From an uncultured virus (IMG/VR IMGVR_UViG_3300028364_000031) (taxonomy: Duplodnaviria > Heunggongvirae > Uroviricota > Caudoviricetes), in the IMG/VR virus record IMGVR_UViG_3300028364_000031: a DNA stretch of 64,000 nt; one strand, given 5' to 3'. Positions within the stretch are counted from its first letter, which is position 1; each line of letters starts with the position of its first letter. A program made the translations under genes and the position numbers. This document shows, one piece after another, positions 1-64,000 of this stretch. The notes below the pieces were generated by a model. That model worked only from the letters and a program-made list of their open reading frames with translations. It did not search any database and was not told the origin of the DNA.

Positions 1-52
1 TGTAATAAATCTGTATAATTAAACACTCAAACAATTATTGGAGATACAAATT

Positions 53-250
53 ATGACTGATGAACAGAAAAAAATCTTATTGTATGCAATGCTTGATCTT
101 AAAGCATTAATCCGTGCAGAAGATTGGGCGGAAATTTGTGAACTAAAAGATGATGCATCGGAAACTTTGGGTGAAATGATGGACGCTTTTCCCGATAGTG
201 GTGCAGCCTTGAATGAACACTTGGCGAGTAGAGGTGAAGATATAGTATAA
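53..250 (+). CDS. Hypothetical acidic protein (cassette gene)
   Basis: TATAAT at 14-19, GGAG 9 nt before ATG 53, followed by terminator. Confidence 0.8.
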   Translation: MTDEQKKILLYAMLDLKALIRAEDWAEICELKDDASETLGEMMDAFPDSGAALNEHLASRGEDIV

Positions 251-268
251 CAGATCATCCTGTAGATC

Positions 269-296
269 AAAAAGGGAACTTCGGTTCCCTTTTTTT
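269..296 (+). terminator. Rho-independent terminator with TTCG tetraloop
   Basis: AAAAAGGGAAC-TTCG-GTTCCCTTTTTTT; same hairpin repeated at 1008-1036. Confidence 0.92.
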
Positions 297-427
297 ATAA
301 CCCTTTCATCCCTTTAGCATACTACACTATTACTTGTCAAGTAATTTATATACAAAATAATACTTGACGACAGATAATAAATCTGTATAATGGAAACCAT
401 AGAAACTTAAACCACAGAGATTAAATT

Positions 428-925
428 ATGAAAACGAATACTACCACTCAACTTGAACTTACGGGCATCATGAACGACTCTAACTACTTTGTTCGGCGTG
501 AATACAGTAATGATATTAAAGATATTACTAATATTGACGATGGAAGTACAACGGTTCGTGGAGAGATAACAATCTCGACAACGTATGATTATGCTTATGA
601 GGAATCATTACCGCTTAAAATAAGCTGGGTTGTGCCTTACGTCTACGAATATGTTCTGGACGATGCTGGACTACAGACCGTTGCCCATGTTCTACTTTTT
701 GAAACTGATCCACGTGAAGATGTTAATCGTATGATCTTTGAGAATGTGAATGTTATAAAAAAGACTACACACTCTGAAAAATTGCTTTCAAGTAATGAAG
801 AAATCAAGCAATGCTTGGATTTAGGTAGAATAACAATAGTTAATATGGACAAAATCATGGGCAGACTAGAGCATGAACACCTTGCATCATGCTATAATTC
901 AATTACTTGTAACGTACCAAACTAA
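428..925 (+). CDS. Hypothetical protein
   Basis: 165 aa ORF after repeat promoter (TTGACG 364, TATAAT 386). Confidence 0.75.
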   Translation: MKTNTTTQLELTGIMNDSNYFVRREYSNDIKDITNIDDGSTTVRGEITISTTYDYAYEESLPLKISWVVPYVYEYVLDDAGLQTVAHVLLFETDPREDVNRMIFENVNVIKKTTHSEKLLSSNEEIKQCLDLGRITIVNMDKIMGRLEHEHLASCYNSITCNVPN

Positions 926-1007
926 TGGAGAGTGATATGATTACTAATCAAGAAATTTTTAAGAGTATAATCTAACAATTCCTATATAACAGATCATCCT
1001 GTAGATC

Positions 1008-1036
1008 AAAAAGGGAACTTCGGTTCCCTTTTTTTT
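1008..1036 (+). terminator. Rho-independent terminator (duplicate of 269-296)
   Basis: Same hairpin and T tract. Confidence 0.92.
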
Positions 1037-1172
1037 ATATACCTTTCATCCCTTTACCATACTATACTACCGCTTGTCAAGCAAAATATATTTTCATATA
1101 TCTATTGACAACTAATGGTATGGCTGTAATAATGGTCACAAGTTAAAACAACTAGCCACGGAGAATAGAAAA

Positions 1173-2057
1173 ATGAATTACGGAGATAGAATTGCAACCG
1201 AGATTGTAGAGAGTATGATCGAAGCTCTAACAATTGGTGTAAATGGTAAATGGTCAGCCCCATGGACAAACTTAGGTAGTGATATGCCTAAAAATGCTTT
1301 TAGTGGTCGCGAATATAATGGGTTTAATCCACTATACTTATCGTTTGTCGCACAGAGAATGGGCTACACTTCACCACATTGGGCTACATTCCCACAATGG
1401 AAAAAAGCCGGTCATAAGGTTATTAAAGATACCAAAACGACACCAATCGCATTTTGGCAGCCTACAAAGTACACTGAGACATTGAAAGATGGGTCAGAAA
1501 AAGATCGGACTGGGTTCATGTTCAAAGTATATCGCCTAATCAATTCAGATTGTGTGGAAGGCTGGGAACCACCAACGGTAGAACTTAATGAGTTTATGCC
1601 AATCGAACGCTGCCAATCGACTGTAGAGGCTTTACAAGCTGACATTCGTCATGGTGGTAATCGTGCATTTTTCTCACCGTCAGTCGATATTATTCAAATG
1701 CCTGAGCCTGAGCAATTCGACTCTAGTGAGAATTATTATGCTACACTATTCCATGAGATTACTCACTGGACTGGACACAAGGATAGATTAGATCGCGAGT
1801 TCGGTACACGGTTCGGCAATGATGCGTATGCGTTTGAAGAGTTGGTGGCTGAACTAGGTGCCGCTATGCTTTGCGCCCGTCACGGTATTGAAACACAGAA
1901 CCGTGACAGTCATGCACAGTATATACAGCATTGGATTAAAGTATTACGTGCAAACCCTAAAGCGTTATGGACTGCCGGTTCAAAGGCACAAGCCGCCAAT
2001 AATTACGTTATGCAAGCTGGCGAACTATCAAAAGAGGATGAAAAACTAGCAGCCTAA
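1173..2057 (+). CDS. ardC: ArdC-like antirestriction protein (ssDNA-binding N domain + zincin-like metallopeptidase domain)
   Basis: PW..P.N..SGREYNGFN..L, WATFPQW, AFFSP..D.I.MP, YYATLFHEITHWTGH..RLDR, YAFEELVAELGAA, YIQHW motifs typical of ArdC/DUF1738. Confidence 0.92.
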   Translation: MNYGDRIATEIVESMIEALTIGVNGKWSAPWTNLGSDMPKNAFSGREYNGFNPLYLSFVAQRMGYTSPHWATFPQWKKAGHKVIKDTKTTPIAFWQPTKYTETLKDGSEKDRTGFMFKVYRLINSDCVEGWEPPTVELNEFMPIERCQSTVEALQADIRHGGNRAFFSPSVDIIQMPEPEQFDSSENYYATLFHEITHWTGHKDRLDREFGTRFGNDAYAFEELVAELGAAMLCARHGIETQNRDSHAQYIQHWIKVLRANPKALWTAGSKAQAANNYVMQAGELSKEDEKLAA

Positions 2058-2271
2058 AATATATAAACCAAAATGCTCTGAATATCAGAGCATTTTTTTA
2101 TAATCCTTTCATCCCTTTAGCATACTATACTATCACTTGTCAACTATAATCCCACCAAATGGCGCAATTTTTGGCGTGATAAAAATGTTTAATATACGCT
2201 TGACACATATACGAATGTGTAGTAATATGGTTACACCAAATAAGCAAACACACAAACACGGAGAAACAAAT

Positions 2272-3024
2272 ATGAATGTTGAAATTTTTGAATCAAACGG
2301 TTGCAAATTCCGCTGTACTAGCGAGCAAGCCGAAACCTTGCGCCAACTGTCCACAATCCAGCGTGGCGGTATCGGTACAGTCCACAGTTATGTATCATCT
2401 AGTGGTCGTATCACGCCAGAAACGGCAGATATTCAGTTTATCACAGCGTTTTCAATTAGCCGTTTATACCAGCGCAAAATTGACGCTTTGAACGGTCTGG
2501 AAGTATCCGAAGTGCTTAAAAACGCTACCGACAAGACTAGCAACCCGAAATTGGCTCTATTAAGTGAGGCAGAATTGACGGATTTGTTTAATACTCGCCG
2601 TGCTGGTGAGATTGCATCTATGCAAAAAACGCTTGACGGTGATCGTAGTGGCGCACACCGTCAGGCACATGATACATTCTACTGTCATATATCAGATTGT
2701 ATCAAGGTGCATTATCGCACGTTTAAAAATGATGCAGGTGGAACAGAATTAGAATTGATTGGTGGCTTGCCAGTGGTCAAAAGTATTCTGGTAACGATCA
2801 TTGAAATCAAGCGCAAGGTCACAAAAGCCGGTGAATACAAGGTGGTGAACAGTGGCGCACCTGTCCTAATGAGTAACGCGATCAAGAAAACCATGAACAC
2901 GCGCAGTACAAATATCAAAACCCTATCTCTAGCGGGTGATAATTTTGACCGGTTAGTGGTTAGCCGTAAAGAATTTTTGCCAGAACATGTTAAGGGTATA
3001 CCGGACGATCTTTTCATCCGGTAA
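2272..3024 (+). CDS. Hypothetical protein
   Basis: GGAG RBS before ATG 2272 (preferred over track start 2137); promoter TTGACA ~2200. Confidence 0.8.
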   Translation: MNVEIFESNGCKFRCTSEQAETLRQLSTIQRGGIGTVHSYVSSSGRITPETADIQFITAFSISRLYQRKIDALNGLEVSEVLKNATDKTSNPKLALLSEAELTDLFNTRRAGEIASMQKTLDGDRSGAHRQAHDTFYCHISDCIKVHYRTFKNDAGGTELELIGGLPVVKSILVTIIEIKRKVTKAGEYKVVNSGAPVLMSNAIKKTMNTRSTNIKTLSLAGDNFDRLVVSRKEFLPEHVKGIPDDLFIR

Positions 3025-3271
3025 CAGTTTTCCGTGGTTGGAACTAAAAGCCTTAACAGGTTGTTAAAGCCCTGCATTATGAAACATAATGTAGGGCTTT
3101 TTTGTTTATGATTCATCCCTTTACCATACTTATTCTTTATTGTCAACAACTAATAGCGACATTTATCGCGACATTGTGTCGTGATAATACTGCTTGACAA
3201 CCTATAACATTTCTGTATAATAGTACCTATAGAAACACAAACTTAAACAACAACCAACGGAGCAGAAGATT

Positions 3272-3625
3272 ATGAAGACAATTACATTAGGCGTAGTGCA
3301 GAGAGTGACCGATTCAGGTGAATTGTGGCGTGAAGAATATTGGTTAAATGGTAACTTACATAATGAACATGGCGCAGCCTATCGAGAATGGGATGAGTCA
3401 GGTGAATTGATAGAAGAATCCTATTGGTTAAATGGTAAGTTGCATAATGAGCATGGGTCAGCGTTTCGAGAATGGGATGAGTCAGGTGAATTGATAGAAG
3501 AATCCTATTGGTTGAATGGTGAATCATTACTTAAGGCTGAATGGGAGCGTAAAGTAAATCCTGATCCTTGTCTTGGTAAGGTAATTACTGTAGATGGTAA
3601 GCAGTATCGATTAGGAGAAGTATGA
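3272..3625 (+). CDS. MORN-variant-like repeat protein (SGEL.EE.YWLNG.LHNEHG.A x3)
   Basis: Three ~28 aa repeats, near-identical at DNA level; full repeat promoter/RBS upstream. Confidence 0.8.
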   Translation: MKTITLGVVQRVTDSGELWREEYWLNGNLHNEHGAAYREWDESGELIEESYWLNGKLHNEHGSAFREWDESGELIEESYWLNGESLLKAEWERKVNPDPCLGKVITVDGKQYRLGEV

Positions 3626-3863
3626 TGGAAGATCGACAAGTGAGCATGAGTGTAGAAGGTGAAGTGCTAGACGAATTTTAATCCCTAAAGTGTAAACCAA
3701 AAATGCCCTGAACATTCAGGGCATTTTTTATAACATTATCATACCTTTAACATACTACACTATCACTTGTCAAGTAATTTGTATACAAAATAGTGCTTGA
3801 CAGCATGTAATATTTCTGTATAATAGTACCTATAGAAACTAATCAACCACGGAGTAACAGATT

Positions 3864-4394
3864 ATGAAACCTTTTAAGAAAGTTTGTAAAATTGGGTCAG
3901 AGAATGAGTATGATTGGGCTAAAGATATATGGGTAACTATCGAATTGAGAGAAAAAGATGGTAAATTATCCCTAGCAATTTCAGGTGAAGTTGGCCCAAA
4001 ACGTGGCGGTGATGCTGACTCATGTGGGCAAATCCGCAGTGAACTAGCTAGAGTAACAGCATTTGCCGCCGGTTGGGATAAAATTAAGGTGTTACAACTT
4101 AGTGACATTTGGAGAAAGTGGCACCTCAACAATTTGAATGCTGGTAGCCCAATTCAAGAATTAACCATTAAAAACTTTTACGAGCCGCATAATGGGCGTT
4201 TTTGTCATACTCAAGTAGAGAAACTTTTAAAAGATTATGGTGTATTTGAAGATGAAAGTTATCTAGTTGATGGTAAGCCGTACAAGTATGGCTCTGCATG
4301 GCTACATAAGGATTTACCAGACAGCGTGTTACGATGGTTGAAAACTGTGCGTAGCTCTGCACATAGTTCACACCCTTGGTATTATGGTAAGTAG
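3864..4394 (+). CDS. Hypothetical protein
   Basis: 176 aa ORF after repeat promoter and GGAG. Confidence 0.85.
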   Translation: MKPFKKVCKIGSENEYDWAKDIWVTIELREKDGKLSLAISGEVGPKRGGDADSCGQIRSELARVTAFAAGWDKIKVLQLSDIWRKWHLNNLNAGSPIQELTIKNFYEPHNGRFCHTQVEKLLKDYGVFEDESYLVDGKPYKYGSAWLHKDLPDSVLRWLKTVRSSAHSSHPWYYGK

Positions 4395-4422
4395 ATAATA
4401 AACCGAAATGGAGTAACAAAGT

Positions 4423-4578
4423 ATGAGTGATGAAGAAAAGTTACGTGAATTGATCTATGCAATTGGTGAAGCCTTAACACAATATGAGGGTACTATGGAG
4501 GCAGTTGATCTTTATCAGGCTTATGGCTGTAACCCAAGAATCGAGTTCAGAGTAGGTGAAGCAGTAGCACATGAATAA
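4423..4578 (+). CDS. Small hypothetical protein (51 aa, MSDEEKLRELIYAIGE...), not in ORF track
   Basis: GGAGTAACAAAGT-ATG leader like other cassette genes; open frame to TAA 4576-4578. Confidence 0.7.
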   Translation: MSDEEKLRELIYAIGEALTQYEGTMEAVDLYQAYGCNPRIEFRVGEAVAHE

Positions 4579-4781
4579 TTTTCCGTGGTTGGAAAAGTAA
4601 AACCTTAAAGGTTTATAGCCCTGATTATTCAGGGCTTTTTTAATAACCTTTTCATTCCTTTAACACACTACACTATCCCCTGTCAACTAATTCATACACA
4701 AAAATAATGCTTGACAGCATGTAATATTTCTGTATAATTAGAACTGTAGAAACACAAACTTAAACCACGGAGCAGTAAATT

Positions 4782-5441
4782 ATGAGAACGAATACATTAC
4801 AAATCATTCAAGACTATTCGCCAGAATCACCACGGGAATGGTGTAATATTGGCACAATCATGTATACAAGCAATCGTTATACTCTGGGCGATGAGTATGC
4901 AAGTGATCTCAACCACTGGTTACAAGAAAAATTGGTAGAGTCGGGCTATGAAGATCGAGCTATGAAACAGGCCGAAGAAGCTGGCACCGAATATCAATCG
5001 CCTGATGAATTGACCATGCAAGAGTTACAAAAAGAATTTGATGATTATTACTTTCACAGGGCAGTATACGCTTACATTCATAGCGGTACAGCCTTGAGTT
5101 TATCACCATTCAGTTGCCCTTGGGATTCTGGTCAATCAGGCATTATCTATGTAAAAAAGGATTATGCTGAAAGTGAGGGAATTACTCAAGAGCAAGTTTT
5201 TGAAAACTTTAAAGCTGAGATCGACACTTTCAATCAATACTTAAATGGTGACGTTTACGGATTCAAAGTAGTAGATACAGATGGTGAGGAAGTTGATTCA
5301 TGCGGGGGCTTTTATGGTAGCGACTATAAAACGAATGGAATGGCTTGTCATATTGATATGGATACTATCAAAAAAGTTGTTATGATGGAAGATCGACAAG
5401 TGAGCATGAGTGTAGAAGGTGAAGTGCTAGACGAATTTTAA
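4782..5441 (+). CDS. Hypothetical acidic phage protein (SPREW, CPWDSGQ.G, DSCGGFYG motifs)
   Basis: 219 aa ORF with repeat promoter/RBS. Confidence 0.85.
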   Translation: MRTNTLQIIQDYSPESPREWCNIGTIMYTSNRYTLGDEYASDLNHWLQEKLVESGYEDRAMKQAEEAGTEYQSPDELTMQELQKEFDDYYFHRAVYAYIHSGTALSLSPFSCPWDSGQSGIIYVKKDYAESEGITQEQVFENFKAEIDTFNQYLNGDVYGFKVVDTDGEEVDSCGGFYGSDYKTNGMACHIDMDTIKKVVMMEDRQVSMSVEGEVLDEF

Positions 5442-5505
5442 TCCCTAAAGTGTAAACCAAAAATGCCCTGAACATTCAGGGCATTTTTTATAACATTATC
5501 ATACT

Positions 5506-5596
5506 GATCAGGTTAAACCGAACTGGTCGAACAGTAGCAAGTACAAAAAGATTACACAAATTGATTCACACATTTTTTATCGTCCTACCTATTGAC
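5506..5596 (+). pseudogene. 3' fragment of the cell-wall hydrolase gene (copy of ~12535-12624)
   Basis: GATCAGGTT..CCGAACTGGTCGAA...CGTCCTACCTATTGA nearly identical to the end of 12073..12624. Confidence 0.9.
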
Positions 5597-5662
5597 AACC
5601 TATAATAAATCTGTATAATAGTACCTATAGAAACTTAAACACAACCAACGGAGTAACAGATT

Positions 5663-5926
5663 ATGAAGTATTTCCACGTAAAATTGAGAATGTATATCGA
5701 CAGCTACGAAAAGACTAGCACTCACTTTGTTGCGGCTGAAGATGAAAAACAGGCTTTCATCAAGGCCGCTGAGAATGAATCACACACCACACTAGAGTGG
5801 AATGATGATGGAGACGCGGAAGATAATGGGATGATCTATTCCCTTACCAGTGTAACTGAAATCACCCCTGAAGAAGTACGAGCACTTAACAGAATGAAAG
5901 TCATTTACTGGACAGTAACAGCTTAA
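5663..5926 (+). CDS. Hypothetical protein, paralog of 12692..12973
   Basis: MKYFHVKL...THFVAAEDEK...WTVTA shared. Confidence 0.88.
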   Translation: MKYFHVKLRMYIDSYEKTSTHFVAAEDEKQAFIKAAENESHTTLEWNDDGDAEDNGMIYSLTSVTEITPEEVRALNRMKVIYWTVTA

Positions 5927-6152
5927 ACAACAATCGCGATTAAACGTCACTAGACAAGGAAGGTGTATCATAGTGTAGCGTAACCCCCATAATATAATTT
6001 TGAGAATAATACTTGACTTAAAAATGCCCTGAACATTCAGGGCATTTTTTATAACATTATCATACCTTTAACATACTACACTATCACTTGTCAAGTAATT
6101 TGTATACAAAATAGTGCTTGACAGCATGTAATATTTCTGTATAATATGTACT

Positions 6153-6365
6153 ATGATATTAAAAATTAAAAGACGCATCCGCAACTGTTTAGTACGTTTG
6201 GATGTTAAAACCGAAAAGTGGGTACTTCCAGAACGATTCTGGAACGCCCTCGATGAAGAAAAATTTGATGAATGTGAAACCTTTATCGAACAAGCATATC
6301 GGAATTATCCTGATGATCCACACGTAGTCTATGCTCAAAGTCTATTAACACGCTTATCCAGTTGA
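6153..6365 (+). CDS. Hypothetical protein (possibly leaderless mRNA)
   Basis: ATG lies ~7 nt after TATAAT, no SD. Confidence 0.6.
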   Translation: MILKIKRRIRNCLVRLDVKTEKWVLPERFWNALDEEKFDECETFIEQAYRNYPDDPHVVYAQSLLTRLSS

Positions 6366-6419
6366 TAGAAAAATTCTTGACGATCAATAAATACCCATAA
6401 TCCAATAGAGTACACCATC

Positions 6420-6707
6420 ATGCTACTAGCAAAACTATTTGAATCAAACAACGACTTTAATAAGTCAGTACGTGCAGAAAATGAAAAACGTGCAAAAGAT
6501 AGAAAGATGAAACGCAAGCATGAATTGCGATCACGTAAACATAAAAGCAATTTACAATCAAAAGAAAATCTGGCACAGTTCGATAACCTTCAGCAGATGC
6601 GTAAAAAGGAATCTGATGAAAAGGTTGAACGGAATAAGGACAATTTGAAAACTGATAAAGTAGTCAATAGTGCTGATGCTCTTCAAAAAAGATTAGCCGA
6701 TAAGTGA
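6420..6707 (+). CDS. Basic late protein with CTS-like leader (MLLAKLFE)
   Basis: AATAAATA at 6386-6393; K/R-rich. Confidence 0.7.
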   Translation: MLLAKLFESNNDFNKSVRAENEKRAKDRKMKRKHELRSRKHKSNLQSKENLAQFDNLQQMRKKESDEKVERNKDNLKTDKVVNSADALQKRLADK

Positions 6708-6793
6708 AATAGTGCTTGACAGGTTGTAATTTTTCTGTATAATAGTACCTATAGAAACACAAACTTAAACAACAACCAACGGAGTAACAAATC

Positions 6794-7096
6794 ATGCTAA
6801 ATGCAATCAATTTTAATGGCACAGACTTTTCTCTGGACTCAGATGAAATAGAAGCCAATCTATTAGAAGCCCTGATCGACTGTGGTCAATCAGGTGACGT
6901 TTTACCACAAGTTCAATACGTCATTGCTAATTGGAGCATCACGGGCGATACAGATGATTGTAGAAAGTATCTGGCAGGATATGGCGCATGGGTTGATGAT
7001 GAACTGCTAGACCATACCACAAATCTTGAACGATTAGTGTGGCTAACAGGTTCAGCACTATTAGAAGATGAATCAGCATATTTCTCAACTTATTAA
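6794..7096 (+). CDS. Hypothetical acidic protein
   Basis: Repeat promoter and GGAG leader upstream. Confidence 0.85.
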   Translation: MLNAINFNGTDFSLDSDEIEANLLEALIDCGQSGDVLPQVQYVIANWSITGDTDDCRKYLAGYGAWVDDELLDHTTNLERLVWLTGSALLEDESAYFSTY

Positions 7097-7154
7097 ACTT
7101 GATACTTTGTAAATACTATGATGCCATATAACTTAATAACTAAGGAGTTCCAAA

Positions 7155-7535
7155 ATGTTTAAACTACTAGTAGCAATTACACTCTTAATCGTTTCAAGTG
7201 CATCCTTTGCCGAGAAATCATTGATGAATCAGCTTCAAAGTAAACCAGTCTGTGAAAGCCCATCAGGTTTTACTCTCGATACAGCGGGGGGTGTATGGAT
7301 GCCACAAGATTACTCACACCTACAACTTGAACAACCAAGCTCAACAATCGAATATCCAGATATGACAATCAACACCGTTACATTTGGATATGACAATAGA
7401 TTGTATGTCAATGGTAATCTAGTTGATACCTTCACCTGTGTGTTATATTTCAATGTCTCTATAATCGACTCACAAGAACTAGGTGTTGAAATCTATATGT
7501 ATGGCCATACCTTTTTTGTACGATTGGATATCTAA
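7155..7535 (+). CDS. Exported protein with Sec signal peptide
   Basis: MFKLLVAITLLIVSSASFA (S-x-A cleavage site); TAAGGAG RBS. Confidence 0.8.
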   Translation: MFKLLVAITLLIVSSASFAEKSLMNQLQSKPVCESPSGFTLDTAGGVWMPQDYSHLQLEQPSSTIEYPDMTINTVTFGYDNRLYVNGNLVDTFTCVLYFNVSIIDSQELGVEIYMYGHTFFVRLDI

Positions 7536-7735
7536 CATATAATACAACGCGCTTGGTAAACCAAAAAAGCCCTGAATGTTCAGGGCTTTTTTTATAACAT
7601 TATCATCCCTTTAACATATTATACTATTACTTGTCAAGTAATTTGTATATGAAAATAGTGCTTGACAGTAGATAATAAATGTGTATAATAAGAACTGTAG
7701 AAACACAAACTTAAACAACCAACAGGTGAAACATT

Positions 7736-8425
7736 ATGAATCAGAATACACTTACAGTTAAATTACTAAAACAGTATCATGCCTGTGCCATTGGTCTGGT
7801 AGAGCGCAACAACCTTGAGGGTTTTCCATTAGATCGCTTGGACGAAGTTCAAGGGAATTATAATTGTTATATTGAACAGCTTGAAGGGATTAAGGATTCG
7901 CTGCCAACATGCAAATTTGATGCCCAAGGGAATATGATCGAGCGGACAGATTTATATGGCTGCGTTATTATCTATGAATATGATACTCAAGGGCGTATGA
8001 TTAAGGAAACAAATGCAGAGGGAGATATTACTGCCTATGAATATGATACTCAAGGGCGTATGATTAAGGAAACAAATGCAGAGGGAGATATTACTGCCTA
8101 TGAACATGATGCCCAAGGGAATAAGATCAAAATAACATTTTCAAGTGGCGCTTTTAATACATTTGAATATGATGCCCAAGGGCATCTGATCAAAAAAACA
8201 TTTTCAAATGGCAATGTTCACAAATATGGATATGATGCCCAAGGGAATCAGATCAAACACACATCCCCAAATGGTGATGTTGATGCCTATGAATTTGATG
8301 GCTATGGGAATATGATCAAACAAACAAATTCAAAGGGTGCTGTTATTACATGGAAATATGAACATTATGAAGATGGACAATTGAAACGTCTGAATGACAT
8401 GATCATTCCGTGGTTTGAAAAGTAA
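7736..8425 (+). CDS. YD/RHS-like repeat protein
   Basis: Seven 21-aa YEYD..G..IK.T...G repeats; exact 63 bp duplication 7973-8035/8036-8098. Confidence 0.85.
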   Translation: MNQNTLTVKLLKQYHACAIGLVERNNLEGFPLDRLDEVQGNYNCYIEQLEGIKDSLPTCKFDAQGNMIERTDLYGCVIIYEYDTQGRMIKETNAEGDITAYEYDTQGRMIKETNAEGDITAYEHDAQGNKIKITFSSGAFNTFEYDAQGHLIKKTFSNGNVHKYGYDAQGNQIKHTSPNGDVDAYEFDGYGNMIKQTNSKGAVITWKYEHYEDGQLKRLNDMIIPWFEK

Positions 8426-8613
8426 AACGTAAAACCAAAAATGTCCTGATTATTCAGGGCATTTTTTATACACTTTTCATCCCTTTAGCATACTACACTA
8501 TCACTTGTCAACTAATTCATACACAAAAATACTGCTTGACAACCTATAACATTTCTGTATAATAGTACCTATAGAAACACAAACTTAAACAACAACCAAC
8601 GGAGTAACAGATT

Positions 8614-9069
8614 ATGAACATACAATTGGGATACGATGTACTAGATTCCAGAGATGTCATTGAAACAATTGATCAACTGGAATCAGAGCTGAAATTTTTA
8701 GTAGAGTACCACAAAGAACAACTGGAGTTGAAGATGGAGGGGGCTGAACGAACTGCCAGCGATATTAAATCCCTCAAGAGCCAAATTAAACCTTTGAGGG
8801 CATTTGCTGATGCCTTTATTGATATGATTGGTAGTGCATGGTATGACGGTGTTAGCCTAGTCAATGATGACTATTTTATCGAATACACCAAGGAATATTC
8901 GGATAATATCGGTAAAACTTCTGATGATGACTCGTGGCCATTCACTCATATTGATTGGAATTCAGCGGCGGATGCATTGCAGTATTATTTTAGTAGCGTT
9001 GACGTGGATGAACATAAGTATTGGACTGCCAAATTATTAAAGATGGATTTCCTGTGGTTGGAAAAGTAA
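8614..9069 (+). CDS. Acidic protein, possibly ArdA-like antirestriction
   Basis: C-terminal EY..EY.D...WPFTHIDWNSAADAL resembles the ArdA-like YIDYE..ARDL motif; weak. Confidence 0.5.
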   Translation: MNIQLGYDVLDSRDVIETIDQLESELKFLVEYHKEQLELKMEGAERTASDIKSLKSQIKPLRAFADAFIDMIGSAWYDGVSLVNDDYFIEYTKEYSDNIGKTSDDDSWPFTHIDWNSAADALQYYFSSVDVDEHKYWTAKLLKMDFLWLEK

Positions 9070-9250
9070 AACCTTAAAGGTTTATAGCCCTGATCATTCA
9101 GGGCTTTTTTTATAACACTATCATCCCTTTAACACACTACACTATCCCTTGTCAACTAATTTGTATATAAAAATAGTGCTTGACAGCATGTAATATTTCT
9201 GTATAATTAGAACTGTAGAAACACAAACTTAAACCACGGAGCAGTAAATT

Positions 9251-9793
9251 ATGAATCATACTTACAAAATTGAATTGCTACAACTTTTAGATCAACTAAA
9301 AAACGATGCAAAGGTAATGTATGGGTTTAACAAATACATTGACCTGACCTTTAAAAATCTTGGTATGCACGGTGGATGGGCTAAAGTTGTTGATCGTATG
9401 TATGCTATCGAAATCAATAATCAATTACTATGTGAAAAATACCTTGACGAGGCTAAAGATACTCTAATCCATGAGTTTGCTCATATTGTGTGTTTTTGGG
9501 ATAGATCATTAGGACGCAACCACAATAAAGGTTGGAAAAAAGTCTGTAGAGCATTAGGTGGCACTGGCAACCGTTGCCACTCAGTACCCCTTAAACCTAA
9601 GCGTAAAACCCGTGTGGCAATCTATAACGTGCCTACACCAAACGGTAATGTAACAATGCCAATTGGTTTGATCGTACACGGTAAAATTAATAAAGGTCAA
9701 AATAGATGGCTAATTGCATGTCGATCAAAAATCTTACCGGAACATTTTACCGGAAAAATAATGCTCAAATCAGAATACAAAAATACTGCTTGA
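9251..9793 (+). CDS. SprT-like zinc metalloprotease
   Basis: DTLIHEFAH, HNKGWK.VC..LGG...RCH motifs. Confidence 0.88.
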   Translation: MNHTYKIELLQLLDQLKNDAKVMYGFNKYIDLTFKNLGMHGGWAKVVDRMYAIEINNQLLCEKYLDEAKDTLIHEFAHIVCFWDRSLGRNHNKGWKKVCRALGGTGNRCHSVPLKPKRKTRVAIYNVPTPNGNVTMPIGLIVHGKINKGQNRWLIACRSKILPEHFTGKIMLKSEYKNTA

Positions 9794-9852
9794 CAGTAAA
9801 TAATATTTCTGTATAATAGTACCTATAGAAACTTAAACCACGGAGCAAGATT

Positions 9853-10182
9853 ATGGAAGCTTTTTCTATTCCAGATGAACTACTAGATGAAATTGGACTT
9901 GACGTACCCACACTGGCCAACTGGCGTGGATTGGACGAATACGATAAACAGTGTGATGAATTTATTGATACTCTAAAAAAGTATATTCTTACTCTGGAAG
10001 TTCGCCCGAAACATACTGGCAAAATACTATCACTTCCATTCGCGGATGGCTACGCCCAATATATGTTTGTGGATTGTAAAGAGTATGGTAAGTATTTACT
10101 CCATTTACCATTAGGTGATGCGTATCACGATCCATTAGTGTATAATTTATCAGTCCGAGAAGTGTTGAAGCGTATCAAATAA
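9853..10182 (+). CDS. Hypothetical protein
   Basis: ADGYAQY/LHLPLGDAY; repeat promoter/RBS upstream. Confidence 0.85.
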   Translation: MEAFSIPDELLDEIGLDVPTLANWRGLDEYDKQCDEFIDTLKKYILTLEVRPKHTGKILSLPFADGYAQYMFVDCKEYGKYLLHLPLGDAYHDPLVYNLSVREVLKRIK

Positions 10183-10359
10183 CAAACAAGTTTATAGCCC
10201 TGATCATTCAGGGCTTTTTTTATAACACTATCATCCCTTTAACACACTACACTATCACTTGTCAACTAATTCATATACAAAAATACTGCTTGACGGTAGG
10301 GAATACATGTGTATAATAAGAACTATAGAAAACTTAAACAACCAATGGAGTAACATATT

Positions 10360-10564
10360 ATGATGTATTTGAACGACGAATACCCTAAACATCTTGAAAA
10401 AATACGAGACCGGTTTGATGATAAATTTGAAACTATGGGAAGGTGATTTACATTTTGATATGTTCATAGGCTGTACTGCTACTGCAACATCTAAGCAAGA
10501 GCATGATGACTCGGATAACGGGTATCTATAACCTCAAACATCATTAGCACCGGCAACACGTTAA
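10360..10564 (+). pseudogene. Probable broken cassette gene; 3' part homologous to the C-terminus of 13397..13702
   Basis: Full promoter/RBS but only 28 codons from ATG 10360; the other frame reads ...HDDSDNGYL*PQTSLAP vs ...NDDSNDDVSKHLSPQTSLAP. Confidence 0.55.
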
Positions 10565-10792
10565 GCAACACGTTAAGCAACACGTTAAGTAACACGTTAA
10601 GCATTGCATTAAGTAACACGTTAAGCAACACGTTAAGTAACACGTTAAGCAACACGTTAAGTAACACGTTAAGCATTGCATTAAGTAACACGTTAAGCAA
10701 CACGTTAAGTAACACGTTAAGCAACACGTTAAGCAACACGTTAAGTAACACGTTAAGCAACACGTTAAGCAACACGTTAAGCAACACGTTAA
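10553..10792. repeat. Tandem repeat, 20 x 12 bp (G[C/T]AACACGTTAA; units 5 and 11 are GCATTGCATTAA)
   Basis: Counted directly. Confidence 0.98.
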
Positions 10793-10923
10793 GCTTACTC
10801 TAAGTGTCTCTCAGAGCGTACTAGTATACACAAGGCATTACGCATGCGTTAGGGGTTAATTGCCCTTGACATTATATAATTTTCATGTATAATAGAATCA
10901 ACAATCAAAAAGGAAATACAAAA

Positions 10924-11262
10924 ATGTTTAAAGTATTTGCAGTAGACCACGCCAGCTCTATTCATGGAGATAATAATGAGGTTAACTTCATATTATGTGA
11001 AGATGCCCCAGATGCTGTAGACTTGGCTATTCATGACCCTGAACTGTATCAATTACATCTTTATGAAGAAGATGTCATAATTACCGAATTACCATACCAT
11101 ATTGCAGTGCATTTAGATCAATACAATCTATCTCGTGCTGCAAACCGGGATGCCACCTTATTCAATATTGTAAATCTTGCCACCAAAGAAAAACGTAAAG
11201 CGTACTTAGATCAGTATGATGAAGAATATGATGTGTCAAACCGATATTACCTCAGATATTAA
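10924..11262 (+). CDS. Hypothetical protein
   Basis: TTGACA 10866/TATAAT; AAGGA RBS before ATG 10924. Confidence 0.8.
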   Translation: MFKVFAVDHASSIHGDNNEVNFILCEDAPDAVDLAIHDPELYQLHLYEEDVIITELPYHIAVHLDQYNLSRAANRDATLFNIVNLATKEKRKAYLDQYDEEYDVSNRYYLRY

Positions 11263-11550
11263 TATCTAAAATAGATTGACATTTCAACTCACAACGATAA
11301 CACAAAAAGGGCTTGGTGTCAAGCCCTTTTTTTACATTCATTTCAACTTTTAACCCTTCCATCTTACACTAAAAAACTTAAATGACAAGGGCGACAACTG
11401 ACATAAAACTAAATGATATTATCATCCCTTTACCACAAGTCATTGCGGCGTGTCAAGTAATTTGTATATAAAAATAATGCTTGACACTGTGTAATAAATG
11501 TGTATAATGGAAACCATAGAAACTTAAACAACCAAAAAGGAAACACGATT

Positions 11551-11802
11551 ATGATGTATTTTGCACTAGGTACTGATGGCGTTATGTACGACTTAGGTGA
11601 TTGTGAGGATTTTGCAGCAGCAAAGGACGCTGCGGGGAATTTAAAGGTCGGTGTGATATGGCTGGCTGATAGAGCCGCTGCATTTGCATGGACTGATAGG
11701 ACTCTAAAGTCCATCTTGGGTGATAAAGCCGCTGCATTGGCATGGACTGATAGGATTCTTCGGTCATGTACGAACATCGAGCACGCCATTGGCATGGACT
11801 GA
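11551..11802 (+). CDS. Hypothetical protein with internal imperfect repeats
   Basis: GCATGGACTGATAG-containing ~52 bp unit occurs three times, 11668-11839. Confidence 0.65.
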   Translation: MMYFALGTDGVMYDLGDCEDFAAAKDAAGNLKVGVIWLADRAAAFAWTDRTLKSILGDKAAALAWTDRILRSCTNIEHAIGMD

Positions 11803-12072
11803 TAGTATTCTTCAGTCATGTGCGAACATCGAGCACGCCGAGATAAATATAGTGGATCAGCAGTAGTTACTTATAGAAAGTAAAACCTTAAAGGTTTATA
11901 GCCCTTCACCCGAAGGGCTTTTTTATAACATTATCATCCCTTTACCACAAGTCATTGTGGCGTGTCAAGTAATTTGTATATAAAAATAATGCTTGACACT
12001 GTGTAATAAATGTGTATAATTAGAACAGTATTTCTGTATAATTAAATCATTAAATAACCATAAGGTAATAAC

Positions 12073-12624
12073 ATGAAAACTTTGAAAAACATTGCGTTCT
12101 TTATTCTTTTAACCATCGTGATCAATTATGTAGGGTTCACCATTTTGTTTGAACCGGTGAACGCTTCACAGATCACTTCTAAGCCCTTAACCCTTGAACC
12201 AGTCTCATTGTATGAAGGCGGTGGCAAAACGGTGTCTGAGGCTGGCCTACAATGCCTTACTGAGAATATCTTCCATGAAGCTAGAAGTGAATCAGATCGT
12301 GGAAAATTTGCTGTAGCGTATGTTACCATCAACCGATTATTATCAACACATTACCCCGATAAATTATGTGATGTTGTTTATGAACCTTATCAATTCTCAT
12401 GGACAGTTGAACCACAAAAAGTTAAGCATAACAGTATAGAATCACAAGCATGGAATAATGCTTATAAGGTAGCATTGTCAGCTCTCTCGACAGGTGTACC
12501 AGATTCTTTAGTACATGTCACACATTTTCATACCGATCAGGTTCAACCGAACTGGTCGAAAAGTAGCAAGTACAAAAAGATTGCACAAATTGATTCACAC
12601 ATTTTTTATCGTCCTACCTATTGA
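12073..12624 (+). CDS. Cell wall hydrolase, SleB/Hydrolase_2 family, N-terminal membrane anchor
   Basis: CLTENIFHEARSE..RG..AVAYVTINR, CDVVYEPYQFSW, THFH, P.WS, IDSHIFY. Confidence 0.92.
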   Translation: MKTLKNIAFFILLTIVINYVGFTILFEPVNASQITSKPLTLEPVSLYEGGGKTVSEAGLQCLTENIFHEARSESDRGKFAVAYVTINRLLSTHYPDKLCDVVYEPYQFSWTVEPQKVKHNSIESQAWNNAYKVALSALSTGVPDSLVHVTHFHTDQVQPNWSKSSKYKKIAQIDSHIFYRPTY

Positions 12625-12691
12625 CAACCTATAATAAATCTGTATAATAGTACCTATAGAAACTAAACAACAACCAACGGAGTAACAGATT

Positions 12692-12973
12692 ATGAAGTAT
12701 TTCCACGTAAAATTGAATACAGTGAATATGTATATGGACATCTACGGACAAACTCGCACCCATTTTGTTGCGGCTGAAGATGAAAAAGAGGCTTGGATCA
12801 AGGCCGCTGATGAAGAAGCACTCAACACAGTTGAGTGGAATGATGAATTCGCACTAGATGGATCAATGGAAGTACCAATGATCTATTCCCTTGCCAGTGT
12901 CGCTGAAATCACTCAAGAAGACGTGCGAGCACTTCACCGAATGGGAATCATTGACTGGACAGTAACAGCTTAA
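12692..12973 (+). CDS. Hypothetical protein, paralog of 5663..5926
   Basis: Shared sequence and leader. Confidence 0.88.
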   Translation: MKYFHVKLNTVNMYMDIYGQTRTHFVAAEDEKEAWIKAADEEALNTVEWNDEFALDGSMEVPMIYSLASVAEITQEDVRALHRMGIIDWTVTA

Positions 12974-13155
12974 ACAACCAACGTCACTACTTAAAAATGC
13001 CCTGAACATTCAGGGCATTTTTTATAACACTATCATCCCTTTACCACAAGTCATTGGGGCATGTCAAGTAATTTGTATATAAAAATAATACTTGACAGCC
13101 AGTAACATTTATGTATAATAGTACATATAGAAACTTAAACCACGGAGAAACAAAC

Positions 13156-13392
13156 ATGAACTTATATATGATCACACGACCAAACGGATTAATTGATTAC
13201 GACGAAGCCGAAGAAATGGTTATCGCTGCCAATTCAGAAAATGAATGTAGAACACTGGCAACCACAAAAGCCGGTGATGAAGGCAAGGCCACATGGCTTG
13301 ACCCTAAAATAACATTGTGCGTAAACATTGGCACAGCTAACGACACCATTACAAATCCAATGGTACTGTGCCGTGACTATTTTGAAGCGTGA
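13156..13392 (+). CDS. Hypothetical protein
   Basis: CCACGGAG RBS before ATG 13156. Confidence 0.8.
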   Translation: MNLYMITRPNGLIDYDEAEEMVIAANSENECRTLATTKAGDEGKATWLDPKITLCVNIGTANDTITNPMVLCRDYFEA

Positions 13393-13396
13393 TGAT

Positions 13397-13702
13397 ATGA
13401 ACAACATAACTAAACACGGCCCATCAGTTCAACAGGAACGTAGTACTAAGGGTGAGTTGATTCATGAACCCTATTGGCTGCATGGTAGATCATATAATGT
13501 ACGAGGCCCGGCTGTTTATGCGGGACGTGGTGCAATGAAAGAACTTATAGCAGAGATGGAAGCGTTGGAAGCTTGGGGAGAAGAAGAATTGCTGTTCATT
13601 ATGGGAATAGGTGACCATCCTCCTATTACCTCTAAAACCAATGATGACTCCAATGACGATGTAAGTAAACATCTATCACCCCAAACATCATTGGCACCTT
13701 GA
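13397..13702 (+). CDS. Mosaic hypothetical protein
   Basis: GELIHEPYWLHG..YNVRGPA is a degenerate copy of the 3272..3625 repeat; C-terminus matches 10418-10552. Confidence 0.55.
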   Translation: MNNITKHGPSVQQERSTKGELIHEPYWLHGRSYNVRGPAVYAGRGAMKELIAEMEALEAWGEEELLFIMGIGDHPPITSKTNDDSNDDVSKHLSPQTSLAP

Positions 13703-13760
13703 CAACAATACTAATTCAATGATATACTTAACCTAAGTTAATACAAATAGGAACTCAATC

Positions 13761-13976
13761 ATGTTGGTAACGAATAAAGATATCGAGTATCAAGCAGCAC
13801 CGTACCATGGCATCATCGCTACCATTCCTAAAGGTACACCCGTTACTCTTGCCACTAACATAGATAGCACTGATGAATACTGGGTAGGTCGATGGGAAGG
13901 GATGTCAGACATTGCTATGAGTTGGAAACGTAACTACGGCTTCCTAGTCTCTGATGAAGATGTAACCAAAGGATAA
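13761..13976 (+). CDS. Hypothetical protein
   Basis: TTGACA 13699..TATACT promoter, AGGA RBS. Confidence 0.75.
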   Translation: MLVTNKDIEYQAAPYHGIIATIPKGTPVTLATNIDSTDEYWVGRWEGMSDIAMSWKRNYGFLVSDEDVTKG

Positions 13977-13982
13977 CATACT

Positions 13983-14043
13983 ACTATACCATACGATCAT
14001 AACACTGTCAACCCTTGACAGTACCATAGGAGTAGGGTATACT
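13983..14043. promoter_or_regulatory. Back-to-back sigma70 promoters
   Basis: Minus: TTGACA(14011-14006)-N17-TATAGT; plus: TTGACA(14015-14020)-N17-TATACT. Confidence 0.75.
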
Positions 14044-14340
14044 TACAGTAGGGTAAAGGATACCAGAGTATACCATAGGGTACACACCCCCCCTACCCAA
14101 AAACTGAAAACATGTTTGGGATATTTTTTCTATATAAAACAATAAAAATATATGACCCCATGGGGGGTGCTAAGACAAGGAAATGTATATATACAATTGT
14201 TTTTAATTTCAGAAGTCTTTGTGTGGGAAACTGTGTATAGGTTTGGTTATATGGTATGGAGGTAGTATAGTATGTAAATGGTGATAGTACAGTTAAAATT
14301 TTTTTGGTAATTTTTTTTTATAGGGTAATAGGGTATAATA

Positions 14341-14637
14341 ATGAATGATGATAAAGATCGTATAATGGTGGTGTTACCTCGTGGTAATCCTTGTGGTGTA
14401 CTTGAGGGTATTAGTGCTGGTTTAATAATGAATGATACTGTAGTGTCTGTGGAGTCAGAAGAGTATCGAAAGAATCAGGAACGTGAAAAGCGTGAAGACC
14501 TTGCGTTTTTACAAGGTAGTGAAGCGTATCGAGGTGGTATAGCGGTAACAGATATACCGTATGATTTAGTAGACGTTGAATATTACTATTGGCGTTATGG
14601 ATGGTTTAGTGAAAGTGAAAAGGGGGAACAATTATGA
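14341..14637 (+). CDS. Hypothetical protein
   Basis: ATGA overlap with next gene. Confidence 0.65.
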   Translation: MNDDKDRIMVVLPRGNPCGVLEGISAGLIMNDTVVSVESEEYRKNQEREKREDLAFLQGSEAYRGGIAVTDIPYDLVDVEYYYWRYGWFSESEKGEQL

Positions 14638-15089
14638 AACTAATTGAAGTAGAAAAGTTATTCGACTGTTTTCCGGGTGCATTTGATCTTGAGGTGTATG
14701 ATTTAAAAGTAAACCGATGGTTGAAAATTGAGATAACTTTTATTGCGAATCTGGTAGCAAGGGGTCATGGCCCTTCAGCCAATGCCGAGTACCGTGCAGT
14801 CGCAAAGATTCCTGAAGGTGTTCCTCCATTAACAGAGAAAATGAAAGAATACCCTATGATATTCCTCGGTCAAGGGCGAGACAGATATTGGCGAGTGGTC
14901 ACAGAGTTAGCTGAAGGTGGCTATTTCCTTGATGTCGAAAGTTATGATGTTTGGACAAGAGTGTATCGTCTTGCCATCCATGATCCGAGAGAAATGTTAC
15001 TCATATATGCAGATGATCCTAATGCTAAGAGGTTGCATTCAATTTACACTTTATATGGGATTGGTACGTTCGGGGGAATAGGAGAATAA
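14634..15089 (+). CDS. Hypothetical protein, paralog of 16173..16805
   Basis: FPGA..L, YR....PEG.P, DPRE shared. Confidence 0.75.
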   Translation: MKLIEVEKLFDCFPGAFDLEVYDLKVNRWLKIEITFIANLVARGHGPSANAEYRAVAKIPEGVPPLTEKMKEYPMIFLGQGRDRYWRVVTELAEGGYFLDVESYDVWTRVYRLAIHDPREMLLIYADDPNAKRLHSIYTLYGIGTFGGIGE

Positions 15090-15171
15090 AATGGTTGATT
15101 ATCTTGATTAGGCTATTTACTTTCTTATAAAGGTATGATATAGTGTTGTATTAAAAGGAAGAGGAACAATT

Positions 15172-16176
15172 ATGAAAAGATTTATATCGTTTGGTTCAAT
15201 TGAGCAATTCCGAAGCATTGTCAAAGAAATGTCTGAGTTAGATAATTCACCGACCACTGTTTTGGGGACTATTACTGAGAAAATTCATGGCACGAATGCA
15301 TCTGTGTGTTGGAATGCAGAGGATGGCTTGTGGGTACAGTCTCGCAATACCATTATCACACCAGAAGCAGATAATGCTGGTTGTGCTGCTTGGGTCATGA
15401 AAAATGAAGATGCTTGGATGGGAATCATCCGACGATTATTAGCTGGTGGTGGAACTAACGTGACCGTTTCAATCTACTTTGAGTGGTGTGGTGGAAATAT
15501 TTTTTCTAACAGTGCTGTATCTGGATTAGATAAACGTGCAATCATATTTCCTCATTACAGGATTACAGATGATAAGACTGATGATTCAGAATGGGTGAAA
15601 CTTCCGGAATTCTGGGCTGAACACTATCCAGAAAGCAATATATTCTTTGGTCATCTAATTCATCAGCGATTGGTCTATCTCGACTTTGAAACCCCCGCAA
15701 CGACCAATAATAAATTGCTAGAGCTTGTTGATGAGTATGAGAATAAATCACCGACTGCACAGTTCTTTAATCTACCTGATAATATTGGTGAAGGGTATGT
15801 TGTTACATTTTGGTGGAATGATCGTCTTTATCGCTTTAAGGTTAAAGGTGAGAAGCATTCCGCTACCAAAGTTAAAACATTGAAGCCTGTTGATGAGGTG
15901 TTAGAAAACAAGAAGCGTGAGTTTGCAAATTATGCTGCTAATGCAGATCGCTTAGAGCAAGCTTGGCAGACTGTGTTTGGGATTGACAACGAACTCAACG
16001 CACCTGATATAAAATTGATGGGAGACTTTCTTCGTGCCGTTAATAAGGATGTCATGAAAGAGGAGTCGGATATTATGGAAGAGCAAGAACTCGATCCAAA
16101 GATGGTCAATTCTAATATTTCAAAGATCGCTAGGCTTTGGTTCATGGAACAATTGGATGGAGAATGGTTGAAATGA
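15172..16176 (+). CDS. RNA ligase, Rnl2-like
   Basis: Nucleotidyltransferase motifs EKIHGTN (I), FEWCG (III), EGYVV (IV), FKVK (V). Confidence 0.85.
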   Translation: MKRFISFGSIEQFRSIVKEMSELDNSPTTVLGTITEKIHGTNASVCWNAEDGLWVQSRNTIITPEADNAGCAAWVMKNEDAWMGIIRRLLAGGGTNVTVSIYFEWCGGNIFSNSAVSGLDKRAIIFPHYRITDDKTDDSEWVKLPEFWAEHYPESNIFFGHLIHQRLVYLDFETPATTNNKLLELVDEYENKSPTAQFFNLPDNIGEGYVVTFWWNDRLYRFKVKGEKHSATKVKTLKPVDEVLENKKREFANYAANADRLEQAWQTVFGIDNELNAPDIKLMGDFLRAVNKDVMKEESDIMEEQELDPKMVNSNISKIARLWFMEQLDGEWLK

Positions 16177-16805
16177 GTACATTGACCAGCCAAGAAATAC
16201 GTGCATTGTATAAACGGTTTCCGGGGGCATATACATTACAAATATTGTTTGATAATAATGAGTGGGTTAATGTATCAATTAATCACTACAACAATACTTT
16301 TACGTATCGACTTTATCCAATCCTCCCAGAAGGGTTGCCATGGCCCACACAAGACATGATTGATCGTGCAATGGTGTATATCGGGACTAGGCCGAAGCCC
16401 GATTGGCCTTTCGAGGGTGCATGCCTTGACTTGGCTTGGACTACTGGAACGTGGGGTGGTGGTGAGAGTGTTCACTACTGTATTGATCCAAGAGAATTGC
16501 GAACCAGTGAGTTGTTTAACAAATACCAAGAAACACTAAAAGGAGAAACTGTAGTGGCATATAAAACGTTGGAAGTGTTTGGAGAATCTGAAGGTAAAGA
16601 GTTGGAATACCCAAAACTGAAACTAAATTCTCGTGGTCAATTGATATTGGTAAACACGAGTGGTCAGAATATTGGTACTTTAACTTATTTTCAGGATGGG
16701 GAGTTGTGTACTTCAGATGGTTGCAAACAAGTGTTAGAGCGTAACCATATGGCTACAGACTTTGCTCAGTGGGAAAAAAATGGGTCGATTAAAGTGGGGT
16801 CATGA
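16173..16805 (+). CDS. Hypothetical protein, paralog of 14634..15089
   Basis: ATGA-coupled start 16173 with GGAG upstream. Confidence 0.75.
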   Translation: MSTLTSQEIRALYKRFPGAYTLQILFDNNEWVNVSINHYNNTFTYRLYPILPEGLPWPTQDMIDRAMVYIGTRPKPDWPFEGACLDLAWTTGTWGGGESVHYCIDPRELRTSELFNKYQETLKGETVVAYKTLEVFGESEGKELEYPKLKLNSRGQLILVNTSGQNIGTLTYFQDGELCTSDGCKQVLERNHMATDFAQWEKNGSIKVGS

Positions 16806-16994
16806 AAAACTCATCTGAATCTGAAAATACTCATCCTACGGCAACTGAAAAAGCTAAAAAATTATTTGAATCTCAGATTTTTGAATCTAAAGAAATGGTT
16901 AGGTTTACACCACGTGACACTTGATAAAGAGCTTTATGTGGCTGTTATAGATCATCTATCATTTATGATACAATAAGAAAATTGGAGAATAATA

Positions 16995-17345
16995 ATGAAT
17001 GACGATGATGATTTGAAAACTATGATCGACCCGATGATCTCGATTGGTGCTGCTGATGGTATAACTAATATTAAACCTAACCTTGGGGACACGACTATTA
17101 GTTCTACGGGGAAAATATCAATATATGATGGTATATCATGGCTGGATGGCAATAATATTAGTACTGATGCTATACTACACCCTATTCATCAAGAAGCAGC
17201 ACAAGAACCAGCATTGGTGTTGGAGCAGATTGCAGATTTAGATCAATTGAGTTTAGATGAGTATCTAATTAAGTACGGAGAGGATGCGGAGCTTGAGGCA
17301 TCTACCCTTGCACTTAACTATTTGAATAGTGATAGTATTGTATAA
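16995..17345 (+). CDS. Hypothetical acidic protein
   Basis: GGAG RBS. Confidence 0.7.
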   Translation: MNDDDDLKTMIDPMISIGAADGITNIKPNLGDTTISSTGKISIYDGISWLDGNNISTDAILHPIHQEAAQEPALVLEQIADLDQLSLDEYLIKYGEDAELEASTLALNYLNSDSIV

Positions 17346-17348
17346 ATA
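17341..17348 (+). promoter_or_regulatory. T4-type late promoter TATAAATA
   Basis: Exact consensus 25 nt before ATG 17374; same motif at 21657, 31031, 32532, 51365 (+) and 51245-51252 (-); variants at 6386, 33639, 35799-35804 (-), 49802-49809 (-). Confidence 0.85.
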
Positions 17349-17373
17349 GTTATCTAAAGGTTACGAGATTATT

Positions 17374-18237
17374 ATGAGGGTATTAGAAGTATTACGTGAG
17401 GCACCGATAGCTGACATATCCCATGTTGGAGATTTTTCAAAGAACAGTTCATTTCGTCATGGTAGGGATCGAGCGGTTGTTACGCATCCTGCATCTATAG
17501 AGAATATCAAGAAGAAGTTTGGTAATACTAATCAGGACATTAATTTAATATTTGTTAACACGCCACAGGGTGGTCGTGAGACGGAGGTTGGTGAGGTAGG
17601 GATGAAATATGTTATACAGAATTTAGGTGAGGAGGTAGCAAAGGTTGTTAACAAGGTGCATACTGGTAATGAGATAACGGTAATTTTGACAAATAATAAG
17701 GGCGAGCAGAGGTTTCATATGACTCCATGGATCATAGCTCATAGGATGATGCACGTGTTTGCTAGGAAGGGTGTAGTGCGTAGTACTGGTAGTAATAGTA
17801 GTAGAGTGTATGGTGAGTTCAAGCGCCAGATGATTAATATATTTTTGACTGATATTATGCCAGCGTATGGACGCAGTAACATGGGTAATCCTGATAGGGT
17901 AAATTATGCAGGTGGACAAGATCGAAATGCTCAATTAGTATTCAAGCATTTTTTCACAAAGGTGTGTACTTTTAAATCGGCTAGGGATAATAAGTTACGA
18001 GACTGGTTTGAGGTATTCAATGAGTTGGGTGCTCAATATATTACGACTGGTAATGTTAAGTTTAATGAATTACCTCAGAGTTTTGGTACAACGGCAACCG
18101 GAGTAATGCATTTACGTAGCGATGATCGTCATGCCGTGGAGCATGCTTCTGATCAGTTAGATATGCTTTCACGGGATGCGGAGATCATGGTAGATGATCT
18201 ATTAGGTTCTGCTCTTGGAAATATATTTGTAATGTGA
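17374..18237 (+). CDS. Late hypothetical protein with CTS-like leader (MRVLEVLRE-AP); possible zincin-like HxxxH
   Basis: TATAAATA upstream; TPWIIAHRMMH. Confidence 0.8.
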   Translation: MRVLEVLREAPIADISHVGDFSKNSSFRHGRDRAVVTHPASIENIKKKFGNTNQDINLIFVNTPQGGRETEVGEVGMKYVIQNLGEEVAKVVNKVHTGNEITVILTNNKGEQRFHMTPWIIAHRMMHVFARKGVVRSTGSNSSRVYGEFKRQMINIFLTDIMPAYGRSNMGNPDRVNYAGGQDRNAQLVFKHFFTKVCTFKSARDNKLRDWFEVFNELGAQYITTGNVKFNELPQSFGTTATGVMHLRSDDRHAVEHASDQLDMLSRDAEIMVDDLLGSALGNIFVM

Positions 18238-18247
18238 TGATGCAACG

Positions 18248-18652
18248 ATGAAAATTAATAAAATTTTAAAATTGATTGAGGGCTTCGAAGATATTGATTA
18301 TCTATTGGAATCCATTGAACAGTTTTCTAATAGTGTTAGGGAGCGGTTAGGTATTGCTCAGTTTTCTCTATATGAGAAGGGTGATGATATCTATTTGAAC
18401 ACTATCATTGTCGGGAAGGAGAATCAAGGGAAGGGTTTAGGTTCTAAAGCGATGGAGATGCTTATTAACTATGCTGATCGTTCTGGAAAGAGGCTTATAT
18501 TAACCCCTGCTGTGCAGGATAAAATACACGGTACTACTTCTAGAGCTAGGTTGGTTAGGTTCTACAAGCAATTCGGCTTTAAGGAGAGCAAGGGTAGAAA
18601 CATCGATTATGAAATTGGTGCTGGTAAGATGTATAGAGAGCCTACCCAGTAA
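18248..18652 (+). CDS. GNAT family acetyltransferase with CTS-like leader
   Basis: IIV...QGKGLGSKAM acetyl-CoA motif; LVRFYKQFGF. Confidence 0.88.
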   Translation: MKINKILKLIEGFEDIDYLLESIEQFSNSVRERLGIAQFSLYEKGDDIYLNTIIVGKENQGKGLGSKAMEMLINYADRSGKRLILTPAVQDKIHGTTSRARLVRFYKQFGFKESKGRNIDYEIGAGKMYREPTQ

Positions 18653-18669
18653 TTTAGTTTTTACATTTT

Positions 18670-19728
18670 TTATAAGTTATCAAAAATAGTACCATCTTTT
18701 TCACGTTGAATCAAGTTTTGTATTGCTGGATTTGAAGTTTTATGACTGACGATGGATATTTTAAGGTCTTGGTGATGAAACGCTCGAAGTGCTTCTTCTA
18801 GAGCGTTGATGATCCATTCTTCTTTATTACCAAACGCTCCACCACCCAATAATGTTAGGTATACTTTTTTATTTTTGAGATATGCCATGGAGAGTGTAGC
18901 TTCGTATGCTGCTCTTAGTATTAATTCCGCTAATGGTTGATATCTAGGATCATTTGGTTCCTCATTGTAGGCGACAGGTAATGCGGAGCAAAATATCTGA
19001 TCTACATGGTTAAAATGGTTATGCATACCAAGGGTGACAGTTGTATTCTCTTGTAGAGGAAATTCCATTAACTCTTCCATAACTTTTCTGGTCGATATTG
19101 CTGCATAAAATTCTCGCAATGAGATATCATTAGCTTGTATTTTTTGTTTACTAAATCGTAGAGTTAGTTCGTCTAGTTTTTCATAATTTATTATAGCATA
19201 TCCATTTTTCATAACCCAATATTGATGTGTGTTGTTATGTAGAAATTCTTCTACACGATGTAGAGTGTTTATAGGGGGATGGAAGTAGTTTCTATAGATG
19301 GTGGCGGCACCACATGCTATGGCACTGGCGGGGCCTTGAGTATGATCATCTTCATAAATGGTTACACCATCTTCAGGTGTCAGGTCTGGGTTAGCCATTT
19401 CTAGTGCATTAAATTGTGAAGCCACTTGGAAGAGTGCTCCATCATTTTCTGGCATTGTATAGAGGTCTTGGACATCGGCCACAATTTCATTAATTGAATT
19501 AGGTTTTTGGAGTCGGGTTGCTCTCATCGCTTTAACCTTTGAACGTATACTATCTAGTGTTGGAGTTGTTAGGTCACCCACTTGATAACGGACTGGTGTT
19601 GGAGCATAGCAGTGAATTTCTAATTCATTTGTGAATTTATTTCTTTCTAGGGACACACAGTTATTGATATTTTTTGTATCTTCTGAAGTGCCTGTAAGCT
19701 TTTCAAACCAACTATGTTGTTTAAGCAT
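18670..19728 (-). CDS. Macrodomain/PARG-like protein (ASQFN family)
   Basis: FQVASQFNALEM, DHTQGPA, LTLLGGGAFGN glycine loop; fold is inferred. Confidence 0.6.
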   Translation of the reverse strand: MLKQHSWFEKLTGTSEDTKNINNCVSLERNKFTNELEIHCYAPTPVRYQVGDLTTPTLDSIRSKVKAMRATRLQKPNSINEIVADVQDLYTMPENDGALFQVASQFNALEMANPDLTPEDGVTIYEDDHTQGPASAIACGAATIYRNYFHPPINTLHRVEEFLHNNTHQYWVMKNGYAIINYEKLDELTLRFSKQKIQANDISLREFYAAISTRKVMEELMEFPLQENTTVTLGMHNHFNHVDQIFCSALPVAYNEEPNDPRYQPLAELILRAAYEATLSMAYLKNKKVYLTLLGGGAFGNKEEWIINALEEALRAFHHQDLKISIVSHKTSNPAIQNLIQREKDGTIFDNL

Positions 19729-19958
19729 TACACATCTTCTGAGAATATTTTAACTATTCGTGTTTTCGTGATTTGCTCTTCATATAGAGCTTTAGCTTCC
19801 GCCAGTGCGAAATCTTCACTATCGAGTTCAAAGTACATCTCCCCATCTATATTTACATCTACATCGAACCAATCAGAGTCGCCATTGTAACGTTTCTGAA
19901 TATGATATGTCGCAGTACCGTTGCCTCTTATTCTTTCCTCTACTCTAAAATCGTCCAT
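19728..19958 (-). CDS. Hypothetical protein
   Basis: AAGGAG RBS; overlaps next start. Confidence 0.75.
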   Translation of the reverse strand: MDDFRVEERIRGNGTATYHIQKRYNGDSDWFDVDVNIDGEMYFELDSEDFALAEAKALYEEQITKTRIVKIFSEDV

Positions 19959-20074
19959 CTTAAATTCTCCTTTGGATAGCTATTATATTATATCGGGTGG
20001 TTAATGTCAATAGTCATATTGGTATTGACACTATATTTGGAATATGGTACTATGGCCATCTAAATTGGAGAATA

Positions 20075-20422
20075 ATGATGAGCAGAACAGGTTTTGGTTG
20101 GAAATTTAAGAACTTTTTATATCGTGTCAATAACCCACGTTTTTGGCAGCAAAATGAGCCAACAAGTTGGCAATGGGACAAGGTACTGAACGAGTTGCTA
20201 GATGACCACAAGGTGATAGTTACTGGTCGGAATACTTGTGAGATCGGGGATTATACAATATGGATTTCTAATTATCCCTACTCTTTTGGATATGTGTACA
20301 ACAGGGAAGATGTACTTCAGATGTCGGTGGTTTTACCCGCACCACTCACTAGGGTTAGATTGGGTAACGCAGTGAAATTTGCAATGTTTATGAAAGAGGC
20401 GGAACTAAACGGGATGAAGTAG
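20075..20422 (+). CDS. Hypothetical protein
   Basis: TTGACA..TACTAT promoter, GGAG RBS; leader duplicated at ~20507-20546. Confidence 0.75.
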   Translation: MMSRTGFGWKFKNFLYRVNNPRFWQQNEPTSWQWDKVLNELLDDHKVIVTGRNTCEIGDYTIWISNYPYSFGYVYNREDVLQMSVVLPAPLTRVRLGNAVKFAMFMKEAELNGMK

Positions 20423-20549
20423 TGAGTAATACTACGTATCCCGTTGGAGTTGATGAGGTCAATCACCTTTTCTCCGACCATCTTGCATCTACAATGCACA
20501 AAACATTATTTGAAATATGGTACTATGGTCGTCTAAATTGGAGAACGCC

Positions 20550-21305
20550 ATGTTATGGAACAAACGTAAGAAAAATGTGAGTAATAAACAGAATGATATT
20601 ATAGAGGAATATCCAAACTTAAATTTGTTAGATGATAAGCTCATGCTATCAGAAATGTTTGCTACTGATGTCCGTTGCACTTATCGTAATACCAGTATTA
20701 GATATAGTCGTGTTCCTATGAACATGACTGAAGAAGATTGTCAAACCATGCTAACCTTTTTAGAACGGTTACATAGCTACGGCAAGGACCGTAAGGTTGT
20801 TTCAGATTATATTAGTTCTAAAGTTCTTACGTTTTTGGAAAGCGATTATTTAGATACTATTACAGCATTTGATGGAGACTGTAGTACGCGAGTCACATTC
20901 CCAAAAGTTATTAGTCCCTTCTCTCCATATGGTGAACAGAGTTTACCCAAAAGAATGATAGCAGATATAAGTGTTAATGATATGAAGTATGATAGCTCTT
21001 TAATAGGTATAGGTGCCAAACAGATACAGGTATATGATGTGCTGGAAAATGAACGCTTCACAGAGTTGCTAGAGATTACACCAGCCGAACATGACCTACT
21101 TACAAATAATTATCCCCTTGCTGCCATAACATTACCCGTGCATCGGGATGTTTCGGTTATTGGGAATGACATGCTAGAAATGGTAATGGTAAAACTCAAT
21201 ACTATTAATAGTGGATTAGTGAAACATATATGTTGTATCCCAGAAGCGGTGGAGCCTGTTATGGATAAATTGAATCAAGAGTTTGGATTGTACCGCAGTG
21301 ACTAG
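20550..21305 (+). CDS. Hypothetical protein
   Basis: GGAG RBS before ATG 20550. Confidence 0.75.
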   Translation: MLWNKRKKNVSNKQNDIIEEYPNLNLLDDKLMLSEMFATDVRCTYRNTSIRYSRVPMNMTEEDCQTMLTFLERLHSYGKDRKVVSDYISSKVLTFLESDYLDTITAFDGDCSTRVTFPKVISPFSPYGEQSLPKRMIADISVNDMKYDSSLIGIGAKQIQVYDVLENERFTELLEITPAEHDLLTNNYPLAAITLPVHRDVSVIGNDMLEMVMVKLNTINSGLVKHICCIPEAVEPVMDKLNQEFGLYRSD

Positions 21306-21380
21306 CAGTGTATTACTACTGGTGATTGCTGTACATTTATCCGAACCCAATGATAATGATAAAGATGAGGAGGTTGAGCA

Positions 21381-21665
21381 TTGAAGTTATTGAACAAAAT
21401 AATCCGTGAAGTGCCTGACAAGGAATTAGGTGATGATTACTATCAAATGTATAACCAGCAGAAAATATATGGAGGGGGAACGGATATCGGTATTTTAGCT
21501 ACGGTTCCAAAGAAGGTTGATTCTACTCCTGTCAAATTTTATATTGGTATGACCAAATATCCCAACAAAGTATCCCATACATTTACTACGGGTGAGAGTG
21601 GTGATCCGGTACCCCGCGTAGATGAATTGTTTAAATTGATATTTGGGCGATCTTCATATAAATAG
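21381..21665 (+). CDS. Hypothetical protein with CTS-like leader (MKLLNKIIRE)
   Basis: GAGGAGG RBS before TTG start. Confidence 0.7.
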   Translation: MKLLNKIIREVPDKELGDDYYQMYNQQKIYGGGTDIGILATVPKKVDSTPVKFYIGMTKYPNKVSHTFTTGESGDPVPRVDELFKLIFGRSSYK

Positions 21666-21693
21666 TTTTATAAAATCGTAATGAGGTTATGTT

Positions 21694-22014
21694 ATGCGAG
21701 ATAAAGAAGTTTTAAAATTTACTGTTGGTAATGATCAATATACTTATGTTGGTGCCGCTGAAGAAGAAGATTTTGACAGTCATGGTGCTAACAATGTGAA
21801 AGTATATCACACTGTAGTTGATCCCGCTGGTAAAAAACAGCGAATGGATTGGAGTCCATACCAGTACCCCACCGAAGAAGATTTGGTTAAATGGGTGAAT
21901 TTGGGAATGCCGGATCGTACATTCTTTAACACTAATGGACCTATAGACTCTGAAATGATGGCTCGTACTGATCGCATGGACGAATCAGAATTTCCTTTTC
22001 TAAGTTCACTATAA
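21694..22014 (+). CDS. Late hypothetical protein
   Basis: TATAAATA 21657-21664, GAGG RBS. Confidence 0.75.
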   Translation: MRDKEVLKFTVGNDQYTYVGAAEEEDFDSHGANNVKVYHTVVDPAGKKQRMDWSPYQYPTEEDLVKWVNLGMPDRTFFNTNGPIDSEMMARTDRMDESEFPFLSSL

Positions 22015-22022
22015 GGTTTAAC

Positions 22023-22733
22023 ATGGAAATTCAAAAACTACTAGAGCTAATTGAACCAGAAGTTAAAAGTTACAACATGAAAAATCGTCGCTTTGATCAA
22101 CGATCTTCTAGTGCTGATGTAAATCCACATGTATTAGATGACGATGAAAGAGAAAAAGGATATGTGGGTGCGGGGTTCTACTCCGTGGTTAAAAAGGATA
22201 GAGACCCACACTTTGTACAAAAAACTAGTAGAGATGCTAAACGTGCGCCCACCGATGGATATTGGTTCTTTATAAAGCGTGTAGTGGATAACAAGCTTTG
22301 GGAAAATCCATATTTTCCAAGAGTGTATCAATTCAAAAAGTTTTATAAGGGTAGCCAAGCCCATTACCGGGTAAAACTGGAAACATTAACCGAAATTGAA
22401 CTGTTAAGAAAAGATGAACTATTGACAATATTAAACCGTATGGTTGGTCAAGATGTTGAAGATATTGGGATGGTCCAAGATCGCATGAAGGCTTACGATG
22501 TTTGTGAATTGATTGTCGAGGTTATGAAGAATGTATGGGACGATTCGGTTTCAGGTCGCAATGCAGAAAAGCTCGACACTAATTTAGTATCTGCTATGAG
22601 AGAATTGAAAAAGATGGGTGGCAACAATTTCAGTTATGACCTTCACAAGGCTAACGTCATGGCTCGTCGTGGCCCACACGGACTTCACCCTGTAATCATA
22701 GACCCGTTCGGTGCTACCAAATATAAAAATTAA
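22023..22733 (+). CDS. Protein kinase-like protein with CTS-like leader
   Basis: VGAGFYSVV Gly loop, catalytic DLHKANVM, IIDP. Confidence 0.78.
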   Translation: MEIQKLLELIEPEVKSYNMKNRRFDQRSSSADVNPHVLDDDEREKGYVGAGFYSVVKKDRDPHFVQKTSRDAKRAPTDGYWFFIKRVVDNKLWENPYFPRVYQFKKFYKGSQAHYRVKLETLTEIELLRKDELLTILNRMVGQDVEDIGMVQDRMKAYDVCELIVEVMKNVWDDSVSGRNAEKLDTNLVSAMRELKKMGGNNFSYDLHKANVMARRGPHGLHPVIIDPFGATKYKN

Positions 22734-23014
22734 TTATTACAACAACCCCCCAAATAGGGTAGTATAACCCCAATTTAGGGTTGTTTTTATGGTCGTCGGT
22801 TCCATTTTACGATAACACCTTCCTTACTATCACCCATAATATTAGCACCACAACCACCCGACAATTCTAAGCAGTTCATCTCCCACACAACACCCTTTTT
22901 AACAATATTACCCATTATATCCCATATACAACCAAACTGTCAAACTCATCATACAGTTTGACAGTGGTAGATGGCATATGATATAATTATTACTTGATTC
23001 TAGGAGAAATAATC

Positions 23015-23389
23015 ATGGTTTTTAAAAATAATAGGTTTTTTAGTAAGTTTATTGAGGCATACTTTCAACCCGATCATAGATTTGGGGTTGCCATTGCTGG
23101 GGGTTTTATGATATTCTTGGCTTATATAGTATTACCAATGACACTAGTAGCACTTTTTTTTGCGGAAATTTGTGGAAGAGTGTACGATAGGGACGATATT
23201 CCCGGATTTGTATTCATTATCGCAGTGGCTATGACAATATCAACAATAATATTGTCTATTTTTGGTGTATTGTTATGGTGGTCATATATAATCCCGGCAA
23301 CCACAGTTATTTTTATTGTATCATTACTAACTGGGGCTATAATGGTGCCATATTATCTTTATAACGGTAAAAATGTACCAAAAAGTTGA
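23015..23389 (+). CDS. Integral membrane protein
   Basis: Three long hydrophobic segments; AGGAG RBS; sigma70 promoter upstream. Confidence 0.7.
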   Translation: MVFKNNRFFSKFIEAYFQPDHRFGVAIAGGFMIFLAYIVLPMTLVALFFAEICGRVYDRDDIPGFVFIIAVAMTISTIILSIFGVLLWWSYIIPATTVIFIVSLLTGAIMVPYYLYNGKNVPKS

Positions 23390-23487
23390 TTTTTTTACGA
23401 AAATGGGATAATTTTAACGTCTTCATCGACGGAAAATCACGTATATCTCGAAATTTACACAGAAATTAAAAATATAAGAGGCTTCAA

Positions 23488-24648
23488 ATGAAAAACATAT
23501 TAAATATTGAAAACCATACGTTTCTTACTGAAGGTGAATCAGTGGAATCTAATTTTGTACGACTTTTTAGTAAAATTCCCAACCATACTATAACTCTATA
23601 CGAGATGGATATGGAGAATTACACCCAAGTTGGAGAATTTGTGAAACGATGTATTGACTTTTTTGCAGAGCATTCCACTAATATAACTACAAGTGTATAT
23701 AACAGTCAATATGATGGAAAATTTATGCACTATATTACATTGTACGGGGAAAATGCCTTAATGGTTATACGAGCAGACATGAAGGAGATGGCTGTTGGAA
23801 TTACTAAAGAAACCTTTCATACACTGATTAATAATAAAGCTGACAAGATTTCAATATCGTTTGATAGCGATTCTCAGTTTGGTAAAGAGGTATACGAAAA
23901 ATGTTTCGATCAGTGTACCACTATAAAAAGTAAAGGTAACAAAGAGGCATCGTTCAATATCATTGAAGCTGCTAGTAATGGGAGCTTGTATATTGATAAA
24001 ATAAATGTGAAGATTGAAGATGATATTGATATCGACCTTATGTACAATGATGGCTTTGAGGACGTACATGAAAACATTCTGAGAAACCTTCGAGAAGAGT
24101 CCACCGGACTTATAATGTTACATGGTGGTATAGGCTGCGGTAAGACAAGTTATATCCGTAGATTGATCATAGAGCTTTCTAGTGGAAAGAAACAGGTCAT
24201 TTATATGCCACCCGATATGGCTAATAGCATTTCATCACCTAGCTTCATGAAATTTTTACGCGAACATAAAAACAGTATCATTGTTATTGAAGATGCAGAG
24301 AACATATTGAAGAGTAGGGAAGCTGGGGCCAATTCATCAGTGGCGAATATACTTAATACAACTGATGGTCTCATGGGAGACGCCTTGCAGTTACATTTTA
24401 TTTGCACATTCAATGCTGATAAGCAAGACATAGATCAGGCTCTATTCAGACCCGGACGATTGCTCCAAGAGTACAAGTTCGATAAACTTACCGTAGATAA
24501 AGCTAAAAAGCTTTGGGATAGTCTTGGGAAACCTTCAGATGAGTTCCCTGATACCGAAATGTCTATAGCTGAGATTTTCAATCACAATGATAGAATCGAA
24601 ATAGAAGAGAAGAAAAAGGGTAGTTTTGGGTTCACACCTGAATCCTGA
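23488..24648 (+). CDS. AAA+ ATPase
   Basis: Walker A GGIGCGKTS, Walker B IVIEDAE, SRH CTFN...ID.ALFRPGRL. Confidence 0.92.
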   Translation: MKNILNIENHTFLTEGESVESNFVRLFSKIPNHTITLYEMDMENYTQVGEFVKRCIDFFAEHSTNITTSVYNSQYDGKFMHYITLYGENALMVIRADMKEMAVGITKETFHTLINNKADKISISFDSDSQFGKEVYEKCFDQCTTIKSKGNKEASFNIIEAASNGSLYIDKINVKIEDDIDIDLMYNDGFEDVHENILRNLREESTGLIMLHGGIGCGKTSYIRRLIIELSSGKKQVIYMPPDMANSISSPSFMKFLREHKNSIIVIEDAENILKSREAGANSSVANILNTTDGLMGDALQLHFICTFNADKQDIDQALFRPGRLLQEYKFDKLTVDKAKKLWDSLGKPSDEFPDTEMSIAEIFNHNDRIEIEEKKKGSFGFTPES

Positions 24649-24696
24649 AATTACTGTTCAACATTGCGAAATGTTAATATCAAATAGGAAAATATT

Positions 24697-25485
24697 ATGC
24701 CAACAGTTATAACAGTTAAACTGTTAAAGTCTCTTGACGCGAGTCCCCAGTTCATAAATTTGGTAGAACGGAACAACCTTGAGGGCTTCCCGTTAGATCG
24801 CTTAACTGAGATTGAGGGTGATTATTGTGGCTATATTGAATGGCTCAAGAATGCTTTGAGTACTACTACTTTTTGTGAGCGTGGAAATATTATAGAACGT
24901 ATGGGTTTTTTTGGTGCAACACTATATGAGTATGACTTAGACAACAAGTTGACTAAACAAATATTACCACACGGTAGTTCAATATTATACGAATATGACA
25001 CTTGTGGTAATAAAATTAAAGAATCATTTGCAAATGGAAAATCAGATATGTTTGTGTATGATGATTGTGATAGACTGACTAAAACTATAAACTCCTTTGG
25101 ATATGAAACAGTATATGAATATGATACTAGAGGTAATATGTTTAAACAGTTCAACAGTATAACCAACAATACACTAACGCGGGAATTTAAAAATTACAAT
25201 GATGGCCAATTAAGACGGCTGGATAACATGTACATCCCATTCTTCCATAAGAATAAGTTCAAACACGTATGGGACTATATGATATGGGTGATAGCGAGTC
25301 GGGGAATTCACAGTTTTGAATTCCCCGACCGTGAAGGTGCCTCTAATGGTGAAGTAAAGCGATGGATAGAGCAGGGTGCGGTTCTCATCAATGGCAAACG
25401 TTGTAAACCTTTTGATGCTATATCTTTACCCATCGAAAGCCTAATACTTTTTCCAAAAGGTAAAAACAGAAACACGCTAATCTAA
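24697..25485 (+). CDS. YD-repeat protein (paralog of 7736..8425) fused to an S4-like C-terminal domain
   Basis: Shared TVKLLK..LVERNNLEGFPLDRL N-terminus; SNGEVKRWIEQGAVLING resembles S4. Confidence 0.75.
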   Translation: MPTVITVKLLKSLDASPQFINLVERNNLEGFPLDRLTEIEGDYCGYIEWLKNALSTTTFCERGNIIERMGFFGATLYEYDLDNKLTKQILPHGSSILYEYDTCGNKIKESFANGKSDMFVYDDCDRLTKTINSFGYETVYEYDTRGNMFKQFNSITNNTLTREFKNYNDGQLRRLDNMYIPFFHKNKFKHVWDYMIWVIASRGIHSFEFPDREGASNGEVKRWIEQGAVLINGKRCKPFDAISLPIESLILFPKGKNRNTLI

Positions 25486-26126
25486 TCGAAAGCCTTTCCA
25501 CGCTGTAGTTCATCTATTAAGCATAGTTTAATGTCATCCCAGTGATCAAATGATAGAATGTCTGGATGTGAGTCCTCATACTGAATGAATGGTGTATTTA
25601 TTTTAATACTCAGTATGCCACTCTCGGCACATCCATTCAAAAAGTCATGACGATCATCTACTAAGGCATCTATTCTAGCCAAGTATTTTTCTTTAGTAAC
25701 CAACTGGCCAAAGTTACCTTTTCCGAAATGTCTAACAAGATTATTAAACTTGGACCTTCCCCCATTACCTTTGTTGTGGGTTACAAATACAATATTGAAA
25801 TATTCCATCAACTCCTTGATAGACTCTACTGCACCATCAACTGGTTCAATTGTATCGTATACACCTTCGTTTCTCCAAAAGTCTAGTGTCTCAATGTTAT
25901 CATTATATGGTTCACTGAAGTGTGTAGATATATCATAGTTTACTTGGTGTCCCTGAGCAATAAAATCATCAATGTTATTGGGTAGGTCTTCATTCATGGT
26001 CATATTTTTTAACCATGCCCACCATGCCCTATCGGATCGTAAAGTGGTCAAATCGACATCTACGCCTAGGGTTGGTTTTGATTTATCAGTTTTATACGTC
26101 ATTATGTTCTCCAAAAAAGTTATCAA
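25482..26126 (-). CDS. 5'(3')-deoxyribonucleotidase, HAD family
   Basis: GVDVDLT motif I, P..GAVE, FVT, LVDDR; start may be ~26102. Confidence 0.8.
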   Translation of the reverse strand: MITFLENIMTYKTDKSKPTLGVDVDLTTLRSDRAWWAWLKNMTMNEDLPNNIDDFIAQGHQVNYDISTHFSEPYNDNIETLDFWRNEGVYDTIEPVDGAVESIKELMEYFNIVFVTHNKGNGGRSKFNNLVRHFGKGNFGQLVTKEKYLARIDALVDDRHDFLNGCAESGILSIKINTPFIQYEDSHPDILSFDHWDDIKLCLIDELQRGKAFD

Positions 26127-26703
26127 TTTCTATTGCTACAGCATTTACTTGATCTTGAATGCTAGTGTTATTATCCCGCACCCTTCTGGTAATCTCTGGA
26201 AAATCAGTGATAAAGTCTCTACTATCATATTCAAAAGTGCAACCCTCACGCCCCCATTGTAATATTAGAAGACTGTTTGGTGTAAGACCCTCTTTGAGTG
26301 GTAACACTTCTTCTTCGAATCCACCATCGGGAATGATGAAATTGTTTTTACTATTTCGCTGAATATATTCAAGTACTCTGTCACCAAAGTATCTTTTACC
26401 GTGAACAGGTTTAACCCAATCTTCACTAATTTTTATCAAATAGTTACGTTGGGATAATCCACCAAGTTTACTCCAAGGTAATTCTTTATTTTCGGAGTTA
26501 TACCTATGCTCCCACTCCTCTAAAGGTATTCCTGAAACCATTAACGCGATTTCGATAAGTTTTCCTTTGAACGAGGCCATTCCAAAATCGGGTGATCGTT
26601 TTATTATCCCTTCAGCTATAGTATCTTTACCACCTCTCGGTGGGCAATTCAAAATGACTATCTTTTGCATATCATGTTCCTTATTTTGATTATAATTATC
26701 CAT
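26092..26703 (-). CDS. Deoxynucleoside monophosphate kinase-like P-loop protein
   Basis: ILNCPPRGGKDT, SFK..L, IIPDGGFEEE. Confidence 0.72.
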   Translation of the reverse strand: MDNYNQNKEHDMQKIVILNCPPRGGKDTIAEGIIKRSPDFGMASFKGKLIEIALMVSGIPLEEWEHRYNSENKELPWSKLGGLSQRNYLIKISEDWVKPVHGKRYFGDRVLEYIQRNSKNNFIIPDGGFEEEVLPLKEGLTPNSLLILQWGREGCTFEYDSRDFITDFPEITRRVRDNNTSIQDQVNAVAIEIDNFFGEHNDV

Positions 26704-26809
26704 TCTTGTGTTGTAACTGTCAACCTAAATAACACTCTTTAAATATTGACTTAAATATGTTTAAGAATGTACACTCTCCAAGTACAACAACACTAACAAG
26801 GAAAATATT

Positions 26810-27868
26810 ATGCCTGATGAAAATGTAACAACGCAACAAAACGTAGTCTATAAACTTTTTAACTCATTGAGAAATAAGATAAGTGGGCTATTTTTCAAAA
26901 CCCCCATAAATCCAAAAGCTATAAAGCTCAAAACGATTCCACGACCTCTTCCGATTGATAATGGAAAATACCACAGACATAAATCCAATAACAACTCTTT
27001 ACCTTATGTGATTTTATCAGAAGCGTATGGGCTACGTGATGAAAATCTAACTATAGATTTGGACTCTCTTATTAGAGATGCTGAAGAGCGAGATGCTGTT
27101 GTAAAACTTCCCATGCTAGAACAGTTTCTGTTAATGATGACGAACGATCAACACCGTAAGGATTTCTTCACAATCAATTATTACAAACAGTTTTCGTCAA
27201 CAATTGAGTCGGAGGTAATAGAAAAATTTAGAATGGCTGATATGATGTTTAGGCACCCAGACAAGACATTATACATTTATAATGAAGATAGCTTCGGGGA
27301 CGGTATAAAGTTCTATCAATTTCAGATTAGACATGACCTAGATAATCTTGATGAAGTTATCTTGGGAGAAGACCTTATCATTTTTGCCATAGATTTAAAT
27401 GATAATGCATTGACAACTGCACTGAACGAGCATAAAGCTGTTAGTCGTATTTTTAGAGGGGTTAGAAGAAACCTCTATCAGACCTCCCGCCTCATAAATT
27501 ATAGAGTTAACCCATTAGAGTCTGTATTTTCTAGTATCGTTAAGACTAGTGAAGAGGAAGAAGAGAAGGTAAATAAAATACTGTGGGATGTCCTAGCTAG
27601 TGAAGAGGAAAAAGAGGAAGAAGAGAAGGCAAATAAAGTACTGTTGGATTCTAATCCGGAATATCGTTTAGTCAGTAAAAAGAAATGGTATAGTTTATCC
27701 GACTTTCATCCACGTGGTGACAGTGAACCCAGTGAACCCAAGATTGATGATTATTGGGTGACAAACCATTTCGATATAAGACAGTGGGACGGTTGTGAGT
27801 GGAAAAAGGTCAAGTGGTACAGTAAAGAGGATATGGAGGATATAGAGGATGATACAAAAGATGCTTGA
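26810..27868 (+). CDS. Hypothetical protein
   Basis: 352 aa; AAGGA RBS; duplicated SEEE...EEK.NK.L.D segment. Confidence 0.75.
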   Translation: MPDENVTTQQNVVYKLFNSLRNKISGLFFKTPINPKAIKLKTIPRPLPIDNGKYHRHKSNNNSLPYVILSEAYGLRDENLTIDLDSLIRDAEERDAVVKLPMLEQFLLMMTNDQHRKDFFTINYYKQFSSTIESEVIEKFRMADMMFRHPDKTLYIYNEDSFGDGIKFYQFQIRHDLDNLDEVILGEDLIIFAIDLNDNALTTALNEHKAVSRIFRGVRRNLYQTSRLINYRVNPLESVFSSIVKTSEEEEEKVNKILWDVLASEEEKEEEEKANKVLLDSNPEYRLVSKKKWYSLSDFHPRGDSEPSEPKIDDYWVTNHFDIRQWDGCEWKKVKWYSKEDMEDIEDDTKDA

Positions 27869-27947
27869 CATATCCGCGCTAAGTGTGTATCATTCAATGT
27901 TCGCAATGGTGCGAGTGTAAAAACTTTTATATAATAAGGATTATAAT

Positions 27948-28298
27948 ATGACAACACAAAAACAACGACGCTTTACAAAAACTCAGGTTTGTGCTATTCG
28001 ACATTCCATTAACGTACTAAACGAATCTGCTAGTTCTGTAGCCAAACGCTATTCTGCTGCAAGTTCCACCGTTAACAGAATCGCAATGGGTGGTAGTTAT
28101 GCGGATATCCCTATGGCTCGCCCAATTCCGGGTTTCCCCAGCTACCTAGCATATCCAAATGGTAAAGTGTGGTCTACGACTCGTAGCAAGTTCCTCAAGA
28201 GCGTAAACAAGGGTAGTGGTACCTACTACAATCTCTGGAACGGTAATGACCGTCAGGCTATCCCACGCAAGGGATTTGAGCAGCGTATGTTCAGCTAA
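27948..28298 (+). CDS. HTH + NUMOD4-like DNA-binding protein without nuclease domain
   Basis: VAKRY...SSTVNRI helix-turn-helix; IPGFPSY.AYPNGKVWS. Confidence 0.65.
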   Translation: MTTQKQRRFTKTQVCAIRHSINVLNESASSVAKRYSAASSTVNRIAMGGSYADIPMARPIPGFPSYLAYPNGKVWSTTRSKFLKSVNKGSGTYYNLWNGNDRQAIPRKGFEQRMFS

Positions 28299-28320
28299 GT
28301 AGTAGTTTTAAAACGCATAA

Positions 28321-28347
28321 AAAAAAGGGGCCAATGGCCCCTTTTTT
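28321..28347. terminator. Bidirectional terminator between convergent genes
   Basis: AAAAAAGGGGCC-AAT-GGCCCCTTTTTT. Confidence 0.9.
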
Positions 28348-28363
28348 CATTTTACAATTTCAA

Positions 28364-28744
28364 TCAGTTTACACTTTCGAAGATTTTCTGTGCCTTATTT
28401 ACTGTATTGCTAAAGCTTTCCATCAATTCCTCTCTAAACTCGTTTCCTTCTTGGACTAAAACATTAGCCTGTTTGATATTTTTTTGCTTTTCTTCAAGCT
28501 TTTGGGCACTGTCAGCACTTTCAATAAGCTGCTTTGCGCTCTTCAATGTTTCTGAAACTCTCTTGAAGCCTGACTTCAGATCAGAGTCATCAACATTTAC
28601 TTGCTCGTTCAATGTGCTAAATTCGTTTTTGTAAAGTGCCAAGTCTTGCTTAGATTCTCTAAGAAGAGAATTGTACATTTTCTTAACAGTCTTAACGTTA
28701 TTGTGGATTTTATTTTCGACTAACAGTTCGTGGATTATGCTCAT
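28364..28744 (-). CDS. Coiled-coil protein with CTS-like leader (MSIIHELLVE)
   Basis: Coupled to upstream acidic gene. Confidence 0.75.
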   Translation of the reverse strand: MSIIHELLVENKIHNNVKTVKKMYNSLLRESKQDLALYKNEFSTLNEQVNVDDSDLKSGFKRVSETLKSAKQLIESADSAQKLEEKQKNIKQANVLVQEGNEFREELMESFSNTVNKAQKIFESVN

Positions 28745-29199
28745 TATTCGTTACCTCTTTTATTGAAAACATCAAAATCAAATTCTTCATCATCTTCACT
28801 GTCATCATCTTCACCATCCAGTTCTAGGTCAGATAGGGAGGGACTGAAGGTTTCTTCATCATCATCACCCATATCGTTACCATCTTGATCTAGTCCTAAC
28901 ATACTGCGAAGTTTGTCAGTAATATCTACTCTCTTTTCACCAGCAAAGGATTCTTCATCCTCATCGCCCATGCCAAGTTCTCCATGGTCGCCGTGTTCAT
29001 CGTCGTCACCCATACCATCCATGTCGTGATCGCCTATACCATCTTCTTCGCCATCTGCGCCACTGAAGTCTATGTCGCCACGGTCATCATCCTCACCTTC
29101 ATCGTCGTTACCAAAAGAAAATTCATTTCTTTCTTCATCCTCGTCAGTATTTGAGAACTTGATATCGAATTCTTTTAAAATGTTTGTTAGTTCGCCCAT
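28744..29199 (-). CDS. Extremely acidic low-complexity protein with CTS-like leader (MGELTNILKE)
   Basis: D/E/G-rich throughout. Confidence 0.78.
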   Translation of the reverse strand: MGELTNILKEFDIKFSNTDEDEERNEFSFGNDDEGEDDDRGDIDFSGADGEEDGIGDHDMDGMGDDDEHGDHGELGMGDEDEESFAGEKRVDITDKLRSMLGLDQDGNDMGDDDEETFSPSLSDLELDGEDDDSEDDEEFDFDVFNKRGNE

Positions 29200-29312
29200 T
29201 GTTGCTACCTTGCAATTTCCATACTATTTATATATTCCGATTAACAGTTGAAACATTTGACTTAACTGCACCAAGTCCCTAATATTCATGGGTAGATAAA
29301 AAAGGAGATACC

Positions 29313-30362
29313 ATGCACATTGAAGAAAGTGTAAAGTTAGACTTTTCTGACGTACTTATTCGTCCTAAGAGAAGTACTTTAGAAAGTAGAAAAGATGTTG
29401 ACCTCAATAGAACATTAGTTCTACCATATGGTCAAGAGATACGATGTGTACCTGTAATGAATTCAAATATGGGGACATGTGGTACGTTCGAGATAGCACG
29501 GATATTAACAGATCATAACTGTTTGGCAACTGTTCATAAGTATCACACCAAAGAACACTGGGTTAAGTTTGGTAATAGTATAACAAACCTCCATAATGTG
29601 TTCTTTCCGGTTGGGATGAATAATGAAGATTTGGATTTTCTGGAAGAAGTGAATGTTGAACTTGGTCAAAGAATTAGAATGGTCATGGTGGATGTTGCCA
29701 ATGGATATACTCAAAAATTTATTGACCATGTTTCTAGAATACGAGAGCGATTCCCAGAATTCACCATCGCTGCTGGGAATGTTGTCACCGCAGACCTCAC
29801 CGAAGCTCTTATAATAGCTGGGGCTGATATTATTAAGGTGAATATTGGTGCTGGCTCAATGTGTACGTCTAGACTTAAGGCCGGTGTGGGGTATCCACAA
29901 CTTAGTGCGGTGATCGAATGTGCTGATGCTGCTCATGGTGTTGGTGGTCATGTTATATCTGATGGTGGCTGTTCACAGGTTGGAGACTTTTCCAAAGCCC
30001 TAGGTGGTGGTGCCGATATTGTAATGTCCGGGTCATTTTTCGCGGGATGTGATGAATCTGATACAGAAATCATCGAAGATTTTGGTGAAAAGTATTGTAT
30101 TAACTACGGAATGTCCTCTAGAACTGCACAGGATCGCTTCAACGGGGGTTTAAAGAGTTACAGAAGCAGTGAGGGAAGAACGGCCAGAATACCTTATGTA
30201 GGAAGCGCAGAGGACGTTCTAGCAGATATTTTGGGTGGCATACGAAGCACATGTACTTACGTTGGTGCCAAAACAATTAAAGAACTACCTAAACGCACGA
30301 CCTTTATCCGGGTAAATAATACCCACAATAGAACATTTGAACATACAACTATAGGAGATTAA
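29313..30362 (+). CDS. guaC: GMP reductase
   Basis: KLDFSDVLIRPKRSTL.SR, DVANGY, IGAGSMCTSR, GVGYPQLSAV, SEGRT, TTFIRV. Confidence 0.95.
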   Translation: MHIEESVKLDFSDVLIRPKRSTLESRKDVDLNRTLVLPYGQEIRCVPVMNSNMGTCGTFEIARILTDHNCLATVHKYHTKEHWVKFGNSITNLHNVFFPVGMNNEDLDFLEEVNVELGQRIRMVMVDVANGYTQKFIDHVSRIRERFPEFTIAAGNVVTADLTEALIIAGADIIKVNIGAGSMCTSRLKAGVGYPQLSAVIECADAAHGVGGHVISDGGCSQVGDFSKALGGGADIVMSGSFFAGCDESDTEIIEDFGEKYCINYGMSSRTAQDRFNGGLKSYRSSEGRTARIPYVGSAEDVLADILGGIRSTCTYVGAKTIKELPKRTTFIRVNNTHNRTFEHTTIGD

Positions 30363-30366
30363 TCAA

Positions 30367-30690
30367 ATGAAAATACTTATTTTTAAACATTCGCATACGT
30401 TCCAAGAGATCATCGCAAAAGTAGAGGATGATGTAGCTAATGATATTATCCAAAACGGTATACAATCCGTATCAGCCGTATCGGTAACTGATCCACTTGT
30501 TGTTATGGTTCAACATCAGGAGGCAGGTGTAGGAATCGCTCTAGCACCGTTTTCGTATGTACTCCACCATGACACTGCTATATTAGACACTTCGTCTATG
30601 TTAACAGCCTTTGAAGCATCATCGGAATTGGAAAAGGGTTACAAATCGCAAACTAGTGGTATAGCTATAGCATCCTCGCTACCAGCATAA
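30367..30690 (+). CDS. Hypothetical protein (possible Sm-like fold)
   Basis: EIIAKV..DPLVV..GIALAPF..Y...TSGI pattern. Confidence 0.7.
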   Translation: MKILIFKHSHTFQEIIAKVEDDVANDIIQNGIQSVSAVSVTDPLVVMVQHQEAGVGIALAPFSYVLHHDTAILDTSSMLTAFEASSELEKGYKSQTSGIAIASSLPA

Positions 30691-31023
30691 TTAACTCCAC
30701 ATGCGGAATGGGTTTGAGCTATTGGCTTGACCCAGTTCCCACCTCTTATCGATATACTGCTCTTGCTCTGTTATTTCATTGATCATTGCAGCCTCATCCC
30801 ACTCTTCGGGTGACGTATCCCAACATAGTGTAACGTTTCTCACTATACCATTTTCTTCATCGAACTGGTAGAAAAATGATACCCCACCCAAGGAAGTTCT
30901 GTTATTTTTATCTTGTCTTTTCTGCTCATACATTGCCTTCTTCGAGAGAAAATTGTTTACCAACAGGGTAATGTGTGAAACCTTTTTTGATTGTTCTGCG
31001 GTTAAAAGCTTTACTTGTTCCAT
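30691..31023 (-). CDS. Hypothetical protein
   Basis: 110 aa ORF filling the gap. Confidence 0.65.
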   Translation of the reverse strand: MEQVKLLTAEQSKKVSHITLLVNNFLSKKAMYEQKRQDKNNRTSLGGVSFFYQFDEENGIVRNVTLCWDTSPEEWDEAAMINEITEQEQYIDKRWELGQANSSNPFRMWS

Positions 31024-31061
31024 TTTGAATTATAAATATCGTTATATAATGTTATTTATCC

Positions 31062-31697
31062 ATGAACTTTTTAAAAGAACTTCAATTATTTGAATCAGAG
31101 AAAGCGGCACAGAAAGAGATTCAGTATTCTATTGATACTGTCAACGAGCTTTATAACGAGTGGAAAAAGGTTAAAAGGCGTATCAATGCTGTTAACATTG
31201 TTTCTACAACTGCTAACAAACTGTCTACCATATCACCTGCCATAATCAATAGGGTCCACGAGACGACTAGATTAAAAGCTGCTACACTTATTATGCGATG
31301 CTTAGATGCTCCCTATTGGAAACCTTTATCAGAAAAAGCTAATGTTTACAAAAAGTTATCTCCACTTCTGGGTGCATTAGAAGATTATGATGTTAGAACC
31401 GGTAATGGTTCTACGCTTAAACAAGCAGTGTTAACTAGAATGGGTGCAGCGTATAGTTTTCAAAACAGATTGGAGGATGGTTCCATTGTATTTGTGGCCT
31501 ACGATCCAAAGATAACTCCCAGTTATTTGAAATATCTTTTTGGAAATGAGGATAAGTTTGTAGTACAAACCTACAAGATGCAAATTCTTGGGATGCCCCA
31601 AGAATTTGCATCTCTTATAGATTTAATAAAGATTAACCACGAGAAAGGGGTTCAGAAATACAAAGCTTCTGGTGACAAAGTTAAACAATCGTCATAA
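31062..31697 (+). CDS. Late protein with CTS-like leader (MNFLKELQLFE)
   Basis: TATAAATA 31031-31038. Confidence 0.78.
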   Translation: MNFLKELQLFESEKAAQKEIQYSIDTVNELYNEWKKVKRRINAVNIVSTTANKLSTISPAIINRVHETTRLKAATLIMRCLDAPYWKPLSEKANVYKKLSPLLGALEDYDVRTGNGSTLKQAVLTRMGAAYSFQNRLEDGSIVFVAYDPKITPSYLKYLFGNEDKFVVQTYKMQILGMPQEFASLIDLIKINHEKGVQKYKASGDKVKQSS

Positions 31698-32518
31698 TTC
31701 CGGTTCTGTACCCGCCCTATAAGGTCTGTATGCCCTTTCGGGTTACATATCACTCTTGAGTTATGTCCCATCAACATATCGATGCTATCGTGGGTGTGGC
31801 CGTGTATCCAAACTCTTAGCGGAAGGTGATCAAACATACTCTCTAGTCCAGTGTTTGCAAACATGCAGTTCCGGTTAAAGCTGGTGCTCTTGAATCTAGG
31901 TGGAACAGATGCATGAGTGGGAAGATGGTGCGTAACTATAATAAGTGGGTCGTAATTTACATTCGCTCGTTCTATAGCCGCATTAAGAAACTCTCGCCCT
32001 TTACGATTTTCTTCTATCGTGGTATGGGGAGTAAAATCTCCCTGAATTTGGATATATTCATGTCCCATAAATTTTCCACCATCATAGATTGCCATAGGAT
32101 CACCACCATTAATGTCGGTCCACAGGGTAGAACCTGCTATTGTGAACTCGGTTTGCAGGTTAGAACCTGCGTTTGTGTCATCTTTTTTACCCGCAACGTC
32201 CATGGTTACAATCTCAGTATCATTATTCAATAATTTAATTTTGTCAAATTCTTGCTCAATTATGTTTTTCCATTTAGGGTATGCGCCTAATCGAGTGCCG
32301 TAATATTCATGATTTCCCGGAACATACAACACTTTCCGAAAGCGTTTATTACAATCTTTCAGAAATTCGTAATACGCATTCTGTGGGTGAGTTTCTATTA
32401 ATGGAAATTCACAAATGTCTCCCGCAAGGATCAAAATAGTTTCTTCTTCCCGTTCAGCTTTAGTAAGTTTATATTCTTTCATACCTTCAATATGAAGATC
32501 ACTAACGATTCGCAACAT
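31652..32518 (-). CDS. Calcineurin-like metallophosphoesterase
   Basis: SDLH, AGD, PGNHE, THH, HGHTH motifs. Confidence 0.92.
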   Translation of the reverse strand: MLRIVSDLHIEGMKEYKLTKAEREEETILILAGDICEFPLIETHPQNAYYEFLKDCNKRFRKVLYVPGNHEYYGTRLGAYPKWKNIIEQEFDKIKLLNNDTEIVTMDVAGKKDDTNAGSNLQTEFTIAGSTLWTDINGGDPMAIYDGGKFMGHEYIQIQGDFTPHTTIEENRKGREFLNAAIERANVNYDPLIIVTHHLPTHASVPPRFKSTSFNRNCMFANTGLESMFDHLPLRVWIHGHTHDSIDMLMGHNSRVICNPKGHTDLIGRVQNRNYDDCLTLSPEALYF

Positions 32519-32566
32519 GGTTTACTCCGATTATAAATAGTCGCATAACAATATAACATATTTAAT

Positions 32567-33295
32567 ATGAAAAGTCAAAACGAAAATAGTGGGTTTGGTA
32601 GAGTATTCCGCGAAGATGAAAGAGATAATAACTTTTTAGTCCGAGATATCATATCTATGGATACATTACCACCCATTGAAAAAAAGTTTTGGTGGGCTGA
32701 AGGGTGGCAAGGTGATCAAGGAAGGACACCAGAATGTGTGGTTTATAGCTGGTCACACTGGTTAGAGGATGGCCCAGTAATCCAAAATGTTATACCGGGT
32801 AGACCAAAACCAATGTTTGATACTACAGAATTGTATAATAAATGTCAACGCTGGGATGACATTCCCGGAACCCGATATGAAGGAACCACTGTGCGAGCCG
32901 GTGCTAAAATTCTACAAAAGCTTGGTTTAATTGATGAATATAGATGGGCGAGAACAGTGGATGAAGTTATAGCCTCTGTGACTCACCTTGGGCCTATGGT
33001 TGTTGGAACTGAATGGTTCGAAAACATGTCTAGGCCAACCAGTCACCGTCACATCTTAAGACCGTCAGGAAAGTCTAATGGTGGCCATGCGTACCTATTG
33101 AATGGTGTAGACACTACCAAAGAACTGTTCAGAATTAAAAACTCGTGGGGCACTAACTGGGGTGATCGAGGTCATGCATATATAAGCTTCAATAATTTTG
33201 AAAAGCTTCTTAACCGTCATGGTGAAGCGTGTGTCGCTTTCGAAAACAAAGCTTCTACAGTTCCCATTCTTGAAAGCCTAGAAGACCCTTCATAG
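32567..33295 (+). CDS. Papain-like cysteine peptidase (C1 family), late
   Basis: DQG.TPEC, GGHAY, KNSWG..WG..G; TATAAATA 32532. Confidence 0.9.
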   Translation: MKSQNENSGFGRVFREDERDNNFLVRDIISMDTLPPIEKKFWWAEGWQGDQGRTPECVVYSWSHWLEDGPVIQNVIPGRPKPMFDTTELYNKCQRWDDIPGTRYEGTTVRAGAKILQKLGLIDEYRWARTVDEVIASVTHLGPMVVGTEWFENMSRPTSHRHILRPSGKSNGGHAYLLNGVDTTKELFRIKNSWGTNWGDRGHAYISFNNFEKLLNRHGEACVAFENKASTVPILESLEDPS

Positions 33296-33604
33296 TTCAT
33301 AATCAAAGAGTTCATCCTCTTTATGTAAGAGGATGCATAGTTCAGCCAAGATATCCCCATGGCATGCTTTGGGTTTACAAAAGCAGCCTAGTGTTTTACC
33401 TTGGAGGGCTTTAACCTCGGTTCGATACTCTTCATCCAGTTCAGCTTTAGAATATGCATACTCCTTGAACCCGTCTATTTTTTCTTTGCGTGTGCCATCT
33501 TGCACAGGGTTTCCAAAGTATCCGTCCTGTCCCTTACCGGCCCTACCAATATACACATCGTAGTCATCACCTGATTTTATATTAATAACTTTTGGTCTTT
33601 CCAT
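33290..33604 (-). CDS. DUF4326-like protein
   Basis: DVYIGR..FGNP..LGCFCKPKACHGDIL. Confidence 0.85.
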   Translation of the reverse strand: MERPKVINIKSGDDYDVYIGRAGKGQDGYFGNPVQDGTRKEKIDGFKEYAYSKAELDEEYRTEVKALQGKTLGCFCKPKACHGDILAELCILLHKEDELFDYEL

Positions 33605-33671
33605 AAACTAATAATACTGGTTTGACTATCACTAGTCAAATAAATAGTTAGAATTAAAGATTAACCCAATC

Positions 33672-33887
33672 ATGAGAATAGAAACCATCATGGAAATAAG
33701 TGACAGCTTTGTTCGTGCATATCAATCGTATAAAAACCTTTTAAAGCGAAAAGATGAGCACGAATCTGAAGATTTACTCTTAACCAGAGTTGCTTTAATG
33801 TTTGGTATTGATAGTATTAAAAAGTTTAAAATGTTTGTTATGAATAAAGAAAAGAATGAAGAACGTATTGATCCATACAACTATTGA
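33672..33887 (+). CDS. Small late protein with CTS-like leader (MRIETIME)
   Basis: AATAAATA 33639-33646. Confidence 0.65.
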   Translation: MRIETIMEISDSFVRAYQSYKNLLKRKDEHESEDLLLTRVALMFGIDSIKKFKMFVMNKEKNEERIDPYNY

Positions 33888-33907
33888 AACTTTCGTTGTG
33901 AAAACTA

Positions 33908-34186
33908 ATGCCAGCTAAAATTAGAAGACTTTATTTTGAGCCGTTAAAGGGTAAGTACCACGCATTATTCATTGGACAAAACATTAAATCGTTTTATACT
34001 GAGGGGGAGTTTAGTTCACCTGTAGATATTGAGCATTTACAAGATTCTGTGAACCTGTTGATTGAAGTGTTTGATAAAGACGGGACTCAAGTCTTTGTGG
34101 ATAGAGTAACGATAATTGATAGGGATAATGTGCGAGTTGAATTTTTAGAAGACTTTGTGGGAAAGATTCATCTAATTATTTTTTAA
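33908..34186 (+). CDS. Hypothetical protein (possible virion beta-domain)
   Basis: IEHLQDS..IEVFD..G....D.V.I.D.DNV.V.F pattern. Confidence 0.65.
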   Translation: MPAKIRRLYFEPLKGKYHALFIGQNIKSFYTEGEFSSPVDIEHLQDSVNLLIEVFDKDGTQVFVDRVTIIDRDNVRVEFLEDFVGKIHLIIF

Positions 34187-34189
34187 AAC

Positions 34190-34265
34190 TGGTGCCGAAG
34201 GCTGGGATCGAACCAGCGACCTCATCATTACCAATGATGCGCTCTGCCAACTGAGCTACGACGGC
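34190..34265 (-). tRNA. tRNA-Thr(GGT)
   Basis: Cloverleaf, loop TT-GGT-AA, encoded CCA; two acceptor-stem mismatches. Confidence 0.9.
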
Positions 34266-34272
34266 TAAAAAT

Positions 34273-34347
34273 TGAAGACGGGAGTGGGATTCGAACCCAC
34301 GTAAACTGGTTTTGCAGACCAGCGCCTAACCACTCGGCCATCCCGTC
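34273..34347 (-). tRNA. tRNA-Cys(GCA)
   Basis: Cloverleaf, loop CT-GCA-AA, U73, ends TCA rather than CCA. Confidence 0.92.
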
Positions 34348-34355
34348 AATGGTAT

Positions 34356-34694
34356 TTACCAATAATATTCCTGTGGTCTTTTATTTAGAGGAAGTTCATA
34401 AGCATCCCAATCTTCATAATCTATGAGTTTGGTAATATTCTTAAGAGCAGCTTTCTCTTTTCTCCTATTCGGTACAACCACGAATTCGTGATGGAACTTA
34501 TTAGGTTCTTTTGACCACTTTGAGTAGTGCAATTCTAGGTCGTCTTCTCTCAACCCAAGAGAGTGTAGGTATTCATAGTTCCTTCTTTTGAAGTTATTAC
34601 TCCATCTACACTCACTTGCAAAAAACATACTCATCTTTACATTTAAGTTATCTTTTCTTGTGTTAGACATAATGATTTCTCCTGTTAGCGTCAA
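34356..34694 (-). CDS. Hypothetical protein
   Basis: AGGAG before MSNTRK (likely start ~34670). Confidence 0.7.
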   Translation of the reverse strand: MTLTGEIIMSNTRKDNLNVKMSMFFASECRWSNNFKRRNYEYLHSLGLREDDLELHYSKWSKEPNKFHHEFVVVPNRRKEKAALKNITKLIDYEDWDAYELPLNKRPQEYYW

Positions 34695-35105
34695 CTAATG
34701 GTCATCATATTTGCCTTTAAATTTCCTATTCATATACATATTCCTTATTTTAATTAATGTTCTGATCTCGGTTCTGGCTCTGTTGTATAGTTGCGTACTG
34801 CGCGTTTACCCGTATCATCAAATTCTGTTACTTCTCTTGTATAAAAAGTACTCTCTTTCCACTGTCATTATATTCGCTATTATAAGTGCGTATAGTGCCG
34901 TAGGCATCTATCTCGGTTTTATCCCCATCTACATTAGTGGTATCGTATACACTAGTGTTGGACAACGTGTGAATCCACAAGTATGTCAGTAGTGTTACTA
35001 TTGAGGCCGCTATAATTAAAATCGAAATAGGTTCCATTTGCTATTCTCCAAAAGTTGAACCCAGTATATCAATCAAATTAATATAAGTCAACCCCACCAC
35101 TACTT

Positions 35106-35771
35106 TTAACGACTATACAGTGATGTATAAATCTCCTCGGATAGTCCCAGATCGATGATGACTGGACGATTATTAAATACTCCCCAGTTGGCGGGGCGTA
35201 GTAGGTCTGGTAAGTGTAGTTCACAGTTTCCTACAAAGGATACGAAATCGTATGAAAAACTTTCTTCATTTTCCCAAACCTTTTGAGTCCATTCTTTTTC
35301 AAATTCCATTCTATGAGAGGCCGGTAGACTTCTATTGTGAGTAAGGTTACCAGCATAGTTAATAAGTTTTTCCATATTAAATCCCGACAACTGTTCAAAC
35401 TGTTGCTCATTTTTTAGTTTGGGGGCGTATTCTACATGTAGCCATGAAGGTTTATCAGCGGTTTCATCGTAGTCTATCATGGGAATGGTAACGCTACCGT
35501 CTGCATGTAGAGCTTGGGCGGTATAGAGCATGTAGCGCTCTTGTTCATTTTGGGCTAGACCTTTATTATTTTTAGCAATTTTAAGAACGGTTTTTCTTCC
35601 TTGGTATTCTACTATGAATGCTATTCTGGAGCTTCCTGCTCCAATTTTTTGAGCTTTTTGTTTAGCGTATTCTATACGGGCTTTGAATCCCCCTTTGTTA
35701 CCTTTATTGTATACTGATTTATCCCAATCGTCAGGTAGTGGTGCTTCTCGTAATATGTCACTAATTTTCAT
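35106..35771 (-). CDS. Protein kinase-like protein with CTS-like leader (MKISDILRE-AP)
   Basis: IGAGSSRIAF, VLKIA, QNEQE, DLLRPANWG, IIDLG; TAAATA ~28 nt upstream. Confidence 0.8.
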   Translation of the reverse strand: MKISDILREAPLPDDWDKSVYNKGNKGGFKARIEYAKQKAQKIGAGSSRIAFIVEYQGRKTVLKIAKNNKGLAQNEQERYMLYTAQALHADGSVTIPMIDYDETADKPSWLHVEYAPKLKNEQQFEQLSGFNMEKLINYAGNLTHNRSLPASHRMEFEKEWTQKVWENEESFSYDFVSFVGNCELHLPDLLRPANWGVFNNRPVIIDLGLSEEIYTSLYSR

Positions 35772-35775
35772 ATCG

Positions 35776-36609
35776 CTACTTCTTCTTTGCTGTCTTCTTA
35801 TTTACCGCTTTTTTCACAACAGTTTTCTTTTTATTGGATTTTTTCTTACGTGCAACTTTCTCTGGTTGCGGTGATAGTTGAATTGCCTTTTCACGCTCTT
35901 GTTGTAGTAGATGATCCCGTATGTACCAATCATATATTGGGAGTTCTGGAGAAAACCTATGTACTGAAAAATGAAATATTAGAACTTCAGCATTATCGTC
36001 CCATTCTGTGAACTCTTCAAAACTGCGATCCCAGCGTTTTTTAAATCTCCAAAACTCTCTAGGTTTGGTTGCAAACTCTTTAGTAATATCTTCATCATCT
36101 TTAGACGGATGTAACTCTGGTATAATTCCAGATTTCACGAGTTCAGATTTCGTTACAGCTTTTAATTTTTTGCTGTCAATATTTAGACATTCAAAACCAT
36201 ATCGAGCCATTGCCTTGCTCATGTCCGTATCTGGTTTCCAGTTGAAGTCTTTCAAACTGTGATCAGAATGATATGCAACATAAGTATCTTGTACAATGGC
36301 ATGTTTTTCTGGTAACCAATAGGTTTCCTTTTGTTCAATTTTGGTAGCCCCCGGATAATTTTTGGGGACAATATAAAGTCTAGTTTCTTTTGAATACCTA
36401 TACATGATGTGACACATGAAGGTATAGTCCAATTCAATTGGCAACTTTTTTCTAAAGTCTGACATTATTTTCCTTAATTTGGCGGAAGGCCGAGGTCTTG
36501 ATCCCCATGCGGCTACCCGCACCTTTCGATTAGCAATCGAAGCCAGTACCCCGACTGGTTGACCTTCCATTATTTTATTTAGTTTACCTGAATAGTTTGT
36601 TCGCGTCAA
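35776..36609 (-). CDS. Hypothetical protein, possibly ASCH/PUA-like, with Lys-rich tail
   Basis: KETYW..WKP..M....AR..F..RWD..WDDN.EV.IFHF pattern. Confidence 0.55.
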   Translation of the reverse strand: MTRTNYSGKLNKIMEGQPVGVLASIANRKVRVAAWGSRPRPSAKLRKIMSDFRKKLPIELDYTFMCHIMYRYSKETRLYIVPKNYPGATKIEQKETYWLPEKHAIVQDTYVAYHSDHSLKDFNWKPDTDMSKAMARYGFECLNIDSKKLKAVTKSELVKSGIIPELHPSKDDEDITKEFATKPREFWRFKKRWDRSFEEFTEWDDNAEVLIFHFSVHRFSPELPIYDWYIRDHLLQQEREKAIQLSPQPEKVARKKKSNKKKTVVKKAVNKKTAKKK

Positions 36610-36631
36610 GTATTTTGTTATAAATTATTAC

Positions 36632-36973
36632 ATGAGTTCAAATATAACATCCAAAGAAATAAAACACTTATTGAATGCATTGAAAGCTAGTGCAAAAAAG
36701 CGTAATATACCCTTCGATCTCACCACAGCGGATATTGATGATATTGGCATTCCCATATCCTGTCCAGTGTTGGGAATGCCCCTACACTTTAACACGGGTA
36801 AACCAAAACACAATTCTGTATCATTTGATAGGATTGATTCAACTAAGGGGTATACTAGAGACAACCTGATTGTTGTTTCCAATCGAGTGAATCAGTTAAA
36901 GGCAAACGCATCCCTAGAAGAGATGCGTAGGATTACTGATTTTTACGAAACTCTTCCAATTCATGACTCGTAG
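36632..36973 (+). CDS. HNH/endonuclease VII-like protein
   Basis: AKKRNIPFDL..CPVLG..SFDRIDSTKGY..DN..VVS...N..K. Confidence 0.8.
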   Translation: MSSNITSKEIKHLLNALKASAKKRNIPFDLTTADIDDIGIPISCPVLGMPLHFNTGKPKHNSVSFDRIDSTKGYTRDNLIVVSNRVNQLKANASLEEMRRITDFYETLPIHDS

Positions 36974-37026
36974 GATTGGATATTCGTTCTAAGGGCTTCT
37001 CCCTGTGCATAAGCTTTTCATTATAA

Positions 37027-37455
37027 TTACACCGTTTTTAAATTTTCCAATAATTGTTTATATACTAGTGCCGCACCACACTCATACTCTTGCGGAGAGT
37101 ATGTGTAGTATGGCAATAAACTTCTATCAAGTTCGGGAAGAATAATGCCCCAACTGGTCATAAGACCGTCCATTGAGTCAACATCTTCACAAAAATAACC
37201 AACAGGCCATTGGGTGTCAAAAGTTGTCGCTCGTGTTAGAGCAGCTTTCAGGGCTGCACTGTTACCACCCTTTAACACAATCATGGTTCTATCTTCATCG
37301 GTCCATTGTGATAAGACCTCTGTAGCCTGTGAAGAACTATTTTTGTACTTGGTGGTCATGGCCTGAATAACATGTGCAGCCTGAATACCATGTTGAACAT
37401 CCGACAAATATGAATGTCCTACAAAATATCCTCTATACTTGTACTTAATCGTCAT
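37027..37455 (-). CDS. Pth2-like peptidyl-tRNA hydrolase family protein
   Basis: GIQAAH, W....TMIVLKGG, F.ED...G.MT. Confidence 0.62.
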   Translation of the reverse strand: MTIKYKYRGYFVGHSYLSDVQHGIQAAHVIQAMTTKYKNSSSQATEVLSQWTDEDRTMIVLKGGNSAALKAALTRATTFDTQWPVGYFCEDVDSMDGLMTSWGIILPELDRSLLPYYTYSPQEYECGAALVYKQLLENLKTV

Positions 37456-37783
37456 AGCGAGTACTCTCCCCTAAAAGAATGTCCTCTAGTTTTTCGAATG
37501 TGGTAACCCATGCCAACACCTGATCACCGGGAATGACATTGATGTCAGTATTGTTTACCAAAATTCTAACCCCGTCACCAAATTCTATCTTACGTCTTGT
37601 AGATTGATTATTTGGTGTACGATTAGCATCATCAAAGACGCGGATACCGTCACTAAGTGTGTATGGTTTACTTCCCGTGCGCTTAGTGACAGTGGAACCT
37701 AATGGTATAGCACTGGCCGGTAGCAGAACTTTCACTTCACCCTCATAGTCTAGTAGGTTAATACTTGAATTTTCTGTTGTCAT
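37445..37783 (-). CDS. Hypothetical protein
   Basis: Overlapping operon gene. Confidence 0.7.
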   Translation of the reverse strand: MTTENSSINLLDYEGEVKVLLPASAIPLGSTVTKRTGSKPYTLSDGIRVFDDANRTPNNQSTRRKIEFGDGVRILVNNTDINVIPGDQVLAWVTTFEKLEDILLGESTRYDD

Positions 37784-38045
37784 TTTTTGATACCCATTCT
37801 ATAAATGTTTTCACTTGAGGATGTTCCAATAACTTCTCCAAGCTATAATATGATTTTGCCAACTCTTTGTTCGTTAAGAACTCGTGGAAGGCTGCGTGAC
37901 AGTCATGACAAACCATAACTGTGCTAGTATTCATTTCTTTAATAGTGTGTAACACTCTACACCATTTTTTGTTATGCATTTCCTTTGGAATCAAGTGATG
38001 TTTCGTTAAGACCAACTCTCTTTCACATGCTTCACATTGTTCCAT
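37758..38045 (-). CDS. Small HNH endonuclease-like protein
   Basis: CEAC..LTKHHLIP..VCHDCH...H. Confidence 0.8.
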   Translation of the reverse strand: MEQCEACERELVLTKHHLIPKEMHNKKWCRVLHTIKEMNTSTVMVCHDCHAAFHEFLTNKELAKSYYSLEKLLEHPQVKTFIEWVSKNDNRKFKY

Positions 38046-38049
38046 AATT

Positions 38050-38397
38050 TTAATCATACCCGAAAAATGGTTGACCAACAACTATTTTTGATATTAACTT
38101 TCTTTTAAATGCTGGTGTGCCCCTAAACTCATATTTCACAAACAATCCAGATGATATATCTTCTTCCATTGCAGCAATTGTTATACCTAAAATGGACTTT
38201 CCATAGGTATACCCGTTTGTTTTTGCATCTGGGCGTTTTGTACCATACGTTTCATGACGATACTGTTCTTGTAAAGCATACAGTGAAAAATCTAAATTGT
38301 CAACTCCAATTTCAAGAACTTCTCTCCGGTATGCACTCGCGGCTATTAAGAATTTTTTAGAAAGTTTATGTTTTTTATAATTAAAAAGTTTCATCAA
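38050..38397 (-). CDS. Hypothetical protein
   Basis: 115 aa ORF. Confidence 0.6.
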   Translation of the reverse strand: MMKLFNYKKHKLSKKFLIAASAYRREVLEIGVDNLDFSLYALQEQYRHETYGTKRPDAKTNGYTYGKSILGITIAAMEEDISSGLFVKYEFRGTPAFKRKLISKIVVGQPFFGYD

Positions 38398-38405
38398 TCA
38401 ATCTC

Positions 38406-38435
38406 AAAAAGAGGTGGGGAATATCCCCACCTTTT
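38406..38435 (-). terminator. Terminator after the TerD-family gene
   Basis: AGGTGGGGA-ATA-TCCCCACCT hairpin flanked by A/T tracts. Confidence 0.8.
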
Positions 38436-38438
38436 ACA

Positions 38439-40541
38439 TTAGCTTAAGAACTCTGAGTTAATCAAAGAGATATCGTATGGAGTTACGTCACCGTCCCAAG
38501 CAAATACATAGTCTGCATCGCCCCGATTATCGACAATTTCGTCACCTCTGGCTTCGGCATGGAGTCTGAAAACATCCCCAAGGGTAGTCTTCATGTTGGC
38601 CATAGAAGCGCTCATTTCCATGATTTCAGAAGATGATGCCATATTACTTTCTATGTTATTGCCACCCCAGCCCCAGTTGTAGTTACCACTACTTGAATGA
38701 GGTAAATCAATCCAAACTACTTCTCTGGTTTCCAAGTCGATCAACAGTGGTGTACATTTTCTTGTATTCCATTTAATATCGATCTTGTTTTCCACAGTCT
38801 TCGCATCATAAATCTCGTTACTTCCGGCAGAAGTTCTAGCCATCCAACCAGCGTAACAAGCCTCGTGATCTTCAAAGTTTGGACCACTGTATACGAATAC
38901 GTTCATCGAAACATAACGCGCATTCTTTCCCTGAGTAGCTTTGATTTTATCAATGTCGATATCAATGAACTCACTAGCACCATTATAGGCTCTAGTGATA
39001 TCACCGGAGTGACATGCTGCCAGTCCGGCACTTCTCAAATTGGTATAAGAAATATGCCCCATACCTTTAAAATCGTTATCAAGGAACAGCGCACTCAAAT
39101 CAATATCCTGACCCACCCAATAGATGAAAAATCTCACCGTGGACTTATCGTCATCAATCTTAACACGAGTTCCTCGCGCAAGCTGGCGTAAACCGTCACT
39201 CGTTTCCCGCTGCTGAGTGGGTAGTGGGCAGTTGTCCATTTCTGGAGAAATATACACTTTACCCAAATTGTCCATTTCTGAAAATCTCTGGACCAAGACT
39301 TCGTCAATTAGGCCAATGAGTTTTGTAGTGATGGCACTCGGCAACGCCTTTTGTCCGTCAATTTTTCTAGCAGACTTGATATTTCCTTTCGGAAGTACAA
39401 TTCGGAAACTAGAATTCTTTGATCGGTTCTGGAAGTGTCCACGCAACTGGAAGAGAACTCTGGTTGAAACCGCTGGGGCAACGCTCCGGAAAGCACTAAG
39501 AATTCTACCTCGCTTGTTATCAGTATCAACTTCTCTCAACAGCATATCCAGTCGTCTGGCCATTTCACCCGGACGATCCAGCAATAGTTTAGTGGCCTTC
39601 GCATAATGTCCACGTGCCAATAACTGTTCCAAATCTGAATAGAAATGGTTTATCTTTTCACCGTTTCGAAGTCCACGCATGGTATCCCATGCAGTGCGAG
39701 AAAAATCTCCTACGTGTAGGGAGTGTGCTAGTCGCTTCCACATACCACTATAGCGATAAATGTCTTCAGAAACTTGACGATTCCCACTTTCCACAGTCAA
39801 ACGGTCAAGCGTATTAACCAAAACTCGCCTCTGGCCTCTAGGGAGGCTCACAAACTTAGTGTTCGTCGCAAGAGACACATCGCCACCGGAAAGCTGTACA
39901 GCCACTCTCAGGAGGTCTGTGGAAGTCTTCACTAATCCACCAAGAGGGATACCATTCTGAACCATATAGGCTCCGATTAGTGCTACATTTTCTTTATACG
40001 GAATATTGTCTGGAAACTGTAGGTTCCCATAGTTCTGTAAAAACCACGTTACTACGCTTTTGTCATAATCAGAGATCGAATCGTTCGAAGACATAATTTG
40101 GGTAAAGATTCCCGCAAACCGTGTTTCATCAATCAATCTAATTTGGATCAACTTGGTATTTTCAAGTGCAAATGCTCTTGGCAACTTTTCATATTCAGGA
40201 GACCATTCACCAAAAGTCCAGTAGTGTCCGATAGCGTTCAAGAACAATTCTAGATCATCGGCCTCAAGAACCTGTTGTGGAAAATTCGGATACATTGGGT
40301 TATATTCTACGTCAGCACCCTTTAATGCCTTGAGTTCATTGATAAGGTTATTATATGTTGAATCACTATCTAGTGCCGCAAGGGCGTGTGCAAGTCCTTC
40401 ACTCAACACAAAACCTAAGCTAAGGACATTGGCTTGCAGTGTCATAACTTTTGTCATAGCTTTTGTCATATCTGTAGAATCTGTTGAACCGTTAATAACA
40501 ACCGCGTTTTCTTTCTTCAAAGCAATCTGTAACTTATTCAT
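38439..40541 (-). CDS. Large TerD-family protein (long helical N-terminus + C-terminal TerD domain)
   Basis: DIDLSALF, HSGDIT.A..GASEFIDID TerD motifs; MYPNFPQQV, RPGEMARRLD in N part. Confidence 0.8.
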   Translation of the reverse strand: MNKLQIALKKENAVVINGSTDSTDMTKAMTKVMTLQANVLSLGFVLSEGLAHALAALDSDSTYNNLINELKALKGADVEYNPMYPNFPQQVLEADDLELFLNAIGHYWTFGEWSPEYEKLPRAFALENTKLIQIRLIDETRFAGIFTQIMSSNDSISDYDKSVVTWFLQNYGNLQFPDNIPYKENVALIGAYMVQNGIPLGGLVKTSTDLLRVAVQLSGGDVSLATNTKFVSLPRGQRRVLVNTLDRLTVESGNRQVSEDIYRYSGMWKRLAHSLHVGDFSRTAWDTMRGLRNGEKINHFYSDLEQLLARGHYAKATKLLLDRPGEMARRLDMLLREVDTDNKRGRILSAFRSVAPAVSTRVLFQLRGHFQNRSKNSSFRIVLPKGNIKSARKIDGQKALPSAITTKLIGLIDEVLVQRFSEMDNLGKVYISPEMDNCPLPTQQRETSDGLRQLARGTRVKIDDDKSTVRFFIYWVGQDIDLSALFLDNDFKGMGHISYTNLRSAGLAACHSGDITRAYNGASEFIDIDIDKIKATQGKNARYVSMNVFVYSGPNFEDHEACYAGWMARTSAGSNEIYDAKTVENKIDIKWNTRKCTPLLIDLETREVVWIDLPHSSSGNYNWGWGGNNIESNMASSSEIMEMSASMANMKTTLGDVFRLHAEARGDEIVDNRGDADYVFAWDGDVTPYDISLINSEFLS

Positions 40542-40545
40542 TTTA

Positions 40546-40824
40546 TTATCCTTTGTTTAATAGTAATTCTAATCGTTCTTCAATATCTGCTAGGCAATCA
40601 CCACTGGCAATCACCGTTTCTTGTGATTCATCCCTAAGTTCAACACACATCGTAGCAGTGTCGTCAACCCGTCGAAAATACTCAACAATACCTAACTGCT
40701 CTTTACCCAGCTTTGCAGAAATTAAGAAGCTTTCGTCAGTTTCGTAAAGAGTAAATATATCATAGTAGGGGTGGACTGTCAAGGCTAATCTTTTCAGTTT
40801 TTCTACATGTTCTTCAAAAGTCAA
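40546..40824 (-). CDS. Hypothetical protein
   Basis: GAGG RBS; directly upstream of TerD gene. Confidence 0.6.
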   Translation of the reverse strand: MTFEEHVEKLKRLALTVHPYYDIFTLYETDESFLISAKLGKEQLGIVEYFRRVDDTATMCVELRDESQETVIASGDCLADIEERLELLLNKG

Positions 40825-40878
40825 TTTTCATACCTCTACTATGTGAAGAGGTTATTATATGGGGAAAGGGCTATCTAG

Positions 40879-41082
40879 TCAAGAGGTTGTTGGTAAAAAT
40901 TGTAAAGTGGGTACTGTGAAGGGTACGTGGGGATTATCAAAAATGAATTCAACCGTTTCCCTACAAGTGCCACAGCAATCACTTGCTCCCGTTTTGAAAA
41001 CAAGTTCGGCTACACATTGTGAATCTTTTGCATATTTTCTAAGTGTTTCTTCGGTTACAGCTTTGCAAGAACATATGTACAT
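40879..41082 (-). CDS. bfd: Bacterioferritin-associated ferredoxin [2Fe-2S]
   Basis: MYICSC.AVT....CGTC motif; AAGGAG RBS. Confidence 0.85.
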   Translation of the reverse strand: MYICSCKAVTEETLRKYAKDSQCVAELVFKTGASDCCGTCRETVEFIFDNPHVPFTVPTLQFLPTTS

Positions 41083-41104
41083 TACACGCTCCTTGTTTGT
41101 ATAT

Positions 41105-41180
41105 TGGAGCGGCTGGTGGGGAACGATCCCACGACCTCCTGTTTGGCAAACAGGTGTTCTACCAACTGAACTACAGCCGC
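41105..41180 (-). tRNA. tRNA-Gly(GCC)
   Basis: Cloverleaf, loop TT-GCC-AA, UCCA end; atypical T loop ATCGTTC. Confidence 0.92.
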
Positions 41181-41268
41181 ACTGTTGTATTTATGTTAAA
41201 GCTTAATATACAATAATCGCAATACGCTGTCAACATGTTTCAAGTAAAACGGGAGAATAACTGATTAT

Positions 41269-41344
41269 TGGTGGCGATAGGAGGGATTGAACCTCCGACC
41301 TTTCCCGTATGAAGGGACTGCTCTACCAACTGAGCTACATCGCC
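41269..41344 (-). tRNA. tRNA with CAT anticodon (elongator Met or Ile2)
   Basis: Cloverleaf, loop TT-CAT-AC, CCA. Confidence 0.9.
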
Positions 41345-41352
41345 AATATTTT

Positions 41353-41982
41353 CTATTTAGTTGATTTTACCGATTCTCTTTCAATTATTGCTTTCAAAAA
41401 TGTAAGGTCAAGGGCACTTCCCAACTCATAACTAAAACCTTGTGCTATTGGATTACCGAATAGCCATGTGGCATATCCATGTTCCTTTATAGTATATGGG
41501 TTATCTAAAATCTTATCCCAAATAAGTTCACGTGTCAAGTAATCTACTCTAGCCTGTTTGTATTCTGTTGGTGTTAAGTGTTCTTCATCTTCATACCACG
41601 GGTCTGTCTGATTCTGATAGTGATAATCTGAAAAACGTCCGTCATTTTCCAACGCTAGATTTAGCTCAACTGCACGAAAAGATCGGTCAGCGAAAAAAAT
41701 CACGAACAATCGATCTTCGCACGGATGTATCGTGATGGTAGATTTAAAGTCGAGAATGTCACTAATCTGGTTATATGCCTTTGTGGTCTGTGCTTCAACA
41801 TCTATCAATGTCGATGCTAGTGCCTCTTGGACACTCAAACCTTTTTGCATGCGAGATTCTATTGTGCGTTCAACACGAGTTACGTAATGTTGAATCCATT
41901 CAAGCCTTAACGCTTTACTGAATTCCAGAAGCTCTTCTATGGTTCCATGAAATTCATATGCATTGTAAATTTTTGTACTCAT
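41353..41982 (-). CDS. Hypothetical phage protein (MSTKIYNAY..DYHYQNQTD)
   Basis: ATGA-coupled to upstream gene. Confidence 0.75.
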   Translation of the reverse strand: MSTKIYNAYEFHGTIEELLEFSKALRLEWIQHYVTRVERTIESRMQKGLSVQEALASTLIDVEAQTTKAYNQISDILDFKSTITIHPCEDRLFVIFFADRSFRAVELNLALENDGRFSDYHYQNQTDPWYEDEEHLTPTEYKQARVDYLTRELIWDKILDNPYTIKEHGYATWLFGNPIAQGFSYELGSALDLTFLKAIIERESVKSTK

Positions 41983-42398
41983 CCTTCTCCACCCCCATAT
42001 TGTGGTATTCTCATCCACCCCTTATATGTAATATCTGAAAACTTCACAATGTCAATTCCCCTTTCTTCGTATTTAAAGGTGGAACTATTTCGGATATATG
42101 CCCACAGGTCATACCGATTTAGTGGGGCATCCAATGGTAACTTTGCTGAGGTTTCACCATGTATCGTAAAGGTGTCTCCACCACTATCCTCAACCTCGGA
42201 TTCCCATGCTATGATAATTTCACCATGTTCTGGAATCTCTTCCATGGGGTGCCATTTGAGTGCATCCGTTGCCCACTGCAACACTTCAAAGTTCCAAGCA
42301 GCGGGTAAGTAGTTATCGATGCTATACAATGAGGTACGCATCAACTGTGAAAGTTGCTCAAGCCTGTCAACAATTCTATTACATTTGTGTATTTTCAT
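41979..42398 (-). CDS. Hypothetical protein
   Basis: Operon position. Confidence 0.65.
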   Translation of the reverse strand: MKIHKCNRIVDRLEQLSQLMRTSLYSIDNYLPAAWNFEVLQWATDALKWHPMEEIPEHGEIIIAWESEVEDSGGDTFTIHGETSAKLPLDAPLNRYDLWAYIRNSSTFKYEERGIDIVKFSDITYKGWMRIPQYGGGEG

Positions 42399-42400
42399 CG

Positions 42401-43117
42401 TTATATACTATCACATGTTTGGCGTGTTGTCAAACAGTTTTGTGCCAAAGAAACTATTCTATCCAATCCTATGGATATTTCTGTTACTATAGCATTAGTA
42501 TAATCATTTCTGATTGAACATGATGCTATTTCTTTCCACCCTTTAGTGGTGTTTAATTCTATATCTAGCGTTGACTCTGAATATGACGGTAGCCTGTCAG
42601 ACGGGACTACCCTACTTTCTTTACCCATAAACATTTCGACATCTTTTCTAATGGCTTTTATCATTTCACCTCTATAATCAGCTTTAGTAGTACTAGAATA
42701 TATGCACTGGAACTCTAGCTGCCAAAATTCTAGAAAGCGAAGTTTGGATGCTGATGCACCGTCATTCAACTCCCTCCTAAATGACTTGCCAGCTTGCCAT
42801 ATACACAGTGGAAGCTTTTTCCTCGAATGTTGGGCATATTGATAACTTCCCATGGTAGTCTCGGCACGTAGTGCTAGAGGTTGTCCATTAGCAGAATGGT
42901 TCGTAGAGAATACGTCATTGTCGCTATATTCTTTAGATACAAAATCGCTTGGGGTTAATATTGGAGATTCTACCCGCTCAATATACCATGCATTGTTTAT
43001 ATCTCTCAACGTTTTTGAAACTGTTGCAGTGATATGTGTTGTAGCCATCTCTCTAAAAAGTATTTCCTTTTCGGACCAGAATCTCAATCCTCCAAGTTTA
43101 TATAATGGTTCACTCAT
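42401..43117 (-). CDS. Stand-alone class II aminoacyl-tRNA synthetase catalytic domain (Gly/Ser/Pro/Thr subclass IIa-like), no anticodon-binding domain
   Basis: Motif 1 VESPILTP, LRAETT, motif 2 QAGKSFRRE...LRFLEFWQLEFQ, EIASCS, motif 3 SIGLDRI close to the C-terminus. Confidence 0.82.
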   Translation of the reverse strand: MSEPLYKLGGLRFWSEKEILFREMATTHITATVSKTLRDINNAWYIERVESPILTPSDFVSKEYSDNDVFSTNHSANGQPLALRAETTMGSYQYAQHSRKKLPLCIWQAGKSFRRELNDGASASKLRFLEFWQLEFQCIYSSTTKADYRGEMIKAIRKDVEMFMGKESRVVPSDRLPSYSESTLDIELNTTKGWKEIASCSIRNDYTNAIVTEISIGLDRIVSLAQNCLTTRQTCDSI

Positions 43118-43147
43118 TGTTTTTCCTATTATTGTTTTCTCTAAAGG

Positions 43148-43216
43148 TGGTGCCTCATGAGAGAATTGAACTCTCGACAGTCTGGGTTTAGAATCCTATG
43201 TCAACCGTTATGAGGC
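43148..43216 (-). ncRNA. 69-nt tRNA-like RNA lacking a D stem, with TT-CTA-AA apical loop
   Basis: Perfect acceptor GCCTCAT/ATGAGGC + ACCA, T arm GAGAG-TTCAATT-CTCTC; weak anticodon stem. Confidence 0.7.
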
Positions 43217-43545
43217 AATGTAGCACCGAAACTTAAAACCCATCTTGATCCCTTTTCGATAGTTGTAACTCTATGATAGTTAGAGTCTGCCCTAAATAAA
43301 CAAAATCTCCACCATTTGAATATGACATTTTGGCATATAAACTTGCCACCCTGTTCGGCCTTTTTTAGTTCAATGTTGAACCGAAAATGCCTACCATGTT
43401 TACTAGGGTCTTTGTGTTTGGGGATGTGCGAACCCTCTTTATAATGAAAGAGGTATGTATCCCATCTAAACTTCTTACTATAGAAGATCGTGAAAATTCG
43501 ATATCCAGTATCAAATTTATCGTTTCCCCATCTCCATAATCTCAA
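43201..43545 (-). CDS. 2OG-Fe(II) oxygenase-like protein
   Basis: IPKHKDP (HxD), YHRVT, R.VLS. Confidence 0.78.
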   Translation of the reverse strand: MRLWRWGNDKFDTGYRIFTIFYSKKFRWDTYLFHYKEGSHIPKHKDPSKHGRHFRFNIELKKAEQGGKFICQNVIFKWWRFCLFRADSNYHRVTTIEKGSRWVLSFGATLPHNG

Positions 43546-43586
43546 TGTTGGTGTGACTTTTTTAGGTTTCTACATAGTGTTATTCC

Positions 43587-43862
43587 TTATTTTTTATTGT
43601 TCGTACTATCGTCATCTTTAATCCATTCTAGGAGTGCAAGTTCAATCCTCTGTATTAAATTTATGTCTACTGACACTGAACATCGTTTCAGCATTCTTGC
43701 ACGGTAAATGGCTTTTTGTAGTGCAATTAATTCAGTTTCTAGAGTACCAGTGAAACATTTCATGTTCTCATCTCGTCTCATCTCGTCTAGTAGAGTTGAC
43801 ACCTTTTTTGCATACTGTTCAAGAGATGCTTCTGTATCTAGGTTTAATGTTATTTGTGTCAT
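43587..43862 (-). CDS. Hypothetical protein
   Basis: Coupled to upstream gene. Confidence 0.65.
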   Translation of the reverse strand: MTQITLNLDTEASLEQYAKKVSTLLDEMRRDENMKCFTGTLETELIALQKAIYRARMLKRCSVSVDINLIQRIELALLEWIKDDDSTNNKK

Positions 43863-44284
43863 ACTTTTATTCCTGATTGAATTATAATCATAGCAATTAT
43901 GGCGTAATGTGTCAAGTGGTGAACAGTCTGATCAAAACCCAAACACATCCAATATGGCTTGTTATTCATATCTTTGTATCTACCCAGCATTGATGGAGAA
44001 GCTTTAATCCTGTCCATGGTGAAATGTATCACAAAATCAATACTAAGGCATATTAGTGACCATATCATGACTGTTTGTATATCGATTTGGAAGTACATAA
44101 GGGTGAAAAAGGTAATAATACCTGATAATATCGCATGATCACCTGCATGTTTAGTCAAGGGCCACACCCAACCATTCGCGTTAAACTTAGCCATTCCATC
44201 TTTTCGAAACAATTGTATCACAAAGTCAGCGAGAAAGTGTTTTGCTTGAAAAACAATTAACAGTGTGAATACTGTAGTAAACAT
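43859..44284 (-). CDS. DUF3307-like membrane protein
   Basis: KHFLADF..Q, HAGDH, HFTMDRIK, GFDQTVHHL. Confidence 0.82.
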   Translation of the reverse strand: MFTTVFTLLIVFQAKHFLADFVIQLFRKDGMAKFNANGWVWPLTKHAGDHAILSGIITFFTLMYFQIDIQTVMIWSLICLSIDFVIHFTMDRIKASPSMLGRYKDMNNKPYWMCLGFDQTVHHLTHYAIIAMIIIQSGIKV

Positions 44285-44322
44285 TATACAACCCCCATAG
44301 TTACACAAATGATATCAAGCAC

Positions 44323-45009
44323 TTATAATACTCCCTTATGACAAAACAGTTCAGAAACACCTTCATACGTAGGTTCAAATTCTGAAACGGTCGTACCATC
44401 CCGAAAGATGAAGGTGCCATTCCTTAATCTAGGCTCCAGTGTTTGCCATGCTGGGATTCCTGCTTCTTCTAACATCTTATACATCGCTTCTGTATTCTTC
44501 CCGATCAAACTCTTGTGACTAAAGTGTGCTCTACAATACATTTGGAGACTGTTTCTTTTCCAATCTTTAACTCTCCACAAGAAAGCGTTTACAGCATCAC
44601 TCTCCGGCACGTTGAAAGCTCTAGCGTCGAAGGCTGCAAGGTTAAGGTCCCCCCCAACGTATGTGCGAAGAATATTATTAAAGTTTGCGGTCATTAACGA
44701 AGCTGAAATGCTTGCGATTTTTTGTTGTTTATTGTCAAACCAAAATTCACTTCGAGGATCGGAACTGTGAAGCATAAATGTTGCTTCATCAGACTGAACA
44801 TATGCGACTCTAAAGTTCTGCATATCTTTTGATATGGTTTCTACCGTATCTACCATAGTGGAGATATAACCACCACTAAATGGTTTTGTGAAACCTTTTA
44901 AAAAGGTGTGGAACGCTCTACCATCTACGCGAATGAAAACGGGAACCCTTGGAGTCAACCTAGGGTTTGCACATTTTTCATAACTTTTCATTCTATCACC
45001 TAAATTCAT
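44323..45009 (-). CDS. tRNA(His) guanylyltransferase Thg1-like 3'-5' polymerase
   Basis: RMKSYE, IRVDGRAFH, YVQSDE, FDAR, FLWR..D..RNS. Confidence 0.92.
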   Translation of the reverse strand: MNLGDRMKSYEKCANPRLTPRVPVFIRVDGRAFHTFLKGFTKPFSGGYISTMVDTVETISKDMQNFRVAYVQSDEATFMLHSSDPRSEFWFDNKQQKIASISASLMTANFNNILRTYVGGDLNLAAFDARAFNVPESDAVNAFLWRVKDWKRNSLQMYCRAHFSHKSLIGKNTEAMYKMLEEAGIPAWQTLEPRLRNGTFIFRDGTTVSEFEPTYEGVSELFCHKGVL

Positions 45010-45018
45010 ATTAATTAC

Positions 45019-45330
45019 CTAATGTGCTGTTGGTTGTGCTGATATTGCGTCGATAACCTCTGGAAAATCTTCAGCCATTTGCTCTCTGGTAGCAATAAAG
45101 TGTTTAAGAGGGCTTGTTAGTTCCGTGAGACCGAATTCTTCATCAGTCCGCAATTCTTCATACGCTGCCTCAATATTTTCATCCGTGGGATATGATTTAA
45201 GTCCAATAAAGTGGTAAACATTAATCATATCACTTTCTAATAAGTAAAAACCCATAAAATATTCACAAGAGTTCATGAACTCTTGTGAATCGTCTCTATC
45301 TGTAACTCCATCTAATAATCTATGTTCCAT
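45019..45330 (-). CDS. Hypothetical protein
   Basis: AGGAGAG RBS. Confidence 0.7.
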   Translation of the reverse strand: MEHRLLDGVTDRDDSQEFMNSCEYFMGFYLLESDMINVYHFIGLKSYPTDENIEAAYEELRTDEEFGLTELTSPLKHFIATREQMAEDFPEVIDAISAQPTAH

Positions 45331-45342
45331 TTGTTAACTCTC

Positions 45343-45537
45343 CTATAATATTTTTTGGTTTAATGTAGCTTTAGTGACAACAGTATGTTCACTATCACTA
45401 ATCCTAATCCGGTTCTCTAAAACTTGATTGCGTTCGCCACACTTTTTCAGTTTATGGCGAACCATAACAGTTAATATTACTGACCATGCAATTAGTATCA
45501 GTAATAGTGTATAAATTATTTCATAGTTATTCATCAT
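45343..45537 (-). CDS. Small membrane protein
   Basis: N-terminal hydrophobic helix. Confidence 0.55.
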   Translation of the reverse strand: MMNNYEIIYTLLLILIAWSVILTVMVRHKLKKCGERNQVLENRIRISDSEHTVVTKATLNQKIL

Positions 45538-45776
45538 CTTTCGGTTCTTCCATTCTCTTTATTAATTGATATGATATGATGGCAGATACTGCCCATATGC
45601 CAGCAACTAAAAATGCTAATTCTAGTCCTGTCATTGGGATCGCCTATTATGTAAAGGATAATTATACTGAATGTTTTTGCAACTGTCAATCATTTTTTGG
45701 TTATTTTCCATTTAGTACACACTTTTCCGTTATCCCTATATTTTAGCCTTAAGTGGGGGTGAATGTCAACCCCAGT

Positions 45777-48485
45777 TTATGGATTTCTATAATTTCTGTC
45801 GAAACGTTGTTGGATGGGTAAAGATGTAGTTGCTGATGTATCTACGTTTCTCAAAAAGATGTTTTGAAATTGGATCGACACTATTGCAATATCCACTGCT
45901 TCAGTCTGTACAGTTGTCGAAAATGTGCCAGTAGTAACTTCTTCTTGACCAGCTATTTCGGTTGATGTTCCGGCTTCATAGACTCTAACCTCTGTTGGAT
46001 TTTGTAAGCCGGTTAGAGTGAGAGTTGCTGGGTTAACAACAGTGATATTTCCACCCCGGAATGTAAAGCATTTATTCGGGTTAGTGTTAGAACCGTTTAA
46101 ATTAGTGATAGTCAATGTACCTCCCCCTCTCCACTCTACCTCCATTGAGATGTTACTATTAAACGTAATGTTATCGAAGTCTAGGGCTAGGGGTGCGCCG
46201 GACCCAGTACTTGGTTGCATTATCCGTATGGACAGAGAGGCGTTATCTCTAACCGTGTCGGCTAACGCATCAATTGCAATTTGCATGTTAACTTGTGTGT
46301 CAGACGCAATAGTGGTTACGGGTCTAGCACCCCGATGAAACAGTTCTAACATTCCTGAGTCGCTTACATTTGTAGTCCAGTTGAACCAGTTAGCGTAATA
46401 TGTGTCTCTTTGGCTCGGAAAGACAACATCAGTTCCTCCTACTTCCAAGGAGTCTGAGGGGCCACCAAAAGATATATTTGAAGAGTGTGCGTCTAAATCG
46501 CCGGAAGTCATAGGATTGCCAACTGAGTTTTCTTGTTTTATCCCATCCAAATATAAATCAAATGTGGCCGGGGATTCAGCATGGTCAAATCTGAACATTA
46601 TTAAATAATCCCTATCCGGATCAAGTTTGTCGTTAGAAAAGGATTGTACGTTGTCATCCTCGGAATCCGCGTAGGAAGCAATTAAAACATTTCCCATTCC
46701 CGTAAAAAATGCTACGTTGTTAACGCTACCTCCTTCCTCGTATATACATGTCAATGCAGGATCAACACCCCCTAGACGAATCCAACCCCCAAATGCTCTT
46801 ACCGTTTGTGTATCGTTTATATTGGTTGAATTGTCACATGTTCTTTTTTGGCCATTGGGCTGGTCGTTTACTCTCCAAGCGTGTGTATTCTGTTCACAAA
46901 TGGGTTCCGTTACAAATGTCCCACCCCCTCCGGTAACAACGGTGGTAATGGGATTGGCACCAACGGAGTCAGCATAGCCATCATCATTAAACCTCCACCA
47001 ATGATTTGGGCCTAGTCCGTCAATTACGGTAAAGTAGTCCGGTAAATCTGGCACCCCAAAAAATGTTGGTACTAGACCACTGGAGTTAGAATCATCATCA
47101 GTCACTTTCGCGTAAATAGTTGTGCCCTCTGTCAAAGCACCTTGAGTAAGATCAAAAACTATTTCCTCGTCCGTCCATGAGTCCACAGTTTGTAAGACTG
47201 TTATTGTACCAACCAGATCACTGAGGAATTCAAGAGTTCCAGTGCCTTGTGTAGCCCCAAAGTTTACTCCATCTATCACTATGTTTTGCTGGTTTTCTAC
47301 TATTTGATTATCACCACCGTCTACTGAGAATATAATGGGATCATCACCCAATAGTTGAGATAGATCAACAATGGCATATGCAGCTCTTACAGTATTTCCT
47401 GAACGGTGAACCCAGTGCCTGATCACGTAACTCGAACCACTGTCTATAATAATTGCATTCAATGCACCACGGGCGTGTGCTCTTCCTTCACCACTGGTTC
47501 CGGGGAACCATTCTAATGCCAAACTATTAATTGGGGTTCCGTAGTCAGTTCCAGTCGGGCTTAAAATATCAGTACCGTAAGAATTGTTACCCTCAACTAT
47601 ATTTGAGTTCGTACTTCTATATACACTAAGTGTGGGGGTTCCTAGTACATAAGCATAGGCTGCACCGTCATTATTAGAAGCACGGTTATCCAAGGTCATC
47701 CTTACTTGGTTAGAAGAACTTCCGGGCAGTGCATACAACAAAGTGTCAGATAATCCTGTTTCGATTGAATCACCTTCCATAGAAGCCTGAATGATCATCG
47801 CATTAGACCAATTCAAAATGTCTAACGTTGTTCCTGAAGTCCCATCGGAATCTTGGTTTATTGTTACAACCTCACCCCCGCCGGGGAAACTGCTCCCGTC
47901 CCCATGAGTCGTAGTTCTGGCACAGCCGACTAACCAAGCAGAGCCGGTAAACTCAACTAAATCATACGCGCAAACCGCAGAAGTACCAGTATTATTTCTT
48001 GAAAAAACTACTTCCGAAGAGGTGTTTAGATGACATCCAATAGTTGCAGTTCCCCAATCACTACTACTTGATGCGGCGGTCGTATATCCGTTATAAAATG
48101 GAATACAATTGTTTCTTGTTGTGATCCCTGAAACCGCTATTGTCGCGCTTGAACCAGTTAATGTGGTTGTGCCTCTTTGGCGAGATACAAACTCATATAT
48201 TCCACCGGGTGCGCCTATATACACCCAAACTTCAAACATAATTTTTGAAGTATTGGTTGTTTGTTTATTGAACGTTACCTCAGTTGTACCAGTCAAGCTC
48301 AATCTAACACCAACAATATTCGGAGCTAAATCTGAGGTATTAAGCACTTCACCACCGCTATCTTGTCGGGATGAACCAACAATACGGATGAATGCGTTAC
48401 TGATATTGGTGACATTATCAATAGTGATCGTGCCGGAAGTTCCTGATATGTTCCTATCATATCTGTCTATTCGTATAACTGACAT
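45777..48485 (-). CDS. Virion adhesin/tail-associated protein with IPT/TIG-like and LamG/concanavalin-like domains
   Basis: T/S/G-rich 902 aa; I.G.NFGATQG..W.D..I; WWRFND..GGWIR..YEEGG..LYLDG; C-terminal ~420 aa paralogous to 48531..49775. Confidence 0.75.
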   Translation of the reverse strand: MSVIRIDRYDRNISGTSGTITIDNVTNISNAFIRIVGSSRQDSGGEVLNTSDLAPNIVGVRLSLTGTTEVTFNKQTTNTSKIMFEVWVYIGAPGGIYEFVSRQRGTTTLTGSSATIAVSGITTRNNCIPFYNGYTTAASSSSDWGTATIGCHLNTSSEVVFSRNNTGTSAVCAYDLVEFTGSAWLVGCARTTTHGDGSSFPGGGEVVTINQDSDGTSGTTLDILNWSNAMIIQASMEGDSIETGLSDTLLYALPGSSSNQVRMTLDNRASNNDGAAYAYVLGTPTLSVYRSTNSNIVEGNNSYGTDILSPTGTDYGTPINSLALEWFPGTSGEGRAHARGALNAIIIDSGSSYVIRHWVHRSGNTVRAAYAIVDLSQLLGDDPIIFSVDGGDNQIVENQQNIVIDGVNFGATQGTGTLEFLSDLVGTITVLQTVDSWTDEEIVFDLTQGALTEGTTIYAKVTDDDSNSSGLVPTFFGVPDLPDYFTVIDGLGPNHWWRFNDDGYADSVGANPITTVVTGGGGTFVTEPICEQNTHAWRVNDQPNGQKRTCDNSTNINDTQTVRAFGGWIRLGGVDPALTCIYEEGGSVNNVAFFTGMGNVLIASYADSEDDNVQSFSNDKLDPDRDYLIMFRFDHAESPATFDLYLDGIKQENSVGNPMTSGDLDAHSSNISFGGPSDSLEVGGTDVVFPSQRDTYYANWFNWTTNVSDSGMLELFHRGARPVTTIASDTQVNMQIAIDALADTVRDNASLSIRIMQPSTGSGAPLALDFDNITFNSNISMEVEWRGGGTLTITNLNGSNTNPNKCFTFRGGNITVVNPATLTLTGLQNPTEVRVYEAGTSTEIAGQEEVTTGTFSTTVQTEAVDIAIVSIQFQNIFLRNVDTSATTSLPIQQRFDRNYRNP

Positions 48486-48530
48486 TAGTTGTCCCTATTC
48501 CTATTAAAGTTTATTTTTGAGATGCTTTTG

Positions 48531-49775
48531 TTAAACATTGTTATATTGCCTATCAAAAACTTGAGATACTGGTACAAACACATCTCCTTGAGATATGTCT
48601 ACATTTCTAATTCTTATGTATTCATAATCTTCTTTGTGTATAACAATGTCTACACTATTAGCATTGACCGAGGTCGTAAATAAAGCACCGGAAGATTCTA
48701 TCCCGGCTATTTCGGTGGTTGTACCTGCTTCATATATCCTAACTTCCGTATCTACTATCAATGGAGATAATGTTAAAATAGCGGGGTTTATTATATTTAC
48801 GGTTCCCCCATTTATTGCTGAAGAAATAGAAGCATTGGAACCGTTGTTATTAACCCAATTGAGTGTCCCCGTTCCCATGTATTGTATATGTATTGAGGCT
48901 AGAGGACTGTGAGTTACGTTGTCTGCGGCTAGTGTAAAATCACCGCCTCCCGTAACTTCTTCTACTCGTATATTCAGGGGTTGATCGGGTCTTACGGTAC
49001 TTGCCAATGTATCCAATTGTGTTTGCATGTTGGCTTCTGTACCGGTTGTAATGGTAGTTCCCGGCAACGCTCCTAGTTCAAAAAGTTCTCTTATCGTGGT
49101 ATCGGTTAATTCCGCGTTTGCTTCGGACCAATAGGCCCACATTGCGTAATTACCGTTCGTCAAGGCGTTTAGTCTCACTTCCTGACCACCGACCTCCGTA
49201 GAAGACAGATCGCCCATAACACTTCCTCCAACTCGATCAGGTAATGTGGCCGAACCCAGTTGGCCATTGGAAGGTTCTGTACGTAGCTGCTTGACTCCAT
49301 CTAGGTACATTTCCACCTTGTTACCAAAACCATTTCCCTCGACTCTAAATAATAAACAGTAGGATCGTCCGGGTCGTAACACTCTGTCACTGAAGGCTTG
49401 TATATTGGTGCCATTGTTAACAACATCTAACATGATGTTGTTTCCTGCCCATAAAACAATGTTAAATTGTGTAGTCCCCGTGCTACCCTCTCTATAAATG
49501 TTTTTTGGGGGTAGTTGGATAGATGATAGCTGTATCCACCCCATAACACATTTTCTGGTGATTGAGTCGCCTACGTTCGAAACCCCCCCAATGTTGACTT
49601 GATCCCCAATCGCATCAAACCGGAGCGTAGATGATACGTCTTCACATATTAGTGTGCCATTAAAATCGGTACTAGTACCGATTGCTGTAGCAGCTACAAC
49701 ACTATCTACCAAATCTCCGTCAAAAGGCCAGAGATAGTCTGGTGAAGTCGCGATAATATCATCTCGATACGCCAT
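48531..49775 (-). CDS. LamG/concanavalin-like virion protein
   Basis: YLWPFDG, GWIQ, MYLDG; CATAAATA late promoter. Confidence 0.75.
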   Translation of the reverse strand: MAYRDDIIATSPDYLWPFDGDLVDSVVAATAIGTSTDFNGTLICEDVSSTLRFDAIGDQVNIGGVSNVGDSITRKCVMGWIQLSSIQLPPKNIYREGSTGTTQFNIVLWAGNNIMLDVVNNGTNIQAFSDRVLRPGRSYCLLFRVEGNGFGNKVEMYLDGVKQLRTEPSNGQLGSATLPDRVGGSVMGDLSSTEVGGQEVRLNALTNGNYAMWAYWSEANAELTDTTIRELFELGALPGTTITTGTEANMQTQLDTLASTVRPDQPLNIRVEEVTGGGDFTLAADNVTHSPLASIHIQYMGTGTLNWVNNNGSNASISSAINGGTVNIINPAILTLSPLIVDTEVRIYEAGTTTEIAGIESSGALFTTSVNANSVDIVIHKEDYEYIRIRNVDISQGDVFVPVSQVFDRQYNNV

Positions 49776-49813
49776 TTAACAAAACCTAAAATATATGAAA
49801 CTATTTATGGGCT

Positions 49814-51217
49814 TTACGGATTCGCGTAGTTTCTTTCCAAAGCGGCAACAAGTGAGAAGCTTTGTCCGGTAGCTCGTGTAATTGTTCCAGATGTTAGAAC
49901 GTACTGTGCGCTATCGAGACCGATGGCCACAATTGTTACATCTGCATCTGTTCCAGCGGTTCTTCCACCTTGATCGTTTCCATCATAATCAAAATCGAAG
50001 CTAACTGCTCCACCCACAACGTTTCCTGATATCGCTGTACCGGAGTTATCGTTTACAAGAACTGCTCCAGATTCACCAAAATCATTATCCACGCCCGGTA
50101 GTGAAGTAAAGAACATTCTGTATACTCCAGAACCATCGTCAACTAGGTTGGCGTTGAAGTTCAAAGTACCAGCAGAAACGAATGGGAATGTTCGAGTATT
50201 TCCAGTATTATCTCTAAAGGTAAGATCGTTTGTGTTGTTAGAGTCAAAGTCAATAATGGCTACACCTGTTCCACCACCGTCAACGTTTGTTGCGTTTAGT
50301 GTTTCAAGTTCAGAACCTACGAACTGTAGCAACGCTTCTTGTAGTAGACCGGGCTTACTTGCACCCGTTGCATCATCATCGATGCTAGTGGTTTGGCGAA
50401 GTGACCATTGGACAAATTCGTAAACCTGTTGTGTCGTTCCACCGTTAGCATCTATCGTGATACCAAAATCGAATGGTCCATTCTGCAAGTCAGACCCATA
50501 GATACCGTCACTCGATTGAGCGGTGGCGAAATAGGTAATAGCCATGCCGGTGTATGGTGTAGCGGTAGAAATTGTAGTATCGTTTGCACTAATATTAAGA
50601 TCGGCTGTTTCACTCAATGGGAAACGATATGTAATGTATGATAAACTCGGAACACCAATCTGAGTTGTACTCTGAGAGCCGAACGTTTTTCCTTGCTCAC
50701 GAATATAGAGGGTCAACACTTCTGCTCTGTTGTCAAAGTCTCCGTTTGCCGCATCACCAAAGGTTTGGATAGCTTCATTTACTGGACCAGCATAAGTAAA
50801 CGTTGTTTCTGCTGTGTCAGACCCAAAAGCGTAATATGCTCGATCTCCAGTCGTTTTATCTGTGGCATCAATATTACCTAGAGAGATAATACCAGCGTAT
50901 TCTCTCTTAGTATCACCGAGTTCACTAATTTCTCTCCAACCACCAGTTCTTAATAGTTTTCTGGCCGCATCATCTGCTGGTACCCAGTCGTCAACAAATT
51001 CGAACTGCTCTGGAGTAATGGAAACCATTGGAAAAGGGAACGGTATCAAGGTAGCGTCAGAGCGCCATTCTTCTTTCAAGAAGGAATACAGGGCTTGTGT
51101 AGTAACCCCATCTTCAGATAAATTTCCCGCCAAACTCAAATCAATCGTAAGGTTTGTGGTATCAATTGTTACTTCGGTTCCCTGATTTAGGTCATCTGGA
51201 TCAGTTATAAGTGCCAT
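49814..51217 (-). CDS. Virion structural protein (putative)
   Basis: Acidic T/G-rich, TATAAATA 51245-51252; C-terminal ERNY.NP shared with the two neighbours. Confidence 0.75.
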   Translation of the reverse strand: MALITDPDDLNQGTEVTIDTTNLTIDLSLAGNLSEDGVTTQALYSFLKEEWRSDATLIPFPFPMVSITPEQFEFVDDWVPADDAARKLLRTGGWREISELGDTKREYAGIISLGNIDATDKTTGDRAYYAFGSDTAETTFTYAGPVNEAIQTFGDAANGDFDNRAEVLTLYIREQGKTFGSQSTTQIGVPSLSYITYRFPLSETADLNISANDTTISTATPYTGMAITYFATAQSSDGIYGSDLQNGPFDFGITIDANGGTTQQVYEFVQWSLRQTTSIDDDATGASKPGLLQEALLQFVGSELETLNATNVDGGGTGVAIIDFDSNNTNDLTFRDNTGNTRTFPFVSAGTLNFNANLVDDGSGVYRMFFTSLPGVDNDFGESGAVLVNDNSGTAISGNVVGGAVSFDFDYDGNDQGGRTAGTDADVTIVAIGLDSAQYVLTSGTITRATGQSFSLVAALERNYANP

Positions 51218-51399
51218 ATCGTAGTCTCTATTTCACGTTCTACATATTTATAGTTTAGCCACAACTACGAGGGAAATATTTAGTTAGTGGGTTAAACTGG
51301 TGGGATTTGGCACGTTATATACAGAAGTTGCAATCTACTAAGGTTTTCGTTGGAACCCCCGCTCTATAAATATGTCAGCGATCAAGTCTTTAGTAAAGC

Positions 51400-52119
51400 A
51401 TGCCAAAAGTTTCTTTCGATGGACCAAATAGAATAATATCAGTGAACGCTGGTGAAACTAGTGTTGATGTTAAAATTGATATTTATTCTGAATGGAAACA
51501 GTGGGCCATCAGTAATTTACAGTTCCTACCAGCCATGAGAACCATTGGGGGTGACTCTGTGGGAGATGGTTTATTTGTTGGTGATGTTTATTTCCTGATC
51601 AACGGTTGGCAGATAAGTACTCCTCCCAACAATCTAAACGTCAGTGGTGTTATTTACCACGATGATGCTATTCCAGTATTCGTCGTTGATCCGGGTGGCT
51701 CTGTGGTATCAACCGTTTCATCCCTAGTACAAACTGTTGAAACTGGGGGTTCTACCGGGGGTAGTAGTCTAACTAAACAAGATGTTCGTGATGCAATGGT
51801 ATTAGGTACGAGTTTACCACCTTCTGCTAATTCTATAGATCAAAAGCTCGACGATAGTATAACCGCACACCAAACTAACGCGTTGGTCACAAATGATATA
51901 CAGTCTAGAATAACTAGTTTACAATTCAGTTTAGGTCAAACTACCGAACTCATTGAAATACTATTAAAGTATTCTAGAAATAGAACGAGGGTTGATACTG
52001 ATGACAACACTCTAACCGTGTATGAAGATGATGGAACAACCGCAATTAGAGTCTTTGATCTGTTAGATCGTAACGGCGCACCTAGTAGTGATGATGTTGT
52101 GGAAAGGTTGCCAAGGTAA
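51400..52119 (+). CDS. Late structural protein (putative)
   Basis: TATAAATA 51365; DIYSEWKQW resembles ALYSFLKEEW of 49814..51217. Confidence 0.72.
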   Translation: MPKVSFDGPNRIISVNAGETSVDVKIDIYSEWKQWAISNLQFLPAMRTIGGDSVGDGLFVGDVYFLINGWQISTPPNNLNVSGVIYHDDAIPVFVVDPGGSVVSTVSSLVQTVETGGSTGGSSLTKQDVRDAMVLGTSLPPSANSIDQKLDDSITAHQTNALVTNDIQSRITSLQFSLGQTTELIEILLKYSRNRTRVDTDDNTLTVYEDDGTTAIRVFDLLDRNGAPSSDDVVERLPR

Positions 52120-52124
52120 ACTCA

Positions 52125-52514
52125 GTGTTACCAGCAAGAACATCAATAATAACTGGGGGTCTTGGTGTAGGCTCAACACCCGGAATCCTAATTTTAGGTC
52201 TTTCTAGACTAGCTCTAGGATTTGTTGGTACGACTCCCACCCCCACAATCACCCCTACGCCTACAATCACTCCTACCCCAACACCGACACCACAATCTGT
52301 GGGTGGAGGCGGTGGAGCAAGTGTAAGAGCGGAAGAGGAGGAAGAGAAAAAATTAGCCACGGTGAAATTCAAAGTGGTAATTAAAGGAACTACCTCCCGC
52401 AATACAATAAATATGGATGTTGATAGACACAAAAACTATGTAGATATCATGAAGAAGCTGAAAAACTTCTCATGGACTCCTAAAATAACCAAGAGCTTAT
52501 CAAAATGGAAATAG
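52125..52514 (+). CDS. Hypothetical protein with Pro/Thr linker
   Basis: TPTPTITPTPTITPTPTPTP followed by GGGGG. Confidence 0.65.
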   Translation: MLPARTSIITGGLGVGSTPGILILGLSRLALGFVGTTPTPTITPTPTITPTPTPTPQSVGGGGGASVRAEEEEEKKLATVKFKVVIKGTTSRNTINMDVDRHKNYVDIMKKLKNFSWTPKITKSLSKWK

Positions 52515-53122
52515 CAGTAACAGTACCATACGAAATTAAAATCGACGCGGAAGGTATTAATCTAGATACCTTTGAGTGTTTCTTTGTCATTTTTAGTGAT
52601 ACGGTTTCGTATGGGGTAGAACTAGTCAAGAAAGAAGAGTTTTATATTTTAAAAGTCCCAAAAGAATTATCATTCTTGAACGGAAAACCCCTAAAGTATG
52701 AAGTACAAGTTAAAAAAGAGAACGCTATATTTCCCGCATCAACGGGTGAACTAACAATATTAGGAATAGTCCCTGACCAATTTAAGGTAGAAATAAAAGC
52801 ACATAATGTCGATGCCAAGGTGAAGCAAGATGTTGAGGTAAAAGGTGAAGGGGATAAGGCGGTTAAGAAGAAGGTTGAAGCCACGGAAGAGCCTGTAGCA
52901 AAAGAGAATAGTTCAGAGAAAAAGAAAGTAAAGGAAGATGTGGACCCGTTGAAGGATCACACACCAGAAAAACTTTCTCGAACTAATAAGAGCCGTGTTG
53001 TTGATTCGATAGACGAACCTACAAAATACACATTCTTTAAAAATATTTTAGAGAGTAGACAACAAGAGCCAGACAATCTTAACACAAAAGTTAAAAACAT
53101 CTTAAAAGATTTTAAAACTTAA
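52505..53122 (+). CDS. Hypothetical protein
   Basis: 205 aa, charged C-terminal half. Confidence 0.7.
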   Translation: MEIAVTVPYEIKIDAEGINLDTFECFFVIFSDTVSYGVELVKKEEFYILKVPKELSFLNGKPLKYEVQVKKENAIFPASTGELTILGIVPDQFKVEIKAHNVDAKVKQDVEVKGEGDKAVKKKVEATEEPVAKENSSEKKKVKEDVDPLKDHTPEKLSRTNKSRVVDSIDEPTKYTFFKNILESRQQEPDNLNTKVKNILKDFKT

Positions 53123-53301
53123 TAAATCCCACCTTTTCCTTCTGTTAAAGTGTCCATAATTTTCGTGTTTATATCTAGTCCATGAATAGTTACTAAAAAT
53201 CTATTTAAATCTTTAATTTTGTGAACAAGAGGAACTATAATTTCCGCAGCGGATGTCTGTGCATACTCGATTGCAGTCGAGCATATACACAAGTCTCCTT
53301 G

Positions 53302-53374
53302 CTTAGATGACTGGATTTGAACCAGCGACTTCCACCCTCTAGGCGGCACTCTGACCTGACTGAGCTACATCTAA
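53302..53374 (-). ncRNA. tRNA-like RNA with 5-nt anticodon loop (TAGAG), no encoded CCA
   Basis: Acceptor TTAGATG/CATCTAA, D arm, CCGCC/GGTGG stem, T arm GCTGG-TTCAAAT-CCAGT. Confidence 0.8.
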
Positions 53375-53495
53375 CTTTGTGAGCACTGCAAAATTGCAAT
53401 ACTTCTGAATACTTCGGATTTCACCAGCACATCTTGCAAGATGTGCTGGTTACTTTCCGTTGCGGATATGCCTAAACATGTTCATAGGCTCCTGA

Positions 53496-53566
53496 GTATG
53501 ATGGTTGGGCTTGAACCAACGACGCCCGCTTGTTAGCGGTGCTCTACCAACTGAGCTACATCAAAC
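53496..53566 (-). ncRNA. tRNA-like RNA with 4-nt anticodon loop (AACA), no encoded CCA
   Basis: Canonical D arm GCTC-AGTTGGTA-GAGC, CCGCT/AGCGG stem, T arm GTTGG-TTCAAGC-CCAAC. Confidence 0.8.
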
Positions 53567-53907
53567 TTTTTTCGAGCATTATAATACAGTATTATAATAC
53601 TTCTGAATTTAAAGGCCGTGGTGGAAAGGTTATTTACGGTGTAAAAAGTTTAACCACCACGGTGCTACTTTACAAGCGCAATCTACATTTCGTATATCTA
53701 GTAGCATTTAGAATATACAGACTACGCCAGTTTACTACATTGTGTCTGATCTTTACGTAGGCACAATTTTTTTACTGCTTCAAGCTCATTTATTATGCAG
53801 TACCTTTAAATGCTATCAGCTAGTACCTGATCACATCCAAAAATACAAATGAGCCTGTTTATTACATTGTGGCAGAGCGGCTGATTGCTTTTTTTACCAC
53901 AACAGCT

Positions 53908-53936
53908 ATATTACATCAACTGCTATTATTTGTCAA
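53908..53936 (-). promoter_or_regulatory. sigma70 promoter driving the 53.2-53.9 kb non-coding region
   Basis: TTGACA-N17-TAATAT on minus strand. Confidence 0.65.
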
Positions 53937-54736
53937 CGCTTTTTTGTGGGAAGTTTCTTAAAAGAGTAATTATCAAACCCTTTGGAAGCCGCTAGGCTTT
54001 TGTCATCCACTTCAGCCATCATAGGCTCACTCATAAAAGTTGCAACAAATGAATGCAACTCTTGATATGCCGTATAAGGATCAATCATTTTTTGAATACC
54101 ATATTCTTTAAGTGTGACATTTGTAGATAGACAATATTTACTACCGTAGTAGTACCTGCCCAAGTTTGTTATGTAACTGCCGCAGAATATAAAAATTGGT
54201 GCGGCTAGGGATTTGAATAGCTCTGTAGCATCTACATCAATTTCTCCAACAATGTAATTACTATCCTCAAAATGCTTTAAAAGAGTTTTTTCTGCCAATA
54301 CCTGCCAGTGATTATCTAGCACTCCCACATTTGTTTTCCTGAAATGGAATAGGGAATAAACTTTACCAGCAAGTCCTAATATGGAATGCATAAATTCATA
54401 TCCGGGGTAGCTTTTTAACAGAGTTTGCGCAATACGTGAGGCACCTAATATACCTTTTTGTTTTGGCTTTCCTAAAAATGTTCTATTTGCATCACCATTA
54501 AAAATGTCAATCACTTTACTAGAGTTAAACAAGTTCGCAACTTGTTCCTTTGCTTCAGATGATATCCCATTTCCTTCTAATTTATATGCATCAACAACAT
54601 TATCATCTGTTGACCATCTATATGTGGGAACTTTTATAATGTCTTCGGCTGGTACTCTATGATAGGTAACCCTAGAATCATGCCCCATCTTCATAATGGA
54701 ATCGTAATAGTCATGAGTTTTTGAAATTATTAACAT
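53933..54736 (-). CDS. Hypothetical phage protein (IISK.HDYYD...GFD..SFK)
   Basis: 267 aa; AGGA RBS. Confidence 0.8.
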   Translation of the reverse strand: MLIISKTHDYYDSIMKMGHDSRVTYHRVPAEDIIKVPTYRWSTDDNVVDAYKLEGNGISSEAKEQVANLFNSSKVIDIFNGDANRTFLGKPKQKGILGASRIAQTLLKSYPGYEFMHSILGLAGKVYSLFHFRKTNVGVLDNHWQVLAEKTLLKHFEDSNYIVGEIDVDATELFKSLAAPIFIFCGSYITNLGRYYYGSKYCLSTNVTLKEYGIQKMIDPYTAYQELHSFVATFMSEPMMAEVDDKSLAASKGFDNYSFKKLPTKKR

Positions 54737-54763
54737 ATTATTATCCTATTATGTTTAAAAAAT

Positions 54764-54791
54764 TGGCGCACCCGGCATGAGCTACGGGCGC
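54764..54791 (-). ncRNA. 28-nt tRNA microhelix/remnant (Arg-like ends)
   Basis: GCGCCCG-TAGCTCATGC-CGGGTGC-G-CCA. Confidence 0.7.
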
Positions 54792-54827
54792 AATATTTTC
54801 ACATTATAATCCACTTTTCCTAAACAG

Positions 54828-55058
54828 TCAAATATCCTCGGCATCGGTATATAAATCTTCTTCAAGAGAATCAATTTCATCTTCAAGAGAATCAATTTCA
54901 TCTTCAAGAGAATGTATGAGCGCTATAATCTCTACCTGCCCCAGTTTTGATAGTTGGAGCGCTGTAGCATCAAAGCGCTTCTGCACAGCTTCATGCATGG
55001 CTTTTATGGATTCTTCTAATGCTTCTTCAGCATTAAGAGGTTTGAATTTCTTATTCAT
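54828..55058 (-). CDS. Small acidic protein with 21 bp tandem duplication (SLEDEID)
   Basis: AAGGA RBS. Confidence 0.65.
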   Translation of the reverse strand: MNKKFKPLNAEEALEESIKAMHEAVQKRFDATALQLSKLGQVEIIALIHSLEDEIDSLEDEIDSLEEDLYTDAEDI

Positions 55059-55100
55059 ACTCTGATTCCTTTATAATCTAACGTTTTAACAATTAAAAAG

Positions 55101-55173
55101 TGGCGAAACTGCGAGACTCGAACTCGCATTTATCCGTGCCCCGGACATCTTACCATTAGAAGAAGTTTCGCCA
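55101..55173 (-). ncRNA. tRNA-like RNA with 5-nt anticodon loop (GGGCA)
   Basis: TGGCGAAACT/AGTTTCGCCA terminal stem, TCTAATGGTAAGA D region, T arm GCGAG-TTCGAGT-CTCGC. Confidence 0.75.
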
Positions 55174-55227
55174 TTGGTTTCTATTGTACTATAAAATCTA
55201 CAATTTGTAAAGATTTTATTTAAAAAT

Positions 55228-55304
55228 TGGTCTGAATGCCAAGATTTGAACTTGGGACAACCCACTTCCAAGGCGGGGACTCTACCAGACTGAGCTACAT
55301 TCAG
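55228..55304 (-). tRNA. tRNA-Pro(TGG)
   Basis: Cloverleaf, loop CT-TGG-AA, C1-G72, ACCA. Confidence 0.9.
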
Positions 55305-55348
55305 ATTGATTACAACATGCTTATTATAAAAGCACAACTACTATAATT

Positions 55349-55422
55349 TGGTGGAGGATAACGGAATCGAACCGTTCGGTCGAGAATGCAAAACTCATCC
55401 TGTGCTCCCAACAACATCCCCC
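55349..55422 (-). tRNA. tRNA-Ala(TGC), atypical D arm
   Basis: G3:U70 pair, anticodon TGC, T arm, ACCA. Confidence 0.78.
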
Positions 55423-55429
55423 AAAAAAT

Positions 55430-55507
55430 TGGTACACCCGACGAGACTCGAACTCGCATCGTCCAGCTTGAAAGGCTAGCGCTCTATTCCATTTAAGCTA
55501 CAGGTGT
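55430..55507 (-). tRNA. tRNA-Glu(TTC)
   Basis: Cloverleaf, loop CT-TTC-AA, CCA. Confidence 0.9.
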
Positions 55508-55561
55508 GTTAAAAATATTTTAAGTATGCGCACAGTTTATCCACTATGCACATAGTTAAAA

Positions 55562-55645
55562 TGGTGGTACAGGTAGGACTCGAACCTACTAAGTCATAGA
55601 CGCCAGATTCAGAGTCTGGTACTCTACCAGTTAAGCTACTTCCCT
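55562..55645 (-). tRNA. tRNA-Gln(CTG), long variable arm, damaged acceptor 5' strand (possible pseudogene)
   Basis: Loop CT-CTG-AA; 5' strand AGGGAAG pairs poorly with CTGTACC and is the end of CDS 55636..56262. Confidence 0.65.
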
Positions 55646-56262
55646 ATTGGTTTTAAGCGGTGGCCTACACCAATGCCCGGTCTACCGGGGTATCCCTTTA
55701 TGCCAATTACACCCCCATTATATGGGTATATTTTCTTGGTTTTTGTGTTGTGATTTCGCCACAAGTTGACATCAATAACCTTGGGTGTTCTTTCTAAAAC
55801 CCGATGGAGGGTATCAATAGCGTTACCACGAAGCCCTGTGGCACATAAGCTGGCATAATCTTTATTATTCATCATCTTCTCAGCACCGTTTAAATGTTTG
55901 TACATGCTTGGTGCCTCTCCTACTAGGTCATGACTATTCAGCCATAAGTTACATGTTCGGAGCCACCACGGTGCATAATAGTCGTCATCTTCAATGATAA
56001 GAATATGATCAGACGCTTCAACATATTTTAAGCCTTCTGAAATGTTTCTAGCCTGAGTATTTTTTCCGCGTTCCCATAACGGCTCTGGTCGTATGTGCAA
56101 GATTTCCCATTTTGGAATGTCTGCTGGAATGTCCAATGGTTGTCTTCCATCATCGACAATAATCCAAGTTACTGGACCCGAATAATCTTGTGTTTTCATA
56201 TACTCAACACATTTCTCAAAAGCTTCCGGCCTTTCTCCGGTAGGGGTTATAAGTTTTAACAT
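55636..56262 (-). CDS. Glycosyltransferase family 2
   Basis: LITPT, WIIVDDG, ARN...GL, IIEDDDYY. Confidence 0.88.
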   Translation of the reverse strand: MLKLITPTGERPEAFEKCVEYMKTQDYSGPVTWIIVDDGRQPLDIPADIPKWEILHIRPEPLWERGKNTQARNISEGLKYVEASDHILIIEDDDYYAPWWLRTCNLWLNSHDLVGEAPSMYKHLNGAEKMMNNKDYASLCATGLRGNAIDTLHRVLERTPKVIDVNLWRNHNTKTKKIYPYNGGVIGIKGYPGRPGIGVGHRLKPIGK

Positions 56263-57746
56263 TAGCGTCTTGGTCTGATTCTCAAAAACTCTTTTATTGG
56301 AGTTTGATTTTTGTGTGTAGTAGGAGTGGGGGGATTATATACTATTCCAACTTTTAGGTGATCGTTATTTTGGCTATCTCCACCACGGTACCAGTGGTAA
56401 AGGTACATTTCTTTTATGAGTGTCAACGGTATTCTTTTGTTATTCAAATCTTTATGGAGCTGATTATCCACTCCCAGAATATTTAAGTTTTTGTCTCGTG
56501 GTGAATGGTTAGAGAGTGTCGATTTTTTGAATCCCCCTATTTCTTTCCAAGCTTTCTTACTAAGCAATATAACCATTCCACTAAGAGCTTCGCTCTTTTC
56601 TGGTCTGAACGACAATTGCTCATACGTGTTATAGTTGTGTTTTTTTAACTTATCTGATATAGTTCGATGTATGGCAATATCATCTCCCGAATATTCATTG
56701 TGTAACTGCTTTTTGTTTCCAATTCTGTTTGTTAAGCATGTAAAGCATCCGGTATCGGGGTTATTTCGTATAGCTCTTTCAAACACTTCACCATAAAAAG
56801 AGTCCAAAAACAAAGTATCAGAATCTCGAAAAAGTGCCCAGCCTTCATCGGACAAAAGTTCCATAAAGCTGTTGTATGCTATTATTAGATTTTTATCTAT
56901 TCGGAACGGAGTGTTTTCGAATATAATAAAATCCTTAACGGTTTTTGTAACCTGTTTATCCTTAACGGTTTTTATAACCTGTTTATCCTTAACATGTGGA
57001 ATTACTTCCAAATACTTATTAAAAGCCCTTATATCTTTTCCCGACATTCCCCTTGGGGCTGAGTGTGATTTTATGGTTATTCCACTATCACTCTTCCAAA
57101 TACTGTAGTTTAAACTAAGCTGATCCCGTTTACTCGGCAGGGACATATAGTATTTATGCCACTGTTGGAAAAGCTCTTTGGTTTTTTCACTATTCCGATT
57201 GATAACTATCATTCCCGTTTCATACAATCCGTTATTTCTTGGATATCCCTGATCAACCAAAATCTTGGAATGTTGTAATACCAGTTTTCTATCATCTTTT
57301 TTAAGGTTTATGACCGCCGTCGCTTCCTCGTAAATACAGTTTCTAATTGGGTGATTAGAAATCATCATATCGTCATGTGTAGGATCATAGTTAAAGCATT
57401 CTAGGAACTGGTCTAGAGTTTCTTTTATCTCGATGTTACCATCAATGTATATACAGATGTCATATTCGTCAGAAATATATTCAGCATAATTCATTAATAC
57501 TGCGTTTGCCCTGCGTTTGGGACATCGCACTTCTAACTCTCTGGGGTGTATTGGACGAACGTCCCAAGTATCTGATAGGATGCTCTCGTTGTCTGTTAAA
57601 CAAATGAAGTCCCATCCACCAGTGGTCTCTTTTATACTAGGCTCTATTATAGTGTCGTACTGGCCTGTTATTATGGTAAATATACATTTCTTATATTGGT
57701 TATATTTATTCATTTTAGCTGGTCTTTGGTGTTTTTCGTTCCACAC
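56262..57746 (-). CDS. Two-domain glycosyltransferase (DUF616-like + GT-A domain)
   Basis: YD....FICLTDN, IYIDGN, HP.RNCIYEEA, RDQLS; second domain FRDSDT, W.EIGGF, YLYHWY. Confidence 0.8.
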   Translation of the reverse strand: MWNEKHQRPAKMNKYNQYKKCIFTIITGQYDTIIEPSIKETTGGWDFICLTDNESILSDTWDVRPIHPRELEVRCPKRRANAVLMNYAEYISDEYDICIYIDGNIEIKETLDQFLECFNYDPTHDDMMISNHPIRNCIYEEATAVINLKKDDRKLVLQHSKILVDQGYPRNNGLYETGMIVINRNSEKTKELFQQWHKYYMSLPSKRDQLSLNYSIWKSDSGITIKSHSAPRGMSGKDIRAFNKYLEVIPHVKDKQVIKTVKDKQVTKTVKDFIIFENTPFRIDKNLIIAYNSFMELLSDEGWALFRDSDTLFLDSFYGEVFERAIRNNPDTGCFTCLTNRIGNKKQLHNEYSGDDIAIHRTISDKLKKHNYNTYEQLSFRPEKSEALSGMVILLSKKAWKEIGGFKKSTLSNHSPRDKNLNILGVDNQLHKDLNNKRIPLTLIKEMYLYHWYRGGDSQNNDHLKVGIVYNPPTPTTHKNQTPIKEFLRIRPRR

Positions 57747-57776
57747 TAATATATATATACTTAGGTATACGCAAAT

Positions 57777-58547
57777 GTGTTGCTTTATATCATGAATGAT
57801 CCAAGTATTCTATTCCTCTCGTGCGCAAATGCCGCGTATTACAAATTCGTTACACCTTTCTTGTACAGTGTTTTGACAACACAAGAAAATTCTAAAGCGG
57901 AAATATTTCTGGAATCAAAAGAAGATTTCTACAACACTCACGGTAAAGAAATAGAGGTGTTGAATGAGATATTAGGAGATCGTTTCGTTCTTAACGAGAA
58001 AAGTTTCAAAGGTGTAATACCGCATGCTGTTAGATTTCTATACGAGCCTGAAACCAAATGTGACTATGTATACATTTCAGATGTCGATATTTTTTTCACA
58101 GAGTACAACGTTTTGGGGTCACACCGGAAGGCTATGGAAGAAAGTGGTCAGAGTTTTTCTAACATAGTTCGGAAAAACACATGTAGGTTGACTGGGCTAC
58201 ATGTTACCAAGTGGGATTCGTTTTACCCTATCCCGAGCCACGAAGAAATAATTTCTGAGTGGAAAAACGATGAACAAATTTTATATCACCTAGTCAAAAA
58301 AAAGTTGGGGGAGGAACCGAGAAAGGACTTAGTCTTTAGGCCCGTACATGGAATCCACACGAGTCCTAATAGGAAAATTGCGAATGGTATTAATGGTCAG
58401 TCGTGGGAAATAGATAAACCCAAGGCAATCAATTGGGTAGCACTTACTCGAAACCCGGAATGGCGAGCAATTTCGCAACATTTGGGTAAGGTATATTTAT
58501 CAATAATGTCGGAAATTGATTTGTATATAAAACGGTACGGTTTGTGA
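57777..58547 (+). CDS. Putative GT-A glycosyltransferase
   Basis: VRFL..P..YVYISDVDI (DxD), DEQILY. Confidence 0.6.
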   Translation: MLLYIMNDPSILFLSCANAAYYKFVTPFLYSVLTTQENSKAEIFLESKEDFYNTHGKEIEVLNEILGDRFVLNEKSFKGVIPHAVRFLYEPETKCDYVYISDVDIFFTEYNVLGSHRKAMEESGQSFSNIVRKNTCRLTGLHVTKWDSFYPIPSHEEIISEWKNDEQILYHLVKKKLGEEPRKDLVFRPVHGIHTSPNRKIANGINGQSWEIDKPKAINWVALTRNPEWRAISQHLGKVYLSIMSEIDLYIKRYGL

Positions 58548-58556
58548 GAAATGTAT

Positions 58557-59210
58557 TTAGTTCCGCAGTCGCAGGGTTTGCACTGCTTGTTTCAGATGTT
58601 CCTCAATATCCGAAACTTTCCAAAGCATCATATATCTGTCTCCACCACCATCTATAACGCTCTCTACGCAAGATGTCGCTGGTAAGTTAAAGGGAGATTT
58701 AGTGAGATCAAAATACCTCCACTGTCCCGTCTTTATGTCTTTGTTCTTAAAGTTGGTTTGTGTTATATGGCTTGTAATCATCACGTACTTACTATTTGAA
58801 AGTAGCACATTTTCAAACACTTTGGCTATATCGCCATAAGAAAGATGGAACAAGCAATCTCTACAGAACAGTAAATCTCCTGTAGGGAGAGGGTCATTAA
58901 CCAAGTCGATCTGAATAAAAGATATATTTTCAGTAGAAAATTGTTTTTTGTTCGCTTCTACCGCTCCTACCACTATGTCTCCACCAACATACTCTATGTT
59001 CCATGGAACGCTTTTCATCCAGTAAAAGTCTCCACACGGAATGTCTAAGAATTTTTTAATGTCATATTTTTTCACAATGGTGGGGATAGCTGATCGTAGT
59101 GTTTTCGTTCTTTCCATTCCAGAACTTGGCCCACTACGAGATTCTTCACCCTTCCAAGAGTTTTTTTCGTAGATGTTGGTAAAAATTGTTTCGCTATTCA
59201 TATGACTCAT
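58557..59210 (-). CDS. Class I SAM-dependent methyltransferase
   Basis: F..IY..N.W...SG.SS, LDIPCGDF.WM, YVGGDIV, DLLFCRDCLFHL. Confidence 0.88.
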   Translation of the reverse strand: MSHMNSETIFTNIYEKNSWKGEESRSGPSSGMERTKTLRSAIPTIVKKYDIKKFLDIPCGDFYWMKSVPWNIEYVGGDIVVGAVEANKKQFSTENISFIQIDLVNDPLPTGDLLFCRDCLFHLSYGDIAKVFENVLLSNSKYVMITSHITQTNFKNKDIKTGQWRYFDLTKSPFNLPATSCVESVIDGGGDRYMMLWKVSDIEEHLKQAVQTLRLRN

Positions 59211-60052
59211 TGCGTCTCATCGCGTACAGAATGGTTTATCATCTCAAGCCCGGAAAAGAACATTGTGCTTTCAGTTATATTAATTCTTTTTGTGTAGTCT
59301 ACTAATGCCTTTACATCTTTCGGTAAGCATGCCCCACCGTAGCCCCTCTTTCCATCAGGGCCGGGAACTTGTAGGTTATGTCCCCACCTCTTGTAATTAA
59401 GTTCCAGAAAATCGCCAAAGATGTCAATGAACTCAGAATAGTCCATTCCTGATTCATCGATGTCCTGAAACATCTGATAAATGCAGTTGGCGAAGATTAC
59501 TCTGGTTGCGTTGTATGTGTTGGACGCATACTTGAGTAAGGACAGCTTCTCGACGTTCGAGAACCTTACAATCTCCTTATTGCAGTCGGACGTATTGATG
59601 TATTGCTCAAACGCCTTGTAGTCCACCTCAGACGTTGCATAGACATAATGTTTTTCCATATCCAGCAAATCCTGAACGGCACATCTTTGTCGTAGGAATT
59701 CTGGATTATAAATTGTTAAGTCTGGATAGCACTTGAATAACTCTGCAACAATGTCTGGCGGTGTTGTACTTTTTAGAACAAGTGGCCTCACAGTGGTTCC
59801 AATTTCTTCTATTTCATCTAATACACTTGTGATGTAACTCGAATCGAATTTTCCGTCAACCGTTGGAGAAGGCACACATAGGAAAATAATATCTATGTCA
59901 GATTGTAGAAAGTTTTTCAGGGTGCTGAATGAGACAACACCATTTTCTTCTGCATCTATTTCTCTCACATCGTAAACGTGAACTTCGCCCGAGGTAAAAG
60001 TGTCTCCCGTGGCCTTTCCGATAACACCGTATCCTATTATTCCTATGTTCAT
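59207..60052 (-). CDS. UDP-glucose/GDP-mannose dehydrogenase family protein
   Basis: GIIGYGVIG, CVPSP, KSTTPP, NPEFL, KYASN, GYGGACLPKD. Confidence 0.92.
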   Translation of the reverse strand: MNIGIIGYGVIGKATGDTFTSGEVHVYDVREIDAEENGVVSFSTLKNFLQSDIDIIFLCVPSPTVDGKFDSSYITSVLDEIEEIGTTVRPLVLKSTTPPDIVAELFKCYPDLTIYNPEFLRQRCAVQDLLDMEKHYVYATSEVDYKAFEQYINTSDCNKEIVRFSNVEKLSLLKYASNTYNATRVIFANCIYQMFQDIDESGMDYSEFIDIFGDFLELNYKRWGHNLQVPGPDGKRGYGGACLPKDVKALVDYTKRINITESTMFFSGLEMINHSVRDETQ

Positions 60053-60112
60053 TTGTTTCCCTAGATTGTTTCAAATATTTAGTTTAAAACCATTATACCG
60101 TCTGTTCAATTT

Positions 60113-60202
60113 TGGCGGAAGGAGTGGGTGTCGAACCCACACCTCGGCTCACGCAGAGGGACACCTTTCCAAGATGCTTGATACGCCAATTTCCGTCCTT
60201 CC
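60113..60202 (-). tRNA. tRNA-Ser(GGA)
   Basis: Loop TT-GGA-AA, long variable arm, G73-CCA. Confidence 0.88.
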
Positions 60203-60481
60203 TAATATTAAAAAGCGCACAACTCTCCAACCTTCTGGAATATTGTGTGCCACCTGTTTGGAAAAGTTTTGTACCCACGAACGGGTAAAGTTGGTGGGTG
60301 AGTCAAAACTCCTTGCATGAATGTAGTCACGATACATTGTAGTACATTCCCCATCAAGTTTTTCAGTTATGTATACACTCTTTCCCTCAAAGTGCTCCAC
60401 GCTGTTCAGTTTATGATTATCACTCGTGGCATTGCTCCACGGGAGGTGAGGTGTTCTTGGGTATTTAAATAAGCTAGTCAT
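60149..60481 (-). pseudogene. Truncated RNA ligase-family gene
   Basis: KYPRTPHLPWS and ITEKLDG present, but similarity stops after IPEGWR and the frame runs into tRNA-Ser; later motifs missing. Confidence 0.75.
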
Positions 60482-60483
60482 AT

Positions 60484-61092
60484 CTATCCATTTTTTATAT
60501 CAAATATTTCTCGGGTAGGAGCTTCCATTCGTTGAACCCCTATACCATCTTCAAGGGGATTTGAAAAATCGGGATCACATTTTTTAATATAATCCACTGA
60601 CCCCAACCCCATGGGTCCATCAGGTTCCAAGTCCGAATAATTCAACCACTGAAGAGCAAATCCCAATAGTTCGAACCGTTCACCCTCGAACACCCCAATT
60701 ATTTCCATTTTATCACCATTATCTGCTGCATCGATTAGATCGATTTTATATTCGTCCTTCACATACAGTTTGACAGCGTTTGTTGATATTTTCTCTAATG
60801 CCCCATTTGCGAGTTTCCAGTCATCTATAAATATATACTGTGTCGGAGGACAAAGAATCATTGGGAAATTGTAGCGCCAGAGGGGGTCAGTGCACCATTC
60901 TTCTTTTAAAAAAGAGTATAGGGCTTGAGCACTAACTTTATTTTCGGGTAGATTTCCCGCCAAACTCAAATCGATTGTGCGATTTCTAATATCAATTATT
61001 ACTTCGACATCTCGGTTTAGTTTGCGTGGATTGTCTATAACTAGCCTACTTTCACAGGGTCTATCTTTTAATTGTATTTCTAATTTATCCAT
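60484..61092 (-). CDS. Chimeric protein: MDKLEIQL family with inserted copy of a virion-gene segment
   Basis: TIDLSLAGNL..V..QALYSFLKEEW..FPM matches 49814..51217. Confidence 0.75.
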   Translation of the reverse strand: MDKLEIQLKDRPCESRLVIDNPRKLNRDVEVIIDIRNRTIDLSLAGNLPENKVSAQALYSFLKEEWCTDPLWRYNFPMILCPPTQYIFIDDWKLANGALEKISTNAVKLYVKDEYKIDLIDAADNGDKMEIIGVFEGERFELLGFALQWLNYSDLEPDGPMGLGSVDYIKKCDPDFSNPLEDGIGVQRMEAPTREIFDIKNG

Positions 61093-61267
61093 GTTTTACA
61101 TCTTTTTTTTCGGATCGTCCACAAGTGTTACACTTCCAAACATCGATCAACTCTAATGTATCTTGGTTTATCGGTGGGCGCGGCACTAAGTAGCGAGTAT
61201 TTATATCGTATTTGGGATCAATGGCTGTCCCTATTTCCATTTTTGTTTTGCACTGTTTACAAATCAT
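61085..61267 (-). CDS. Small zinc-ribbon protein
   Basis: CKQC...CNTCG. Confidence 0.7.
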   Translation of the reverse strand: MICKQCKTKMEIGTAIDPKYDINTRYLVPRPPINQDTLELIDVWKCNTCGRSEKKDVKHG

Positions 61268-61665
61268 GCTAATATTTCCTTAAAGGAATCCACCCTTCCG
61301 CATCCGTTCCAACGTTCATCATCGTAACCCCAAGACACAAGGCGAAACCCGAACAAATCGTATTTTTTGTCCCCATACACTCCGATTACGTCCATGCCAT
61401 TCCAGTTTTCTGCTACACTTATTAATTCCTGTGTATATTCTTCCTTCATGTGTATTCTGATATCACCCATTATCGCCATTCCCTTAACACGCATTGTGCT
61501 TTGGGGCAACTCTTCTTGTTTTCCTAGTATCTGTTCCCCAAAGGGTAAAACATGGAATAAGGTCGACAGTGCCGACAGTGCCAAACTGGGGTCACCTACT
61601 GGAATTTTTATAACATCATAAGTAACTGGGGGTTTATCTATCAGTTGTATCTCTAATTTGTCCAT
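61264..61665 (-). CDS. Hypothetical protein, paralog of 60484..61092
   Basis: MDKLEIQL, KEEY..LI..A, IGV....L.GF.L..W. Confidence 0.75.
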   Translation of the reverse strand: MDKLEIQLIDKPPVTYDVIKIPVGDPSLALSALSTLFHVLPFGEQILGKQEELPQSTMRVKGMAIMGDIRIHMKEEYTQELISVAENWNGMDVIGVYGDKKYDLFGFRLVSWGYDDERWNGCGRVDSFKEILA

Positions 61666-61667
61666 AT

Positions 61668-62126
61668 CTATCGCTCTTCCATAAGTCGTTCATAATTTTT
61701 TATATCTGCCATTATCTCGTTCCATGTACCGCGATTAAAGCCTCCATCGGTGAGGTCATTCCCTCCAATTTCATATATACAGCTTGCAATGCAACCCAAA
61801 TAGTTGTTCGGTTCTTCCCAACTACTAGTAATGCTGTAGGATACTGTCGGTGAAGTAAGTGAAAAACTTACATCGACTCGACCATCCAACTCCAGTTCAA
61901 TTTCAATTTTTTCCACTTCGTCAATACTAAGAGTTTCAAAGACTGACTCTTCATCCGTTAACCACTCCATTAATAGTTTAATATGTTCACCCGCCACACC
62001 AGTTTTTGTTCTAAGCTGTTCAATAATATTGGCAGTCTCCTCTGTGGGTAATTTTCCACTGTCAATATAAAATTTCAGTCTCTTTGGTGTAGTAGTGCCT
62101 ACTTCAATATACGTTTCATGTTCCAT
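61668..62126 (-). CDS. Hypothetical protein
   Basis: Operon position. Confidence 0.7.
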   Translation of the reverse strand: MEHETYIEVGTTTPKRLKFYIDSGKLPTEETANIIEQLRTKTGVAGEHIKLLMEWLTDEESVFETLSIDEVEKIEIELELDGRVDVSFSLTSPTVSYSITSSWEEPNNYLGCIASCIYEIGGNDLTDGGFNRGTWNEIMADIKNYERLMEER

Positions 62127-62562
62127 TATTTTGTTCCGTAAATTCTAAAAGTTCCAATATTTCCAAAAGGTCTTCACCTTTATCGGTCAGCCAGCCGGGG
62201 ACTGATCCACCATGTTCCGTAAATTCTTCTTTATCCAACCAATAAAACATAAAATATCTAATTGCTTGAGTGTGGAACAATTGGTCGCCCTCAGTATTCC
62301 AATCTTCATAGGTATAGGTGGAATCTTTATTCCATTCAAGCAGTTTACACTTTTTGATATACCGCATTGCGTCTCGAACAAGTATGATAGGTTCTTCTGG
62401 ACACCCACATCCACAAAAACCGAAAAAGTTTATATGAATTATGTCGATCAACTCGTCATTACTTGGTGCAGTATATCGGAATTTGTCCTGCACGTACATA
62501 GCATCATGATCGCTACAATATGTTTTAGCGTAAGCCACTATTTTTTCTTTTATATCTTTCAT
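62116..62562 (-). CDS. Hypothetical protein (FCGCGCPE; EHGGSV.GWLT.KG)
   Basis: Operon position, conserved-looking motifs. Confidence 0.75.
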   Translation of the reverse strand: MKDIKEKIVAYAKTYCSDHDAMYVQDKFRYTAPSNDELIDIIHINFFGFCGCGCPEEPIILVRDAMRYIKKCKLLEWNKDSTYTYEDWNTEGDQLFHTQAIRYFMFYWLDKEEFTEHGGSVPGWLTDKGEDLLEILELLEFTEQNNGT

Positions 62563-62572
62563 CCTGTTATAC

Positions 62573-62893
62573 CTATTCTATGTGTTCTATCGCTTTACCG
62601 GGTTCAGCCTTTTTCCAGTCTGGCCAACTTCTATTTTCATTTTTAGATAGTTTAGCTGCCAATGTATCTACAATTTCTCTTGGAGAAACTGCTCCACCTT
62701 GACTACGCCATGCCCCATCGAACGCTAGGAGTATTACATCAATCCATTCCTCCAAATCCGTTGGGTCTTCTTCAATTTCTAGAAGTTCTTTTCGGATATG
62801 ATTAATTGCACCCCTCCAATTGTTGTTAGTGGGTGGGCCGAAGGTTTTTGCACTAAACTTTTGTTGTCGTTCAAGATGTTCTTCTAAGTTCAT
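62573..62893 (-). CDS. DUF550/MazG-like dNTP pyrophosphohydrolase
   Basis: FS.KTFGP, HIRKELLE, EWIDVILLAFDGAWR, KN..R.WPDW. Confidence 0.82.
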   Translation of the reverse strand: MNLEEHLERQQKFSAKTFGPPTNNNWRGAINHIRKELLEIEEDPTDLEEWIDVILLAFDGAWRSQGGAVSPREIVDTLAAKLSKNENRSWPDWKKAEPGKAIEHIE

Positions 62894-62897
62894 TTTT

Positions 62898-63221
62898 TTA
62901 ATCCCTTATGGTAAGCGGTAAGCCCCCAAGCACTTCGCTAGTGGACATAAAGTGAAAATCGGTAATCGAGTGGTCTGGGTGCGTAAAATTTAATAGGGTA
63001 TTGACTTCGCTATGTGTCAACCACTCAGAATCTACTACTTCCACATGGGTGTTTTTGGGTATGGGAAATATCGTGCTAGTTTCTAAGGATAAGAGTGCTA
63101 TACAGGATGTTACATTTGTGTACCCAATTATCTGGTAAAAATCAAAGGGACCCCGTTGAACAATTGTTCCAACTCTAATTCTATCGGAATTATCTTCGTC
63201 TTGCGGTCTAAATTTCATCAT
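62898..63221 (-). CDS. Hypothetical protein
   Basis: AAGGAG RBS. Confidence 0.7.
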   Translation of the reverse strand: MMKFRPQDEDNSDRIRVGTIVQRGPFDFYQIIGYTNVTSCIALLSLETSTIFPIPKNTHVEVVDSEWLTHSEVNTLLNFTHPDHSITDFHFMSTSEVLGGLPLTIRD

Positions 63222-63290
63222 TACTATGCTCCTTAATAAGGGTTAATTGTAGCAATAACGAGGATTAAAGTCAAGAAGAAGTAAATAATA

Positions 63291-63325
63291 TGGTGCAATA
63301 CGACTGAATTGAACAGTCGTATTGC
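63291..63325 (-). ncRNA. 35-nt tRNA minihelix (acceptor stem + T arm + ACCA)
   Basis: GCAATAC-GACTG-TTCAATT-CAGTC-GTATTGC-A-CCA. Confidence 0.75.
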
Positions 63326-63332
63326 ACAAATT

Positions 63333-63408
63333 TGGCAAGTGTGGAGGGAGTCGAACCCCCAACCGGCGGCTTTGGAGGCCGCTGCTCTACCAATTAAGCT
63401 ACACACTT
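63333..63408 (-). tRNA. tRNA-Trp(CCA)
   Basis: Cloverleaf, loop CT-CCA-AA, GCCA end. Confidence 0.93.
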
Positions 63409-63498
63409 ATTAATTGTTAATTTATCTCAGGGGGTCCAATAATTATACTAAAGCTCCTAACATCTGTGCCTACAAATGTAGCTTTTAGTTTATTACTA

Positions 63499-63705
63499 TC
63501 AATTAAAATCCGGTGGATTATTTTCTTCATCACACTTAACCTCAAATGGTGTATTGTGTTTTTGTAGAATCACTTCCAACTCTTCACGTATAAAAGCTCT
63601 ACGTGTCTCATCGTTCGTTGTACCAAGTATGTCGGGGTGTAATAACCTATTCATAAGCTCTTCTTTTAGTTCGTTCGATACTTCTTCTCTAATTGATTCT
63701 TTCAT
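63499..63705 (-). CDS. Hypothetical protein
   Basis: 68 aa ORF; start uncertain. Confidence 0.55.
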   Translation of the reverse strand: MKESIREEVSNELKEELMNRLLHPDILGTTNDETRRAFIREELEVILQKHNTPFEVKCDEENNPPDFN

Positions 63706-63736
63706 CTTTAACCCTTTTCAGTTTTTGGTTTTTCTA

Positions 63737-64000
63737 CTACAGCGTATTATCTTTACACTTTCTCAGATTATCTTTGTGACGATTTACTAGTTCTATAATG
63801 GCATCCAAATCCTCATCTCGAACCATGCAAGTATCCCAATGCGCTTGCCTACTGGATAGACCGAATACATATTTGAATGCTAACCACACTCGTTTCCACC
63901 AAGGCATATAGACGGAGAGTTGTGAATGAATATGAAGTTCACTATATGGGGGGGACATTTCGTCCACGCTCAAATCCTCATATAATGCAACAACAGTCAT
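63737..64000 (-). CDS. Hypothetical protein (possibly 5'-partial at window edge)
   Basis: Open to the window end. Confidence 0.6.
   Translation of the reverse strand: MTVVALYEDLSVDEMSPPYSELHIHSQLSVYMPWWKRVWLAFKYVFGLSSRQAHWDTCMVRDEDLDAIIELVNRHKDNLRKCKDNTL

Follow-up and report, generated by a model that had tools for sequence, protein, structure and literature searches.

In an uncultured T4-superfamily jumbo phage, eight to ten genes that are unrelated to one another share a short leader, at least eight of its late-unit genes having it. The leader consists of two hydrophobic residues separated by two variable positions, then a terminal [LIM]-x-E, with the consensus MK[IL]xx[IL]LxE. It likely docks the proteins on the prohead core, and a gp21-type protease probably removes it by cutting behind the glutamate; the enzymes among these proteins would then leave with the DNA and enter the bacterium. 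The cargo is mixed and comprises two predicted kinases, one of them T7-kinase-like, a GNAT acetyltransferase, a zincin-like protein and charged core- or scaffold-like proteins. The window, i.e. the whole stretch of DNA analysed, is 64,000 nucleotides long; the phage's own 72-kb fragment (37% complete) lacks the head genes and has no gp21-type protease on it.

All ten ORFs of the original prediction were recovered with their N-termini at their coordinates, with the correction that 21381 starts at TTG (genes are named after their start position). The TAAATA late-promoter-like site that had been proposed ahead of them was confirmed for nine, six having their own site 23-27 nt upstream and three being second in a unit, and is missing for 21381. 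The six with their own site are 6420 (6420..6707, +; 95 aa, basic, MLLAKLFE; TAAATA at 6388..6393, +, 26 nt ahead), 17374 (17374..18237, +; 287 aa, MRVLEVLRE followed by AP; 17343..17348, +, 25 nt), 31062 (31062..31697, +; 211 aa, conserved, MNFLKELQLFE; 31033..31038, +, 23 nt), 33672 (33672..33887, +; 71 aa, MRIETIME; 33641..33646, +, 25 nt), 29199 (28744..29199, -; 151 aa, very acidic with a net charge of -52, MGELTNILKE; 29225..29230, -, 25 nt) and 35771 (35106..35771, -; a protein-kinase-fold enzyme, MKISDILRE followed by APLP; 35799..35804, -, 27 nt, within the end of the upstream gene). The GNAT gene 18248 (18248..18652, +; MKINKILKLIE) comes second after 17374, and 28744 (28364..28744, -; 126 aa, MSIIHELLVE) second after 29199. 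The T7-kinase-like protein kinase 22023 (22023..22733, +; leader type MKIQ/MEIQ-x-L-L-E) follows the leaderless 21694, and the TAAATA at 21659..21664 (+), 29 nt ahead of 21694, likely drives 22023 too. The remaining gene, 21381 (21381..21665, +; 94 aa, KLLNKIIRE), has a strong Shine-Dalgarno ahead of its TTG start.

Leaders were scored with a model trained on homologs of kinase 35771 only, in which the hydrophobic pair three residues apart is found upstream of the cut site in 97 of 98 distinct leaders. Seven of the ten candidate ORFs score at least 8, namely 35771 (21.8), 18248 and 17374 (both 14.6), 28744 (12.5), 22023 (12.1), 29199 (8.6) and 33672 (8.1); 31062 (4.6), 21381 (4.5) and 6420 (-1.8) lie lower. 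Only 0.5% of 20,000 internal protein windows drawn score 8. With 35771 left out, a score of at least 8 is reached by 6 of 21 late-unit genes (a set including 8 downstream genes assigned by hand) compared with 1 of 89 others (p = 1.6e-4), so the predicted enrichment of the leader among TAAATA genes is borne out; the motif is not equally common in early genes, none of the 18 genes of the early-promoter block reaching even a score of 4. Eight genes with their own TAAATA have no leader. TAAATA occurs 65 times in the window against 93.6 expected, i.e. it is not over-represented, and it is informative by position only. A loose regular expression derived from the ten ORFs is circular for the window. 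The AAA ATPase gene 23488 scores 8.7 without a TAAATA and was taken as a chance match, about 0.55 such matches being expected in 111 genes.

The weakest member, 6420, and the doubtful 21381 could well be chance. A search that reached close relatives only found none for 21381, 6420 or 33672. Despite its score, 31062 is backed by its homologs in XacN1 (MKLFQELILHE) and G002 (MKLFKEFSLME), which keep both leader and TAAATA. An assignment of 31062 to PA28_C by an Atlas feature match of 0.90 (200/256 features) was rejected, since it had no Pfam support on three homologs. The proteins 28744, with 8 [LI]xE sites, and 29199 resemble parts of a core or scaffold that would be degraded.

The kinase and GNAT labels given to the ORFs were upheld. 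Kinase 35771 has the invariant residues G44, G46, K64, E78, N195, D207 and G209, and its predicted structure (pLDDT 91.7) gave 205 Foldseek matches at E <= 0.001; among the matches listed are protein and small-molecule kinases with TM values of 0.28-0.44. Fold and catalytic residues are those of a protein-kinase-like enzyme, which may act on a protein or a small molecule. The invariant residues of 22023 are G51, K67, D206, N211 and D227-P228. This kinase matches PHROG 15752 (E = 3.6e-5), as do 12 of 18 family members; the match covers residues 42-232 of 236, and a C-terminal shut-off/DNA-binding domain is absent. The two kinases belong to separate families, since profiles A1 and A2 show no significant alignment. 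Profile A2 has no match in Atu_ph07, XacN1, Munch, CBB or RaK2, and because it missed the Munch homolog, 22023 forms a branch of its own. In CBB, RaK2 and Munch, the distant kinase homologs have neither leader nor TAAATA, and CBB_444 is absent from the 55 virion proteins of CBB. Of 57 distinct kinase loci, just 13 have a TAAATA 15-40 nt upstream.

The GNAT 18248 aligns with the N-terminal part of Atu_ph07 gp63 (40% over residues 19-132, E = 1.8e-16). This fusion protein, which starts MRLFQLLE, is listed in the Atu_ph07 virion table with 13 peptides; as the table does not place them along the protein, the part detected may not be the GNAT. In the large family of 17374 the invariants are H123-R124-x-x-H127, E213 and E217 (95 sequences); HExxH with its catalytic glutamate is not found in this family, HRxxH standing in its place. 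Both Atlas and the VIA structure search gave weak zincin leads, the best VIA match being PPEP-3 (Z 3.8, rmsd 4.9, 149 aligned residues), a weak one, and no chain among 48,161 reached a Z of 5. Sequence matches of 17374 were absent from Pfam, PHROG and PDB.

The terminal [LI]-x-E peptide is kept across unrelated homolog families. In 115 of 119 homologs of 35771 the glutamate lies immediately ahead of the conserved domain start, behind leaders of variable length, and the residue two before it is L in 96, I in 17 and M in 2; the peptide is likewise kept in 19 of 20 members of another family. For 17374, [LIMV]xE is found where the domain begins in 105 of 113 homologs that stand alone and in 31 of 33 that are fused, against a background of 3.5%. 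In the fused homologs the site sits as an internal linker, 60-500 residues into the protein. Kinase modules in IMG/VR are likewise placed behind other modules through this linker.

For the cultured jumbo phage Atu_ph07 the leader model was fixed beforehand and applied unchanged. The virion table contains 11 of the 13 genes scoring at least 10, the GNAT homolog gp63 among them, and 127 of 795 others (p = 1.5e-7); 11 of the 16 genes scoring at least 8 are listed (p = 5e-6), and 10 of the 13 when only rows with at least two peptides are counted (p = 4e-7). In PA5oct, whose virion set was taken from the ESI-MS/MS notes in GenBank, 7 of 14 genes scoring at least 8 are virion proteins compared with 86 of 431 others (p = 0.013) in a test that was not blind, and the loose regular expression gave no enrichment (8/30 vs 85/415, p = 0.48). 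Since the leader thus picks out proteins of the particle in a cultured relative, it likely loads tagged proteins into the phage head. Homologs of either kinase were not found in Atu_ph07, nor of 35771 in PA5oct; accordingly, the virion lists gave no kinase homolog.

Four of four related records encode a gp21-type S77 protease, among them G002, which shares 33 of 111 genes with the studied phage. In G001 and G002 the protease itself begins ...TLIE, and a scaffold-like gene has 24 and 22 [LI]xE sites, respectively. The association of the leader with late units is found again in G002 (10/13, p = 8e-5), Slickus01 (10/12, p = 5e-5) and XacN1 (4/8, p = 0.04), and is absent from G001 (4/10, p = 0.5).

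In the mechanism that we propose, the leader itself would cause head loading by docking the newly made protein onto the prohead core, as in T4. The gp21-type protease would then cut after the glutamate and release a mature protein starting at a conserved domain boundary (APLP, API or S directly after the E). Site-rich proteins such as 28744, and perhaps 29199, would serve as core filler and be cut up, and folded enzymes (kinases 22023 and 35771, GNAT 18248 and the zincin-like 17374) would survive the cutting. Together with the DNA, these enzymes would pass out of the head, and they would modify host proteins by phosphorylation or acetylation ahead of phage gene expression. In relatives whose modules are chained via the same site, one leader would deliver several enzymes.

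Alternatively, the leader may load the head with cargo that serves the particle or its assembly, as core filler, DNA-binding internal proteins or modifiers of virion proteins, and that does little in the next host. The core-like composition of 28744 and 29199 is consistent with this, as are the leader on scaffold-like genes and on the small gene after the portal in PA5oct and Atu_ph07 and, according to PMC9026906, the cleavage of T4 core proteins to fragments. We nevertheless consider it unlikely, as kinases and GNATs require ATP or acetyl-CoA, which would place their action in the cytoplasm, and the leader-bearing virion proteins of Atu_ph07 have zeta-toxin-type kinase, amidoligase and GNAT domains (an ART falls below the cut-off), of the kind classed as conflict effectors by Iyer et al. 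2017 (PMC5512222). Less probable still is a motif that acts as a cut site only, by which late cytoplasmic proteins are activated or destroyed at a set time, with virion presence reflecting late abundance and co-purification. The Atu_ph07 stock was PEG-purified, and among genes with their own TAAATA, the virion table holds 6 of 6 with a leader against 41 of 67 (61%) without (p = 0.08, not significant), so the leader effect is not separated there from simply being late. A search for processing by band shift on the Atu_ph07 gel was negative, with lighter running in 5 of 30 leader proteins and 11 of 85 others (p = 0.76), and counts against leader removal in the mechanism above, although a 1 kDa loss would not show in this comparison. 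Against a mere cut site, gp21 acts inside proheads, and many leader proteins are represented by 10-31 peptides. Moreover, the hydrophobic pair is conserved as well as the site, and it matches residues 4 and 7 of the T4 sequence, which govern targeting and not cutting (PMC9026906).

It is very improbable that the leader results from A/T-rich starts of coding sequence on late mRNAs that have no Shine-Dalgarno, or that it arose by chance. A Shine-Dalgarno-like site precedes only 2 of the 10 leader ORFs, and 6420 and 21381 could be fortuitous; however, the 13 other late-unit genes, of which likewise only 2 have such a site, have no leader, and the conservation of [LIMV]xE deep inside the fusions, away from the translation start, largely refutes this explanation for the strong members. 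Head targeting with a gp21-type cut site is well supported, if indirectly, by Atu_ph07, more weakly by PA5oct, and by the fusions and the protease of the relatives. The original prediction of a head-loaded effector arsenal stands in that part and not for all ten proteins, since 28744 and 29199 are core- or scaffold-like and 6420 and 21381 are weak. Action of the cargo on host defences would follow by analogy with T4 Ip1-3 and the T7 kinase.

As a tentative and more doubtful extension of head loading, RaK2/XacN1/Atu_ph07-like jumbo phages may run a general cargo system, in which a 10-residue tag and protease linkers carry any enzyme, single or chained, and the studied phage may deliver two kinases, one of them promiscuous and T7K-like, and an acetyltransferase along with its DNA, so that defences are disabled before any phage transcription. 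If so, the tag would allow the proteins that uncultured phages inject to be predicted from their sequence. The virion proteins of these jumbo phages are mostly listed as hypothetical, and the tag (11/13 in the blind Atu_ph07 test) yields a list of candidate injected proteins, testable on cultured phages and on spectra already recorded; it could also load foreign proteins into heads much larger than that of T4. If packaged, a relative of the T7 kinase would be active ahead of any gene expression, and no description of such a case was found in the literature searched. The same holds for the leader in RaK2/XacN1/Atu_ph07-like phages, in a search that took in few subscription journals.

T7K comes from an early gene and carries a shut-off domain at its C-terminus that binds DNA, whereas 22023 consists of the kinase domain alone (236 aa), has a leader and lies in a late unit. 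Like T7K gp0.7 and its jumbophage homologs, 22023 matches PHROG 15752, and DP takes the place of DFG in 20 of 20 homologs, resembling the T7K DPV motif. According to a recent study, this motif is tied to promiscuity, the jumbophage homologs lack the C-terminal domain as well, and the T7 kinase disarms many defences (PMC13645617). The polyvalent proteins and MuF-linked effectors (PMC5512222) share kinase, GNAT, ART and zincin-like peptidase domains and are predicted to be injected with DNA. Here, in contrast, mostly single-domain genes or short chains are found, with a 10-residue leader and protease-type linkers, and a search of the ten ORFs gave neither a MuF nor an LPD domain. In the phiKZ/SPN3US ejection proteins (PMC5694885) head proteins are also cleaved after glutamate by a gp21 homolog, but the propeptides are mostly longer than 100 residues, with an A-x-E type motif, and the phages belong to another group.

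The closest parallel is the T4 capsid-targeting sequence (CTS) of IPI, IPII, IPIII and the Alt propeptide, removed by gp21. Both are N-terminal peptides of about 10 residues on unrelated proteins, with a hydrophobic pair three apart and a terminal [LI]-x-E. Both go with a late promoter, predicted here from TAAATA, and a gp21-type protease occurs in the clade of the studied phage; some 35771 homologs even have T4-style leaders, MKSFKQFLxE. Unlike the T4 genes, which lie in two loci, those of the studied phage are scattered; kinases, a GNAT and a zincin-like protein are among its cargo, where T4 has small restriction inhibitors, and modules are chained into polyproteins in its relatives. The T4 tag was established by fusions, the present one is known from sequence, and none of the ten matches a PHROG or Pfam family of IPI-III or Alt. 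Judged on these features, the leader system works like the T4 CTS, and its proteins are not members of the IP/Alt families.

The ten open reading frames of the original prediction, named here by start coordinate (6420, 17374, 18248, 21381, 22023, 28744, 29199, 31062, 33672 and 35771), were all present with the quoted N-termini, each a leader of about 8-11 residues ending in [LI]-x-E. Their placement behind TAAATA, a late-promoter-like site, held for six genes with their own copy 23-27 nt upstream and for three that are the second gene of such a unit, but not for 21381, which has a TTG start codon and a Shine-Dalgarno site and no TAAATA. The leader was absent from eight other TAAATA genes of the window. 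As circularity was to be avoided, the leader score was trained on 97 distinct leaders from homologs of the kinase 35771 only. With 35771 left out, the expected enrichment was recovered: a score of at least 8 was reached by 6 of 21 late-unit genes (a set including eight downstream genes assigned by hand) versus 1 of 89 others (p = 1.6e-4). The motif is not equally common in early genes, since none of the 18 genes of the early block scored 4 or more. Weak scores were obtained for 6420 (-1.8) and 21381 (4.5); 31062, scoring 4.6, was retained because its homologs in phage XacN1 and in G002, a 270-kb IMG/VR record, keep both leader and TAAATA. The gene at 30691-31023 (-), also behind TAAATA, starts MEQVKLLTAE (MSTFKTLTEE in its G002 homolog) and is possibly a degenerate eleventh leader gene. 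A papain-family C1 peptidase at 32567-33295 (+), with homologs in XacN1 and G002, lies behind TAAATA and is leaderless.

Among the listed matches of 35771 (of 318 found), the glutamate immediately precedes the conserved domain start in 115/119, the position two before it is L, I or M in 115/115, the leaders differ in length, and some have the T4-style form MKSFKQFLxE. In the predicted structure of 35771, residues 1-9 have a pLDDT below 50. Homologs of 22023 carry [LIM]xE by residue 12 in 19/20 cases, and 9/20 homologs of the GNAT 18248 score at least 8. For 17374, the domain start could be placed in 146 of the 150 matches listed (of 866 representatives); [LIMV]xE stands at this boundary in 105/113 stand-alone and 31/33 fused proteins, compared with 3.5% at arbitrary points, although the query contained the leader and may bias somewhat toward leader-bearing matches. 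Its fusion partners include GNAT, SprT-like and poly(A)-polymerase-like domains. Eighty IMG/VR kinase loci, reduced to 57 distinct ones by removing 8 unparsed and 15 duplicates, show [LIM]xE ahead of the domain in 51/57, where in several cases the domain closes a chain of modules, and TAAATA 15-40 nt upstream in only 13/57. In several loci TAAATA lies just 2-8 nt ahead of the start codon instead of about 25 nt. XacN1 also encodes a kinase, ORF170. Distant 35771 homologs in CBB, RaK2 and Munch (E 2e-6 to 1e-5) have neither leader nor TAAATA; CBB_444 is missing from the 55-protein virion table of CBB (PMC5259590), weak evidence given the nature of such tables. Across these families, the leader behaves as a selected, portable signal.

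The virion proteome of the cultured jumbo phage Atu_ph07 served as a blind test, with score and plan fixed beforehand. All 140 rows of its Table S5 (PMC6102473) were mapped by mass and position, 138 of them among 808 gene calls; the paper counts 131 virion proteins at its own thresholds and annotates 714 genes. At a score of at least 10, 11/13 genes were in the table versus 127/795 others (p = 1.5e-7), with 11/16, 12/20 and 13/27 at cut-offs of 8, 6 and 4, and the enrichment persisted for rows with at least 2 peptides. Restricted to genes with their own TAAATA, it narrowed to 6/6 leader genes versus 41/67 others in the table (p = 0.08), an important limit. A gel-based check for leader proteins migrating as lighter was negative. 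Of the 21 genes matched by a post hoc pattern admitting tryptophan, 20 were in the table, about ten being the tandem paralogs gp53-62. This variant, M[RK]W[EQH]QL[TN]E (gp53-62, gp381, gp408, gp482), stands at the start of about twelve virion proteins whose annotation is hypothetical. A Pfam scan of 13 hand-chosen virion proteins found zeta-toxin-type kinase (gp53) and amidoligase (gp196) domains in leader-bearing proteins, GNAT (gp63) and ART (gp381) below cut-off, and no match for six of the 13. GNAT 18248 aligns with the N-terminal third of gp63 (40%, E = 1.8e-16), which carries the leader and has 13 peptides in the table (peptide positions are not given there). By eye, a YRG...S...E pattern is common to gp53-56, gp408 and the second half of gp63, which suggests an ADP-ribosyltransferase-like fold.

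In PA5oct (445 annotated CDS, 93 flagged ESI-MS/MS), a loose regex showed no enrichment (8/30 versus 85/415, p = 0.48), a fixed matrix placed 4/6 genes in the virion list (p = 0.019) and the final score 7/14 (p = 0.013), the latter not blind because its form was chosen after seeing the fixed-matrix and regex results. The leader also starts the gene located between those of the protease and the major capsid protein; this gene is scaffold-like by position, and its product is not in the list, which fits a core protein that gets degraded.

The parent virus record, of which the window forms the first 64 kb, is linear, with 71,772 bases and an estimated completeness of 37%; at least half of a test stretch was present in three sequencing runs, all lake-water metagenomes, two possibly the source itself. 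XacN1 (first 320 kb) matched 19 and G002 33 of 111 curated genes, and by gene content and relatives the phage belongs among the T4-superfamily jumbo phages. No head genes were found on the fragment. Peptidase_S77 is present in 4/4 related records (G001-G004) and not on this fragment. In G001 and G002, what we take, by position, to be the scaffold gene precedes the presumed capsid gene and contains 24 and 22 [LI]xE sites, respectively, in about 315 residues; the presumed capsid gene has an early L-x-E. Their protease N-terminus, ...TLIE, resembles LIE-9 of T4 gp21 (PMC9026906). G002 encodes leader-bearing homologs of 28744, 29199, 31062, 22023 and 35771, and leader and late unit are associated in G002, Slickus01 and XacN1, with no such association in G001.

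Elsewhere in the window, small genes occur at wide intervals across 38-14637, most of them preceded by a recurring early promoter/leader sequence (GTATAAT...TAGAAAC...ACGGAG); the one at 1173 is an ArdC-like anti-restriction gene (PHROG 7245, E 5e-76). An intergenic tandem 12-nt repeat array at 10491-10787 (-), whose minus strand reads (LNVL)n, may be origin-like or regulatory. The 700-aa protein at 38439-40541 (-) (PHROG 33734), conserved in XacN1 and G002, presumably resembles TerD-type stress proteins. Region 45777-52119 carries four large late tail-fibre-type or decoration-type genes, with 42-48% identity at 49814-51217 to proteins of the Syn5 gp52/53 region and of Maribacter phage Panino. 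The cluster at 55636-60052 (glycosyltransferases, methyltransferase, UDP-glucose dehydrogenase) possibly glycosylates the virion or surface.

The proposed effector arsenal survives in part. The kinase and GNAT labels hold, but 28744 (6.3 [LI]xE sites per 100 residues versus 1.2 on average across the genome) and 29199 (net charge -52) look core-like, and are probably closer to T4 core proteins than to effectors. 35771 has a protein-kinase-like fold with conserved catalytic residues and would act on proteins or small molecules. 22023 resembles the T7 kinase gp0.7 (T7K; PHROG 15752 match, DP motif in 20/20 homologs), but T7K has a shut-off domain for which 22023 has no room. In 17374, HRxxH and two glutamates are invariant; its confident model (pLDDT 93) gave weak fold matches (best Z 3.8), which offer no more than a lead toward a zincin-like metal site that lacks the usual catalytic glutamate. 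Searches for close relatives of 6420, 21381 and 33672 left all three as orphans. Atlas features of 31062-31697 (+) match the proteasome activator PA28 C-terminal family (0.90, 200/256 shared, 10/10 consistent), an identity not confirmed by Pfam.

We propose that the leader would bind the prohead core and be cut after its glutamate by a gp21-type protease, the core-like proteins then being degraded and the folded enzymes leaving the head together with the DNA. Head targeting with cleavage is by itself very probable, and the full sequence through ejection probable. That the leader is a translation artefact or chance is scarcely credible beside the conservation of the site in fused proteins. A mere cut site on co-purifying late proteins appears most improbable. 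Somewhat less remote, though still improbable, is cargo working only inside the particle, with the core-like pair on its side and the kinases and acetyltransferase on the other. Action specifically on defence systems, drawn by analogy, is doubtful.

The original prediction gives MKTYQEFIAE as the T4 capsid-targeting leader, a sequence absent from the text of PMC3012670. Our literature search found work on the T4 CTS and on T7K, and no paper describing this leader in these jumbo phages (related work: PMC5694885, PMC9026906, PMC12373910, PMC13645617, PMC5512222, PMC7824862, PMC3012670, PMC5852040, PMC7318152, PMC6102473, PMC5259590, PMC7247149). New from this window are the comparison with measured virion proteomes and two kinases in the predicted cargo. 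Most likely, the leader is a head-targeting and processing tag like the T4 CTS, its predicted reach now taking in jumbo phages and enzyme cargo.

What the first reader, a model, noticed from the sequence alone, without database searches (positions are those of the whole stretch)
42401..43545. Minimal class II aaRS directly downstream of a D-stem-less tRNA-like RNA with a CUA (amber) loop
Seen: on the minus strand, a 2OG-Fe(II) oxygenase is followed by a 69-nt RNA (perfect 7-bp acceptor, ACCA, canonical T arm, no D stem, loop UU-CUA-AA on a weak stem) and, 30 nt later, a 238-aa class II synthetase core with no anticodon-binding domain. The RNA's 5' strand is preserved inside the oxygenase's last codons. 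Known: pylT/pylS is a linked tRNA(CUA)/class II synthetase pair, and aaRS paralogs can supply aminoacyl donors outside translation. Inference: a private phage tRNA/synthetase pair for amber read-through or non-ribosomal aminoacyl transfer, perhaps with an oxygenase-modified substrate. The poor anticodon stem argues against efficient decoding.
Basis: partly seen in the sequence, partly recalled or inferred. Interest (0 to 1): 0.85.

Follow-up and report, generated by a model that had tools for sequence, protein, structure and literature searches.

The report
Phage amber tRNA gating an oxygenase
Large bacterial viruses carry an oddly folded transfer RNA that matches the UAG stop signal, next to a small oxygenase gene that has a UAG stop right after its start, so the enzyme can probably be made only when this RNA works; the synthetase gene that first drew attention looks like a chance neighbour.

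Summary
The 69-nt RNA and the 238-aa GlyRS-like core are real, but the RNA's conserved partner is the upstream 2OG-Fe(II) oxygenase, not the synthetase. The RNA belongs to an unannotated phage family: 7-bp acceptor, CCA, T arm, invariant CUA loop, and a 4-bp helix between the old D-stem 3' strand and the variable region in place of a D stem (18 of 19 pairs covary in 13 sequences). It lies within 0.7 kb of the oxygenase in 14 of 17 members of one clade, including cultured phages nt-1 and XaC1. Two others have canonical amber tRNAs; one is truncated. The true oxygenase gene starts at 43575 with ATG-TAG. An in-frame TAG at codon 2-8 is present in 16 of 17 clade genes with a visible 5' end (the 17th has it before a frameshift). 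These phages otherwise use TAG as stop. None of 23 oxygenase records has the synthetase. Best reading: amber-gated expression of the oxygenase by a dedicated non-canonical suppressor tRNA. Expression, charging, readthrough and the enzyme's substrate are untested. The scan met the synthetase family before on other DNA, but not this cassette.

The parts
43887..43915 (-). sigma-70-like promoter (11/12, extended -10) that could drive the 91-aa ORF, oxygenase, RNA and synthetase
   Evidence: consensus match only (23 sites found, 17.3 expected in shuffles)
43584..43588 (-). Shine-Dalgarno-like AAGGA, 8 nt before the oxygenase ATG, overlapping the stop of the upstream 91-aa ORF
   Evidence: sequence
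43201..43575 (-). 2OG-Fe(II) oxygenase gene, 124 codons with the in-frame TAG; minimal all-beta double-stranded beta-helix; H44-x-D46, H91, R101-xxx-S105 invariant (numbered from the TTG at 43545)
43570..43572 (-). in-frame amber codon (codon 2 of the oxygenase); proposed translational gate
43148..43216 (-). D-stem-less tRNA(CUA): acceptor 7 bp, GG-containing linker, 4-bp replacement helix, internal loop, 2-3 bp, 9-nt anticodon loop, T arm, A73-CCA
43189..43191 (-). CUA anticodon, invariant in 13 of 13 aligned family members
43176..43202 (-). extended anticodon arm closed by the replacement helix GACA (43202-43199) / UGUC (43179-43176)
   Evidence: sequence; helix 2 (4 of 4 pairs change on both sides, 96% paired)
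42401..43117 (-). stand-alone GlyRS-like class II synthetase catalytic core, 238 aa; widespread phage family; neighbour, not a conserved part of the cassette

Best explanation
A two-part phage cassette. The D-stem-less RNA is a functional amber suppressor of a new fold: the 3' strand of the lost D stem pairs with the variable region, which keeps the acceptor-to-anticodon distance, and the linker GG can still reach the T loop (inferred). A host synthetase charges it (LysRS or GlnRS are the usual takers of CUA tRNAs; inferred). It reads the UAG at the start of the oxygenase mRNA, so full-length oxygenase is made only while the suppressor is present, intact and charged. The phages keep the standard code elsewhere, so this is programmed readthrough of a single gene. 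The most likely purpose is a feedback or sensing loop in which the oxygenase, a small basic hydroxylase-type enzyme, acts on the translation apparatus (the RNA, its amino acid or a host factor); that last step is a guess. Shown: fold by covariation, linkage, conserved TAG. Inferred: expression, charging, decoding, substrate. The mini-GlyRS is a separate gene of phage tRNA regions.
For: Covariation: 18 of 19 pairs change on both sides, 96.3% of cells paired against 29-42% for slid controls; RNAalifold predicts the same four helices. Linkage: RNA within 0.7 kb in 14 of 17 rows of the 100/100 WGxD clade and 0 of 7 rows outside it. It lies upstream in some loci and downstream in others, and is the only tRNA-like element within 2 kb upstream of the gene in several (L495, L498, L499, L506). 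Gate: ATG then TAG at codon 2-8, in frame, in 16 of 17 clade genes with a visible 5' end; L490 has ATG-TAG before a one-base shift. In 6 of the 16 no ATG/GTG/TTG lies between the TAG and the conserved W-G motif. The two clade members without the odd RNA each have a canonical CUA tRNA (L494 at -1.9 kb; L504's record). In the window the oxygenase is the only SD-ATG-early-stop-long-ORF case in 64 kb. TAG is an ordinary stop in the window, nt-1 and the samples of eight other records.
Against: No expression, charging or readthrough data. The RNA also occurs without the oxygenase: of 6 D-stem-less RNAs found from the RNA side only 2 have it nearby; it is absent from three fragmentary records and from one complete record, L551, a weaker match. 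In 10 of the 16 genes an ATG or TTG after the TAG could give a shorter protein without readthrough. One gene outside the clade (L487, phage RP12) also has an upstream in-frame ATG...TAG, though followed by its own SD-ATG and with no CUA pattern match in that genome. The 31-39 pair is a mismatch in 12 of 13 RNAs, which may weaken decoding. The pair counts come from an alignment fitted to the structure. The R2 model does not cleanly separate the family from canonical CUA tRNAs (held-out nt-1 52.7 bits, canonical up to 49.6). Oxygenases of both clades are equally basic (pI 9.5-10.7), so charge says nothing specific about RNA binding. My gate scan missed nt-1's own gene (weak SD), so other gated genes may be missed too.
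Confidence: 0.7

Rival explanations
1. Private pair: the mini-GlyRS charges this RNA with glycine for amber readthrough or non-ribosomal transfer; a weaker form says the mini-GlyRS family serves phage amber tRNAs in general.
For: 30-nt spacing and a probable shared transcript in the window. The enzyme lacks an anticodon-binding domain and keeps an intact active site. Canonical CUA tRNAs occur in 5 of 12 complete or near-complete synthetase genomes and within about 3 kb of the gene in three records: Phosso (-329 nt), G011 (1.7 kb) and G082 (3 kb, found through its CUA tRNA).
Against: 0 of 23 oxygenase records, 15 of which hold the odd RNA, have the synthetase (the search finds it when present). 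1 of 50 CUA-tRNA records has it. No D-stem-less CUA RNA at 94 synthetase loci or among the 15 best model hits printed from 34 synthetase records. CcrBL9 and Bambus have the enzyme and no CUA pattern match. Acceptor stems of the RNA family share no sequence and end in A73 (11 of 13), not the U73 of E. coli tRNA-Gly.
Confidence: 0.08
2. tRNA-dependent new amino acid: the oxygenase hydroxylates the amino acid on the charged RNA (or a residue placed by it), and the product goes in at UAG, including the enzyme's own codon 2, as in Sec or Pyl systems.
For: Hydroxylase-type motif (HxD..H..RxxxS) with weak matches to P4H-like PF13640 and AspH-like PF05118 rather than AlkB. An odd tRNA body could serve as the enzyme's identity signal. 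Tight linkage.
Against: The TAG lies 10 to 16 codons before the W-G motif in an unconserved tail, more like a gate than a needed residue. Canonical amber tRNAs stand in for the odd RNA in two genomes. No other convincing UAG-containing target found.
Confidence: 0.12
3. The RNA is not a decoder but a decoy or structural partner (for host tRNA nucleases, a release factor or the oxygenase), and the TAG belongs to a two- to eight-codon leader that tunes re-initiation at a downstream start.
For: No D stem and a 9-nt anticodon loop; downstream ATG/TTG in 10 of 16 genes; RNA present without the oxygenase in 4 of 6 RNA-first finds.
Against: A leader would not need TAG every time, when TAG is the rarest stop (32 of 250 ORFs in nt-1), nor to stay in frame; 6 of 16 genes have no other start; the clade without the gate lacks the RNA.
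Confidence: 0.08
4. Decayed tRNA gene (for example from tRNA-Arg(UCU) or a canonical amber tRNA) that happens to sit here.
For: The window holds several degenerate tRNA-like genes. Canonical CUA tRNAs and an Arg(UCU) tRNA with the same acceptor 5' strand exist.
Against: Same architecture with full covariation in 13 divergent sequences, invariant loop, linkage to a TAG-gated gene.
Confidence: 0.02

Closest known systems
Phage amber-suppressor tRNAs (XacN1, PMC5852040; screen of 162 phage tRNA(CUA), PMC12636597; passages seen)
   Same: CUA anticodon, phage tRNA regions, probably charged by a host synthetase; a 31-39 mismatch is also common among canonical phage CUA tRNAs.
   Different: Those in my samples are cloverleaves. 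In XacN1 no readthrough target was found. Here the D stem is replaced by another helix and the neighbouring gene carries a conserved UAG.
pylT/pylS (tRNA-Pyl and PylRS)
   Same: CUA tRNA with a reduced D region next to a class II synthetase in this window.
   Different: tRNA-Pyl keeps a D stem (recalled). The synthetase is closer to GlyRS than to PylRS and is not conserved beside the RNA; no pylBCD among the neighbouring ORFs scanned.
D-armless mitochondrial tRNA-Ser(GCU) (PMC10424219, PMC7609411; passages seen)
   Same: No D stem, a linker in its place.
   Different: Organellar sense-codon tRNA with altered T arm; here the T arm is canonical, a GG is kept in the linker, the anticodon is amber and the host is a bacterium.
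tmRNA tRNA-like domain and YrlA RNAs
   Same: Acceptor plus T arm, with a stemless or modified D region (tmRNA detail recalled; YrlA from passages of PMC10424219).
   Different: They have no conserved anticodon loop; no Rfam match for 8 family members or the window.
Programmed recoding as a sensor: prfB frameshift at UGA, Sec-containing SelD (recalled, no call)
   Same: A stop codon early in a gene makes its product depend on the state of the decoding system.
Homodimeric (alpha2) GlyRS; amino acid:carrier protein ligases (PMC9437257, passages seen)
   Same: The 238-aa protein has class II motifs and best sequence and fold matches to mycobacterial and Thermus GlyRS; like aa:CP ligases it lacks the tRNA-binding domain.
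   Different: No anticodon-binding domain, about half the length; no recurring carrier-protein neighbour; substrate untested.

Membership tests
Canonical tRNA (Rfam RF00005) | 7-bp acceptor, discriminator, CCA, 5-bp T stem | tested here: met
   (nt-1's copy has a 6-bp acceptor)
Canonical tRNA (Rfam RF00005) | D stem-loop (cloverleaf) | tested here: not met
   no D stem; replacement helix covaries 4 of 4; window 24 bits below cut-off 29, and only 1 of 8 relatives reaches it, at 29.5
Amber suppressor tRNA | U33-C34-U35-A36-purine37 loop | tested here: met
   13 of 13
Amber suppressor tRNA | charged and decodes UAG on the ribosome | not testable with these tools
   indirect only: conserved in-frame TAG in the linked gene
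Pyl system (pylTS) | synthetase is a PylRS | tested here: not met
   GlyRS E 3.5e-9 against PylRS 1.8e-5 with the family profile; top Foldseek rows are GlyRS
Pyl system (pylTS) | conserved linkage of the tRNA(CUA) and the synthetase | tested here: not met
alpha2 GlyRS | class II motifs 2 and 3 and three acidic residues at the amino-acid site | tested here: met
   R114, E116, R220, E86, E135, E213 kept in 96-98 of 100 distant homologs; E86 and E135 align with M. tuberculosis GlyRS; their role in glycine binding, and the match of E213, are recalled
alpha2 GlyRS | C-terminal anticodon-binding domain | tested here: not met
   median tail after motif 3 is 10 residues, longest 47, in 100 proteins chosen at 205-290 aa; next ORF has no Pfam match; longer fused forms were not searched for separately
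alpha2 GlyRS | activates glycine and charges tRNA-Gly | not testable with these tools
   needs assay
2OG-Fe(II) oxygenase | DSBH fold with HxD...H triad and 2OG-binding Arg | tested here: met
   invariant in 33 rows; all-beta model pLDDT 91; cupin/DSBH matches, best Z 10.9, rmsd 2.8, 93 aligned; PF13640 at 23.6 bits, below its cut-off 27
AlkB-type nucleic acid dioxygenase | nucleotide-recognition lid and RxxxxxR motif (recalled) | tested here: inconclusive
   motif is RxxxS and the protein is too short for the lid; no AlkB row among those shown
Amber-recoded phage (TAG as sense genome-wide) | coding density rises when TAG is read through; TAG not used as stop | tested here: not met
   gain with TAG as sense is close to or below the TGA control in the window, nt-1 and 40-60 kb samples of eight records; TAG ends genes in all
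tmRNA / YrlA / tRNA-Sec | match to the Rfam family | tested here: not met

The most novel reading that the evidence does not exclude
A self-referential phage recoding module: a tRNA of new fold decodes UAG in a standard-code infection, its only target is the oxygenase beside it, and the oxygenase in turn modifies that tRNA, its amino acid (a new genetically encoded hydroxylated residue) or the host termination machinery, closing a feedback switch on stop-codon meaning.
Probability: 0.3. Interest if true: 0.95.

Novelty: new variant of a known kind. Interest (0 to 1): 0.85.

Why it matters
It offers a concrete answer to an open question: what amber suppressor tRNAs do in phages that keep the standard code (the XacN1 authors found no target). 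The target here is invisible to annotation because the stop sits at codon 2-8, so the gene is called short; other such genes may be hidden the same way. The RNA would be a natural D-stem-less decoder in bacteria, a shape otherwise known mainly from mitochondria, and a candidate scaffold for genetic-code expansion. It can be tested at once in a cultured phage on a laboratory host (nt-1 on Vibrio natriegens). Separately, more than 1,200 clusters of a stand-alone GlyRS-like core in phages are uncharacterised natural minimal synthetases.

Tried and rejected
Synthetase neighbours: no conserved partner in 59 groups; the commonest were a PTH2-like ORF (6 groups) and an RNA ligase (5). Genome-wide amber recoding: rejected. 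In-frame tandem ORFs split by TAG in nt-1: 5, four with their own start right after the stop and the fifth not followed up. Arg(UCU) reading of the loop: stem worse than the CUA reading, and the family keeps CUA; short-D tRNA-Arg(UCU) genes (L234, L241, L016) are a different class and scored 37, 23 and 17 bits with R1 against 52 for the window. blastn with the window RNA against GenBank phages found only partial tRNA matches; with nt-1's RNA only nt-1, CZ01 and one partial match. Expression: no RNA holder listed. No whole genome is held for the window. PDB sequence search with the oxygenase profile gave nothing meaningful; Foldseek had no match at E<=0.001. No complex prediction was run. Ten literature searches listed no paper on this RNA, the cassette or the mini-synthetase; the library lacks most subscription papers, and I did not see Table S1 of PMC12636597 (213 phage suppressor tRNAs), which could hold members of the family. 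Look-ups in the scan's earlier notes with the oxygenase and the RNA were blank.

Full report
Observation. The window is part of a large phage from lake metagenomes with 11 ARAGORN tRNAs. On the minus strand lie a 91-aa ORF, an oxygenase ORF, a 69-nt RNA (43216-43148) and, 30 nt on, a 238-aa ORF. The RNA has a perfect 7-bp acceptor, A73-CCA, a 5-bp T stem and no D stem. A strict detector found 7 such elements in the window and 0 in 100 Markov controls. Contigs of a separate run cover it with no difference.

The synthetase. It matches tRNA-synt_2b at the cut-off. Its best solved relatives by sequence and fold are homodimeric GlyRSs. It belongs to a large family: 1251 clusters among 1519 candidates, 434 representatives at 50% identity, and 23 GenBank phage records, 20 of them over 80% of the length. 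Catalytic residues are kept in 96-98 of 100 distant homologs of 205-290 aa, and the chain ends a median 10 residues after motif 3. Glycine specificity is an inference from three acidic residues whose role I recall. I examined 94 homologous loci (58 other groups at 85% identity among the 91 with a callable ORF). None had a D-stem-less CUA RNA nearby, although many flanks are short, and there was no conserved neighbour. Against a clean dismissal: canonical amber tRNAs occur in 5 of 12 complete or near-complete synthetase genomes and within 3 kb of the gene in three records, so a loose link of this family to amber tRNAs is not excluded. From the other side only 1 of 50 amber-tRNA records had the synthetase. 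A phage enzyme that consumes Gly-tRNA for DNA modification is known (PMC13219725, passages), which is one possible reason for a phage GlyRS; not tested.

The RNA is a family. Pattern scans for phage CUA tRNAs gave mostly cloverleaves, but 3 of 68 distinct sequences were 69-71 nt and D-stem-less. One (L434, a complete 328-kb phage) has nearly the same anticodon arm as the window and begins in the stop codon of a homolog of the oxygenase (48% identical). That genome has no mini-synthetase. I then collected oxygenase loci: 18 from IMG/VR, 7 of 28 GenBank records and 2 from synthetase genomes. A tree of 24 rows after dropping near-copies splits them into a WGxD clade (17 rows, support 100/100) and 7 others. 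The RNA lies within 0.7 kb in 14 of the 17 (two are a variant form, L499 and L502) and in 0 of the 7, nor elsewhere in those 7 records. It abuts or overlaps the stop codon in four (window, L490, nt-1, L507) and lies upstream in ten, seven of these within 100 nt, so the order has changed while the two stayed together. The three exceptions are L505 (contig starts inside the gene), and L494 and L504, each with a canonical CUA tRNA in its record. None of 23 oxygenase records holds the synthetase; the 2 of 36 synthetase records with an oxygenase have the other type.

Fold. In 13 aligned RNAs 18 of 19 pairs change on both sides and 96.3% of cells pair, against 53% in shuffles and 29-42% with slid partners (the alignment was fitted to this structure, and RNAalifold returned the same helices). 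After the acceptor comes a 7-10 nt linker, mostly with GG, then a 4-bp helix formed with the variable region, a small internal loop, 2-3 pairs, a 31-39 mismatch (12 of 13) and the loop YUCUAA(A/C); the discriminator is A in 11 and G in 2. The GG sits at about the canonical distance from the anticodon, so I read the fold as a tRNA that lost the 5' strand of its D stem and re-paired the 3' strand (inference). Rfam has no family for it. The held-out nt-1 RNA scored 52.7 bits with the model, but canonical CUA tRNAs reached 49.6, so scores alone do not define membership.

The gate. Reading upstream of the called ORF shows AAGGA, 8 nt, ATG (43575), TAG, then eight codons that run in frame into the domain and match the N-termini of homologs. 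In 16 of 17 WGxD genes with a visible 5' end (near-copies included) an ATG is followed by TAG at codon 2-8 in frame; L490 has ATG-TAG before a one-base shift. Six of the 16 have no other start codon before the conserved W-G motif; ten have an ATG or TTG there. Of the 7 outside the clade, 6 lack it; L487 has an upstream ATG...TAG but its own SD-ATG after it. A database protein that matches L499's N-terminus has Q at this place (P0302), probably a gene caller's reading of the stop. TAG is the rarest stop in these phages and is otherwise used normally: coverage gains with TAG as sense are close to or below the TGA control in the window, all of nt-1 and 40-60 kb samples of eight records. A scan for SD-ATG-early stop-long ORF found the oxygenase alone in the window, recovered it in the two samples that contained it, and gave three other hits (one TAG, one TAA, one TGA) in about 710 kb; it missed nt-1's own gene because of a weaker SD.

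Limits. From the RNA side only 2 of 6 D-stem-less RNAs had the oxygenase nearby; three of the others lie on records 32-46% complete and one, a weaker match, on a complete genome without it. So the oxygenase needs an amber tRNA, but the RNA may not need the oxygenase. Nothing here shows expression or decoding. The TAG lies 10-16 codons before the W-G motif in a variable tail, which fits a gate better than a needed residue.

Mechanism. Shown: fold, linkage, conserved TAG, standard code elsewhere. Inferred: processing from a shared transcript (promoter-like site at 43915; in the window the RNA overlaps the last codons of the oxygenase, so cutting it out would destroy that mRNA's end); charging by a host enzyme (U35 with A73 favours LysRS in E. 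coli suppressors, PMC9976931 passages; 28 of 29 tested phage CUA tRNAs inserted Gln in PMC12636597, passages, where Gln and Lys are nearly isobaric); UAG decoding. The oxygenase is a minimal DSBH protein with HxD..H..RxxxS and weak ties to prolyl- and aspartyl-hydroxylase families. Its substrate is unknown; a target in translation would make the gate a feedback loop, like the prfB frameshift (recalled).

Literature. Ten searches listed nothing on this RNA, cassette or mini-synthetase. I read passages only, of PMC7609411, PMC9437257, PMC10424219, PMC9976931, PMC5852040, PMC7824862, PMC12636597 and PMC13219725, and no supplements; Table S1 of PMC12636597 may include family members. PMC5852040 reports phage amber tRNAs with no target found.

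Verdict. Observation confirmed; pairing reassigned from synthetase to oxygenase. New variant of a known kind (phage amber suppression and programmed readthrough) with a new RNA fold and a hidden single-gene target. Interest 0.85.

Noticed in passing
window 53299-53374, 53494-53566, 55100-55170, 55349-55422, 55562-55642 (-): Several tRNA-like genes with intact acceptor or T arms but shortened or odd anticodon or D arms.
   Followed up: no
window 37027-37455, 44323-45009, 38439-40541 (-): PTH2-like hydrolase, Thg1 tRNA-His guanylyltransferase and a 700-aa phrog_33734 protein surround the cassette; the 700-aa protein recurs near the synthetase in 3 groups, and a similar 694-aa gene lies just upstream of the D-stem-less RNA in L581.
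   Followed up: partly
L551:4521-5072 (-): A release-factor-like gene (RF-1 and PCRF domains) lies 1.5 kb upstream of a D-stem-less CUA RNA in a complete 362-kb phage that has no oxygenase match.
   Followed up: partly
L234:1475-1544, L241:1473-1545, L016:6365-6436: Phage tRNA-Arg(UCU) genes with a very short D arm, a second non-canonical class.
   Followed up: no
L246-L479: Many canonical phage CUA tRNAs have an A.C or C.A mismatch at 31-39 and a 6-nt variable loop.
   Followed up: no
L007:5591-5666; L020:7439-7514; L464:275-348: Amber tRNAs within 3 kb of the mini-synthetase in phage Phosso (annotated tRNA-Undet), G011 and G082; Phosso and L031/L035 also have a CysRS gene close by.
   Followed up: partly
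L082-L087: Mini-synthetase homologs (41-42% identity) on high-GC contigs of 0.3-1.06 Mb, which may be cellular or very large phage DNA.
   Followed up: no
L490:2957-3324: Closest oxygenase homolog (79%) has ATG-TAG and a one-base shift before the domain; assembly error or real break not resolved.
   Followed up: partly
L494:998-1072: The canonical amber tRNA near this gated oxygenase has C instead of U at position 33.
   Followed up: no
window 1-13700: Repeated intergenic promoter/terminator-like units between early-type genes (seen).
   Followed up: no
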